A stretch of DNA of 52,085 nucleotides, counting the filler, from Jimgerdemannia flammicorona (taxonomy: Eukaryota): the NCBI GenBank assembly GCA_003990765.1. It is 2 parts of 2 records of this genome, joined end to end, with 100 filler letters (N's around TTAATTAATTAA, not from the genome) between each part and the next. Parts side by side here need not be neighbours in the genome. Positions count along the whole stretch, not along the records: positions 1 to 25,993 come from RBNJ01000768.1; 1 more part is not named here. One strand, written 5' to 3'. Below, one piece after another: positions 1-52,085 of the stretch; position 1 is the stretch's first letter; the number at the start of each line of letters is the position of its first letter. The notes under the pieces were generated by a model that was given only the letters and a program-made list of their open reading frames with translations, did not search any database and was not told the origin of the DNA. A program made the position numbers and the translations under genes.

Positions 1-313
1 TTAGGTCCTACTCCTAACCCCATCACAAAATTTCCTAATTGGGTATTGTCTGCAGCGATACGCCGATTCAACTAAGCTGGTCTTAGTTTCTTGAACTTCC
101 TGAAATACGGAAAAATCCTGAACATCCAGAACTAGTCCGGAAAAGGACTTTGGTTGAGACGTCAACCCGATCTTGAAATCAATAAGCGTAGAGGACGTAC
201 TCCATACGAAATTGATCTTGACCATAAGAAAACGGTCTTCTAGAATATCCAGAACTTCCAGAAAACCCTTCTAGAACTATGTAACAGTCACCCTAAAAAG
301 TAACCCTCTTACA
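1..313 (+). repeat. 3' end (U5) of a family-A LTR; a solo LTR or the 3' LTR of an upstream copy
   Basis: Near-identical to about 2758-3067 and to the other family-A LTR ends. Ends in CTCTTACA and is not followed by the TGGTAGCAG PBS. Confidence 0.9.
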
Positions 314-1013
314 GTTCTTGAGATATTAACTAGTACTTGTCACTCCCCCATCTATAGATCTGAGTTGAGCCATTAAGAAAATATCTTGTTTGGGTTTATT
401 AGTACTTAGAAGTCTTCTTACAATTTAGTAAATTCTTCTCTGAGTATCTTGGCTGAGTAACTGCAACCATATCCCACTTCCAGAAAATGGAGAACTTTCT
501 TATATTTATTTATAATTATGTCATCTACTATATATATTATATACAATTTATCTGATTTTGTAAAATTTCTTTTATACAATATATTAAAAATATATAGGGT
601 TACTCTTATATATCTCTACTCTTCTAATACTTTTCTCTTTTTTCTTGATTCTTGAAAGGCTTCTGATGATATTTATTTTTTATGCTTTTTTTCTAATTCT
701 TGTCCTTGTTCAGAAGTATTCTTATAATAAAAGTCAATTTTATCTTCAAGACTAGTATTTACTTTTTTAATAAATTTCATAAGTAATTCTTTTCTTATCT
801 AAATATTCTTGAATAACTTTGGTGTCAGATAATTTAAAAGCATAAGGAGTAATTTTCTTATCTTGTTCTTATTTCAAAATACTTCTGATAGTGCTGTAAT
901 TTTTTGGTTCTATAGTAGATTTAATGTAAATTAGTTTCATATTTCTATTTTTTATACAGAGATAGTCCTGTGTATATATATAAATATTGAAACTGTATTT
1001 TCTCCATAGTATG
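314..1013. other. AT-rich decayed sequence, probably an old hypermutated repeat or gene relic
   Basis: Very AT/TpA-rich with no intact ORF. It is the left flank of element A. Confidence 0.35.
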
Positions 1014-1130
1014 ATTTCTGTAAGTGCACAACCCCCAAGCCACTGAAATTATACGTCACCCTCTGAACAAGCCACTGAAATTACATGTGATCCTGAACAA
1101 ATCTGGAAATCACCTGCTTGATCACGAAGC

Positions 1131-1236
1131 TGAGTCAAACCAAAGTCACAGTGTACAAAGCTGAGTCAATACGAAGTCACGGAACACAAGATTTACATAA
1201 ACGGAATCTTATCAATCAGGACTAAATGTATATATA
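1131..1236 (+). promoter_or_regulatory. Putative promoter of the LTR-internal ORF: two TGAGTCA (AP-1/Gcn4-type) sites and a TATA-like element
   Basis: TGAGTCA at 1131-1137 and 1162-1168 inside a ~31-bp duplication. TATATATA at 1229-1236, about 70 nt upstream of ATG 1306. The same layout is present in the 3' LTR. Confidence 0.45.
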
Positions 1237-1305
1237 CCAAGTACCGAGATGTGTCGAATCAGAGAACCAAAACAAACAACAACCACAACTTCCAAACATA
1301 CAAAC

Positions 1306-2394
1306 ATGACCACTGAGATCTACAACTGTATCCATGCTGACATTTGGAATGCTATTGTCAACCGAGCTACACCCCCTCTGCCCCTCATGAATATCCATAG
1401 CCTAGCACCCCTCTACTTTGTGGAAGTCCGATGGAATGCTCTGAACATACTTAGCAAGACCCACCGAATCGGACAAATCTCAAGCTACTACCAGATCGGC
1501 CACCTCATGGTCGAACACTACTATGATACAGACATTACCCAGATGTCTCAACACTAGAAGCTCATCGCCTGCAAATATCGAGAACTTTTCTATGAGTATA
1601 GCACCTTTATTCTCCATCTCCGAGTTACTACCAGTGAAATGGTTACTACCCTGTCCTATGGCCAAATCGATGACATGATACAGGAACTCAACCAGAAGTA
1701 CCTCAAGTACATCGAAACCACAGACAGAACCTTCCCACACCCCAATGATCACATCCTGCAAATGCCCCAAGTTAGATATGCCATGAAAGACATCTACGAT
1801 ATAATCCACTTTGATGAAGATAAAGCAAAAGACAATGATCCCTCTGATACTGACATGACCTCAAGCCAAGGATCTCTGCCAACCCTGATCACTCTGCCAA
1901 CCTTGCCAATGAACTTACAATAGTTCATAACAATATATGAGACTTATTGGGACAATAACCACTAGCACGAATACTAACCCACATTCACCCCCAATTACTT
2001 CAACTATAATGAAGAGACCAGAGAACACAACCTGTACCTTCAGACAACCCTCGAGATCAAACCAACCACTCCACTACCCGAGTATGAGCAATATGAACCA
2101 CAGCTACCAGCTTACTATAACTCTGCGACTCATAGTACTGTAACCTACAGAAGATATGCAGACAGTGAATCCGACAAAAGTGAAAATGATGCACCCCTCC
2201 TTCACCCACCAATATCTTATCCAGCATATGAGACTGATGATGTCATCTTGTAGGACAGAGATGAAGTTCCAATATATTATTACCTCAGCAAATAAGGAGA
2301 AGTAATCCATGAACTACTCTTCTTAGACAACTACTTCATCAGAGATGATGCAATCGATGGTGATATCATCGAAGACTACCCAGACAGTGCCTAA
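1306..2394 (+). pseudogene. LTR(U3)-encoded accessory protein, ~362 codons, disrupted by C>T-type stops
   Basis: One reading frame from ATG 1306 (MTTEIYN...) to TAA 2394 (...DYPDSA). Most stops are sense codons in the 3' LTR copy. One TAG (1963-1965) is shared by both LTRs. Confidence 0.8.
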
Positions 2395-2583
2395 ACCCAT
2401 AAATAGCCTAGCAGTCATAGTATAGTTAGATTAGTATTGTATGACATAACTGTGAACTGACTCAGTAGTCAGACGATCTCTTGACATGTCAGATCACACT
2501 TATACTACGTGACTGCATTCTGACTCAGCAAGGTACTTAGTACTATATCCATATCTAGCATAGTCCAGATAGCCCCTCACTAG

Positions 2584-2711
2584 TATAAATACCCCCCCCC
2601 CAGACCTCAGAATCTTAGACTCGAACATACAAGAACATTCCTGAATACTTCCCCACAATATCTCCTCACATAACTACTCCTAGTATAGCAATATCATAAA
2701 TAGCAAATAAA
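2584..2711 (+). promoter_or_regulatory. LTR TATA box (TATAAAT) and polyadenylation signal (AATAAA)
   Basis: TATAAAT at 2584-2590 before a C-run, and AATAAA at 2706-2711. Both are conserved in all four A/B LTR copies that cover this region. Confidence 0.65.
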
Positions 2712-3070
2712 CCTATTCAATAATCCACAACCCACTCTTAAGTAAATCCACTCCCTGTTAGGTCCTACTCCTAACCCTGTCACGAAATTTCCATTGGGTA
2801 TTGTCTGCAGCGATACGCCAATTCAACTAAGCTGGTCTTAGTTTCTTGAACTTTCTGAAATACGGAAAATCCTGAACATCTAGAACTAGTCTGAAAAAAG
2901 ACTTTGGTTGAGATGTCAACCTGATCTTGAAATCAATAAGTGTAGAGGATGTATTCTATATGAAATTGATCTTGACCATAAGAAAACAGTCTTCCAGAAT
3001 ATCCAGAACCTCCAGAAAACCCTTTCAGAACTACGTAATGGTTACCCTAAAAAGCAACCCTCTTACAACT

Positions 3071-3082
3071 TGGTAGCAGTAG
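3071..3082 (+). promoter_or_regulatory. Primer-binding site, initiator tRNA-Met-like
   Basis: TGGTAGCAGTAG 3 nt after the LTR end. TGGTAGCAG is complementary to the ...CUGCUACCA 3' end typical of eukaryotic tRNAiMet. Confidence 0.75.
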
Positions 3083-5094
3083 TTTACAATTCAATTCCAC
3101 TTCAAGACACTTCCTTATCCTGCTACAAACCCTTCTGAGAATTCCTATAAGTTAGTATAAAGCCCAACCTCTGAACTGGAATTTATCCTGAACTATCTGA
3201 CAATCTGGAGAGAATTGAACCTGATGTATAAGGACAATTTGACCTCCACACTTGCAACAAGTGGGACAAACTTCATTTTAAGAAAGAAGTACTCCAGTTA
3301 AACCAGCACATAGGCGTAACCCTATTCACTGAACTCCTTGCACTACACCCAGCAAGTCATGATGAAGAAGGTCTTATTGAAGCCTTCTTTACTCTTCTCA
3401 ACAAAAGTTTTGTCAGCTCCACAAATCTGAGCGACCTAGGACAACCAGCAGCAGTCTTTCTAGCCTTAGTTCCTTACGAAGCCTAAGCCTCTGTAGCCAA
3501 GTAGCTCAACTCTACCAACTTTCATTGTACCAGGACCAAGACCACATTATACTACCGATTCCAGAATAGCAAGACCCACTATATTCTTAAAGAAGAAGCA
3601 AGAGAAACCCTTCATCAACTACCTGACCCCAAACCTGAAGCAGGCCCTGCTACAGCCCTACCTGAATCTGAAACCAATACCAAATCTGAACTTGACTTTG
3701 AATTAAGTCCATCTGAAATCAGATATACAACTGATTCTATCTACTTTGACACTGAGCAAATCCAATTACACAGGGACCAAACCAAAGAAGAGAAGGAGTA
3801 TCTCAGTGAATTCGATCCCAGATATACCACTGAAGAAGAAGTACCTCCATCAGGACAGAATACACCTACTCAGCAACAAACAGCTATCAATCAAGCCCTT
3901 ACTCCAGATCCTCAACTACTACTCCAGCAACTTACACAGACCCAAAGAACCCCATCACACTCTGCACCAGTACCTCAAGTAGTACCTGTAACACCACTAC
4001 CAGTAGTCCAACCACCTCCAGTAAACAACATGGCAAACCAACAGATTCTTGACCTCACAGCCCAGGTAGCCATAATGGCAGCAACCATTACTGCCTTAGC
4101 TGAACAGACCTGACCTACCAAAAATCTGAGCCTACCTACCTTCAATAGTACTGCACAAGAAGTCCAAAACTTCATTAGTATGGTTGATACCAACTTCGAA
4201 GCCAATCAATAGACCAATAAGTGAGTTGCTGACCGCATTCTGACAAACAATCAAGACCACACTCTGGAACAACTCTTTGCTACCACTACAGCCTATGTCT
4301 ACTAAGTTGTTACATTCTTCCGAGGACCTGCTGAAGAATGGTAGCGAACCCTTCCTGAAAAACCCCTCACATAGGATACCCAACCTGCAGTAGTTGCCCA
4401 GAATGCAACAAACAATACCCCAGGATATGGAGCCCATCCTGTAGCCCCTGGACTCAAATAACTCATAATTGCTCAATACCACAGCAAAACCATGATTGCT
4501 GAATCTTGAGTAAAACTCTGCAACCTCAAATTTGATATATATGGCAAAGAAGAATTCGAAACCTTTTGTACAAAACTCGAGTCACTCCTGAACACTGTTG
4601 GCCTAGGATATATCGCCAATAATGAAGCACAAAATGGTACAAGAGCAGACCATTTATTTGATGCCCTACCTGAATGACTTACTAGAAAAATCTGAGAGCA
4701 AGGCCACTCAGTTGGTTGTGATCATCAATAATAGTGCCTGGCAAGAATCAAGATCATGGTCAAGCGAATCCTAACAGCTGGACCAATTCTGCCCTGAAGA
4801 CAATTTAATAACAAGGAAAGGACTTGGACCAAGAAAGAAGAACCCAAGCATGAAGCATCCCGAGCTCCCTCCACATCCACCTCTTAGACACCCAGAAATC
4901 ACGAACCCACCCAGCCAAGTACCTTCAAGAAACTTACTGAAGGCAAAAGGAATGAATTTCGAAGAAGTGGAGCATGTTTCTATTGCCGAAAGACAGGACA
5001 TATGGCCAGTGCCTGCCCTAACTGAAAACTCTGAACAGCAACAAGAGCAACTGTTACCACTCTGCACCACCTCAACAATCTGACCACCAGAACA

Positions 5095-5505
5095 CTGGAC
5101 TTTGTCAAGTTAAGACAAACTGCTAAGGCCCCAACCAAAGGAAGTTAAAAAGCAGCTGGATACAACCTGTATGCAGCCGAAGAAGCTACAGTTTCCAACC
5201 GAGAAGTCAAACAAGTCTATACAGGAATCAGTATCCAAATCCCTGAAGGACATGTTGGAAGAATATGCTGTTGCAGTAGCCTAGCGTTAAAAGGACTCTC
5301 AGTAGAAGGAGGAGTCATTGACGAGGATTACACAGGCGAAATTATTGTTCTCATCTGAAACCACAGTTGGACACCCTTCAAGATCCCTATTGGCTTCTGC
5401 ATCACCCAGATTCTATTCAAAAAAATCGAGTCAACTCTGATAGTCAAGAAAGTCCCTGAATTACTGCCCACCATCCAAGGATCCAAAGGATTTGGCTCAT
5501 CAAAC
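5095..5505 (+). pseudogene. dut: dUTPase domain between gag and protease (element A)
   Basis: AAGYNLY (AAGYDLY in B), TGISIQIP, SSLALKG, GGVIDEDYTGEI and GSKGFGSS match trimeric dUTPase motifs. Confidence 0.92.
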
Positions 5506-8500
5506 AAGGCCCCAGCCCAATCTACCATGAGTAAAGAAGAACAATTCTATAAGAAGATCGAAGATGGATATGTACCAAGTGGTCGATGCCCTCATGACAT
5601 TGGAATGTACTCTTCCCAAATGATTGATGATTGCTTCTCTTGTATCAATGAACTGGCACAAAGAAGAACCAATAGAAGAAAAGCTCAAACAACTGAAATC
5701 AACACTATTGGATCAGACAAACTGCTCACCCTTAAGGCTTTTGTCAATGGAGCACCTGTTAAGATTATGATAGACAGTGGTGCCTCAGGCAACTTCATCA
5801 ATGAAGAGACAGCCAATAGACTCAAGGTCTTCACCTCTCCAGTACAGCAAACTCAAGCAGTTGCTACAGCTGATGAAACCTCACATGTTATTAGCAAAGA
5901 AGTCCGCAATCTACCCTTCCGAATTGGCGACTACCAAGTATATATTACCCTCCAAATTGTACCACTTCTTGATAATGAAATCATCCTTGAGACTCAATGG
6001 TTAAAACAAGAGAACCCCATAATTGATTGGGTAAACCATTCCCTGACCAACAAGAAATGATGCCACAACTTCAAACTATAAGGTGAAAAGGACCCACTCA
6101 ACTCTAGTGACCCTGGACCAAAGATCACCTATATCAATAAGCTACAACTTAAGAAATTGGCCAAGAAATGCCCTCTCTTCGCCATCTCCATCTGTCCATC
6201 CAAAGGAGAATCTGAGAACTCTGAAGAAGACTTTTCCAAAGTTGACAGCCATATCAGACCACTACTCCAGAAATTCCGAGACATATTCCCAAAGAAGCTC
6301 CCAAAAGGCCTACCTCCCAAATGAGCAGTAGACCATACCATCAAGACTATCCCAGATGCCAAACCAGCCTTCAAGTCAATCTACCACATGTCTCCAAGAG
6401 AAATTAATGTACTCAAGAAGGAAATCAATGAACTCCTAGAACAAGGATTCATCAGACCCAGTGTATCACCCTATGGTGCACCAGTCCTCTTCGTTGTCAA
6501 GAAAGGAGGAGACCTATGAATATGCATTAACTACCATGATCTCAATGAACAGACCATCAAGAACTGTTGCCCACTACCAAGGATCGATGAAATATTCGAT
6601 AGACTTACCAACCCACAATTCATGAGCTCTTTTAACCTGCAAAATAGTTACTAGCAAATTGCCATGAAAGAAGAAGATATCTACAAGACAGCTTTCCAAA
6701 CTCGCTATAGACACTTTGAGTTCCTAGTTATGCCCTTTGGCTTAACTAATGCTCCAGCAACCTTCCAGACACTGATGAATACCATTCTACATCCATACCT
6801 AGACAAATTTGTTGTTGTCTATATTGATGACATCCTAGTCTTCAGCAAAACTCTGGAGGAACATCTTGAACATCTTGAATTAGTACTACTAAAACTCCGA
6901 GAAAACCGACTCTTTGCAAAACTCAGCAAGTACAAATTTCTCCTGAAAGAAATTCAATTCCTTAGATACATTGTCACTCCAAATGGAATTAAAGTGGACT
7001 CTAGCAAAATCTCTGCAATCAAGGATTGGCCCAGACCCAAGAAGCTGAAAGACCTCCAGTCATTTCTGGGATTAGCAAACTATTACAGGCGATTTGTTGC
7101 CAACTTTGCTAAAATCACTACCACCCTCACCCAAATGACCAAGCACAGCAAGAAAACAAGAACAACCCTGGACTATGAAACAAGAGAAAGACTTCAACAA
7201 TCTTGTAACTTGGAGACCTGAACAAGATACCACCTTTCAAGCACTGAAAGATGCCCTGATAACCACACCAGTACTTCAAGTGGCAAACCCTGCCCTACCA
7301 TATGAAGTCACTACTGATGCCTCTGACCTAGCTCTTGGAGCAGTGCTCATGCAAGAAGGACACCCAGTGGCCTATCACTCCCACAAGTTCAATGATGCCG
7401 AAATCAACTACGCAACTCATGAGAAGGAAATGCTAGCCATTGTAGACACTCTGATCAAATAGCAACCATATCTAGAAGGAGCACACTTCACTGTATTGAC
7501 TGACCACAAGTCATTAGTCAACATCAAGACACAGGCTACCCTTTCCTGAAAGCAAGCCAGATGGATGAAAGTTCTCACCAACTTTGACTACGAAATCCAG
7601 TACTGCCCTGGCAAGGAAAATATTGTTGCCAATGCAATCTCCAGACCACCAATCGAAGAGGTTATCCAAACTCTGACCTTGGTTACCAACACTATCATGG
7701 AACAAATCATTACAGCATGTATTGATGATAAGGAAGCTCAAGCACTCCGAGAAATCCTGAACAATGATGATGCTGACAAGTATACCTGGTACAACTAATA
7801 CCAACTCAAGGACAATACTATCTACTATAAGGATAGACTGTATGTTCCAAACAACCGAGACCTCCAAAGGACTATCCTATTCGAATGTCATGATACACCT
7901 ATAGCTGGACATTTAGAATTTGATAAATGTTATGAAGTTATCTCCCAAAACTTCTATTGGCCCCATATGGCAGATCAGCTCAAAACCTACATCACTTCCT
8001 GTAATGTCTGCCAATGAAACAAGTCCTCAACACTAGCAAAACCTGGCTTACTCCACCCTATCCCAGTACCATCTGCAAATTGGGAACAAATCTCTATGGA
8101 CTTCATTGTACAACTACCCCAAACCAAGAATGGGAAAGATGCAATTGTTGTCTTTGTGGACTATCTCAGCAAACAAGCCCACTTTGTGCCTACTACCACT
8201 ACTGCAACAGCACCAGACATAGCCACACTCTTGTTTGACAATATCTTCCGCTATCATAGTCTTTCTAAGATCATTGTTAGTGACTGAGATCCGAAATTCA
8301 CCAGCCACTTTTGGAAAGTCCTCCATGCACACCTTGGAACAAAACTTGCACTATCCACAGCCTTTCACCCAGAAACTGATGGTCAAACTGAAAGAATGAA
8401 CCGAACTCTAGAACAAATGCTAAGGAACTATATTTCCTACAGACAAGATGACTGGTATGAACACCTCACCACAGTTGAGTTTGCCTATAACAATAGCAAG

Positions 8501-8854
8501 CAAGCCTCTCTTGGAATGACCCCATTCTTTACCAATACTGAACAAAATCCAAACACCCCTTTGACACTTATCTGAACTACTGAAGAACTCTCTACAGTCG
8601 AAGCTATTGAAGAATTCTTACTCCAAATGTGCAATTTAAGCCAAATTACCATTGAGAATTTATTGCGAGCTCAAGAACAACAGTCACAGTATGTTAACCA
8701 ATACCGCCAAGATGAAACCTTCGATATTGGAGAAAAAGTCCTACTAGATATCAGAGGATACCTAGTTGACATTTTTTTTTTTTATTTTTTTTATAGTCAC
8801 TTGGACTCCGCCTTTATTACCAGTCTATGAATAATTATACATCAATCCGACCCA

Positions 8855-11800
8855 CTATCCAATCCCCACCGGGGGGCCCCTCCCTACTTCCTCACGAATG
8901 AAAATCACCCTTTCACCAATGACCCCCACTCTCCCCCCACTTTGCTCACAGATTTTCTCCACCAAGCGGTGCCTCCGACCACCCCGCATCCCCCAACCCA
9001 GCCACCAGCCTGTTAAGGTATCTTCCATAAGCCTATGCCATCGCAGCAGCCGGTCCCCCAAGCTCTGCCTCCTCCCATCCTCAAAGACAAATAGCCAATG
9101 ACTGGCCAACCCCACCCAAATAGCCAAAGCCCAACCTAAAGTGAGCCACTCCTTCTCTATTCCCCCTACCAATCTAACCCTCAGGTCCTCCCATCGCCCT
9201 TGTACTCCATCACTCCTACCCTGTACCCCTAAGTGATCCCCAATTGTCCGCCAAAAGTCCCCCAACACCTCGCACTCTCCTAGCCAATGTTCTGGCATCT
9301 GTACATAACCTCCCTCCTGCCCCACATTATGGCACTCCTCACAGTTGAAGCAACCCCCTACAACCAGGTGCCCTGAGCGAAAATTGAGCATAACATTCCT
9401 CTGCAGCATGCGCCATCAGACCACCCAGTACTTTGGTGGCAGCTATGCTCTCACCGCAGCACTCCAGGTCCAAACACTATACCAGTTCCACTCTTTGCCA
9501 ATTCCAACTCCTTGCCAACCGCTAGGCCACAGATCCTGGCCTGGTCCCCTCTGGCATTCCATTCCATCACCAATGTCGAACTCAGCTAAAGGAGCACCAC
9601 CCAGCAGTATACAGTCCCATTTCCACATTGCTGGGCCCCAATCCTCTTCACCTTCATTCCCTTGCCAACGAATACCAATGCGATGCACTCCTTCTGCAAT
9701 TCCCCACCAAAATCCTCTATATTGTAGTTGGGCAGTATTCTGAAGCCCAACCAAGGAGAGGAGATCACCGGTTGAGCCCCTTGGCAATGTCCGCCTCTCC
9801 CATATCTTTTGTAACAGCGGAACCCATCCACCTCCTCTCAACTCCACTGCCCTCTTTAGCCACCATGCTCTCAAGCAGTGTAACCGTTTTGGGAAGTCAA
9901 CCAGCCCAAGACCACCTCTCACCACTGGCAGGGACAAGGTTTCCCAACTAATCTGACTCTGCCTGCCAGCCCAAATCCATCCTTTTGCTGCCTTCATCAA
10001 TCTCTTCACTACCCAGGCTGGGAAGTCCAGATGATATGCCAGATACCACAACTTTGGCAGCCAGTAGACATTCAAAACTGAGACCCGCCCTGCTAGGGAA
10101 AAATATCTACCCCCCTAACTCCACAGAGCCTCCTCCCAGATTCCAATCCTCTGCTCCCACCAAAGCTTGGGCAGAACTGACCCATAGACTGACAAGTAGA
10201 TACCTAAGTACCACACTGCTTCACCGGTGGGGACAATTGTTCCTATAACCTCCCCTCCCACCAGGCCATTACCAAGCATCATCGTCTCACACTTATGCCA
10301 ATTCAGCTTAGCTCCAGAATGCTCCTCATACCACTCCACAGTCCTCTTGAGCTCCTCAACATCAGCAATCGAACCCAAGCCCACCACCATGTCGTCAGCA
10401 AAGGCCCCAACCTTCCATCCTATGCCAAAGATAGAGAGCCCCACTATCCTCCACCTAATCCGGTCCATAAGTGGTTCCAGGGAAAGAGTATACAAAATGG
10501 GGGACAGTGGATCCCCCTGGGGCATGCCCCTTCCCAAGGAGAACGCTACTCCTCTATGTCCATTACACATGAGTGCAGCCCTACTCCCTTCCAGTAGGCT
10601 GACCATTATCAACCGGAATTGATGCAGTACCCCCATTCTATCCAGAACTTTTGCCAGCCAGACTCTCTGCACCCGGTCGTAAGCCTTCTCCTGGTCCAAG
10701 AAAACTAGACACCCATCTAGCCCACATGCTCTCACCCCTTCAATGATGCCATGCACCCAGGCGGTGCCATCCCTGATGAGCCGACCACTCACAAATCCCC
10801 TCTGCTCCACACTCACGACTTGCTGGGCCACCTTCTGTAATCTTGCCACCACCACCTTGGTCACCAACTTTCTGTCCATATCTAGCAGCATTATCGGCCG
10901 CCAGTTCTTCCAATCCTCCCGCCCTCCTTTGTTTTTGTAGAGCAGCGTCACCAGCCCAAGGTCCTGCTCCCCCACCCATCTACCCGTCTGTAGAATAAGG
11001 TCACACAACGCTGTCATCTCTCCCATCACCTCTGGGACTTCAACCATTCGCTTCCAAAAGTCCCAGGGCAGCCCATCCTCTCCAGGTGCCATACCGGACG
11101 TTGTCGCGGCAAGAACCTGGTGGATCTCACCTTCCTGTACAGGCATCACCAGGTCTCCTAGCCCTTCAACTTGTGGTAGGTGCCAATCCTCCAATGTATG
11201 TTCAATTGTAGTGGCATCCGCCCCACCTTCCTCCTCACTCCACAATCCACTCCATCTCTCCTTCAGCGATCCAAGAATGTCCTGTACACCATGCACCAGT
11301 ACACCATCAGAGTCCAAGACCCCTTCCCACCATTGCTGGACCCGCCTTGCCCTAAGGGCCCTTGAAAGAAGCTTGGAAGGCCTCTCACCTTCCTCCAGAT
11401 CCTGCCAATGAAGCCATGCTGCCAAGCTTTGTACCCTTGCCTCTTTCTCCTCCCGCAGCACTTGTTGAAGTTCCCCAACCTCCATTTTTGCCCTCAGTAA
11501 CCTCCAATCTTCTTCTCTCTCCACTATCATCAGCTGTGCCCACTCCTCCAGGAGCCTTGTCAATTGAGCAGAGGCCCAGCGCACCTTTTGTTTTTGCTGC
11601 TTCCCTGCCTCCTTGCCAGCCTCCTTCCAGTAAATCCTGGCCATTTCCTTCATCCTCATCCATCGAGTCCCAACTGCAGCCCCTTCCTGCCTCCAGGTCT
11701 CTACTCTCAGCTAAATGTCTTTAGCCCACTCATCCCACTGGGTCTTATCATCTAACAAAGAGGAATTGAGGTGCCAATGTCCAGGCCTATCCCCACTTCC

Positions 11801-12511
11801 CCCAAAGCACCCCTGTCCCAAAAGCCCCCAGTGATCCGACCATGGACACCATTCCACCTCCAATGATTTCCAAACATCTAGTCCCCAGCAGCAAGCTGTC
11901 AAAATCCAATCGATCCTAGTCCCCAGACCCCCTGCCCAATGTGTATAAATCCTCCTACTCCCCCAGCACTCCCTTCCAGTATCCAATAGTGCACTCAGCC
12001 CCTCGACTTCCTCCCATGCCACCAGCCCTCCACTCCTGCCCTCAGCATCTCGTCCTCTATCCGATCTATCCATCAGTATATCTCTAACCATATTGAAATC
12101 TCCCCCTAGCACATCCACCCCTGCCTCCGCAAGTAACCCACTCTCCAGTAGTCCCTTCACCCAATCGACTCTCTCACCCCATACCGCAGGGTAGTAGCAA
12201 GAACCAACTGTAACTGGTTCCCAGCCTACCCAAATCCACTCTCCCCAGATCAGTCTCTCCCCCCAGCACTGCACATTCTGTATCTTCCCTCTGCCTCTCC
12301 TAACCAAAATCCCAACCTTGCCCCTCCAAATCGCTACACCTCCCCATTCCTTCGTCCATTCTAACCTATCAGAGTCATCTTCGCACCGGACATCCTGCAA
12401 AAGGAAGAGATCGGCCTCCAATCCCTTTATCCAAGTAAAAATGTTCCTACGTCGAGAAGCACCCCATAACCCATTCACGTTCAAAGAGAAAATGTTTGTT
12501 GTATTGTTCAT
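8855..12511 (-). pseudogene. LINE ORF2: AP endonuclease, reverse transcriptase and C-terminal Cys/His motif, with a few in-frame stops
   Basis: SLNVNGL, GGDFN, TRIDWI and SDH (APE); PGEDGLP, WRPIMLL, LDQEKAYDRV, PQGDPLSP and AFADD (RT); CFNC...EHWLGEC. All four ORF-track segments are in one frame. The true stop may be 8825. Confidence 0.95.
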
Positions 12512-12544
12512 ATTGATGATATATGTGATGTCGCCAATCTGTCT

Positions 12545-14569
12545 CTACTGCTCCATGCTCATCTCCTCCTGTGCCCTGTCCAAATTATGTTCTGCAGCCA
12601 CCTCCTCTTCTTCAGCCCTCTGAGCCTCCAATCCAGCCAGTAGTTCATTCATCTCGCCATCGGCCTTCTCCTCAAACTCCTCTTGGTATTCGATGCATGC
12701 CTCCTGCCAGAGCTGTAGTCCATGTCACTTGTTCTAGCAGTATTCAGCTCTTTCTCCAGCAACAACTGCCATCTCCTCCTCCCTCTTCTTATCCACCTCA
12801 TATCCTTCCTCCTCCAGGTACACCGCAAGAATTTCTGCCTTCAATGCCTTCATCACACCATCTCTCTGCAGTATTCCGGCCCAGTGCTCATCACTCATCA
12901 CTCGCAAGTCCACTTCCCCCAACTCTTCTGCCGCCAGGTTATTCATCATCCGACACATCCAAAGCAAGTTCCCCACCTCTTTCCCCCCCGGAGTCACCAG
13001 CCTCTCTCCATCCAACATCGTGGTGTCAGCTCCAGCACTTGCAGACTCATCCCATACTTCCGGGACATCCACCAGTTCCTCCTCGCCATCTGCCTCCACC
13101 TGTCTCCCATATGCTACCTCTGGAACTCCGAATTGCACCTGCTGGGCCCCTCGCATTGGAACATCTTCCACCACCCTATTCCGGGAAGCCGGGCCATGTC
13201 TGATGAGAGGGGTAGGGGTAGGGGAATCCACCCAGTCCTCCTCCCACACCTCCAGTATACCATCTGCATACAGGTCCTCCCCCGCCTTCTTCTTGTCCTC
13301 CCCCACCTCCTTCTTGTCCTTCCCTTCCCTCTCGCCAGCCCAGACACTCGCTCCAGCTCCCCCTGAACCCTTCACCTTGCTCGCCTCCCCCAGCGGTCCA
13401 CTATCCAGCTTGGCCAACAACTCCTTCTGCCTCCTGCGCCCCTGAGCCCTTTCCCACTACTCCTTGGTCACTTGAATCCGCTTTCCATCCACCACCTCCA
13501 AGTGTATTGCCTCTTCAAAAGCCTCCCAAGCCTTCGCTCGCCTCTCCACAGCCCCTCCAAGCTCCTCAAGTGCTTCCAGTAAATCCTCCTCCTCTTCCTC
13601 ACTCCCCTTCACCCTTGTCACCTTACACAGGATCGCTCCCCAGACCATCACGGAAGGCCAATCCCTTGCCTTCCCAGTGGCTTCCTTCCCAGCCAGCCGA
13701 ATTCTCACATCCACGTTACCAGTCCTGAGTGAGGTCCCCTCCCAGACCCTGAACCCGATATCAACCACCTCACCATATTCTGCCATGAAATCCTCAACCC
13801 TCTTCCTTGTCTCCATTGCTGTCACCATCGGCACTCCCTTCACCAACAGTTGAACCACCCTGGGGTCCCACTTCAAGCACCGCACCATAGGAACACATAC
13901 CTCCCCAACCACCAATCTAACCTTCAGTGCCTCCTCCAGTGGTGCTGCCTCCTCAAAGCCCACCTCCACTCCTTCCAGTCCCTTCAAAAACTTCACAGAT
14001 GCTGCACCTGCCACCTGCTTAGCGATGAGCCCAAGCACCATTTTTGCTGTCACCGCCAGGCCCCGGAAGCATAGTGTGACCGCGAATGCCAAAATCGATT
14101 TCTTGAGTAACGGAGCCACTGCCAGACCTGTTACACCATCTGCCAAGTCCCCTTGCCTTCTAAGCCTCAGCCACTCAGCCTCGCCATCAGCCGTTACATC
14201 TGGATTTTTTTCCAGATCGACAGTCCCAACACCATCAGCAGTCACACCCCCCCCAGCCACTACTCCCTTAGCTCCACTGCCCCCCCTTCCAAGGGCCGCA
14301 CCCCCTGGCACTGTCTCCTTCTCGGTCCCCTTGCCCTTCTTCAGCCAGCCCTCCAGCCCCAACGCCTGCTGCCTCCCCTTCACCATCTCCGCGAAGCTTG
14401 CCCTCCCAGATCCTGATCCTCCACCACCTCCTCCTCCCCTTCCATGTCCACCCGCCAGCAGGCCCCTCATACCGCCCCCCAGGCCTGGCCCCCTCCCCAC
14501 CTGCTGCCAGTCAAAAGTGCTAGGGCCACCCTGCCCAGTATGCACCTCAGGTTGTCTGTCGGTTGCCAT
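12545..14569 (-). pseudogene. LINE ORF1 (~674 codons; Gly-rich N-terminus, probable RRM-like middle, acidic C-terminus)
   Basis: 13457-14569 and 12734-13420 are in frame and continue to TAG 12545-12547. ORF1 is in the same frame as ORF2 with an 11-codon spacer. Confidence 0.85.
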
Positions 14570-15254
14570 GTTGTTAGTCTCTTTTTGCTGAAAACGTTAT
14601 CGAAAGTGCCTTCCAAAGGTTGTGTAACCTGAATGGTACTGGAAAGAGATGGATACCTAGTTGACAACCTCAAGTACAGACCATCTACAAAGCTGAACAG
14701 CAAGTTCATTGGACCATTTGAAGTTATTGTACAAGTCTCTCTAACCTTCTACAAACTGGTACTACCAGATACCATTAAGATTCACCCAGTCTTTAATGTT
14801 CAACATCTCAAGTGATATAATGAGAATAATGATAAGCTATTTCCAAACTGGACCACCAAACCACCTGCACCTGTCATTATTAATGACTAAGAAGAGTATG
14901 AAGTTGAACAAATCCTCAACAAACATAGCAATAAGAGCTACCCTGAATACCTTGTCAAATGGAAAGGTTACCTGATCCACGATACAACCTGGGAACCCAA
15001 GACCAATCTCCAGAATGCTACCAACTTAGTTCAGGAATATGATTCCTTGAACAACTAGAATCAAATACTCTGCACCTATCCATACATACTATATACTATC
15101 CTCCCGAACATTATAATTATTGCAAACCAAACCAAGAACTCAGCAAAACAAGACAAGAATACTGACTCTCTGGAAAAAGGGCGAAACTAAAAGCAAGCCT
15201 ATTCTCTCTATATCACTGGAAAATTAGAAGGCCCTGACAAGGACGTCGAAAGCT

Positions 15255-15267
15255 AAGAAGGGGAGAG
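15255..15267 (+). promoter_or_regulatory. Polypurine tract of element A
   Basis: AAGAAGGGGAGAG immediately before the 3' LTR. Identical in element B at about 22915-22927. Confidence 0.9.
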
Positions 15268-15268
15268 T

Positions 15269-17328
15269 TGTAAGCACACAATCCCCAAGCCACCAAAATT
15301 ATATGTCACCCTCTGAACAAGCCACTGAAATCACACATGACCCTGAACAAATCTGGAAATCACCTGCTTGATCATGAAGCTGAGTCAAACCAAAGTCACA
15401 GCGCACAAAGCTGAGTCAATACGAAGTCACAGAACACAAGATTTACACAAACGGAATCTTACCAATCAGGACTAAATGCATATATACCAAGCACTGAGAT
15501 GTGTCAAATCAGAGAACCAAAACAAACAATAACTACAACTTCCAAATATACAAACATGACTACTGAGATCTACAACTGTATCTATGCTGACATTTGAAAT
15601 ACCATTGTCAACCGAGCTATACCCCCTCTGCCCTTTATGAATATCCATAGCCTAGCACCCCTCTACTTCATGGAAGCCCAATGGAATGCTCTGAACATGC
15701 TTAGCAAGGTCCACTGAATCAGACAAATCTCAAGCTACTACCAGATCAGCCACCTCCTGGAAGACATGGTTGAACACCATCATGATATAGACATTACCCA
15801 GATGTCTCAACACCAGAAGCTCATCGCCCACAAACATCGAGAACTTTTCTATGAGTATAGCACCTTTATTCCCCACCTCCAAGTTACTACCAGCGAAATG
15901 GTTGCTACCCTATCCTATGGCCAAATCGATGACATGATACAGGAACTCAACCAGAAGTATCTCGAGTATGTTAAAACTACAGACAGAACCTTCCCACACT
16001 CCAATGATCATATCCTGCAAATGCCCCAAGTTAGATATGCCATAAAAGACATCTACGATATAATCTACTTTGATGAAGACAAAGCAGAAGACAATGATCC
16101 CTCTGATGCTGACATGACCTCAAGCCAAGGATCTCTACCAACCCTGATCACTCTGCCAACCTTGCCAATGAACTTACAACAGTTCATAACAACATACGAG
16201 ACTTATTGGGACAATGACCACTAGCATGAATACCAACTCACATTCATCCCTGATTACTTTAACTACAATGAAGAGACCAGAGAACACAACCTGTACCTTC
16301 AGACAACTCTCGAGATCAAACCAACCACTCCACCACCCGAGTACGAGTGACATGAACCACAGCCACCAGCTTACTATAACTCTGTGACTCATAGTGCTGT
16401 AACCTACAGAAGATATGCAGACAGTGAATCTGATGAAAGTGAAAATGATGCACCCCTCCTTCGCCCACCAATACCTTATTCAGCATATGAGACTGATGAT
16501 GTCATCTTGTGGGATGGAGATGAAGTTCCAATGTATTATTACCTCAGTAAACAAGGAGAAGTAATCCGTGAACCACTCTTCTTAGATGACTACTTCATTA
16601 GAGATGATGCAATCGATGGTGATGTTATCAAAGACTACCCAGACAGCGCCTAAACCCATAAATAGCCTAGCAGTCATAGTATAGTTAGATTAGCATTGTG
16701 CAACATGACTGTGAACTGACTCAGCAGTCAGACGATCTCTTGATATGTCAGATCACACTTGTACTATATGACTGCATTCCGACTCAGCAAGGCACTTAGT
16801 GCTATATCCATATCTAGCATAGTCCAGATAGCCCCTCACTAGTATAAATACCCCCCCCCCAGACCTCAGAATCTCAGACTCGAACACACAAGAACATTTC
16901 TGAATACTTCCCCACAATATCCCCTCACACAACTACTCCTAGTATAGTAATATCATAAATAGCAAATAAACCTATTCAATAACCCACAACCCACTCTTAA
17001 GTAAATCCACTCTCTGTTAGGTTCTACTCCTAACTCTATTACGAAATTTCCTAATTGGGTATTATCTGCAGTGATACGCCAATTCAACTAAGCTGGTCTT
17101 AGTTTCTTGAACTTCCTGAAATATGGAAAATCCTGAATATCTAGAACTAGTCTGAAAAAGGACTTTGGTTGAGACATCAACCTGATCTTGAAATCAATAA
17201 GCGTAGAGGACGTATTCCATACAAAATTGATCTTGACCATAAGAAAACAATCTTCCAGAATATCCAGAACCTCTAGAAAACTCTTCCAGAACTATGTAAC
17301 GGTTACCCTAAAAAGCAACCCTCTTACA
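15269..17328 (+). repeat. Element A 3' LTR
   Basis: Direct repeat of 1019-3067, followed by TSD ATTTC. Confidence 0.96.
15556..16653 (+). pseudogene. Second copy of the LTR-encoded accessory ORF (~365 codons)
   Basis: Same frame throughout. Differs from the 5' copy mostly by transitions, plus one in-frame 9-bp indel. Confidence 0.8.
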
Positions 17329-17559
17329 ATTTCCCCACACCAAAAGCCTTTCTATTTCTAAAATTGCTCTTTGGCATGTCCTGCTCATTGCCCACATCAT
17401 CACCAGCCCAACTCTCACCAACATTGATGTGGAACTATAAGCCTGGCTCCAATTAAAAGTTGTCCTCATTATTTTCAGGTTCTTGCATAACAGCCTTGGT
17501 TTTGGCAATCTGTGGGAAGTAGTGACTAAAAATCAAAAGAGGTGCATTCTCTTAACTAT

Positions 17560-18433
17560 TGTAAAAAAAATATAGATAGGAGTATTCTTACATATCTCTT
17601 CTTGGGCGTCAAGTGTTCCTGCACCTGCCCGGTCAGTATCATGGTTTCGGTATTGAACATCTCCTTCCTTTATCTGCTTATATCGAGATACCATAGAGTG
17701 TAGTATTTTCTGCATTGACATAAAAAACACATTAATAATGTAATCCAAATTAAATCAATGAGCCAGAGGGATTCCACTGACCTTGGTTTGAAGCATTATA
17801 CGAGCCACTTTGATGACCTCGCCGATTTCGCCATATGACTCAGGAATGTCAAAATTGGCCAACTTCACCGACATGTAAAATCCAGTACCTATATAGATAA
17901 CAAGTAAGACATGAATAGAAAATGAAGAAGATATAAAGCCCGGCATGAGGAGTTTTGGGCTTGCATGTAGGACTTTTTTTAGAAAGTGCCCTGCCACCAG
18001 CTGCTGTGATCATTTCCATCAAAGATTGGTGCATATCACATAGAGTTTTCTGCACTCTGAGTGTATTCGAAAGCACCTTTTTGTCATTTGAAATCCTTGA
18101 GCCTGCTCATTCACATAAAGAGAACTCTCGTCTCCATGGCAGCTCTTTTCCAAGATCGTGACGCTGTGAACGAGAATTCTATAAGTGAATTATTCTGATA
18201 CCGATAGCAAAAAAAACCCCACAGAAACCATACTGTAAAGAACCAAATATGATATCCCTCAGCATTTTCACAGCTGTCCTATGCACTGGTTCGGCATTCA
18301 CAGGATGCCCGAGATACAACCTCACCACTAATTTGATCAATTGTAAGTAATTAATCACAGCAGTGGCAAATATAATAATAATAAACAACTTACAAGTGGC
18401 TATCTACTATACTATCCATGCAAGAAAACACAT
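17560..18433 (-). pseudogene. 3' part of an intron-containing host hypothetical-protein gene (resembles a multicopy Mucoromycota/Glomeromycotina family, possibly nuclease-like), disrupted
   Basis: Spliced reading ...DSHF|GEVVSRAS...AEGYHIWFFT|RHDLGKELPWRREFSLCE*AGS...LSNTLRVQKTL...LLMPGFISS...YIGTGFY...FDIPESYGEIGEVIKVARIMLQTK. GT-AG introns, e.g. 18328-18393. Stops and a frameshift present. Family assignment is from recall, and the 3' end is approximate. Confidence 0.6.
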
Positions 18434-19639
18434 ATCAAAAGGTTCATGAACTGCACTTATCAACTCAAGACTAAGATATACTGTGACTATACAAGATCTC
18501 ATTACTTAGCAGAAGCAAAACGCATTTGAACAACTCTATTTGCTTTATCTGTGTCACCTCTATTGGAGAGTGACAGACGCTTCATCTGAACTCAAGAAAG
18601 CCGACAACATTGAAACCAATCTCAAGCCATCCACGTGATAGATATTACTACTAGAAATTGCCTCAGATTACAGAAAATATCATTTCCGAGAGGTTCGAAC
18701 CCCCAGCCACGACATTGGGAGCCCTCGCCCTAGACAAGAATGGCCAGTCCTCGCAAATGCATCAGCAGACCAAAAAAAAAGAGAACCAAGACCTGTTATC
18801 CTTGTACAACCACCGCCACCAAGGATAGCCTTAATCTTGCAAGAGATAGAAGTGACGATATCTTGAAACTGATGAGGTCAGAAGTCAGAAAACTGCTCAG
18901 ACTTTGCCAGCGATGATGTCATCAATAGTGATGTCATCAAGGACTAACCAGACAGTGCCTAAATCTATAAATAGCCTAGCAGTCATAGTATAGTTAGATT
19001 AGCCTTGTATGACGTGACTGTGAACTGACTCAGCAGTCAGATGATCTCTTGACATATCAGATCACACTTGTACTATGTGACTGCATTCTGACTCAGCAAG
19101 ACACTTAGTGCTACATCCATATTTAGTATAGTCCAGATAGCCCCTCACTAGTATAAATACCCCCTCCCCCAGACCTCAGAATCTCAGACTTGAACAATCT
19201 GAATACAACTCTTGAGCACTTCCTCACAATATCCCTTTACACAATACTCCTAGTATAGCAATATCATGAATAGCAAATAAACCTATTTCATAACCCACAA
19301 ACCACTCTTAAGTAAATCCGCTCCCTGTTAGGTTCTACTCCTAACCCCATCACGAAATTTCCTAATTGGGTATTGTCTGCAGCGATATGCCAATTCAACT
19401 AAGCTAGTCTTAGTTTTTTGAACTTTCTGAAATACGGAAAATCCTGAACATCTAGAACTAGTCCGAAAAAGGACTTTGGTTGAGATGTCAATCCAATCTT
19501 AAAATCAATAAGCGTAGAGGACGTACTCCATATGAAATTGATCTTGACCATAAGAAAACAGTCTTCCAGAATATCCAGAATATCCAGAAAACCCTTCCAG
19601 AACTACATAACGGTCACCCTAAAAAGTAACCCTCTTATA
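18434..19639 (+). repeat. Element B 5' LTR, 5'-truncated
   Basis: Matches 23213-24418. Confidence 0.92.
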
Positions 19640-20605
19640 ACTTGGTAGCAGTAGTTTACAATCCAATTCCGCTTCAAGACACTTCCTCACCCGACTACAA
19701 ACCCTTCTGCGAATTCCTACAAGTTAGTATAAAGCCCAACCTCTGAACTGGAATTTATCCTGAACCATCTGACAATCTGGAGAGAATTGAACCTGACGTA
19801 CAAGGACAATTTGACCTCCACACCTGCAACAAGTGGGATAAACTTCATTCAAAGAAAGAAGTACTCAAGTTAAACCAGCAAATAGGCAAAACCCTTTTTA
19901 CCGAACTCCTTGCACTACACCCAGCAAGTCAAGATGAAGAAGGTCTTATTGAAGCCTTCTTTACTCTTCTCAACAAGAGTTTTGTCAGCTCCACAAATCC
20001 GAGTGACCTAGGATAACCAGCAGCAGTCTTTCTAGCCTTAGTTCCTCATGAAGCCCAAGCCTCTGTAGCTAAGTGGCTCAACTCTACCGACTTTCACCAC
20101 ACCAGGACTAAGACTGCATTATATGTACTACCGATTCCAGAACAGCAAGGCCCGCCATATTCTTAAGGAAGAAGCAAGAGAAACCCTTCACCAACTACCT
20201 GACCCCGAACCTGAAGCAGGCCCTGCTACAGCCCTACCTGAATCTGAAACCAATACCGAACCTGAACTTGACTTTGAATTAAGTTCATCTGAAATCAGAT
20301 ATACAACTGATTCTGTCTACTTTGACGCTGAGCAAACCCAATTACACAGGGACCAAACCGAAGAAGAGGAGGAGTATCTCACCGAATTCGATCCCGGATA
20401 CACCACTGAAGGAGATACATGCCCATCAGGACAGAATACACCTACACAGCAACAAACAGTTATCTATCAAGCCCTCACTCCAGACCCACAACTACTACTC
20501 CAGCAGCTTACACAGACTCAAAGAACCCCATCACACTCTGCACCAGTACCTCAAGTAGTACCAGTAACACCACTACCAGCAGTCCAACCGCCTCCAGCAA
20601 TCAAC

Positions 20606-22848
20606 ATGGCAAACCAACAGATTCTTGACCTCATAGCCCAAGTAGCTATAATGGCAGCAACTATCACTGCCTTAGCTGAACAGACCTGACCTACCAAAAG
20701 TCTGAGCCTACCTACCTTCAATAGCACTGCACAAGAAGTCCAAAACTTCATTAGTATAGTTGACACCAACTTCGAAGCCAATCAATGGACTAATGAGCGA
20801 GTTGCTGACCGCGTTCTAATAAACAATCAAGACCACACCCTGGAACAACTCTTTGCTACAACTACAGCCTATGTCTACTGAGTTGTTACATTCTTCTGAG
20901 GACCTGCTGAAGAATGGTGGCATACCCTTCCTAAAAAACCCCTCACATGGGATACCCGACCTGCAGTAGTTGCCCAGAATGCAGCAAACAATGCCCCAAG
21001 ATACGGAGCCCATCCTGCAGCCCCTGGACTCAAATAACTCATGATTGCTCAATACCGCAGCGAAACCATGATTGCTGAATCTCGAGTAAAACTCTGCAAC
21101 CTCAAATTTGATGTATATAGCAAGGAAGAATTCAAAACCTTCTGTACAAAACTCAAGTCACTCCTGAACACTGTTGGCCTAGGATACATTGTCAATGATG
21201 AAGCATGAAATAGTACAAGAGCAGACCACTTATTCGATGCCCTGCCTGAATGGCTTACTAGAAAAATCCAAGAACAAGACTGCCCGGTTGGTTGTGATCA
21301 CCAACAATGGTATCTGGCAAGAATCAAAACCATGGTCAAGCAAATCCTAACAGCTGGACCAATTCTGCCCCGAAGGCAATTCAACAACAAGGAAAAGACT
21401 TGGACCAAGAAAGAAGAACCCAAGCATGAAGCATCTCGAGCTCCCTCCACATCTACCTCTTGGACACCCAGAAATCATGAACCTACCCAGCCAAGTACCT
21501 TCAAGAAACTTACTGAAGGTGAAAGAAATGAACTTCGAAGAAGCGGAGTATGCTTCTATTGCTGAAAGACAGGACACATGGCCAGTGCCTGCCCCAACCG
21601 AAGACCCCGAACAGCAACATGAGCAACTGTTACCACTCTTCACCACCTCAACAACCTGACCACCAGAACACTAGACTTTGTCAAGTTAAGACAAACTGCT
21701 AAGGCCCCAACCAAAGGAAGTCAAAAAGCAGCTGGATATGACCTGTATGCAGCCGAAGAAGCTACAGTTTCCAACCGAGAAGTCAAACAAGTCTATACAG
21801 GAATCAGTATCCAAATCCCTGAAGGACATGTTGGAAGAATATGCTGTCGCTGCAGCCTAGCACTGAAAGGACTCTCAGTAGAAGGAGGAGTTATTGACGA
21901 GGATTATACAGGCGAAATTATTGTCCTCATTCGAAACCACAGTTGGACACCCTTCAAGATCCCTATTGGCTTCTGCATCACCCAGATCCTATTCGAAAAA
22001 ATTGAGTCAACCCTGATAGTCAAGGAAGTCCCTGAACTACTACCCACCATCTGAGGATCCAAAGAATTTGGCTCATCAAACAAAGCCCCAGCCCAACCTA
22101 CCATGAGCAAAAAAGAACAATTCTACAAGAAGATAGAAGATGGATATATACCAAGTGGCTGATGCCCTCATGGTATTGGAATGTACTCTTCCCGAATGAT
22201 TGATGATTGCTTCTCTTGTGTCAACAAACTGGCTCAAAGAAGAACCAACAGAAGAAAGGCTCCTACAACTGAAATCACCACAATTGGATCAGACAAACTG
22301 CTCACCCTTAAAGCTTTTGTCAATGGAGCACCTGTCAAGATTATGATAGACAGTGGTGCCTCAGGCAACTTCATTAATGAGGAAACAGCCAACAGACTCA
22401 AGGTCTTCACCTCTCCAGTACAGCAAACTCAAGCAGTTGCTACAGCTGATGGAACCTCACATGTTATTAGCAAAGAAGTCCACAATCTACCCTTCCGAAT
22501 TGGCGACTACCGAGTATATGTTACCCTCCAAATCGTACCACTTCCTGACAATGAAATCATCCTTGGGACTCCATGGTTAAAACAAGAGAACCCCATAATT
22601 GATTGGGTAAACCATTCTCTGACCATTAAGAAAGGACACCACAACTTCAAACTATAAGGTGAAAAGGACCCACTCAACTCTAGGAACCCTGGACCAAAGA
22701 TCACCCACATCAACAAGCTATAACTCAAGAAATTGGCCAAGAAATGTTCTCTCTTTGCCATCTCCATCTGACCATCCAAAGGAGAACCTGAGAACTCTGA
22801 AGAAGATTTTTCCAAAGTTGACAGCTGTGTCAGACCACTACTCCAGAA
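20606..22848 (+). pseudogene. Element B gag-dUTPase-protease remnant
   Basis: MANQQILDL start, CFYC knuckle, AAGYDLY dUTPase motif, DSGASGNF protease motif. Confidence 0.9.
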
Positions 22849-22928
22849 GAACCATCCAAATGGTACAATAACACCAGAACAAATTAGAAGGCCCCGACAA
22901 GGACGTCGAAAGCTAAGAAGGGGAGAGT

Positions 22929-24418
22929 TGTAAGCACACAACCTCCAAGCCACTAAAATCGCATGGTATCCTCAGAACTAATTTGGAAACCATATGCGAG
23001 ACTACAAAACAAGTTACTGAAGAGATCATCTGGTTACACAAATATGCCAGCAAGCACAAGAACTCACTACCAAGATACAAGAATACTAGAAGAAGTACTA
23101 CAACCATAAGACTGACTCTGAACCGCTATAGCTAGTTTAGTGTACCATACTATTACAAAAGAAACCGAAAGTACCAAACTCAAATCAAGACAAGAAGAAC
23201 CCTATCTCACCCATCAAAAGGTTCATGAACTGCACTTATCAACTTAAGACCAAGATATACTGTGACTATACAAGACCTCATTACTTAGCAGAAGCAAAAT
23301 GCATTTGAACAACTCTGTTCGCTTTATCTATGTCACCTCCGTTGGAGAGTGACGGACGCTTCATCTGAACTCAAGAAAGCTGACAACGTCGAAACTAATC
23401 TCAAGCCATCCATATGACAGATATTACTACTAGAAATTGCCTCAGATTACAGAAAATATCATTTCCGAGAGGTTCGAACCCCCAGCTGCGACATTGAGAG
23501 CCCTCACCCTAGACGAGAATGGCCAGTCCTCGCAAATGCACCAGCAGACCAAAAAAAAAGAGAACCAAGACCTGTTATCCTTGTACAACCACCGCCACCA
23601 AGGACAGCCTTAATCTTGCAAGAGATAGAAGTGATAACACCTTGAAACTGATGAGGTCAGAAGTCAGAAAACTGCTCAGACTTTGCCAGCGATGATGTCA
23701 TCAATAGTGATGTCATCAAGGACTAACCAGACAGTGCCTAAATCTATAAATAGCCTAGCAGTCATAGTATAGTTAGATTAGCCTTATATGACGTGACTGT
23801 GAACTGACTCAGCAGTCAGATGATCTCTTGATATGTCAGATCACACTTATACTACGTGACTGCATTCCGACTCAGCAAGGCACTTAGTGCTATATCCATA
23901 TTTAGCATAGTCCAGATAGCCCCTCACTAGTATAAATACCCCCTCCCCCAGATCTCAGAATCTCAGACTTGAACAATCTGAACACAACTTCTGAGCACTT
24001 TCTCACAATATCCCTTTATACAATACTCCTAGTATAGCAATATCATGAATAGCAAATAAACCTATTTCATAATCCACAAACCACTCTTAAGTAAATCCGC
24101 TCCCTGTTAGGTCCTACTCCTAACCCCGTCACGAAATTTCCTAATTGAGTATTGTCTGCAGCGATACGCCAATTCAACTAAGCTGGTCTTAGTTTCTTGA
24201 ACTTCCTGAAATACAGAAAATCCTGAACATCCAGAACTAGTCCGAAAAAGGACTTTGGTTGAGACGTCAATCCAATCTTAAAATCAATAAGCGTAGAGGA
24301 TGTACTCCATACAAAATTGATCTTGACCATAAGAAAACAGTCTTCCAGAACATCCAGAATATCCAGAAAACCCTTCCAGAACTACATAATGGTCACCCTA
24401 AAAAGTAACCCTCTTACA
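22929..24418 (+). repeat. Element B 3' LTR (~1.49 kb)
   Basis: TGTAAG...CTTACA following the PPT. The 3' ~730 bp is shared with the A LTRs. Confidence 0.95.
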
Positions 24419-25984
24419 GTCCAGTTGCAGTGCGATATCTTCATTGTCGCTGAACAATCTTGGACTTTGATGAGGTTCTTTAAAATCGGCTAGCATTTTT
24501 ATCATCTCCACAACAGCCCCATGAATTCCTTCTTCTTTTACCATTTCCCCAATCGATTGCAATTGCTTGGTATTAAGCTAGAAAAGTTTTCAGATTATAG
24601 GTGAAAATGAAATAAATTAACCGGAGACAATACAGTGCTATTTATTACCTTGCCGAGTGCCTGTAAACATCTTTCCGCGGCCGGTTCCAGACTCGTCCAA
24701 GAGATCTCATTCAGCGCAGTGGCGAACATCAACTTTAAGCTTGATAAATCGGCATTCGACAATATGTCGGGAACGATGTTGTACTCCGAAATGTCTAAAA
24801 TTCGCCAATAAATTGGTCTATAAAGGAAATAGCTTGTAAGAATTCAAACCAAAAACTAAATAAAAGAGTGGCAAGTTATATACGCAAATACTTACTTTGA
24901 CGCCAATTCGTGACTTGCATCTGTAGTCAAAATCGCCGTTTCATGCTTTTTCATCACTTTTGGCAACCAGGTGGGCATTTCATACTCGAATTCCCAAACT
25001 GGACTGGGAACAGACTCAAGCCTTACTCTTTTTGTTGGTTCTTGATCATTGTCTTCACTCTCACCGTCTTTCTCAACTAGAGAAGTTTTTCGCTTTTCCG
25101 GCTGATCTCTCTGACTTATTTCCTTCAGAACGCAAGAAACAGATGCATTCTCATCTTGCTGATCACCGCCATAATATTCTCCATCCTATGATAAATGTGG
25201 TATCAGAAATAAACTTTATGGCCATGCCCGTGCTTCATTATGAAAAAAAGATTCTGACCTTGGCGTCATTTGCATCGTCGATATTTTCATTGTCTTCCAC
25301 TGCATCATCCCCGTTCTCGTCACCCTGCAGAAATTCAGAAATTCAGTAATTACATTCTCTTTGTACTCATTACATTAAAGGTCAAAAGATCGTTAATTAC
25401 CTTGTTTGTTGCGTCAAAAGCATTCGAAACCATATCTGTCATATTTGTATCATCTCGATCATGCTTCCGGATATTCTTACCTGTTTCCATTTCGGCATAG
25501 AATGAAAAGAGCAATTCTTATGAATGGCAGAAGTTTCATTACCCTCGTTGCTATTATCACTTACCCGGGTTACTAGAAGGCGTCATTGAATGGAGAGTAG
25601 TCAACTTGTCGCATGTCACGTGCACCTTTACTTCCGAATCATACAAGTGTCCGTTTGTCTATTAAAGTAATAACATCAACACAATCATTGAATACAATAC
25701 CAATACCTTTACATCCATTTCATTATATACGAACATAGCCCTTTTGGACTGAAGAAACGTTTCTAGCCCATTCAAGAGCTTGGTGGCCTTGTTATGGGCT
25801 TTCTGGCTTATTGACTTGTGTGAAGATAGGGAACGAAGTTGATACGTTAATTCTGCTCTAAATTCCTCACGTTCCTGGGATGTAATGTGCTTGCATGTCG
25901 TCAACAAGGCATCGAAGCAATCGGAGAGAGACCATTTTCGTAGGGAACTTCATTGAAGTAGGCAATAGCATGTGAAATGTCCAT
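24419..25984 (-). pseudogene. 5' part of the host gene interrupted by element B
   Basis: ATG at 25984 (MDISHAIAYFNEVPYE, then frameshift, WSLSDCFDALLTTC...). GT-AG spliced exons include RPIYWRILDISEY... and LNTKQLQSIGEMVKEEGIHGAVVEM..., ending at the LTR junction. CpG is retained. Confidence 0.6.
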
Positions 25985-25993
25985 TCTAAAAAA

Positions 25994-26093
25994 NNNNNNN
26001 NNNNNNNNNNNNNNNNNNNNNNNNNNNNNNNNNNNNNTTAATTAATTAANNNNNNNNNNNNNNNNNNNNNNNNNNNNNNNNNNNNNNNNNNNN
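25994..26093. other. Artificial 100-bp contig linker (N44-TTAATTAATTAA-N44)
   Basis: Symmetric N runs around a 12-mer with stop codons in all six frames. Confidence 0.95.
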
Positions 26094-26203
26094 TGGCAGG
26101 TTGTTATAATTGGTGGTGAAGATATCTTGATATTTGTTGAAAAGTTCTACTAGTTGTTGCTGTTGTTGAGGTGTCAATTCTTCTCCAATGTTGGTGGAAG
26201 GCT

Positions 26204-29200
26204 TCACTGTCTCCTGGGTCGCAGAGGGGCCTTTCCTTTCTTCTGAGACCTTTTGCCATTTCCCAATAGGTTTAGTTCATAAACCTCCCTGTGAGTTCGG
26301 TTGAGAAAAGGTACCAGATGTCCTATGATGCTTCCTTTTGGTAAGATGATGGTCTCTCAACTTTGGTTGGTTGCTTGGGAGTGTACTGGGTTCATCTTGT
26401 CAGGGAATGTGTGTCCCTCTATGTCCAGGTGTGGGATATCTTCCCTGGGTTCAAAGAAAAGATTCCTGGGGTCAGGTGGTACAAATATTTCGAAAGTAGT
26501 TTGTTCTCCAGGTTCCAGGATGAGATTCTTGTGCAGTCTGACTGGTTGCTGGTATACTTGCTGGGGAACATTCCTCTTGAGGTGGTTGACTTGAAGGAGA
26601 TATACCTCTTTTCTGTCTGAACTTCCAAATCCCTTGGCTTGTCTTGTTCCTTCAGTTAGTTCAGAGACTTCCTGTAACTGTGGGGTCTTGACCTTCATGA
26701 AGACTGCTTGGGCAATCTTCTGTCCTCTAATGATTCGGTGCCATTCTGCACTGCTGTTGTGTAGGATGACCTTGATTTCGCCTGTATATCCAGGGTCAAT
26801 GATTCCTCCTTCTACAGTTATCCCTTGTCTGGCAAGTCTGAACCTTGAGGTCAGTTGAATATAAGCTCCTTGAGGTGGCTGTATGGCTAATCCAGTTCTG
26901 ACCATGAAGGTTTTTCCAGGCTTGATAGATTCATCCCCCAGGCTGTGAAGATCATATCCTACATCCTCTGGGTGGGCTTTGGTCGGGGGTTTGGCCTTAG
27001 GGTGCAGCAGGGCATACTGGGCAATGTCCTTGCTGAGTTTGGGCTTTCCTAAGGCTGAAGCTCCACTAGCGGAAAGCCTCCAAGCTCTAAGGTTGAGGTG
27101 TGGCCATCTGGCTCCAGTAGAGGGGTCTCGGAGGTAATTGATTCCCCTCCTTCCTGTAGGGTCAAGGGCTTCCATGAAGTTGGTGGCATCTTCTGCCCAT
27201 CCTTGGCAGGTTACATGTCTGATGAGAGCTAGGAGGTCTTCTCCCAAATCATAAATCTTGAGAATTCTTTTTCCAGGCTTCTTGGTCTGGCTTTTTCGAA
27301 TCTGACTTTTTCAGATCTGGCTTCGGTTATCTCCTTTCTTCAAGGTGTGCACTGCAACATCATAACTGAGGTGAATCTTCTGATGTCTGCAGTCTTGGCA
27401 ATCAGGGTGTCTCCTATGGTTACAATATCCCATTGCTCGGAAATGATGTTCCCGGCTATTTATCTCTTGTTGTCTTGGGAATTGGTACCCATCTTGATCA
27501 TAGGTTGGGGGAAGGGTAGACAAGGGGTATATTTCTGTTCGGGTAAAGAAGCCTTGTCCTCTAAATCAACTTTGTAACCTTGTGGTGACTTCTTGAAAGA
27601 TAGTAGACTGTGCAAGAGTAGTTGGGGGTTCTGGTCTCTGGGGTCTCTGTCTTTCTTATTGGTCCAACAGATGACACTGATAGCAGTAGTCTTGAGGAGA
27701 GTGGAAGACCATCTGATGTGGACATCTTCCTAGCTGGAAAGCTTTCTCTTGGTGGGTTTCTTTCTTAGGGATAATGGTGATAGTACTGGGTCCTTCCTCT
27801 GTATTCCAGGGGTCATTGTCTTCAGGTGGTGTCCAGTGAGGGTTATTCCAGGGGATGAGTTCGGGGACTTCTTCTTCATCAGGTGCTTCTTGTTCAGGAA
27901 CTTCTTGGTCAGAGTTTCTTCTTCCTCAGATGATTCTTGACCCCAAATTGCTTGTACTTCTGCAGCTTCAGTTGCAGGTATTTCTGGAACATGTCTGCAT
28001 TTCTTCTTCTTTCTTCTGTACTCTGGGCAGGCTGTACCAGGCGATTTCCTTGTTCCCATGATCTTGGAGGAGTGCTCGGGACACTTGTGTCTCTTGAGGC
28101 ATGTGGGGTATCCTTTGGCTTCTCCTGCAATGGCTCCAATGGTGATGGGGATGGTGTTCTTAGCCCACACATTGTCTTCTGGTCTGTCATCCACCAGGTT
28201 AATTTGGGGATTGAGTCTGGGATCATTTCCATCTTCAGATTCTTCTTCTTCTTCTGTGGTAGATTCTTCACTGCTGGCATACTCTTCCTGAATAGTGACC
28301 TTCTTCTTTTTCTTCGATTGCTCATAGCTGGTCACCTTAACTCTGTACTTCTTGCCTTGGTAGTCAAACTTGAGTACTTGTTGGCTGATGTCAACAACTG
28401 CATTCATTTCCTTCATCCAGTTGGTACCAAGAATCATGTCATAGGTGACAGCTTCAGTAACAACAGCTTTGGAGATAGAGAACTGAATGTGTCCAAGAGA
28501 GATGGTGATATTTCATACTTCTCCAAGGGGTTGAGTTCAGGCTTCATCTGCTACTATGATGCTAAGGTTGGATAGTCCATCAATGGGCCATTGAAGGGTA
28601 TCTAGGAATCATTTGGCAATGACACAGACAGCTGCTCCTGTGTCTATGAGGATCTTCGCTTTTTGTCCTCCAATATCTCCATATAAGTAGGTGCTGACAT
28701 GTCTTTCAGCTGCTTGGACAGGAATAGAAGCTGGTTCTTGCTGTGGGATTGGAACTCGCCCAGTGCTAGATCTGGTGGTTCTCAGCAATTTGTTTCGGAC
28801 TCCAGCTGGTATCAGTTGCAAGAACTGGAGGAGAGGAACTTCCATCTTGGCTTCTTGAATCTTCTGCCAGGCTTCATTGTAAATATCTCTAGACATGGTC
28901 TTCAGAGTATACTTCTTCTTAGGCTTTGGAGCAGCAGGTTCCCATTCTTCTTGTTCCATTTCTTCATCTTCTGGTGGCAACTCATTTGTCTCAGGGACAA
29001 AAGGTGAGAGAGTTCAGGGGGGTGTTTCAACTTGTTCCTCCTCATGTTCTTCATCTTCTTCTTGGATGATTCTTCTGCTGATATTCCTGGATGGCCTTCC
29101 TACAGGTCTCTTTCTCTTTTCTGCTGGGTAAACTGTTTTTCGGGTGGTAACCTTGGTAGGGTACAAGTCTAGGTCACTGTAGTCTTCACTGTTGCTTGCT

Positions 29201-30203
29201 TCCTTGAAGTCTTCGACAGGATGGGCTTCAGTCTTTTTGTACTGAGTGTCATTCCTTTGGTTTGCTGGTTCTGAGTCCCTTCAGTCACTTCTTTTGTTGT
29301 CACATTTAGTGGCATAGTGTTTGAATTGTCCACAGTGGAAGCATTGGACTTGGGCTCTGTCTCAGACAGAGTACCTTCTTTCTTCTTGCTGGTAATTCCT
29401 GTTATCTCTTGGTGGGTAACCTTGGCTCCTCTGTGGTGGGTTCCCTCTGTTGTTTTGGTAATCCTGATTTTCGCGTATGGTGAGTTTTTCGATCTGTCCA
29501 ACCAATCAGTCTAACTTGGAGCTGAGATCTTGGATTTCACTTCTATCCTTCTTTCCTTCTCTGGCTGGCCTTCTTTCTTCAGATCTTTCTTGTCCTTGAA
29601 GGAGTCCTTACAGGGCCTTGACCAGGATATCTTCTTTATCTTCCTTCTTATCATGATCACTCCAGGTAGTTCCTTGCCTGACATCAAAGAATCCTTGGGC
29701 TGCATCTACTTGCTCTTCAGACCTTCTGATACCTAGGGTGTGGACATGCTGGGCAATATTCAGGGGAATTCCATTCATGAAGGTCATTGGACCATGATGT
29801 CTTGGTTGGTGGCATTGAACCTGGCAGAATGCATTCTCTTCTGGATTCTTGTGAAGAAGGCTCTGGGTGATTCTCCAAGATTCATCTTCATTCCCATGAT
29901 GGATTCCTGAGCCTTGTGGTGGGTTTCATTTCCTGCATACTTTTCGATGAGCCAGTGGACCATGGCCTCATATTCTAGCTCATCAGACATTGCTGCTTAT
30001 ATCTGTCTTGTTAGTTCTGAATCTCAGTTGTTTGCTGTTTGATGGAAAATTCCTCTGGCTGGTTCTCTGAGCTGGGCTTTGTAGATGGCGATTTTTCTTT
30101 CATCTGAGAGGTTTCTCAAGGCTGCAATTCCTTCAATTCCATCAAGGAATTCTCTGGGATCCTCCTCTGGGTATCCTGCAAAGGTTGGCAATGAGGTGGC
30201 CAT
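26204..30203 (-). pseudogene. Element C ORF1: gag (CCHC) - protease (DTGA) - Cys/His-rich insert - dUTPase - dUTPase-like remnant
   Basis: MATSLPTFAG start, CFHCGQFKHYATKC, ILIDTGAAV, DVGYDLH...GGIIDPGYTGEIKV...RQAKGFGSS. Confidence 0.9.
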
Positions 30204-30761
30204 TTCATTATCACTTTCTTCTGATTCTGGTTCAGGTTTAAATTCTGATTCTGATTCACTTTCTGAACTGTCACTAGAGATAGAGGTGCTTGGGTATCTT
30301 GAAGATGGTGTTCTGGTCCTTGGGTGAGGTGGAATAGGTCTAGGTATTCTTGTAGGAGCTACTTCTGGTTCTGCAAGGGGTTGTGGTAGGGGTTCTATTG
30401 GTGAGATTGGTGGGACGGGTGTGGGGTGTCTGGCTGTAAAGTATTGGGTCCAGGTAATAAAGTCTTCTAGTTCTTGTGCAAGTTCTCCAAAATCTCTAGC
30501 AGGACTGCCTGTATTGTCTGGTTGATCTGGTTGAGGATTTCGAGCTGTACTGTCTCCTGCTTCTGGTTGGGATCCTTCTGATACTGGGTAGTTGGCAAGT
30601 CTTGAGGTGATTACTTCTCTTCCTGTCCAAATGCTAGTGATGACTGGTTCTCCTGTAGTGGCAGAGGTTGGTGTTGTATCAAATGTATCCAGTTTGACTG
30701 TGGGTTCTTGTGAGCTGAAAAGTCATGTTGATTTTAAAATCTTCCCAGTTGAGTCCCCAAA

Positions 30762-32194
30762 TGTAACATGCCAGCTCAATGGAGGCAAATTACAAGGTTG
30801 GGGGTTGATGTAGTTTGGCTTGAGCCCCCAGTTACTTTGTCAAAAAGCAACAAAATGTTCTAAGATTTCTGAGGTCCTTGTTGATGTTTAGTGGTATAAT
30901 AGTCAAAGCTGGATATCTGTGAGTGATTTCCTTATTGGGACAGTTCTCTGGGTGTAGCGGCAGTTTGTGTGAATGGGTTTCCTTCTCGGGTCAACTGGGA
31001 ATGGTGGAATTTGTATAGCGTGACAGTCTGGCAATTTAGCAGTTCTCCTTATGCGATTTTTGCATGACGATCTCTGTGTAGTGCGACGATCTCTGCATGA
31101 TGATCCTCATGTAGCATGATGATTTCCAAAAGTATGCGATTTCTGGCAGATGACTCGATTTAGCTCACTGGGAATTGTATGGCATGGATTCTTCTTCTGG
31201 GAATAATAGCTCAGATGGCGCAGATGATTCGAATAACTGGGAATAATGCTGGTGTCCGATTCTCTGTATTGGGCTCACTGGGAACAACGAATAACTTGGA
31301 TGGTGCGGATTCTTCCTGAATCAGCAGGTTCTTTGGGGAATACGATGGCGCGGATTCTTCCTGAATCGGCGACTTCAACTGGGAATATGGCGGATAACTT
31401 GAAAATGGCGGATGACGCAGATTCTCCTGAATCAGCGGACTTCTTGAAAAAGGCGGCTTCAACTGGGAATAACTTGGATGGCGTGAGTTCTTCTGGATCG
31501 GGCTCTTCTGGGAATATGAACAACTGGCGGCGTTCTTTGGGAAAGGGTCTCTTGGCAAAGTTACATCAAAGACTGGCTTTGTTTGCACGGGGTTATGTTG
31601 TAGACTGGCTCCACTGCGAAGTTGCATCAGGGACTGGCTTGTGGCAAGGCTCTCTGAGAATGCAGAAACTGGGGTTCTTCAGGCTTATCTGGCAAGCATA
31701 TCAATAGCATGGCTTATTCCTTAAGCAGCGGGTTCTTCAAAAGGCGGCAAAGTTCTTCCTTGAACTTAGCAGCAAATCTTCAAGCTTTGTATTGGAAAGT
31801 GGACTGGAGTGGGAATAAGGGGACCAATTGCTCAATCTTTAGAGGCTTCTTTGGTTTGCACTTCAATTCGGACTGAGGTGTTATTCACTCTTGTCTCTGG
31901 GGTAATTTATACAAGTTGGTTGCTATCTGGTTACTATGTGGCTAACTATAGATCTGCTACTTATGGCAGGTGTACAGAGTCTGTACGGTGTACAGGACCT
32001 GTACAGTGTACAGAGTCTGTACAGTGTACAGAGTCTGTATGGTAAACAGACCCTTTCTGGTATGTCTGGCTATTTATACAGTTTTTCACAGCAATGGTTG
32101 CTAGTTACTATGCTGTGTATTCATGTCATCTTGCCTAATTGTTCACATCATCTGGTTAAGATATAATTCAGATGATACATTTTGGTTTGTCACA
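30762..32194 (-). repeat. Element C 5' LTR (~1.43 kb), diverged from the E LTRs
   Basis: Inverted termini and a U5 similar to E 42960-43221. Internal degenerate repeats. Confidence 0.9.
31970..32041. repeat. 4 x 18-bp palindromic tandem array (GTGTACAGAGTCTGTACA)
   Basis: Read directly. Each unit contains TGTACAG-N3-CTGTACA or a close variant. Confidence 0.92.
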
Positions 32195-35100
32195 CTACAT
32201 AAAAAGTATATAATATATTCATAATACTTAACAAAAAAGCTACCTATACTAAAGATATCAATAAAGAGTTCAAAAAATTAATCAGTAATCATTTTTATAA
32301 GAAACATATATATATAAGAGAATCTATCAAAGCTATAAGTGAACATTTTCTGAACTTTCACTCTAATGACAGTTATTATAAAGTTAAGACTTTCCTAAAT
32401 TATAAAAGATACTCTATCAACTAGAGAAAATCCTATCTTTATTATTAAGTCCTTTATATATAAGTAAAAATAATTCAATATTAAAAACTACAGACTGCTG
32501 GATCTAGAAAATCTCCAATTATATCATCTTGATCTAGAAGAGTAATCAAAGAAATACTTGAGTCTGATACTAGTGATCTCAGTACTACTATAAACCTATT
32601 ATCAAGAAATCAAACTTACTAAAAATTATTATAGAAGATCTAGCTATAACTCTATCAAGATTACCAATCTATAAACTGATCACCAAATTCACCCATCTCA
32701 GTAATATCATAAAAGAAATAACTGCATACTATACTACTCCTAAGATAATAGTATCTAAAGAAAAATCACTACTACTCTATTACTCAGATAATAATGAAAT
32801 AATATCTATAGAAAAAAAAATAGTAGTCCTAACTGACTAAGTAGTCATTCTCACCCAAGCCCTTCACCTCAGTATCAAAACAAATAAATCTACAAAAGAC
32901 TTTTGACTTATACTATTTAAGGAAAATATAGACTAAGTAATAGTATTTATAAAATAAGTTAATACTAACTATTATATTAATAGATAGAAAGATTACTATA
33001 TTTCAAACAGTACTCTCATTAACTATAAGTACTATGAGATTGAAGACCTCTATGCAACTGCAGACTAATAAGTAGAAAACATCACCACACATTTTATAGC
33101 ACAGCTATTCAGTGGTAGTATAATCTCTCAGTATACTTCCTTATTTAGAAAATCTGTGCTGAAATTATAGCAATTTATAGAAGTAATAATCAATCTGACT
33201 ATAAAGCTTATTCAGCTATCATAGGTCTAAAAGAGTTGATCATTTAATAGTTTTGCAGTTCTGCTCATATTACTGAAGTCAGAACTAAGCTCAAGAATCT
33301 CTAATTTTATAATAATAAAAAAGAAGATCTAGAAGTCTTTACAACAAGACTAGAGACTCTTCTAAATACTATAAGAGTAAAATATAGCTAATAAGAATAG
33401 ACAGTGAATAGAACAAAGAGCATCATACTTCTTTGATACTATACCAGATTGATTATTAGAAAATATCTATAAATAAGAATGACTCTATAATTGTCCACAT
33501 AAGTAATAGTATTTAGGATAAGTTGTTATCAGAGTATGTACTATTCTAGCAGCCCAAAGACTAAGAAAAACAGAAACAATAACAAGAGAGACAAATGACA
33601 ATAATTTGAAAAGAAGTATGATTCCAGAATAACTCTCAGAAAATACAAAAAGGATATAAGAGACTATCTGATAAAGAAATCAAAGAACTGAAGAGAAAAG
33701 GAGTACACTTCTACTGTAAAAGACTGGGCATATGTCTCATAATTACAGAGACAAGAAAAATAAGATCAATATAAGTAAAGAAATACTCTCTTTACATACT
33801 ATCACTATGATAGAAAATAATCCTAAAGAAATTTCTAAGAAGATCAAGATCCAGAGATTTTACATTACTATCAAAATTCCAGATAAAGTATGTGAATCTA
33901 ATGCTGGCTATAACCTCTACTTAAATATAGAAATAACTATTGAATCTGATAAGTAAGTAACTGCCAGCATAGGTATCAGTATAGAAGTCTCAAAGAGAAT
34001 CTATATTTGACTTATAGAAAGAAATAGTCTTATTAAGAATCAAAGGCTATATATAGCTAGAGGAGTTGTAAACTAAGAATTCTAAGGAGAAATCAATTTC
34101 CTGCTATATAACATAGGATAGAAATTAATTGAAATTACATATAGAAAATAGATTACTTAAGTCATTATCAAAGTAATATATAATAACCTTGAAGTGAAAG
34201 AAACAAATGAGCTATCACTCTCTGATAAGAGAGAAAAAGCCTTCAGATTAACAGAAAAGCATCCTGTTAAAGCTAAAGAGAGGACTAAAGTATAGAAGAT
34301 TGTTTACATTGAAGAACCTCAAAACCAGAACTAGAAATCGTATCAGTACATATAGATAGATATATTCCAGTTGGATAATATCTCCACAGAATTAAGATAT
34401 ACTACTTTGAGTATATTAGTAAATATATGTATTATGTATATTTTCAAATTTAAGAAGTATAAGCTAACTATTCCTAAATAACAGAATAAAGAAATTAAGA
34501 ATATTGATAATAAAGACAGAGAAGCACAAGATTGAAAAAAAGAAACTACTTCAGAAACAATTACTATCTAGTAGAAAGACAATTCCAAATATATTCACTT
34601 ACAGGAAAAAATTGAAGGAAACTCTATTGAAGTCCTCATTAACAGTAGAACAAGCAAGTACTATCTTAATAAAAAAACTGCTGATAAATTTAACCTCAAT
34701 GCAAAGAAACCCAGAAGGCTATATTACTATCTTTAGTAATGAAACTCCTTAGAAACTCTCTAAAATATCTAAGAATATACTTTTATAACTTGGAATAAGA
34801 CAGATCTTCTATATTATATATCTTCTAGAATATAATCTCATCTTTGAAAAATTCTGGCTTATATAGGAAAATCTCTATATCAATTAGAAAACCAATATAA
34901 TCTCTTTGAAAAATATTAAAGTACAATCAGAGTATATTAAAAAGAAAGCAAACCTCAACTATAATATCATTTCTGTTATTCAAATAAAAAATCTAATTCA
35001 AAAACCAGATTAATATACATATATATATATATACTATTAAAGAATTACCATTAAAGGATGATGATGATAATGATCTTTCCAAGTTACTAAAGAATGAAAT

Positions 35101-38100
35101 TAATAAAGAAGAAAGTCTTCAAAAACTACTCAGAGAATATAAAGATATTTTTCAAAAATCTCAAGAGCTACCATCTATGCAATAGTAAAATATAGCATTA
35201 AGACTATCTCTAGTGCAGACTCTCTCTACTGTAGAATCTACTATCTAGTATAGTTCAAGCTAAAAACTCTTAAAGAATAGCTAATAGACTTGTTAAAAAA
35301 AGATCTTATCTAATTGTTAAAATCACTATATAGTATATCAATCCTCTTTATTTATAAGAAGAATAGAAGTCTTTATATATATATCAATTATATATAGAGC
35401 AGTCAATAAGATCTCTATCAAGAACTATTATATACTTCCACATATTGATAAGCTACTTGATTAAGTATATAATGTCAAATCTTCTTACTTATTAATTTTA
35501 TATCAGAATACTATCAAATTTGTATCAAAGAAGAAAATATTCTGAAAATAGCATTTTTAATAAGATTTAGATACTATGTATTTTGCATAATATCCTTTAG
35601 TCTTACTAATATACTAGTAATCTTCCAGATATTAATAAATGTTATTTTTTAAAAATACTTTGGAATATTTGTTCTAGTATATCTGAATGATATCTTAGTA
35701 TATAGTACAAGCAACTCTGACTACTAAAAAATATCTCCAAATGGTTTTTGATATACTTTGTGAATATAAACTCTCAGTAATAAAAAAAGAATAATCACTT
35801 CTTCAAAAAGGAAATTAAATACTTAGAATATATTATTTCAGCAAAAGATATTACTATTAACTCAAAGAAGACTAAAGCAATCCACAATTAGCCTATTCTG
35901 AAGACTCTCAAGTCTCTATAAGGATTTAACAAACTAGTAAAATACTATTAATAATTTATTAAAGAATTCTCTATAATTACCTTTCTACTTATAAGTCTTA
36001 TTAAGCAAGCTCATCTTTCTATATAACTATCACTACAATAGCCCCAGAAATGGCACAACTATTTATTGACAGTATGGTCTACCTCTATAGATTACCATCA
36101 GTAATTATCTCTAACAGAGATATAAAATTTATAAATAATTTTTGGTAAGTATTCTTTAAAGACCTAGAAATATAACTCAAGAAGATATTTATTATATATT
36201 ACCTATAGATAGATAGTCAAATAGAACAAACTAACCCAACTCTGAAGCAGATACTTAATATCTACTATAGTAATAAATAGAATAATTCTAATCTTAGCTA
36301 AGTTTATATATAATAATAGTACAAGTATACATAAGTACTAAAATGACCTCATTCTATCTAAATCATAGATAACATTCTTAGACTCTCACAACTATTATAC
36401 AAGCTATAGTATTAGCTATATAAGAAATTTCTAATACTATATAAGATAATATTTAGTAAATATATAATACTCTTATAGAAGTATAAAGAATATAAGTAAT
36501 ATATATCAATAAAAATAAAAGAGAAGTTACTTATAAAAAAGATAAATATACTAATAACTGATTCTAGATAATATAAGTCTAAAGAAAAAACTCAGACTCT
36601 GCTATATTGGATCATTCAAGATCTTAGAAAAATACAGATCTGTTATATATAAACTAGACCTTCTAGTAACTCTAGAAAGAATCTATTCAATATTTTATAT
36701 ATACATATATCTCAACTTTAGCTATATATGTATCTTAAATATCTTCAAAAGAAGAATCTGTACTATATCCAGATCTAATTATCATCAATCAGTAACTAAA
36801 ATATAAAGTTGATTATATTTTAGATTATAAGAACTGATAATTTGAATAAGCTGCTAAGTCTATCTGATACTATTTAGTAAAATAGAAAGATTATTCTGAA
36901 TATAACACCATCTAGAAAAAAGATAATAATCTTTTACTAAATATAGAAAAAGTAGTAATCGATATAAATATTATAATAGAAATTTCAATAAAATTTTAAA
37001 GAACAGTCATCTTTCTGATAAAATAAGTAAAAATATTTCTGAATATTATATAGATAACTCTTTACTATATAAATAGCCAACAATGATATTATATATAAAT
37101 AAACCAAAAACAAGATTATTATAGCTATTCTCATAACTATCAAATACTAATAGATCTCTACCAAACTACCCTCTATCAGTATATAAATTTTCAAAAGCTC
37201 TGATCCAAATAAAACTAAATAATATCTTAGAAAAATATATACAATACTTTCAAGTCTTCTACTATTAATAGAAACTAAAAAAAAAAACTATAAAATAGAA
37301 CAGATTATTTATCAAAAAACTATCCTCAGCAAAGTCAAATAGTTATTCTGTCTTTTTATCAATAACTATATCTATATTATTATTAAGAGACTATATATCT
37401 TCTTTTATATATAATCTCAAGTTCTTGACCACTTCTATAGAATATTCTCTAAGAATATTACCAACTTGACTAATGAATACTAAAGTGATATTATCTTTTA
37501 AGTAGTTTAATATACAGCCCTTCAGTTTGATAAATATCTGAAGTTTAGTATAGAGTCAAATATGTAGATTTTGATAAAGAAGAGAAAAATGTAACATTGT
37601 TATATAACTACAAGCTACTGAAAATTACAACTAAATTTTCAACAGAATTTCCAATAAAAATATCAACAGAAATTATAATAGAATTTATAATAGAAATTTC
37701 AATATAATAGGTATAGATACTATATATAGTATAACTATATATCAACATACTATATTTAGCCATAGCCTCAAATATGTATAAATATCCTCTATACTGAGTA
37801 TATTTTAATCTCAGCTCCATTTTCCCCTCTCAATAATAAAGAAGTATTCATATCAAAAACTCTCAGACTCAACTTGTTAATAATTCTAAGTCTGATTAAC
37901 TTATAATATAAGTATGGTACCTCTACTCTATATAAGAATCTAAAAGTAATACTTAGACTACACCTCAACAACAGGTACTTATAACTTAGTACTTCTTCAC
38001 TAACTTAGAACTTAGAGCTAATACATAGTTATCTCTCATTATCTGCAATATATTAATTCTATCTATATATAGTTTTATTACATATATAAAATTATTAACT

Positions 38101-38180
38101 TTACTTTAAAATATATAGTTATTATTATTAAAAACTATAATCTTTTCATCATTATTGTTATCTTATTATAACTTAGTACA
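32195..38180 (+). mobile_element. Element D: highly degenerate, AT-shifted Gypsy chromovirus relic related to family A
   Basis: Relic motifs in order: knuckle (HFYCKRLGHMSHNY, ~33710), NAGYNLY dUTPase (~33900), RT (VYLNDILVYS, ~35680), integrase core, chromodomain (YLVK*KDY, ~36870), purine tract 37576-37589, then TGTAACA at 37590. The right boundary is approximate. Confidence 0.8.
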
Positions 38181-38626
38181 ATATATAGTATTAGAATAAT
38201 ATTTGTCTTAGCTATTTTTTATTAGAAAATACTAGAGTTCTGGAAGAATGGGGGACAGGGAGTTGATTTATTTGATACTCTAATAATGCATTTTTACATA
38301 TTGCAGAAGTTATTGAAGATGTGGAAATTGATGTCGTCACCGTCGATTACGTCCATATCTAAGCAAGCCACTCCGTTACTCGAGTTGTCAAAGAGGTTGA
38401 CTTCAGAGTAAGGTTCTACAGCCGACAATCGGAGATTGCGTAATTTGATGACGGCATCCGATAATTTCCCACCGGCCAACCGGCCTTCCGGCCCGACGAC
38501 TTATTCCTCACCCGTAGACCGTTACCGATCGCTATATTAACCCTGCTGAACCCGACCCCTTGCCAACTTCAGAAAATATACCAATAGTGGAGAGTTAACT
38601 AGTTACACACCATCATTTGCCAAAAA

Positions 38627-40480
38627 ATGTACACAATCAACCCCGCAGAACAACCCATACTCACCGCTCACCGCGACAGCAATCGTCCTCCTCAGTTACC
38701 TCCTTATCCGCGCAACATCAAATCGCAAGCCCAAGCTGATCATCCAGCCCTGGAACAACAGACCCATTATTAGCATCAAGGAAATGATTTACCCGCGATC
38801 CGTGGATGAAGCTCGTCACCATCGCTCAGGACCTTCGCAATTACCCTCTCTGCGCCATCCCCGGCCTCTTCGGCAGAGCGCCAAACCTGGTCATCAATGA
38901 TGTTGACATGATGAAGGAAGTTTTTATCCAAGGACAGTCATATGGCCATGGCGAACAAAAAATGACGAGATCTAGAAACGTAACCAACCGGAGCTACTAC
39001 TTCTTTGGAGGAAGAAACATCAACTCAACCGGTCACGTAAGTCATTAGGTTAGTTTTTGGATTTTGAGCTGGATTTCGGGAATTGTTAATGTTCATTCAT
39101 TTAACTATTGAACATTTGACGCTTCCCTCCGCCGACTGCGCACAGGAATGGAAATGGCGTCGCCAAGCCTATTCGCCATCCTTCCAGCCGAGAGTTCTCG
39201 TTCCAGCCTTGCTTCCTTATGCCATCGAACGCGTCAAAAAACTCAACGAAGAGCTTGCCAAATTCTCAGCCACAGGAGACGCCGTGGAGTTGGATGGCAG
39301 GATGAGCGACGTTACGTCCGACATTATTTGCAAATACTGCTTCGGTTATGCCGAGGAACTCGATTTCCAAGACGTCAACGGCAGGGAAAACCTCAAGGTA
39401 GGAAAATCAGCCTTCATCTTTCGCATGCGTGTCTTTCAATTGGATTCAGAACCATTCCGACCTTTTAAAATTGGAAATGTCATGAACGAATCTCGCAGAA
39501 TGACTTTGCCGCCCTCTTCAAAAACGTCACCTCCATCTACTACCGCATTCCCATTATCAAGCACACCGAATGGGGTCAGCGTCACTACAAGCCCGCCCGC
39601 GAGCGCCTTGATGCCTTTATCAATCGTGCCATTAAAAAATCCCTCGCCCAGCCCGACCTCTTCCTCGACAGCGATGCCGATAAGCCTCTAATTCACGAGC
39701 TTGCCAAGAATACCAACTTCGAGGAGGGCACCGATCATAGCCTGGGCAGGGAGGTTCTTACAGTAATCTTTGGGGGACATGACACTACCTCGCATACAGC
39801 TTCGTTCGCATTCGGTGCTATCGCCCAGCATTCTGAGGTCCAGCAGCGCCTTTTTGAAGAGATCAGGCGATCGATGTCGGTGAGATGACGGCCGAGTCGT
39901 TAGGAAGTATGAAGTATACGACTGCAGTAATTAAGGAGGTCATGAGGGTGTATCCGACCGTCAATATCTCGTATGTCGAGGCTCTCAAGGATACCAAATG
40001 GCCGTCCCAGCTGGTACGTTACACTCCCCCGCTCTCTTGTAGGTATATACAATATCGCATTGAGCGTGACTTTACAATCGCCAATCCCGTTCCAACTATT
40101 TGCCACCTTATCACACTACAGGAACCCTCATAATCGGCAGCATCCGCGGCGCCCAGATGAACCCCAACCTCTTCTCGAACCCTGAAAAGTTTGACCCGAC
40201 ACGCTGGCTCGAACACGCCGACGCCGACGCCGACGCCGACGCCTTCCAGGATGTCGACCACACTGCGACCAAATCCTCCAAACCTGAGCTCGCCTTCGGC
40301 CTCGGTCCGCATGCCTGCCTCCGCCGTAATCTCGCCTGGCTCGAGCTCCGCATTTTGATCGCCACAATCGTGAACAAGTTCGAGCTCAAGTTCAAGGAGG
40401 GAACCACACTCGATACTTATACAAATTTGACCATGTCTCCCAAGGATGGTGTGTGGGTCACGTTGAAGGAACGTGTTTAA
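38627..40480 (+). pseudogene. Cytochrome P450, four exons, frameshifted
   Basis: N-terminal hydrophobic anchor, I-helix GGHDTTS, ExxR (EVMR), FDPTRW and heme motif FGLGPHACLR. Introns 39037-39145, 39398-39498 and 40014-40121. Apparent frameshifts near 38665, 38790, 39866 and 40000. Confidence 0.88.
40217..40243 (+). repeat. (GCCGAC)4.5 microsatellite encoding an Ala-Asp run in the P450
   Basis: Read directly. Confidence 0.9.
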
Positions 40481-40639
40481 ACCTGTTGAGATTTGAGATT
40501 TGCAACCCGATCATCTTCAGTGACTTATGTTTTGCATAGACATCATCAGGTAGATGTCGTCAATTAGTGTGTCATCAATTGGAATGCATAAAAGCATGTA
40601 ACTTAGATATCAATAAAGCTTGCTCTCTTTTCTCCAGTA

Positions 40640-41906
40640 TTTCTCAGTTATTCTCAACAAAAATGAGCCCTGCTAACATCTGTCATTAAGATAATAAGAT
40701 AATAAGAAATATATGTCTTCAACATAAACATCAGATATGAGTGCACTTAGTATAAGTAGTGCAGATATATCCAGAATAGTAACAATAATCTGATAATAAT
40801 GATAATTATGACTACAGCAATTTCTGCTAGATATTCTACTATTTACTAAAAGGAATATATTAATTATTAAATTATCTAATATTGAGTTATATAAAAATGA
40901 GAATATATTCTCTATAATAATATATAGAAGTAAAATTAGAGTACTTTTATTAGTATAATTACTTCTGATAAGATATATATTATAATATATCAAGGTGCTA
41001 TAAATCAAGGACTGAAACAATGATACTAAGTTCAATTTAATCCTTTTTAGCAATGAGGCAATGTGATCATCAAATAGTACTATTTGAAGATCTCACTCAA
41101 ATTGTCATCTTAAGTTATAAATCTCTATATCTTTAGATAAATATTAGACTGATAGAAAACTTTTTATTATTAATTAAAGTTCTTCAAGATATCTTTAGAT
41201 CTAATATTTACTATAATAGTCTCTATTTATTATATAATTATCAAATAACCCATTACTCTACTCTTATTCTCTAACTCAAGACTTAAATTTTTCATATTAT
41301 TGAGATAATCTACTATTATCTAAATACTGCTAAGTATCTCAACTTTTATAGAGAAGATCTGGGCTACTTAATTATTATAATACTATAGTATATAAGCTCA
41401 AAGTAATTACAACTTATTTTATTCTTTGATATAACTATGAGATCAGCTACTGCCTCTATAATAAATCAATAATGATGACTAAGAAGATCTTATTAAAGAA
41501 TAATTAATTATAGAAAGTCAAACTGCAAAAAACTTTTATATTTAGCAGATATTCTATTATATACTCTGAACTATTATTTATTTTAATAAAGTAATCTTCA
41601 AAGATATTATTGACTTATCAGTAGAAGACTATAATTGATTTAAAGTCAAAGTTGTAAATTATATTTAAAATAACTAAGTAACTATTAAAATAAAAGATAC
41701 TGAACCCACATTGTCCAGATATTACTCTCTATCTTCTGAGATAATTATTAAGACTATCTTATAGATATTATAGAAATCTTAAAGAACTACTTATTATTAT
41801 TAAAGTAGCTAAAGATATATACTATATATCTAAGCAACTTGTCATTCTGTTAATTACTCTAGCTATCATATTATATAGAAACTTAACTAATAAGTATCTA
41901 ATATCT
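40640..41906. mobile_element. AT-rich decayed TE relic (possible pol remnant) into which element E inserted
   Basis: Composition and TpA excess resemble element D. Only faint RNase H-like fragments are visible. Confidence 0.4.
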
Positions 41907-41910
41907 ATAT

Positions 41911-43221
41911 TGTAACAAACCACAAAACGTAGTAATCTCAAAATCCAACCAGGTGATATGAACATTAGCCTAGCATAGCAACCAGCAACTATTGCTGTGG
42001 AAAATGTATAAATAACTCAGATAGCTAAAAGGAAACACCCTGACAGTGGCTATCACCCTGACAGTGGCTGTTACCCTGACAGTGGCTGTCACTCTGAGAG
42101 TGGATGTCACCTCATAAATAGTATTCTATAGTTAGCCAGATAGCAACCAGATAGCAACCACAATGCATAAATTATCCCAAAGACAAAAGTGAATAAACCT
42201 CAGTTCGAAAGTTGAATACAAACCAAAGCAAAAGTCAATTGTCTGGTACACTTAGGAGAAATGCCTGCCAAAAGCCACTTGATCCAGGAAGAATTGTAAC
42301 ACTTAGGAGATATGCCTGCCAATGAGCCACTGCCAAGAAGTTGTGAGCTTGGTTCTCTTCTCTTCCACTCTGGTCCACTTTCTGATACAAAGAATGAGTT
42401 TGTTTTGGTTCACTTGCCAGATAAGCCTGAAGTTTGCTGCCTAAGTTCAAGAAAGAACTTCGCTGCCATTTCCCAGTTGAAGCCACCAATTCAGGAAGAA
42501 TCTGTGCCATCCGAGTTATTTCCCAGAAGCCCACCGATTCCGGAGAATCCATGTCATCTGCCATTTTTAAGTTATCTGTATTCCCAGAAGAGCCCAACTC
42601 AGAAGAACTCGTGCCATCCGAGTATTATTCCCAGAGAGACCGAGTCATCCGTGACATCCAAGTTATTTATTATTCCCAGTGAGCCCAAGAAGAACCCACT
42701 GCCAGTATAATTCTCAGTAAGAAGAACCTACACTGTCCTCCATTCCCAGTGAGCCAAATCGAGTTATCTGCTAAATTATTAGAATGCCCCGCATAAGGAA
42801 CCCATCACACACACAAGGAGATTGTCATGCTATACAGAAATCGCCCGCCACCCAAGAAGGAAACCACTAAATTGCCAGATCGTCACAAATATGAAACTCG
42901 CGCTATACAAGAGATTGTCACGCCAGAAATCACATACTTTTGAAGATTGCCTCGCTATACAAAATTGTGGCATTCTCAGTTGACCCAAGAAGGAAAAGAT
43001 GTACAAATCGTCACTATACTCAGAGAATCATCCTAATTAGGAAATCAACATACAGATCACTTGTGGATATTCAGCTTTTGACTATTATACTACTAAACAC
43101 CAAGGACCTCAGGAATCTTAGAATATTTTGTTGCTTTTTTGACAAAGTAACTGGGGGCTCAAGCCAAACTACATCAACCCCCAACCTTGAAATTTGCCTC
43201 CATTGAGCCAGGCACATTATA
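41911..43221 (+). repeat. Element E 5' LTR
   Basis: Direct repeat of 50771-52053. Confidence 0.95.
42036..42107 (+). repeat. 4 x 18-bp palindromic tandem array (CACCCTGACAGTGGCTGT); 5 units at 50896-50985
   Basis: Read directly. Adjacent units form TGACAG-TGG-CTGTCA palindromes. Confidence 0.92.
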
Positions 43222-43223
43222 TT

Positions 43224-43240
43224 TGGGGGCTCAACTGGAA
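43224..43240 (+). promoter_or_regulatory. Primer-binding site, tRNA-Pro-like
   Basis: TGGGGGCTCAACTGGAA 2 nt after the LTR. TGGGGGCTC matches the complement of the tRNA-Pro 3' end. Confidence 0.75.
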
Positions 43241-43778
43241 AGATTTCAAATTGACGTGACTTTCCAGCTCACAAGAATCCACAGTCAAACTGGATACATT
43301 CGATACAACACCAACCTCTGCCACTACAAGAGAACCAGTTATCACCAGCATTTGGACAGGAAGAGAAGTAATCACATCAAGACTTGCCAACTACCCAGCA
43401 TCAGAAGGATCCCAATCAGAACCAGAAGGCAGTACAGCCCGAAATCCCCAACCAGATCAACCAGACAATTTAGGCAGTTCTGCTAGAAACTTTGAAGAAC
43501 TTGCACAAGAACTAGAAGATCTTATCACACAGACCCGAGACCTCACAGCCAGACACCCCACACCAGTTCCACCAATCTCACCAATAGAACCTTTACCACA
43601 ACCTCTTGCAGAGTTAGAAGTAGCTCCTACAAAAATACCTAGGCTTATTCCACTTTGTCCAAGGTCCAGAACACCATCCTCAAGATATCCAAGCACCTCT
43701 ATCTCCAGTGATAGTTCAGAAAGCGAATCAGAATCAGGATCTGAACCCGAACCAGAATCAGAAGAAAGTGATGATGAA

Positions 43779-46700
43779 ATGGCCACCTCATTGCCAACCT
43801 TTGCAGGATACCTGGAAGAAGACCCCAGAGAGTTCCTTGATGGAATTGAAGGAATCGCAGCCTTGAGGAATCTCTCAGATGAAAGAAAAATTGCCATTTA
43901 CAAGACTTAGCTCAGGGAACCAGCCTGAGGAATTTTCCACTGAATAGCAAACAACCCAGATTCAGAACTCACAAGACAGATATAAGTAGCAATGTCTTAT
44001 GAGCTAGAATATGAGGCCATGGTCCACTGGCTCATTGAAAAGTGTGCAGGAAATGAAACCCACTACAAGGCTCAGGAATCCATCATGGGGATGAAGATGA
44101 ATCTTGGAGAATCACCCAGAGTCTTCTTCACAAGAATCCAGAAGAGGATGCATACTGCTGGGTTCAATGCCACCAATCAGGACATTATCGGTCCAATGAT
44201 CTTCATGAATGGAATTCCCCCAAACATTGCCCAGCATGTCTGCACCCTAGGCATTAGAAGGTCTGAAGAGTAAGTAGATGCAGCCCAAGGATTCTTTGAT
44301 GTCAGACAAGAAACTACCTGGAGCGATCATGACAGAAAAGAAGAAAAAGAAGACATTCTGGTCAAAGCTCTACAAGGACTCCTTCAAGGACAAGAAAGAT
44401 CCAAAGAAAGAAGGCCAGCCAAGGAAGAAAAGAAGGACAGAAATGAAATCCAAGACCTCAGCTCCAAGTTGGACCAATTGGTTGGACAGATTGAAAAACT
44501 CACTATATGCAAAAATTGGAGCTACCAAGACAATAGAGGATACCTACCACAGAGGAGCCAAGGTTATCCACCCAGAGATAACAGGGGTTATCAGCAAGAA
44601 GAAATAAGATATCCTGTCCAAGACAGAGCCCAAGTCCAATGCTTCCACTGTGGACAATTTGGACACTATGCCACTGAATGTGACAACAAAAGAAGTGACT
44701 GAAGGGACTCAGAACCACCAAACTGAAGGAATGATACTCAGTACAAGAAGACTGAAGCCCATCCTGTAGAAGATTTTGAGGAAGCAAGTAACAGCGAAGA
44801 CTATAGTGACCTAGACTTGTACCCTACCAAGGTCACCTTCTGAAAAACAGTTTACCCAGCAGAGAAAAGGAAGAGACCTGTGGGAAGGCCATCCAGGAAC
44901 ATCAGCAGAAGAATTATTCAAGAGGAGGATGAAGAACATGAAGAGGAGCAGGTAGAAATACCCCACCGAACCCCCTCACCTTTTGTTCCCAAGACAAATG
45001 AGTTACCACCAGAAGATGAAGAAATGGAACAAGAAGAATGGGAACCTGCTGCTCCAAAGTCCAAAAAGAAGTACACTCCAAAGACCATGCCTAGAGACAT
45101 TTACAATGAAGCCTGGCAGAAGATTCAAGAGGCCAAGATGGAAGTTCCCCTCCTGCAGTTCCTGTAACTGACACCAGCTGGAGTCCAAAACAAATTGCTG
45201 AGAACCACCAGGTCTAGCACTGGCCAAGTCCCAATCCCACAGCAAGAATCAGTTCCCATCCCTGTTCAGGCAGCTGAAAGACATGTCAGCATCTACCTAT
45301 ATGGAGATATTGGAGGACAAAAGGCGAAGATCCTCATAGACACAGGAGCAGCTATCTGTGTTATTGCCAAACAGTTCCTGGACACCCTTCAATGGCACAT
45401 TGATAGACCATCCAACCTCAGCATCATAGTAGCAGATGGAGCCTGAACTCAACCTCTTGGAGAAGTATGAAATATCACCATCTCCCTTGGACACATTCAG
45501 TTCTCCATCCCTAAAGCTGTTGTCACTGAAGCTGTCACCTATGACATAATTCTTGGCACCAACTGGATGAAAGAAATGAATGCAGTTGTTGACATTGGCC
45601 AACAAGTACTTAAGTTCAATTACCGAGGCAAGAAATATAGAGTTAAGGTGACCAGCTATGAGCAATCAAAGAAGAAGAAGAAGGTCACTATTCAGGAAGA
45701 ATATACCTGCAGTAAAGAATCTACCACAGAAGAAGAGGAAGAATCTGAAGATGGAAATGATCCCAGACTCAATCTCCGAATTAACCTGGTGGATGACAGA
45801 CCAGAAGACAATGTGTGGGCTAAGAACACCATCCCCATCACCATTGGAGCTATTGCAGGAGAAGCCAAAGGATGCCCTATCTGCCTCAAGAGATACAAGT
45901 GTCCTGAGCACTCCTCCAAGATCATGGGAACAAGGAAATCGCCTGGCACAGCCTGCCCAGAGTGCAGAAGGAAGAAGAGGAAATGCAGACATGTTCCAGA
46001 AACACCTGCAACCGAAGCTGCGGAAGTATAAGCAATTTGGTATCAAGAATCATCTGAGGAAGAAGAAACTTCTGATCAAGAAGTCTCTGAACAAGAAGCA
46101 CCTGAAGAAGAAGAAGTTCCTGAACTCATTTCCTGGGATAATCCTCATTGGACACCACCTGAGGACAATGACCCTTGGAACATGGAAGAAGGACCTAGTA
46201 CAATCACTATTATCTCAAAGAAAGAAACTCACCAAGAGAAGGCTTTTTGGCTTGGAAGGTATCCACACCAAATGGTCTTCCACTCTCCCCGAGACTACTG
46301 CTATCAGTGTCATCTGTTGGATCAACAAGAAAGATAGAGACCCCAGAGACCAGAACTCCCAACTACACTTGCACAGTCAACCACCTTTCAAGAAGTTACT
46401 ACAAGATTACAAAGTTGATTTAGAGGACAAGGCTTCTTCACCCGAACAGAAATATACCCCTTGTCTACCCTTCCCCCAACTTATGATCAAGATGGGTACC
46501 GATTCCCAAGGCAACAAGAGATCAATAGCCAGGAACACCATTTCTGAGCAATGGGATATTGCAACCATGGGAGACACTCTGACTGCCAAGACTGCAGATA
46601 TCAGAAGATTCACCTTAGTCATGATGTTGCAGTCCATACTTTAAAGAGAGGAGACAACAAAGGCCAGATCCAAAAAAGCCAAACCAGGAAGCCAGAAAGA

Positions 46701-47755
46701 AGAGTCCTTAAGATCTATAATTTGGGAGAAGACATCCTAGCTCTCATCAGACATGCAACCTACCAAGGATGTGCAGAAGATACCACCAACTTTATAGAAG
46801 CCCTAGACCCTACAGGAAGAAGGGGAATCAACTATCTCCAAGACCCCTCTACTGGAGCCAGATGGCCACACCTCAACCTCAGAGCCTGAGACTCTCTACT
46901 AGTAGAGCCTCAGCTCTAGGATAGCCCAAACTCAGCAAGGATATTGCCCAGTATGCTCTGCTATATCCCAAGGCCAAACCCCCGACCAAAGCTCACCCAG
47001 AAGATGTAGGGTATGATCTTTACAGTCTGGAGGATGAATCTATCAAACCTGGAAAGACCTTCATGATCAGAACTGGATTAGCCATGCAGCCACCTCAGGT
47101 CCAACTGACCTCAAGGTCTGGACTTTCCAGACAAGGAATAACTGTGGAAGGAGGAACCATTGACCCAGGATACATAGGTGAGATCAAGGTCATCCTATAC
47201 AACAGCAGTACAAAATGACACCAAATCATTAGAGGACAGAAAATTGCCCAAGCAGTCTTCATGAAGATCAAAACTCCACGATTGGAAGAAGTCTCTGAAC
47301 TAGTTGAAGGAACAAGACAAGCTAAAGGATTTGGAAGTTCAGACAGAAAGGAAGTATATCTCCTTCAAGTCAACTACCTCAAAAGGAATATTCCCCAGCA
47401 AGTATACTGGCAACCAGTCAGATTGCACAAGAATCTTATCCTGGAGCCTGGAGAACAAACTACCTTCGAAATCTTTGCACCACCCGACCCCAGGAATCTT
47501 TTCTTTGAATCCAAGGAAGATATCCCACACCTGGATATAGAAGGACACACATTCCCTAACAAGATGAACCCAGTACACTCCCAAGCAACCAACCAAAGTT
47601 GGGAGACCATCATCCTGCTGAAAGGAGCCATCATAGGACATCTGGTACCTTTTCTCAACCGAACTCATAGAGAAGTTTATGAACTAAACCTATCGGGAAA
47701 TGGCAAAAGGTCTCAGAAGAAAGGAAAGGCCCCTCTGCGACCCAGGAGACAGTGA
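43779..47755 (+). pseudogene. Element E ORF1: gag - protease - Cys/His-rich insert - dUTPase - dUTPase-like remnant
   Basis: In-frame segments start at 43992, 44469, 44880, 45195, 45567 and 46551. CFHCGQFGHYATEC, DTGA and DVGYDLY motifs. One 1-bp deletion near 46888 relative to C. Confidence 0.9.
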
Positions 47756-49167
47756 AGCCTTCCACCAACATTGGAGAAAAATTGACACCTCAACAACAAC
47801 AACAACTAGCAGAACTTCTCAACAAATATCAAGATATCTTCACCACTGATTATGGCAACCTGCTATACAATCCATCATATCACTATAGCATAAATACAGA
47901 AAATGCAACACCCATTTGGCAGAAACCCTATAGAATACCCCACCACTTAAAAACATTCGAAAGGGAGCACATTCAAGAACTCTTAGACAATGGGGTCATC
48001 TGACCCTCTACCAGCCCCTGGGCCCGCCCTATACTTATTGTACCAAAGAAAGGAGGATGGAGACTTTGCATGGATTACAGGAAACTCAATTTAGTCATCA
48101 AAAAGGATGCCTATCCTCAGCCCAGAATCAATGACCTCTTGGATCAGTTATAAGATGCCAGATACTTCAGCAGTATAGACCTCTTTGCAGGATTCCATGA
48201 GATCTCCATGGACCCCAAGGACATTCAAAAGACAGCCTTTCTTACTCTAGGAAAACTGTTTGAATACCTCCAAATGCCCTTTGGACTCTGCAATGCACCC
48301 CCCACCTTTCAGAGGATGATGAATTCAGTCTATGCCCCCTTGATCCACCACTACCTAATTGTATACATGGATGATTCCAACATCTATTCAGCAAATTTCG
48401 AAGAACACCTGTACTACCTAGAGGAATTCTTCAAGCTCACCCACAAGAACCACTTGAGGCTGAATGCAAAGAAATGCTACTTTGGGAAACAGAAACTCGA
48501 ATTCCTTAGATTCATAGTTTCAAAAGAAGGAACCCATGCAGACCCAAAGAAAACCAAGAAGATCAACAATTGGCCAGTACTCAAAACTCTGAAGGAAACA
48601 CTATCATTCCTGATGCTAGTATTCTACTACAGAAGGTTTATCAAAGATTTTGCCCAAATCGCTGCCCCAATCCGAATCCTTCTCAAGAAAGAAGTACTAT
48701 TCAAATGGACAGAAATACAAGAAAAAGCCTTCAGAGAACTCAAGAACCACATGACTATGGCACTGATCCTTGTGCACCCCAATCTATAGAAGCCATTCAT
48801 CTTGTATACAGATGCTTCTAAAGAAGGCCTTGGGGCAGTTCTGGCCCAAGAAGGACCCAATTGACAGTACCATGTGATAGCTTATGCAAGCAGAGCTATC
48901 AATCAGCAGCAGATGAACTATGGTAGCACCAAACTGGAATGTCTTGCAGTCATATAGGCAGTCACCCTGTTTAAGCATTATCTCATTGGAAAAAGGTTCA
49001 CCCTGATCACAGATCATGCAGCCCTCAAATGGCTATTCAACCGCAAGGAACCCACTGGAATTCTAGCCTGCTGGATTCTTATTCTTCAGGATTACAAAAT
49101 CACCATCATCCACAAAGCAGGGAAAGCCCACAATAATGTTGATGCACTTTCCCACCAGCCCCAATGA
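47695..49167 (+). pseudogene. Element E RT-RNase H, in the -1 frame relative to ORF1
   Basis: QKPYRIP, MPFGLCNAPPTFQ, YMDD, YTDASKEGLGAVL, NVDALS, then stop TGA at 49165-49167. Confidence 0.92.
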
Positions 49168-50228
49168 ACTAGAAGAAGGGTGTCCCGAGGAACTATACTC
49201 TAAAGGAAGCTCCTCAGACTATCAAGAAACAAGAAGATCTCATCCAACAAGAACATCAGAAAGCCCACCAAGGACAGACAAACACAGAAGACAAGATTTG
49301 AAAACAATATCAACATTGGCCCCACCTCAGAACCCAAGTCTGAGACATCATCCAGAAATGTGACACCTGCCAGAAGTACCAAGGAAAGAAGAACTATCAA
49401 GCCCCTCTGCAACTGATTCCCCCACCCACTCACATCTTTCAAAGATAGAGAGTAGACATAATTGGACCTCTACTAGTTACATCAAGAAGAAACAAATACA
49501 TCCTTGTATTTGTAGAACATCTGACCAAGTGGCCTGAGGCTTTCCCAATGGAAATCACAGATGCCTTAACCATTGTAGGCCTTCTCTATAGACTCACACT
49601 CAGATATGGATCCCCAGAAGAACTTATCTCTGACTGAGGCACAGAATTCATCAACAACATAATTACAAGTTATGCTCGAATTCACAAGATCCACCTCAAA
49701 CAAACCACATAATACCACCTTCAGACCAATGGCATGACAGAAAGAATGAATCAGACCATCAAGAAAGGACTTGTCCAAGTTGATCCTATCAATTGGGACC
49801 TCTGCTTACCTGAGATCCTGTGGGAAATTCAAAACACCCCTGCTGCTTCTACTAAACAAAAGTCATTCGAAATGATGTTTGCCAAGAAAATCAGAACTGC
49901 TGACCATGAGAACCTCAGAAAGCTTCTTAAAAAAGGAGATCAGCTGTGAAATGAAGCCCGAATTCAGATTATCAAGGCCCAGAAAAGACAAAAGAAGTAT
50001 TACAACCAGAAACAGAAGAATCAGAAGATCAAGATTGGCAATCAAGTCCTGGTTTGAAGAAGTATGATAGAAACAAACTTTGCTACTAAACTGGAACTGA
50101 AATGGGAAAGACTATACCTTGTACACAACATCAGAGGAACTAGCATCAATATAAGAAGCATGGATGGACATGTCTTGAGAACTCCAGTCCACATCAATTG
50201 CCTCAAGATATACCTGCACAAACCATGA
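49164..50228 (+). pseudogene. Element E integrase (HHCC, DDE core, C-terminal SH3-like part), in its own frame
   Basis: EHQKAHQG...CDTC, VDIIGPL, ELISD*GTEF, NGMTERMNQTIK and VHINCLKIY. ATG 49164 overlaps the RT-RH stop. Confidence 0.9.
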
Positions 50229-50731
50229 CTCAGAGGATAGATCAACGCCTCCAGACCCTTATCCTTAGCTCTTTCCAAGCTCTGCCAATTCCCCTGCCCC
50301 AGTTTTGCCAACTTGAAGGAACTCCTATACAATTGATCCAGAAGCATCAAGAGAACCTTACCATTGTCCAGAGGTTACTTCAGATCCACCATCTACAAGC
50401 CTTCTACAACATTGGACAGTTATTGACAGAACAACCTTACATAAGGAGCCCAGCCAGAATTACTCTCAGAGAAGCAAGAACTGCCAAATGAATCTACACC
50501 CTATATAATCGAAATGTTGGAGCCCTGGTGCAGGCTCACTTCTATCTCAATGATATCCATCAGATAAATGAGACCATCTTCCAGAGTATTCTTCAACAAG
50601 TGGACATCCTGTTTCCTGAAGAACAAGTAGAGGTTTCAGAGCCAGAATGGAGTGACCCTGGTACAGACAATGAAGATGATAGAACAGGCATAGATGCAGA
50701 GGCAGCTTATGCTTATTGGGATGATGACTGA
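50225..50731 (+). pseudogene. Element E accessory ORF (168 codons, one probable CGA>TGA stop), homologous to the element A LTR ORF
   Basis: ATG overlaps the integrase stop (ATGA). 50198-50491 and 50528-50731 are in frame. Acidic C-terminus. Confidence 0.8.
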
Positions 50732-50770
50732 AGAACAGTCTGGGACAGACTATCTTTTAGTAGGGGCTGA

Positions 50771-52053
50771 TGTGACAAACCACAAAACATAGTAATCTCG
50801 AAACTCAACCAGATGACATGAACATTAGCCTAGCATAGCAACCAGCAACCATTGCTGCGAAAAATGTATAAATAACCCAAATAGCTAAAAGGAAACACCC
50901 TGACAGTGGCTGTCACCCTGACAGTGGCTGTCACCCTAACAGTGGCTGTTACCCTGATAGTGGCTGTCACTCTGACAGTAGATGTCACCCCAGAAATAGC
51001 ATTCTATAGTTAGCCAGATAGCAACCAGATAGCAACCACAATGTATAAATTATCCCAGAGACAAGAGTGAATAAACCTCAGTCTGAAAGTTGAATACAAA
51101 CCAAAGCAAAAGTCAATTGTCTGGTACACTTAGGAGAAATGCCTGTCAAAAGCCACTTGATCCAGGAAGGATTGCAACACTTAGGAGATATGCCTGCCAA
51201 CGAGCCACTACCAAGAAGTTATAAGCTTGGTTCTCTTCTCTTCTACTCCAGTCCACTTTCTGATACAAAGAACAAGTTTGTTTTGGTTTGCTTGCCAGAT
51301 AAGCCTGAAGTTTGCCGCCTAAGTTTAAGAAAGAACTTCACTGCTGTTTCCTAGTTGAAGCCACCAATTCAGGAAGAATCCGTGCCATCCGAGTTATTTC
51401 CCAGAAGCCCGCCAATTCCGGAGAATCTGCATCATCTGCCATTTTCAAGTTATCTGTATTCCCAGAAGAGCCCGACTCAGAAGAACTCATGCCATCCGAG
51501 TATTATTCCCAGAGAGACCGAGTCATCCGCGACATCCAAGTTATTCATTATTCCCAGTGAGCCCGAGAAGAACCTGCCACCAGTATAAATCCCAGTAAGA
51601 AGAACCCATGCCATTCTCTATTCCCAGTGAGCCAAATTGAGTTATCCGCCAAATTATTAGAATGCCCTGCATAAGGAACCCGTCACACACACAAGGAGAT
51701 TGTCACACTACACAGAAATCGCCCGTCACCCGAGAAGGAAACTGCTAAATTGCCAGATCATCACGAATAAGAAACTCATTGCCTCGCTACACAAAATTGT
51801 GGCATTCTCAGTTGACCCAAGAAGGAAAAGACGTACAAATCACTGCTACACTCAGAGAACCGTCCTAATTAGGAAATCGACACACAGATCGCTCACTGAT
51901 ATCCAGCTTTTGACTATTATACCACTAAACACCAAGGACCTCAGGAATCTTAGAACATTTTGTTGCTTTTTTGACAAAGTAACTGGGGGCTCAAGCCAAA
52001 CTACATCAACCCCCAACCTTGTAATTTGCCTCCATTGAGCCAGGCACATTACA
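50771..52053 (+). repeat. Element E 3' LTR
   Basis: TGTGACA...CATTACA, a repeat of 41911-43221. Confidence 0.95.
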
Positions 52054-52085
52054 ATATATTGAAAGAAGAGCTTTTTTTTTTATCA

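Follow-up and report, generated by a model that had tools for sequence, protein, structure and literature searches.

A candidate accessory protein gene in U3 of the 2-kb LTRs of a dUTPase-bearing Ty3/gypsy retrotransposon from Jimgerdemannia flammicorona

LTRs are regarded as control regions that encode nothing, and the pipelines that annotate them do not search for genes. Reverse transcription copies the content of U3 into both LTRs at every transposition. Some accessory and regulatory genes at the 3' end of complex retroviruses, such as HIV nef and foamy virus bel/tas, overlap U3, in both cases only partially. Foamy virus Tas is an acidic transactivator under an internal promoter. A protein gene in an LTR is best known from mouse mammary tumour virus (MMTV) and is rarely described for retrotransposons. 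Searches of one open-access library, judged by titles and abstract openings, gave no paper on an LTR-borne protein gene in a retrotransposon. LTRs have been called "ordinarily non-coding", and several promoters are described for MMTV sag, one of them within U3 (PMC4667437).

We analyzed a stretch of 52,085 nucleotides, filler included, from J. flammicorona (here called the window). Element A, a retrotransposon in the window, carries an open reading frame (ORF) inside each of its LTRs. With moderate confidence, we think that the best overall explanation of this ORF is an accessory protein-coding gene located wholly in U3 of the 2-kb LTR of a dUTPase-bearing Ty3/gypsy element. Like sag, it is a candidate sense protein gene of about 1 kb in U3 (mostly in U3 in the case of sag), and such a location places it in both LTRs and in solo LTRs. 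Unlike sag, the ORF is wholly in U3, starting after the polypurine tract, and its host is a Ty3/gypsy retrotransposon without env, whereas that of sag is a betaretrovirus. There was no sequence relation between the two (Pfam at E up to 10; PDB profile search with 0 hits), and the product here is acidic with no hydrophobic anchor in the translations.

Other LTR retrotransposons contain additional ORFs (aORFs), including the env-like ORFs of Athila and Bagy2, Grande gene23, and those of RIRE2, Retand and the Botrytis element Boty (PMC7264820). Like the ORF of element A, aORFs are extra to gag-pol, family-conserved and often of unknown function, and some, such as Grande gene23, have their own promoter (PMC7264820). 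However, they are described as internal, for the most part after pol and before the 3' LTR (PMC7264820), whereas the ORF described here is past the polypurine tract and inside the LTR, so that every element has two copies and solo LTRs retain one. The LTRs of Cassandra TRIMs bear a gene-like unit with its own promoter that is related to 5S rDNA (10.1101/2023.07.14.548913), a parallel to the proposed self-contained cassette. The carrier of that unit is a non-autonomous plant element, and its gene-like sequence is of the pol III RNA type. In contrast, the carrier here is a Ty3/gypsy element of autonomous type with a putative protein gene for pol II, and there was no Rfam match in the window. The backbone of element A, of the gag-dUTPase-PR-RT-RH-IN type, resembles that of PosPlaTy3 of Postia and of elements of Phanerochaete and Tuber. 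The position of the dUTPase varies among such fungal Ty3/gypsy elements (PMC2864245). The passages of that source on these elements describe no LTR-borne ORF, and a figure legend there lists an "add. ORF" whose function is unknown (PMC2864245).

Anatomy of element A and position of the ORF

Element A is a single bona fide insertion: its ends are TG..CA, it has a polypurine tract and a PBS-like site, and a target-site duplication flanks it. Its parts are as follows.

1014-1018, no strand: left copy of the target-site duplication ATTTC (identical five bases at 17329-17333)
1019-3067, + strand: 5' LTR, 2049 bp, termini TGTAAG...CTTACA (alignment of ends)
3071-3082, + strand: PBS-like TGGTAGCAGTAG, beginning three bases past the LTR end
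3175-8773, + strand: decayed gag-pol (Pfam matches)
8774-15200, 5' end approximate, - strand: nested non-LTR (LINE-like) retrotransposon, within the integrase C-terminal region of element A
15255-15267, + strand: polypurine tract AAGAAGGGGAGAG, adjoining the 3' LTR
15269-17328, + strand: 3' LTR, 2060 bp (self-BLAST and alignment)
17329-17333, no strand: right copy of the target-site duplication ATTTC, directly 3' of the 3' LTR

Self-BLAST paired 1019-3068 with 15269-17329 at 91.8%, and the LTRs proper are 92.3% identical. The original prediction had placed the end of the 5' LTR at 2711. This is wrong: self-BLAST, the termini and the ATTTC duplication show that the 5' LTR reaches 3067 and that its partner is 15269-17328. 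The poly(A) signal had been mistaken for the LTR end. The same PBS-like sequence is found 3' of the 5' LTR of a sister element, E2, and the same polypurine tract precedes the E2 3' LTR at 22929.

The domains of element A follow the Ty3/gypsy order gag - PR - RT - RNase H - IN, and a dUTPase comes after the zinc knuckle and before PR. The frame of 4468 contains gag, which has a CCHC knuckle, followed by dUTPase, protease and RT (Pfam: dUTPase 1.5e-28, RVT_1 7.3e-26, RVP_2 8.7e-10, zf-CCHC 0.0015), and RNase H and integrase are in the frame of 7202 (RT_RNaseH 6.4e-32, Integrase_H2C2 8.5e-19, rve 4.3e-06). The nested LINE-like element was recognized by Pfam matches on the - strand (Exo_endo_phos 1.8e-07, RVT_1 2.3e-30) and by its poly(A), seen as poly(T) from 8774.

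We found that U3 wholly contains the LTR-borne ORF, which reads in the sense direction, as gag-pol does.

1306-2394, + strand: 5' copy of the ORF, 362 codons (1306-2391) followed by TAA at 2392
15556-16653, + strand: 3' copy of the ORF, 365 codons followed by TAA
1963-1965 (5' copy) and 16222-16224 (its counterpart in the other LTR), + strand: TAG at codon 220, the sole stop common to both copies

In both LTRs the ORF begins 287 nt into the LTR and ends 190 nt before the main TATA box. The only indel within it is an in-frame 9 bp missing from the 5' copy after 1505. Direct reading confirmed the 362-codon frame and its TAA, and the original prediction was also right that the only indel between the copies is in-frame and that the TAG at 1963/16222 is common to both LTRs. 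A second ATG is present in frame upstream, at 1249 inside the leader, so the start codon of the ORF is uncertain. The LTR had been said to look like a self-contained gene cassette with a 1.1-kb ORF. The frame is there, but as it stands it is interrupted by six in-frame stops in the 5' copy (1555, 1921, 1963, 1975, 2251, 2293) and four in the 3' copy (15595, 15715, 16222, 16348). Both copies in the window are dead.

Coding evidence and RIP-like mutation

The pattern of stops distinguishes the ORF frame from its neighbors. Only one stop in the ORF frame is common to both copies, whereas the two remaining + frames have 14 and 30 such stops. Shuffling the ORF span 5000 times with its composition kept gave 18.2 stops on average. 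Codon-position composition in the two copies gave chi2 values of 65.8 and 71.6 (p 3e-12 and 2e-13), comparable to gag, PR and RT (p 4e-8 to 1e-3). Codon periodicity was absent in the flanking LTR sequence and in the sequence that takes the place of the ORF in E2 (p 0.2-0.8). The base composition of the ORF is that of gag-pol.

We considered whether the frame might be no gene at all, as a G-poor strand yields long open frames by chance. The LTR + strand is just 15-16% G, and LTR B likewise has a low-complexity frame of 164 codons. However, none of the shuffles had fewer than 6 stops, the other frames of the same strand have many shared stops (the 14 and 30 above), the periodicity is at p ~1e-12, and there are homologues at the protein level. 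A chance origin of the frame is close to refuted, and we give it almost no weight. (The 164-codon frame in LTR B was also considered as a related ORF and was rejected as low-complexity and unrelated.)

Relatives were sought in approximately 15 billion proteins, including 1.84 billion representatives and 5.8 billion clusters, and two were found, P0001 and P0002. Both are from contigs of about 1 kb and are known here from protein sequence alone. P0001 is a stop-free database protein of 247 aa that matches codons 112-361 with 158/250 identities (63%) and 200/250 positives. It ends at the same C-terminus as the ORF and has W in the column of codon 220. P0002 (128 aa) is 86% identical to codons 1-125, begins at the same ATG, and contains the 3 codons that are missing from the 5' copy. 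A profile search (query A1) returned P0001 and P0002 only, among 2581 candidates, and the "shorter" search returned P0002 only, among 102 candidates. With tblastn, P0001 and P0002 matched only the two LTR A copies in the window, plus an 18-codon remnant in the E2 LTRs (E 1.9). P0003, a 436-aa repeat protein, matched codons 108-145 (E 3.3e-05, 33% identity); we judged this to be a repeat-inflated chance match.

A relative that is still open at 63% identity implies long persistence under constraint. When random drift to 63% amino-acid identity was simulated, the frame stayed stop-free in 0.5-3.9% of 1000 runs per model, a test that is weakened (P 0.039 in the weakest model) because a protein database contains just those frames that happen to be open. 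Taken together, the stop pattern, the codon periodicity and the open homologue at 63% identity support the notion that the LTR contains a genuine, conserved protein-coding gene, and they bear out the original prediction of a gene inside the LTR.

The differences between the two LTRs of element A comprise 157 transitions and 0 transversions. The rate of mutation depended on context: 29% at CpA, 28% at CpG, 12% at CpC and 2% at CpT. Ratios of transitions to transversions in three LTR pairs were 157:0, 59:0 and 99:6, with CpA and CpG hit 10 times more than CpT. Every private stop, that is, a stop in one copy only, is a C>T or G>A change. These results show that a RIP-like or deamination process made the private stops after insertion, and it also wrecked gag-pol. 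The pattern of hypermutation is RIP-like; deamination of methylated cytosines is the alternative (CpG o/e 0.335). Many in-frame TAG and TAA codons had also suggested a ciliate-type code (TAA/TAG = Q). We rejected this because TGA stops are present in the frame of the 3' copy, code 6 does not selectively rescue open frames, and C>T and G>A changes explain all of the stops.

The measured rates account for the number of stops. Given 28 stop-prone codons, 8.4 private and 0.96 shared stops were expected, and 8 and 1 were observed. The probability of at least one shared stop from parallel hits is 0.62. The shared TAG at codon 220 thus fits independent parallel hits on both LTRs. As the private and shared stops both match expectation, the gene may have been intact at insertion, and we think that it probably was intact when this copy inserted.

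The presence of this TAG in both LTR copies had led to the suggestion that the native product may be about 220 aa, ending at codon 220, and the codon was guessed to have been CAG. Our results support neither. P0001 has W in that column and continues, open and at 63% identity, to the same C-terminus, which argues against both claims. In addition, the codon periodicity was calculated over the entire ORF span, there is no further shared stop between codon 220 and the TAA at 2392, and about one shared stop (0.96) is predicted from parallel hits. We therefore consider a native protein of about 220 aa to be highly improbable.

Promoter-like motifs and putative expression

The LTR contains motifs of the right kinds for promoter, gene and terminator, in the right order. 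In addition to the ORF, these are:

1125-1237, + strand: promoter-like block upstream of the ORF, its putative function being based on motifs
1238-1305, + strand: A/C-rich leader, up to the ATG at 1306
2458-2590, + strand: main LTR promoter region, with TGACTCA at 2458 and 2521 and TATAAAT at 2584-2590
2706-2711, + strand: AATAAA poly(A) signal

Two TGAGTCA sites are in the promoter-like block, at 1131-1137 and 1162-1168, with counterparts at 15381 and 15412 of the 3' LTR. An imperfect tandem repeat of 31 bp contains both sites, one per unit. The TGAGTCA sites are followed by a CCAAT-like box, ATCAATCAG, at 1211-1219 (the intact ACCAATCAG is at 15461-15469) and a TATA-like TATATATAC at 1229-1237. 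The main promoter region is conserved in all four of the LTR copies aligned. All of the motifs listed in the original prediction (two TGAGTCA, CCAAT-like, TATA-like, leader, main TATA and AATAAA) were found again by direct reading and search.

TGA(C/G)TCA is the Gcn4/AP-1 site. The TGAGTCA sites are 98 and 67 bp before the upstream TATA, and the TGACTCA sites are 126 and 63 bp before the main TATA. Across the window, TGASTCA was not enriched (14 found versus 11.9 expected; 30/100 shuffles reached 14). Each LTR A has four such sites upstream of a TATA (1131, 1162, 2458 and 2521) versus 0.47 expected, and for four in a 2049-bp LTR the Poisson P is 0.0014 and the fraction of 20000 LTR shuffles is 0.0001, in a test that was chosen post hoc. 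The promoter motifs in general are short and were judged after the fact.

The gene would be transcribed from its own U3-internal promoter, consisting of the two TGAGTCA sites, the CCAAT-like box, the TATA-like box and the A-rich leader, with poly(A) added at the AATAAA of the LTR. Each of the two LTRs, and a solo LTR as well, would yield a monocistronic mRNA of approximately 1.5 kb. Judging from sequence motifs, whose kinds and spacing are as expected and whose layout resembles that of the main promoter, it is plausible that the gene has its own promoter, is expressed from solo LTRs and is under control of the Gcn4/AP-1 type, and we regard the chances that the ORF is expressed as such a monocistronic mRNA, from a U3-internal promoter with the LTR poly(A) signal, as about evenly balanced.

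Alternatively, the gene could be real and have no promoter of its own. It would then be read from the 3' end of the element RNA, like MMTV sag or HIV nef, from a message that is a spliced subgenomic RNA or that starts at an internal promoter, and the main promoter would have the TGAGTCA/CCAAT block as its distal enhancer. By established LTR transcription, the genomic RNA of the element includes the whole 3' U3 and hence the ORF at 15556-16653. The origins described for MMTV sag transcripts are the U3/R junction of the 5' LTR, env and U3 itself (PMC4667437). Furthermore, the main TATA is flanked by TGASTCA too, and a single promoter could thus use all four sites. On the other hand, the TATA-like and CCAAT-like boxes are 70-95 bp upstream of the ATG and are followed by an A-rich leader, and the 287 nt of U3 that precede the ORF are enough to accommodate a promoter. 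We consider this promoterless arrangement less likely than expression from the U3-internal promoter.

Predicted product, ORF-less sister element and implications

The predicted product is an acidic protein of approximately 365 aa. Its N-terminal part is helical, and its C-terminal half is largely disordered and rich in Tyr, Asp and Glu. In a first search with an E limit of 0.01, Pfam gave nothing for the ORF protein. When the limit was 10, the first member matched no family, and 1/4 members hit TIP120 at E 0.11. A PDB sequence profile search gave 0 hits. Structure models were poor (pLDDT 31.4 for the entire protein and 49.0 for the N-terminal 128 aa), and Foldseek with the N-terminal model found 0 matches in the PDB at E up to 0.001. 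The 244 Foldseek matches at E up to 10 were all generic helical bundles and are meaningless. The sequence of P0001 is present in the ESM Atlas (pLDDT of its own model, 0.39), with no usable feature hit and structural rows at TM <= 0.30. Feature hits of 0.93 for P0002 were taken as chance, as at most 155/256 features were shared and recognition was below the mark of the tool. No particular function is backed by the Pfam, PDB, Atlas or structure searches.

The sister element E2 has LTRs of an ORF-less type.

18434-19639, + strand: 5' LTR of E2, with its 5' end truncated, likewise lacking the ORF
22929-24418, + strand: 3' LTR of E2, 1490 bp (self-BLAST and alignment)

The E2 pair differs by 59 transitions and 0 transversions (95.1% identity). 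The E2 LTR matches LTR A over about 50-90 nt at its start and over 728 nt at its end. Between these stretches, approximately 0.6-0.7 kb of unrelated non-coding sequence, with no codon periodicity (p 0.69), replaces the promoter-like block and all of the ORF except its last ~17 codons. The segment absent from the E2 LTR starts just upstream of the promoter-like block and ends inside the ORF. An ORF-less LTR variant has transposed, indicating that the gene is not needed in cis.

The product might serve the element in trans, for instance by activating LTR transcription or as an adaptor against host silencing. We propose such a trans-acting role, dispensable in cis, only tentatively. A different reading is that the ORF is a passenger, a host gene or fragment that was transduced into U3 and is carried for some time with no role for the element. 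The retrotransposition of the ORF-less E2 variant is consistent with a passenger, and transduction of host sequences by LTR elements is known, mostly affecting few copies (PMC7264820). However, there was no host-type homologue, only P0001 and P0002 in the 1.84 billion representatives and 5.8 billion clusters. The base composition and codon-position pattern match those of gag-pol, and the open relative at 63% identity implies long constraint. A passenger therefore seems improbable, and we prefer an accessory gene of the element.

Because the gene is in U3, it would be written into both LTRs at each transposition by the mechanism of reverse transcription. The duplication of the gene with every transposition, as originally predicted, is supported by the U3 location together with this established mechanism. 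A gene in U3 is doubled in each element and survives LTR-LTR recombination, so its dosage would scale with the number of LTRs and not with that of intact elements. It would be a non-retroviral parallel to MMTV sag. If the gene has its own promoter, it offers a test of whether solo LTRs stay biologically active for a transposon family.

A more speculative notion, which we think is probably not correct, is that the LTR has turned into a mobile autonomous gene. Insertions and solo LTRs would deposit a stress-inducible, lineage-specific acidic regulator that feeds back on LTR transcription or blunts silencing. If this were true, solo LTRs would remain functional helpers for the family and would not be mere scars.

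Under RIP-like mutation, a stop common to both LTRs need not be ancestral, and this bears on how the coding capacity of repeats is read. RIP-like mutation also means that LTR divergence is no clock in such genomes. The ORF-less LTRs of E2 are less mutated than the LTR A pair (95.1% versus 92.3% identity).

Structure of element A and coding capacity of its LTR frame

We found that element A is a single insertion at 1019-17328 with long terminal repeats (LTRs) of 2049 bp and 2060 bp. In a self-comparison of the window, 1019-3068 matched 15269-17329 at 91.8% over 2061 columns. The LTRs start with TGTAAG and end with CTTACA (at 3067 and 17328), and ATTTC occurs immediately before 1019 and immediately after 17328. 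The site TGGTAGCAGTAG lies 3' of the 5' LTR, at 3071, and the purine run AAGAAGGGGAGAG precedes the 3' LTR. The repeat ends, the flanking ATTTC and these two sites together indicate one insertion. The original prediction ended the LTR at 2711; that position is the AATAAA signal, and the LTR runs 356 bp further. An imperfect 32/30-bp tandem repeat at the LTR start (1037-1098; AAGCCACTGAAATTA...CTGAAC twice) adjoins the integrase-recognised end.

Pfam searches identified a CCHC knuckle, dUTPase, aspartic protease and reverse transcriptase (RT) in one plus-strand frame between the LTRs, and RNase H and integrase in another. Element A is a Ty3/gypsy element with a dUTPase; such elements are reported from basidiomycetes and Tuber (PMC2864245). 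The window holds several other repeats.

Other repeat features of the window
1-313: final 313 bp of another family A-type LTR, truncated by the start of the window, with its CTTACA end at 313
8774 to ~15200, minus strand: non-LTR retrotransposon nested in the integrase C-terminal region of A, with an endonuclease/exonuclease/phosphatase domain and RT; its poly(A) is read as poly(T) from 8774
18434-24418: element E2, a non-autonomous family A derivative whose internal region ends after the protease, with a shorter LTR type
26096-31029, minus strand: inverted partial copy of the second gypsy family, B
26357-27310: family B dUTPase (Pfam, 7.4e-26)
41911-52051, plus strand: gypsy family B
41911-43219 and 50771-52051: LTRs of family B, ~1.3 kb

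The nested non-LTR element has a long ORF1-like frame at 12725-15139, and four TAG codons are the sole breaks in its ORF2.

The LTR of element A carries an open reading frame (ORF) in U3. The frame runs from ATG at 1306 to TAA at 2392 (362 codons, as predicted), and the only indel between its copies is an in-frame 9 bp after 1505, giving the 3' copy (15556-16653) 365 codons. As they stand, the 5' copy has 6 in-frame stops and the 3' copy has 4; the TAG at 1963/16222, noted earlier as shared, is the only one in common. By the same count of stops common to both copies, the other two plus-strand frames have 14 and 30. Shuffled versions of the span (5000 composition-preserving shuffles) had a mean of 18.2 stops and a minimum of 6. 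Base composition was strongly periodic by codon position (chi2 65.8 and 71.6; p 3e-12 and 2e-13) with the pattern of the element's gag, protease and RT, in which G is high at the first codon position and low at the second. No periodicity was found in the LTR sequence flanking the ORF on either side (p 0.8 and 0.21).

Searching 1.84 billion representative proteins with the ORF product gave three matches. P0001 (247 aa) is stop-free, ends at the same position as the ORF product, and aligns to codons 112-361 with 158/250 identities, 200/250 positives and two 2-residue gaps. P0002 (128 aa; named "hypothetical protein" at its source) shares 86% identity with codons 1-125, begins at the ORF's methionine and has the three residues missing from the 5' LTR copy. 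The third, P0003, was weak and repeat-inflated, and we discounted it. Word-index searches, with a single protein or a profile as query, gave no further relatives. After simulated random drift of the ORF segment to 63% identity at the amino-acid level, the share of 1000 runs that remained stop-free was 0.5% at kappa 1, 0.8% at kappa 2 and 3.9% at kappa 10; the test is weakened by the fact that databases contain open frames only. Taking this result together with the frame statistics, we regard the coding status of the ORF as established.

Origin of the stop codons

The two copies of LTR A proper differ at 157 sites, all of them transitions; extending the comparison by a few flanking bases gives 159 transitions and 3 transversions. 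If C or G is assumed to be ancestral, the differing sites comprise 29% of CpA, 28% of CpG, 12% of CpC and 2% of CpT. Ratios of transitions to transversions were 157:0 for the LTR pair 1019/15269, 59:0 for 18434/23213 and 99:6 for 41911/50771, and the window CpG observed/expected ratio is 0.335. This pattern is RIP-like hypermutation or decay by deamination of methylated cytosine. Because the repeat copies differ almost only by such transitions, LTR divergence in the window cannot be read as age.

All private stops of either ORF copy are changes of this kind from CAA, CAG, CGA or TGG. Of the codons in the frame, 28 are stop-prone. For an ORF that was intact when the element inserted, the per-copy rates measured here predict 8.4 private stops and 0.96 shared ones, compared with 8 and 1 observed. 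The TAG in both copies is not necessarily ancestral. The original prediction considered that this codon might have been CAG, or that the native protein might be about 220 aa. P0001 has W there, so the stop likely arose by TGG to TAG rather than CAG to TAG, and the native protein was likely ~365 aa. P0002 terminates immediately before what is a CAG codon in the window's ORF copies, which suggests that its gene copy may have been cut by the same kind of mutation.

Possible expression and role of the gene

Every promoter and poly(A) motif of the original prediction was found at or near its predicted position in both LTRs. Two TGAGTCA sites in a 31-bp tandem repeat lie 98 and 67 bp before the TATA-like box TATATATAC, and a CCAAT-like box is placed between these sites and that box. 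Downstream come an A/C-rich leader and the ATG, in the context ACAAACATGA. The main LTR promoter is of like design: its TGACTCA sites precede TATAAAT by 126 and 63 bp. Control of Ty elements by Gcn4 has been described. TGASTCA occurs 4 times in LTR A compared with 0.47 expected (Poisson P 0.0014; a fraction of 0.0001 of 20000 LTR shuffles reached four), in a test chosen after the sites were seen; across the whole window there was no enrichment.

Under the originally proposed cassette, a transcript starting at ~1260 would span the ORF and terminate at the AATAAA of the same LTR, giving ~1.5 kb; solo LTRs as well as either LTR of the element could produce it. We put the chance of this route at about even. 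Alternatively, as with MMTV sag, a spliced or subgenomic RNA might be the sole source of the ORF product. The entire 3' U3 lies inside the genomic RNA, and for sag, start sites at the 5' LTR, within env and within U3 are described (PMC4667437). We consider it less likely that this second route alone applies. Both copies have an in-frame ATG 19 codons upstream of 1306 (1249-1251 / 15499-15501). Since it lies just past the TATA-like box, it would probably be absent from a transcript of that putative promoter but present in read-through RNA.

No relatives of the protein were found in Pfam, PDB or Atlas, and a fold search with its model gave nothing usable. Predicted structures had low confidence, with a pLDDT of 31.4 over the full length and 49.0 for a model of the N-terminal 128 aa; five helices were modeled in the first ~125 residues and little structure after residue 220. 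The product is acidic (pI 4.6; 55 Asp + Glu vs 23 Lys + Arg), has 33 Tyr, and is increasingly negative toward its C-terminus. From this composition and by analogy with retroviral accessory genes, our tentative working guess is that it might be a trans-acting factor for the element, for example an acidic transcriptional activator of the LTR or an anti-silencing adaptor.

The nearest parallel by position is MMTV sag, which has no sequence relation to the ORF. Additional ORFs of LTR retrotransposons, as reviewed in PMC7264820, are internal, and most are located between pol and the 3' LTR; in contrast, that of element A is beyond the polypurine tract. Cassandra is described as an example that an LTR can contain a unit with its own promoter (10.1101/2023.07.14.548913); that unit is 5S-related, whereas the unit here is a protein ORF. 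Among the open-access papers searched, judged by titles and the beginnings of abstracts, none described a protein gene within a retrotransposon LTR. The LTR-borne gene of element A is real and unusual; its significance is limited in that both copies are dead and its role and expression are putative.

A sister element and other sequences in the window

Element E2 shares its internal region with A as far as the protease and then jumps to the polypurine tract that both have. Its 3' LTR (22929-24418) starts with TGTAAG as in A, followed by about 50-90 similar bases, and shares its last 728 bases with LTR A: the last ~17 ORF codons, both TGACTCA sites, TATAAAT, AATAAA and U5. In place of the promoter-like block and ORF is ~0.6-0.7 kb of unrelated sequence, with stops in all frames and no codon periodicity (p 0.69). 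The 5' LTR of E2 is truncated, with the first ~284 bp missing. The leftover C-terminal codons are part of the conserved protein, covered by P0001, and so the short LTR is more likely a derivative of the long one than its precursor. E2 has the short type at both ends; the variant has therefore passed at least once through reverse transcription, and the gene is thus dispensable in cis. The lost segment begins just upstream of the putative promoter and, in this single case, fits a promoter-plus-ORF module.

Just upstream of the truncated E2 5' LTR, a 53-bp stretch (18342-18394) starts with TGTAAG and ends with CTTACA, like LTR termini; this may be an LTR with an extreme deletion, or the resemblance may be accidental. 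In LTR B, 42234-42726 holds a 164-codon frame, stop-free after its two copies are merged, that has low complexity, with abundant Pro, Ser and Glu, and no relation to the LTR A protein. Sequences at 38788-40480 (plus strand) look like host gene exons; one translation contains FGLGPHACLRRNLA, which we take to resemble the cytochrome P450 haem-binding motif.

Follow-up and report, generated by a model that had tools for sequence, protein, structure and literature searches.

A probable shared accessory gene at the RNA 3′ end of two diverged Ty3/Gypsy retrotransposons in Jimgerdemannia flammicorona

Retroviral genes in or overlapping U3 include MMTV sag, HIV nef and foamy-virus tas/bet, and foamy viruses drive such genes from a second, internal promoter. 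Among retrotransposons, additional ORFs located 3′ of pol but ahead of the 3′ LTR are a class already in print, as are ORF3s common to several retroelement lineages (PMC7264820; PMC5408684, as far as its available text goes). Sense additional ORFs in this position in Ty3/Gypsy elements, such as Athila and Bagy2, are known as aORF-3S (PMC7264820), and in bdelloid rotifers ORF3 types are common to unrelated retroelement lineages, according to the available part of PMC5408684. An 'add. ORF, unknown function', which may or may not be the family described here, is drawn for some fungal chromoviruses in the available part of PMC2864245.

We analyzed a stretch of J. flammicorona DNA of 52,085 nucleotides (GCA_003990765.1; two parts of two records joined with filler), hereafter the window. 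It contains a complete chromovirus, element A (1019-17328), with 2.05-kb LTRs, a 5-bp target duplication, a polypurine tract (PPT) and a primer-binding site (PBS). The features of element A and of its deleted relative A2 are as follows.

1019..3067, plus strand: 5′ LTR of element A, with TG...CA ends (self-BLAST)
1131..1168, plus strand: two TGAGTCA motifs (1131-1137 and 1162-1168) within a direct repeat of ~23 nt that precedes the A ORF in U3
1229..1236, plus strand: TATATATA, 70 nt upstream of the ATG at 1306; possible promoter of the ORF in the LTR
1306..2394, plus strand: A-type accessory ORF, 5′-LTR copy; 362 codons, 6 internal stops
2584..2711, plus strand: TATAAA (2584-2589) and AATAAA (2706-2711), downstream of the A ORF; presumably the promoter and poly(A) signal of the genomic RNA
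3071..3082, plus strand: PBS of element A, TGGTAGCAGTAG, beginning TGGTAG (sequence read)
3083..15058, plus strand: gag-dUTPase-PR-RT-RNaseH-integrase-SH3-chromodomain (Pfam matches), interrupted by a nested LINE
8790..14670, ends approximate, minus strand: nested non-LTR retrotransposon; GC 51-57%, long open frames
15255..15267, plus strand: PPT of element A, AAGAAGGGGAGAG, upstream of the ORF and separated from the 3′ LTR by a single T (15268)
15269..17328, plus strand: 3′ LTR of element A (self-BLAST; ends and flanks read in sequence)
15556..16653, plus strand: A-type accessory ORF, 3′-LTR copy; 365 codons, 4 internal stops
22929..24416, plus strand: 3′ LTR of A2, a copy with an internal deletion; 1.49-kb variant (self-comparison of the window)

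The LTRs of element A are 91.8% identical (1019-3071 vs 15269-17332, self-BLAST of the window) and are flanked by ATTTC at 1014-1018 and 17329-17333. Its PR-RT-RNaseH-INT order and C-terminal chromodomain are those of a Ty3/Gypsy chromovirus, with Pfam E-values of 2.3e-28 for dUTPase, 1.1e-25 for RVT_1 and 2.1e-31 for RT_RNaseH, and, in the 3′ part of pol, 6e-18 for Integrase_H2C2, 7.4e-13 for SH3_Tf2-1 and 6.6e-14 for Chromo. The nested element matched RVT_1 (5.3e-31; 10115-11659, minus strand) and Exo_endo_phos (6.7e-9; 11711-12511, minus strand).

An earlier, sequence-only reading of this DNA had placed an accessory gene inside the LTR of element A, and the repeat (1019-3067 and 15269-17328), its TG...CA ends and ATTTC flanks, the PPT and the PBS bear this out. 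The A-type frame (~363 codons) is wholly within the U3 part of both LTRs, with the U3/R boundary inferred from motifs: the ORF (1306-2394) begins after the LTR start at 1019 and ends before the TATAAA (2584) and AATAAA (2706), and because these presumed genomic-RNA signals come downstream of it, we place it in U3. A matching pair occurs in the 3′ LTR at 16843 and 16965. An in-frame ATG is also present at 1249. At seven of the nine internal stop positions, a single C>T or G>A transition separates the stop from the sense codon in the sister LTR; of the other two, one is a TAG shared by both copies (W in relative P0011) and one needs two changes. The A2 and A1 LTRs have in common only the first ~31 nt and the last 733 nt, so that the A2 variant lacks the ORF body and retains its final codons. 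Since such a variant exists, the accessory gene is dispensable in cis.

Element E (41911-52053) carries the second gene, with the following features.

41911..43221, plus strand: 5′ LTR of element E (self-BLAST)
43224..43232, plus strand: PBS of element E, TGGGGGCTC (sequence read)
43233..50228, plus strand: gag(CCHC)-PR-dUTPase-RT-RNaseH-integrase, no chromodomain (Pfam matches)
50225..50228, plus strand: ATGA, ORF start codon overlapping the pol stop (sequence read)
50225..50731, plus strand: E-type accessory ORF of 168 codons with a single internal stop, a TGA at a position that is R in relatives
50759..50770, plus strand: PPT-like AGTAGGGGCTGA, downstream of the ORF
50771..52053, plus strand: 3′ LTR of element E (self-BLAST), starting 40 nt after the end of the E ORF

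Translation of the three frames (1306-2394, 15556-16653 and 50225-50731) returned the peptides that the sequence-only reading had compared, with their motifs in place, and the location of the E gene after integrase, between the pol stop and the 3′ LTR, also held. Judged from the substitutions, both A and E frames are broken in the window only by RIP-like transitions. The two carriers were correctly described as different. Between their RT domains, identity is 40% over 228 aa; the chromodomain is found in A only; and in the Pfam domain orders dUTPase precedes PR in A and follows it in E. The PBS sequences also differ (TGGTAG... vs TGGGGGCTC), and we take them to be of the iMet and Pro tRNA types, respectively.

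In the RNA, the gene occupies the same place in both elements, at the 3′ end downstream of pol. Its sole positional difference is relative to the plus-strand priming site: in E the PPT follows the gene, which is therefore internal, whereas in A the PPT precedes the gene, which is therefore copied into U3 of both LTRs. The E ORF, in gag-pol orientation, occupies the interval from pol to the 3′ LTR, as sense additional ORFs do. In DNA, the A ORF (15556-16653) does not, being within the LTR past the PPT, but it is still 3′ of pol in the RNA.

Intact relatives of both types occur in public metagenome data. A metagenome protein search yielded seven E-type relatives at 53-86% identity, and about five further E-type entries were found (P0014-P0016, plus P0019-P0021 from the cluster of P0004). 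The A-type ORF, present in both LTRs, has two outside relatives only, both intact: P0013 (83% identity, N-terminal 128 aa) and P0011 (62% identity, C-terminal 247 aa). At three metagenome loci (L001-L003), the E-type ORF directly follows integrase. NG86 dN/dS among E-type copies was 0.08-0.20 in four of six pairs, those with unsaturated dS, compared with 0.11-0.22 for the 3′-terminal 200 codons of pol at these loci. Differences between the window and L001 numbered 41, 33 and 88 at the first, second and third codon positions (167 of each), and the third-position excess was seen in all six pairs of E-type copies. The accessory gene is therefore protein-coding, and in the E lineage it is under purifying selection, with dN/dS well below 1 and in the range of integrase.

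The E gene is probably expressed by stop-restart, to judge from its sequence. The pol stop is the TGA at 50226-50228, and the overlapping ATGA is found in three of the four DNA copies (window, L001 and L002); the fourth, the decayed L003, has ATAA, which retains the pol stop and has lost the start codon. The gene would be translated from genomic RNA by termination-reinitiation at this conserved ATGA, and its product would be made at a low level, fixed relative to Pol. RNAalifold applied upstream of the ATGA gave −11 kcal/mol with compensatory change in 2 of 21 pairs, for four sequences only and in a pseudoknot-free model. We know of no report of stop-restart at the pol-ORF3 junction of an LTR retrotransposon, and a non-exhaustive literature search gave none. 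According to the available text of PMC10275272, stop-restart at AUGA or UAAUG is documented in the victorivirus HvV190S, the hypovirus CHV1, caliciviruses, influenza B and the SART1 retrotransposon. Element E resembles these systems in its stop/start overlap after a long ORF near the RNA 3′ end, and the precedents include fungal hosts and one retrotransposon; they need an upstream RNA element (PMC10275272, same portion), however, and no conserved one was found here among four sequences.

For element A, termination-reinitiation is impossible because the ATG lies 500 nt past the pol stop (TAG, 15056-15058), with five ATGs between. The A gene is probably expressed from a separate promoter inside U3, as suggested by TATATATA and the TGAGTCA repeats; the latter are kept in both LTRs and are presumably AP-1/Gcn4-type sites. 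Its transcript would end at the LTR's own AATAAA. If this reading is true, each LTR is a small self-contained gene.

The protein is predicted to have an all-alpha domain of ~130 residues, with a strongly acidic, aromatic-studded tail behind it, and the A protein has an additional Y/D/E/P-rich extension of ~140 residues. The helices expected from the sequence-only reading are thus recovered by prediction and the acidic tails by charge counts: net charge was +6 (P0005), +3 (P0007) and +2 (P0018) over the first 130 residues, and −18, −19 and −6, respectively, over the remainder. No TM segment was found in six proteins (maximum Kyte-Doolittle 19-residue mean 0.37-1.36) and no Pfam env family was matched, in agreement with the view that the protein is not env-like. 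Pfam gave nothing for the three window proteins (E up to 1) or for seven members (E up to 5), a sequence search of the PDB gave no match better than E 0.064, and no enzymatic motif was found.

Sequence comparisons indicate that the A and E proteins are probably homologous, consistent with the earlier claim of one gene family, without a Pfam name, in two deeply diverged Gypsy lineages. They are colinear from Met1 to a common YWD(D/N)D motif, and the L-INS-i alignment includes ILFPEE/IIYFDED and the terminal YWDDD/YWDND. Identity is only about 20%, and hhalign of the E against the A alignment gave a probability of 5.4% (E 0.0072, 47 columns), so the ORFs could be independent, with a likeness due to chance, shared composition and helical periodicity. 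AlphaFold models (pLDDT 49.5 and 46.0; all-alpha, low confidence) are too poor for a fold comparison, and VIA-align with them returned generic helical matches (best Z 8.1 and 7.2). BLASTP of A-type against E-type proteins gave E-values of 1e-4 to 4e-3, and the Smith-Waterman scores of A against six E members were reached by 0, 6, 2, 63, 0 and 4 of 2000 shuffles; one pair, P0013 and P0007, was nonsignificant (63/2000, E 0.12). With the E-only HMM, shuffled sequences reached scores as high as 18.6 bits, and HMMER E-values were ~20-fold optimistic when calibrated on shuffles. Nevertheless, the 11.4 bits of the intact A protein P0013 on this HMM were matched by only 5 of 20000 shuffles (reversed sequence, −0.7), in an alignment that keeps register from the N-terminus onward. 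The shuffle tests by both methods, like the low dN/dS of the E lineage, thus spoke for the sequence-only reading. Furthermore, in a blind six-frame scan of the 52 kb, A and E were reciprocal best non-self matches: the E-only HMM picked the A frame (1375-1596) at 10.0 bits (next 1.9), and the A-only HMM the E frame (50279-50431) at 7.4 bits (next 0.4). A third protein, P0018, matches both halves. It was selected by a profile already combining A and E (E 1.8e-4 among 1.84 billion representatives) and is significant library-wide with that joint profile only; it scored 16.0 bits on the E-only and 12.6 bits on the A-only HMM, each equaled by 0 of 10000 shuffles, and has TTE-Y-RIR-NAI in common with A and FAIG with E. 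With this match and the colinear motifs reaching the C-terminal YWD(D/N)D, we regard independent origin as unlikely. By sequence, three lineages are seen in the putative family, A-type, E-type and P0018-type, the last as a protein match only. The E frame could also extend integrase at its C-terminus, being reached through a ribosomal frameshift near the pol end and serving integration targeting in place of the chromodomain that E lacks and A has. In the window and in L003, it stays open for ~40 codons before the ATG and overlaps the end of integrase, and this stretch appears as N-terminal extensions in P0004, P0006 and P0014. In L001, however, it has a stop; the ATG sits exactly at the pol stop in three of the four DNA copies; five of the seven E-type relatives (P0005, P0007-P0010) and P0015 begin at that ATG; and the domain was fused to a longer pol-like protein in none of the 1.84 billion representatives. 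Moreover, A carries chromodomain and gene together. We consider such an extension very improbable.

For the shared accessory gene, we tentatively suggest a non-enzymatic regulator or adaptor as the most likely function, a possibility to be held loosely. Its helical domain would be the part that binds a component of the element or of the host, and its acidic, aromatic tail, acting like an acidic activation domain, would bring in host machinery; the element's own expression would thereby be raised or silencing countered. The nucleic-acid-binding, transactivating and anti-silencing roles raised by the sequence-only reading are likewise conjectural. The same family might handle RNA rather than regulate transcription, as a Rev/CERV-like export protein, packaging factor or particle chaperone. 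Such a role would fit the RNA 3′-end position and the proposed coupling to Pol translation, both suited to a cis-acting factor, as well as the basic N-domain of E-type proteins (+3 to +6), and the Ty3/Gypsy element Cer1 of C. elegans encodes a small novel protein, CERV, required for genomic-RNA export (available text of PMC10309623). The N-domain of A, at −2 to −8, lacks this basic charge, which weakens the idea of common nucleic-acid binding, and no RNA-binding motif or family was matched in Pfam; CERV is made from a spliced mRNA (PMC10309623, same portion). An RNA-handling role thus seems somewhat unlikely. A resemblance to the YhcG N-terminal domain, also raised by the sequence-only reading, did not extend beyond the Y-x-IG motif. 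The domain in question, DUF1016_N (PF17761), is the N-terminal domain of YhcG-like PDDEXK nucleases; it is helical, has aromatic-x-IG-x-x-(L/I) in common with the accessory family, and formed the first structural neighbor of the Atlas P0004 model, a cluster flagged 'under the bar' (TM 0.43 by query and 0.52 by that row; 102 residues aligned). Capture of a diverged bacterial or phage DUF1016_N by a retroelement is nevertheless extremely unlikely: the seven-member Pfam search gave zero matches, the two motif helices are spaced differently, by about 25 residues, and hhalign gave a probability of 0.5% against an alignment of 10 DUF1016_N sequences (E 0.12, 17 columns) and 0.7% against YhcG alone, aligned elsewhere. 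With both HMM and profile-profile comparison negative, we rejected this identity.

Overall, we give a somewhat better than even chance to the reading that both frames are copies of one Ty3/Gypsy accessory gene family at the RNA 3′ end, with the expression and function proposed here. Like the aORF-3S of Athila and Bagy2, the gene has the same place in the RNA, the same orientation, conservation across copies and no host homologue; the best-described aORF-3S are env-like with TM segments, whereas this protein has none, and an arrangement inside the LTR, as in A, is absent from that review (PMC7264820). CERV is comparable as a small, novel, non-enzymatic regulator beside gag and pol of an LTR retrotransposon; its role in genomic-RNA export is established, and the present family is likened to it by description only (available text of PMC10309623). 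The rotifer ORF3s, in the available part of their report, are env-like, GDSL lipase or DEDDy exonuclease proteins of recognizable families, whereas the family here matches nothing; the likeness lies in one extra gene type carried by deeply diverged, dUTPase-encoding LTR elements with a modular 3′ end (PMC5408684). The retroviral genes sag, nef and tas/bet belong to vertebrate retroviruses and have no sequence relation to the accessory family in the Pfam and PDB searches, and the U3 promoter of A, set beside the foamy-virus internal promoter, is proposed from motifs only. What A has in common with these genes is coding sequence in U3, which is hence duplicated in both LTRs.

Self-comparison and reading of the repeat ends showed that the window consists of decayed, nested retroelements, with the following features.

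Retroelement features of the window (basis in brackets)
1019-17328: element A1, a Ty3/Gypsy chromovirus, with LTRs at 1019-3067 and 15269-17328 that are 91.8% identical and have TG...CA ends (self-comparison, repeat ends)
Element A1: target duplication of 5 bp, ATTTC (repeat ends)
3071-3082: primer-binding site (PBS) of A1, TGGTAGCAGTAG (repeat ends)
15255-15267: polypurine tract (PPT) of A1, AAGAAGGGGAGAG (repeat ends)
About 8790-14670, minus strand: non-LTR retrotransposon nested in the A integrase (Pfam matches RVT_1 and Exo_endo_phos)
18434-19637 and 22929-24416: LTR-like repeats of A2, an internally deleted A copy (self-comparison)
26096-32131, minus strand: E2, another copy of E, represented by its 5' part (self-comparison)
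41911-52053: element E, another Gypsy element, with LTRs at 41911-43221 and 50771-52053 and PBS TGGGGGCTC (self-comparison, repeat ends)

A Pfam scan of read-through translations gave the gene order gag-dUTPase-PR-RT-RNaseH-integrase-SH3-chromodomain for element A and gag(CCHC)-PR-dUTPase-RT-RNaseH-integrase, without a chromodomain, for element E. The sequence-only reading had assigned the two to different Gypsy lineages with differing domain content, and both points held: the RT domains are 40% identical over 228 residues, the chromodomain occurs in A alone, and dUTPase lies before PR in A and after it in E.

Transitions accounted for all 158 differences between the paired LTRs of A1, all 59 between those of A2 and 99 of the 105 between those of E, and the base following a C/T difference was most often A (mostly CpA). 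This RIP-like pattern is the ground on which the host is called fungal. The stretches at 32000-38000 and 41000-42000 (GC 22-29%, CpG observed/expected 0.02-0.07, TpA/ApT 1.13-1.14) are probably heavily RIP-mutated relics. Between them, 38000-41000 (CpG observed/expected 1.11, GC 40-49%) may be unmutated host sequence; an ORF at 39083-39691 had no Pfam match. The nested non-LTR retrotransposon (GC 51-57%; long open frames of 514, 370, 266 and 228 aa; TpA/ApT 0.61) lacks the AT-rich decay of its surroundings and therefore looks younger than, or spared by, transition decay. The internal part of A2 (18434-24416) matches A1 only over 3071-6272, beyond which it resumes at the PPT. Position 18434 marks the truncation of the A2 5' repeat. 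In the 1.49-kb A2 LTR, ~730 unrelated bases take the place of the A1 promoter-plus-ORF segment (about 1050-2340); the terminal ORF codons and the stop are still present. In the E LTR, 50866-51075 holds two TATAAA boxes (50867 and 51044), with four 16-18 nt direct repeats (CCCTGACAGTGGCTGTCA, 50909-50985) in a run between them.

Both A1 LTRs contain an accessory ORF (1306-2394 and 15556-16653), and element E carries one of 168 codons (50225-50731). All three frames translated exactly as the sequence-only reading had given them, and their placement was likewise confirmed. The A ORF lies inside the LTR, starting 287 nt past its start; a TATAAA (2584) follows 190 nt and an AATAAA (2706) 312 nt beyond the end of the ORF, which thus sits in U3. 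The E ORF follows integrase, and 40 nt, including a PPT-like tract, separate its end from the 3' LTR. The internal stops of both ORFs are a result of decay. Seven of the nine stop positions in the A ORF are one transition away from a sense codon in the sister LTR; of the other two, one is a TAG common to both LTRs, where the A-type library protein P0011 has W, and one needs two changes. The single stop in the E ORF is a TGA where relatives carry R. A six-frame scan detected no further family member in the window, the A2 LTR, truncated E2 and AT-rich relics all scoring at most 3.8 bits. A gag origin of the ORF was rejected, as neither gag region was matched in that scan.

Intact relatives were retrieved by word-indexed searches. 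Seven E-type proteins (53-86% identity) and two A-type proteins, P0013 (83% over the N-terminal 128 aa) and P0011 (62% over the C-terminal 247 aa), were found, all on contigs of 0.7-2.3 kb. A metagenome scan with a 6-sequence alignment recovered three E-type DNA loci (L001, L002 and L003), and in all three the frame lies directly 3' of integrase. Viral contigs scanned with P0013 and P0018, a protein of a third lineage, yielded no locus. Third codon positions carry most of the differences between these loci and the window (for example, 41, 33 and 88 of 167 sites at the three positions). By the Nei-Gojobori method, dN/dS of the E-type frame was 0.08-0.20 in four of six pairs with unsaturated dS, agreeing with the protein family that the sequence-only reading had proposed, and it was 0.11-0.22 for the last 200 pol codons of the same loci. 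Because of the third-position excess and of dN/dS values near those of pol, we conclude that the E-type frame encodes a protein and has been kept by purifying selection. Evidence for coding by the A-type frame consists of its intact relatives.

L001 and L002 are nearly identical at the integrase end (dS 0.067, dN 0.015) but strongly diverged in the accessory ORF (dS 1.13, dN 0.22). The 3' module seems to be swapped between element lineages by recombination. The L002 ORF resembles the subtype of the library proteins P0007 and P0009, which has a LPAPEQTYIRNT insert.

The A and E ORFs are probably homologous. Pairwise BLASTP between the two types gave E-values of 1e-4 to 4e-3, except for a single pair (0.12). 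The claimed alignment also withstood shuffling: when P0013 was compared with six E members by Smith-Waterman, 0, 6, 2, 63, 0 and 4 of 2000 shuffles reached the score. The E-family HMM scored P0013 at 11.4 bits, with 5 of 20000 shuffles as high and the reversed sequence at -0.7, and the reciprocal A-HMM gave 5.8-12.4 bits against all seven E members; since nominal HMMER E-values were ~20-fold too good relative to shuffles, the empirical figure is quoted. The HMM match keeps register, residue 24 falling on profile position 23, and the full alignment is colinear, running through M-T-x-x-I at the start, PLP, aromatic-Y-x-IG, A-x-x-(R/K)-x-x-x-L-(Y/F), L-x-x-x-(Q/D)-I-x-x-M, ILFPEE / IIYFDED, an acidic stretch, and finally YWDDD (E C-terminus) or YWDND (A residue ~218). 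In a frame-blind scan of all six window frames with each single-family HMM, the best non-self match of the E-HMM was the A frame (10.0 bits; next 1.9), and that of the A-HMM was the E frame (7.4 bits; next 0.4). Against homology count the hhalign probability of 5.4% for the small A and E alignments, the retrieval of P0018 (below) by a mixed profile, and structure models of too low confidence for comparison.

A joint profile searched against 1.84 billion cluster representatives returned eight proteins: five E-type, P0013, P0017 and P0018. P0018 (171 aa, E 1.8e-4) was picked by a profile mixing A and E; the E-only HMM gave it 16.0 bits and the A-only HMM 12.6, with 0 of 10000 shuffles as high in each case, and it has TTE-x-x-Y-x-RIR-x-x-x-x-NAI in common with A and FAIG with E. 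P0017 (1143 aa, 12 repeats) matched profile positions 71-110 twelve times (E 5.6e-10) and is probably a repeat artefact; its repeat motif is like RRVGLLFMRSSTAIVRAAFSGW, and a similar stretch, RRVGLSIHNVFRRY, occurs in P0018.

None of the 10 family sequences scanned matched a Pfam family, and a PDB search by sequence gave no match (best E 0.064, unrelated proteins). No TM segment was found, consistent with the earlier view that the protein is not env-like. AlphaFold2 returned low-confidence all-alpha models for the E alignment (12 rows, pLDDT 49.5) and the A alignment (4 rows, pLDDT 46.0), each with 5-6 helices in similar order and too low in confidence for fold comparison. A VIA-align fold search against 48161 chains yielded generic helical hairpins and bundles only, with best Z scores (8.1 for E, 7.2 for A) that fall in the range given as background for models of this helical kind. 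Homodimer prediction for the E N-domain scored 0.00, which speaks neither for nor against a dimer. Feature matches (0.80 and 0.93, unnamed clusters) in Atlas, a protein-cluster resource with structural neighbours, were set aside as noise; both queries gave the same Closter_coat, Translat_reg and DUF6192. A loose resemblance to DUF1016_N, the N-terminal domain of YhcG, had been suggested from the Y-x-IG helix, and this lead was tested because Atlas also places a DUF1016_N cluster first for its model of the library protein P0004 (TM 0.43/0.52, under the Atlas bar). Comparison with a profile of E. coli K-12 YhcG and nine plasmid homologues gave a probability of 0.5% and E 0.12 over 17 columns, covering the Y-x-IG motif only, and the resemblance was not upheld.

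In the genomic RNA, the accessory gene lies downstream of pol in both elements. The PPT follows the gene in E, so the gene is internal; it precedes the gene in A, which puts a copy of the gene in each LTR. We infer that A and E differ here only in the position of the PPT relative to the gene. The E start codon and the pol stop share bases in an ATGA in three of four DNA copies, L003 reading ATAA. This ATGA is a signature of termination-reinitiation, which would be the probable route of ORF translation; fungal viruses and the SART1 retrotransposon are among the documented cases mentioned in PMC10275272. No conserved RNA element was found upstream of ATGA among the four sequences. The E ORF frame is open for ~40 codons upstream of its ATG (50100-50224), overlapping the integrase C-terminus, as it is in the homologous stretches of L003, P0004, P0006 and P0014; L001 has a stop there. 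This open frame may be accidental or may point to frameshifting, and fusion to integrase by frameshift is a minor rival reading.

Between the pol stop and the A ATG lie 500 nt and five other ATGs, which makes coupling to pol implausible. Upstream of the ORF, the A U3 contains two TGAGTCA motifs in direct repeat, a CA-rich leader and, 70 nt ahead of the ATG, TATATATA; both LTRs keep all of these. From these motifs, the region looks like a second promoter. The TGAGTCA pair lies in a ~23-nt direct repeat (1131-1168, 15381-15418), with two AAGCCACTGAAAT copies closer to the LTR start; together these repeats are possible enhancers of the A U3. Combined with the LTR AATAAA, the candidate promoter would make the A LTR a self-contained gene.

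The accessory protein is probably a non-enzymatic regulator or adaptor. Our leading, still tentative, guess is a regulator whose acidic, aromatic tail would act like an activation domain. An RNA-handling role, by analogy with CERV of Cer1 as outlined in PMC10309623, appears less likely than that. The N-domains of the E-type proteins and P0018 are net basic (+2 to +6), and that of A ranges from neutral to acidic. An acidic tail containing W/Y/F is common to all, its acidity having been noted for A and E in the sequence-only reading; A has an extra extension of ~140 residues, rich in Y/D/E/P and kept in P0011.

To our knowledge, a function has been established for few of the additional ORFs that LTR retrotransposons carry, and descriptions from fungi are scarce. 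Sense ORFs located 3' of pol and ahead of the 3' LTR are already in print (PMC7264820), fungal chromoviruses have been drawn with extra ORFs of unknown function (as in PMC2864245), and ORF3 types common to several retroelement lineages are among those described in PMC5408684. What is new is the accessory family itself, absent from Pfam and very rare (8 matches among 1.84 billion representatives, one judged spurious), along with its placement inside U3 in the A lineage and the conserved ATGA junction in the E lineage. A non-exhaustive literature search found no description of a U3-borne ORF or an ATGA junction in LTR retrotransposons. One family with clear purifying selection presents two genomic solutions for the same RNA position (U3, or post-integrase with ATGA overlap), a natural ORF-less LTR variant and signs of 3'-module exchange between lineages. 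It makes testable whether LTR retrotransposons outside animals encode their own expression regulators, as well as stop-restart at the pol to ORF3 junction and the LTR as an autonomous gene. Even if its function proves trivial, the family is a useful annotation. A bolder, rather unlikely reading is that the A LTR (TGAGTCA repeats, own TATA, 363-codon ORF, LTR poly(A) signal) is a complete small gene, and that every LTR, solo LTRs included, could go on supplying all elements of the family with a trans-acting factor. Taken with the E version, coupled by stop-restart, and with the P0018 lineage, it would be a fungal retrotransposon counterpart of retroviral regulatory genes such as tas or tax. The product would be a dedicated regulator whose acidic tail is of activation type, and a mere shift of the PPT would carry its gene into or out of the LTR.
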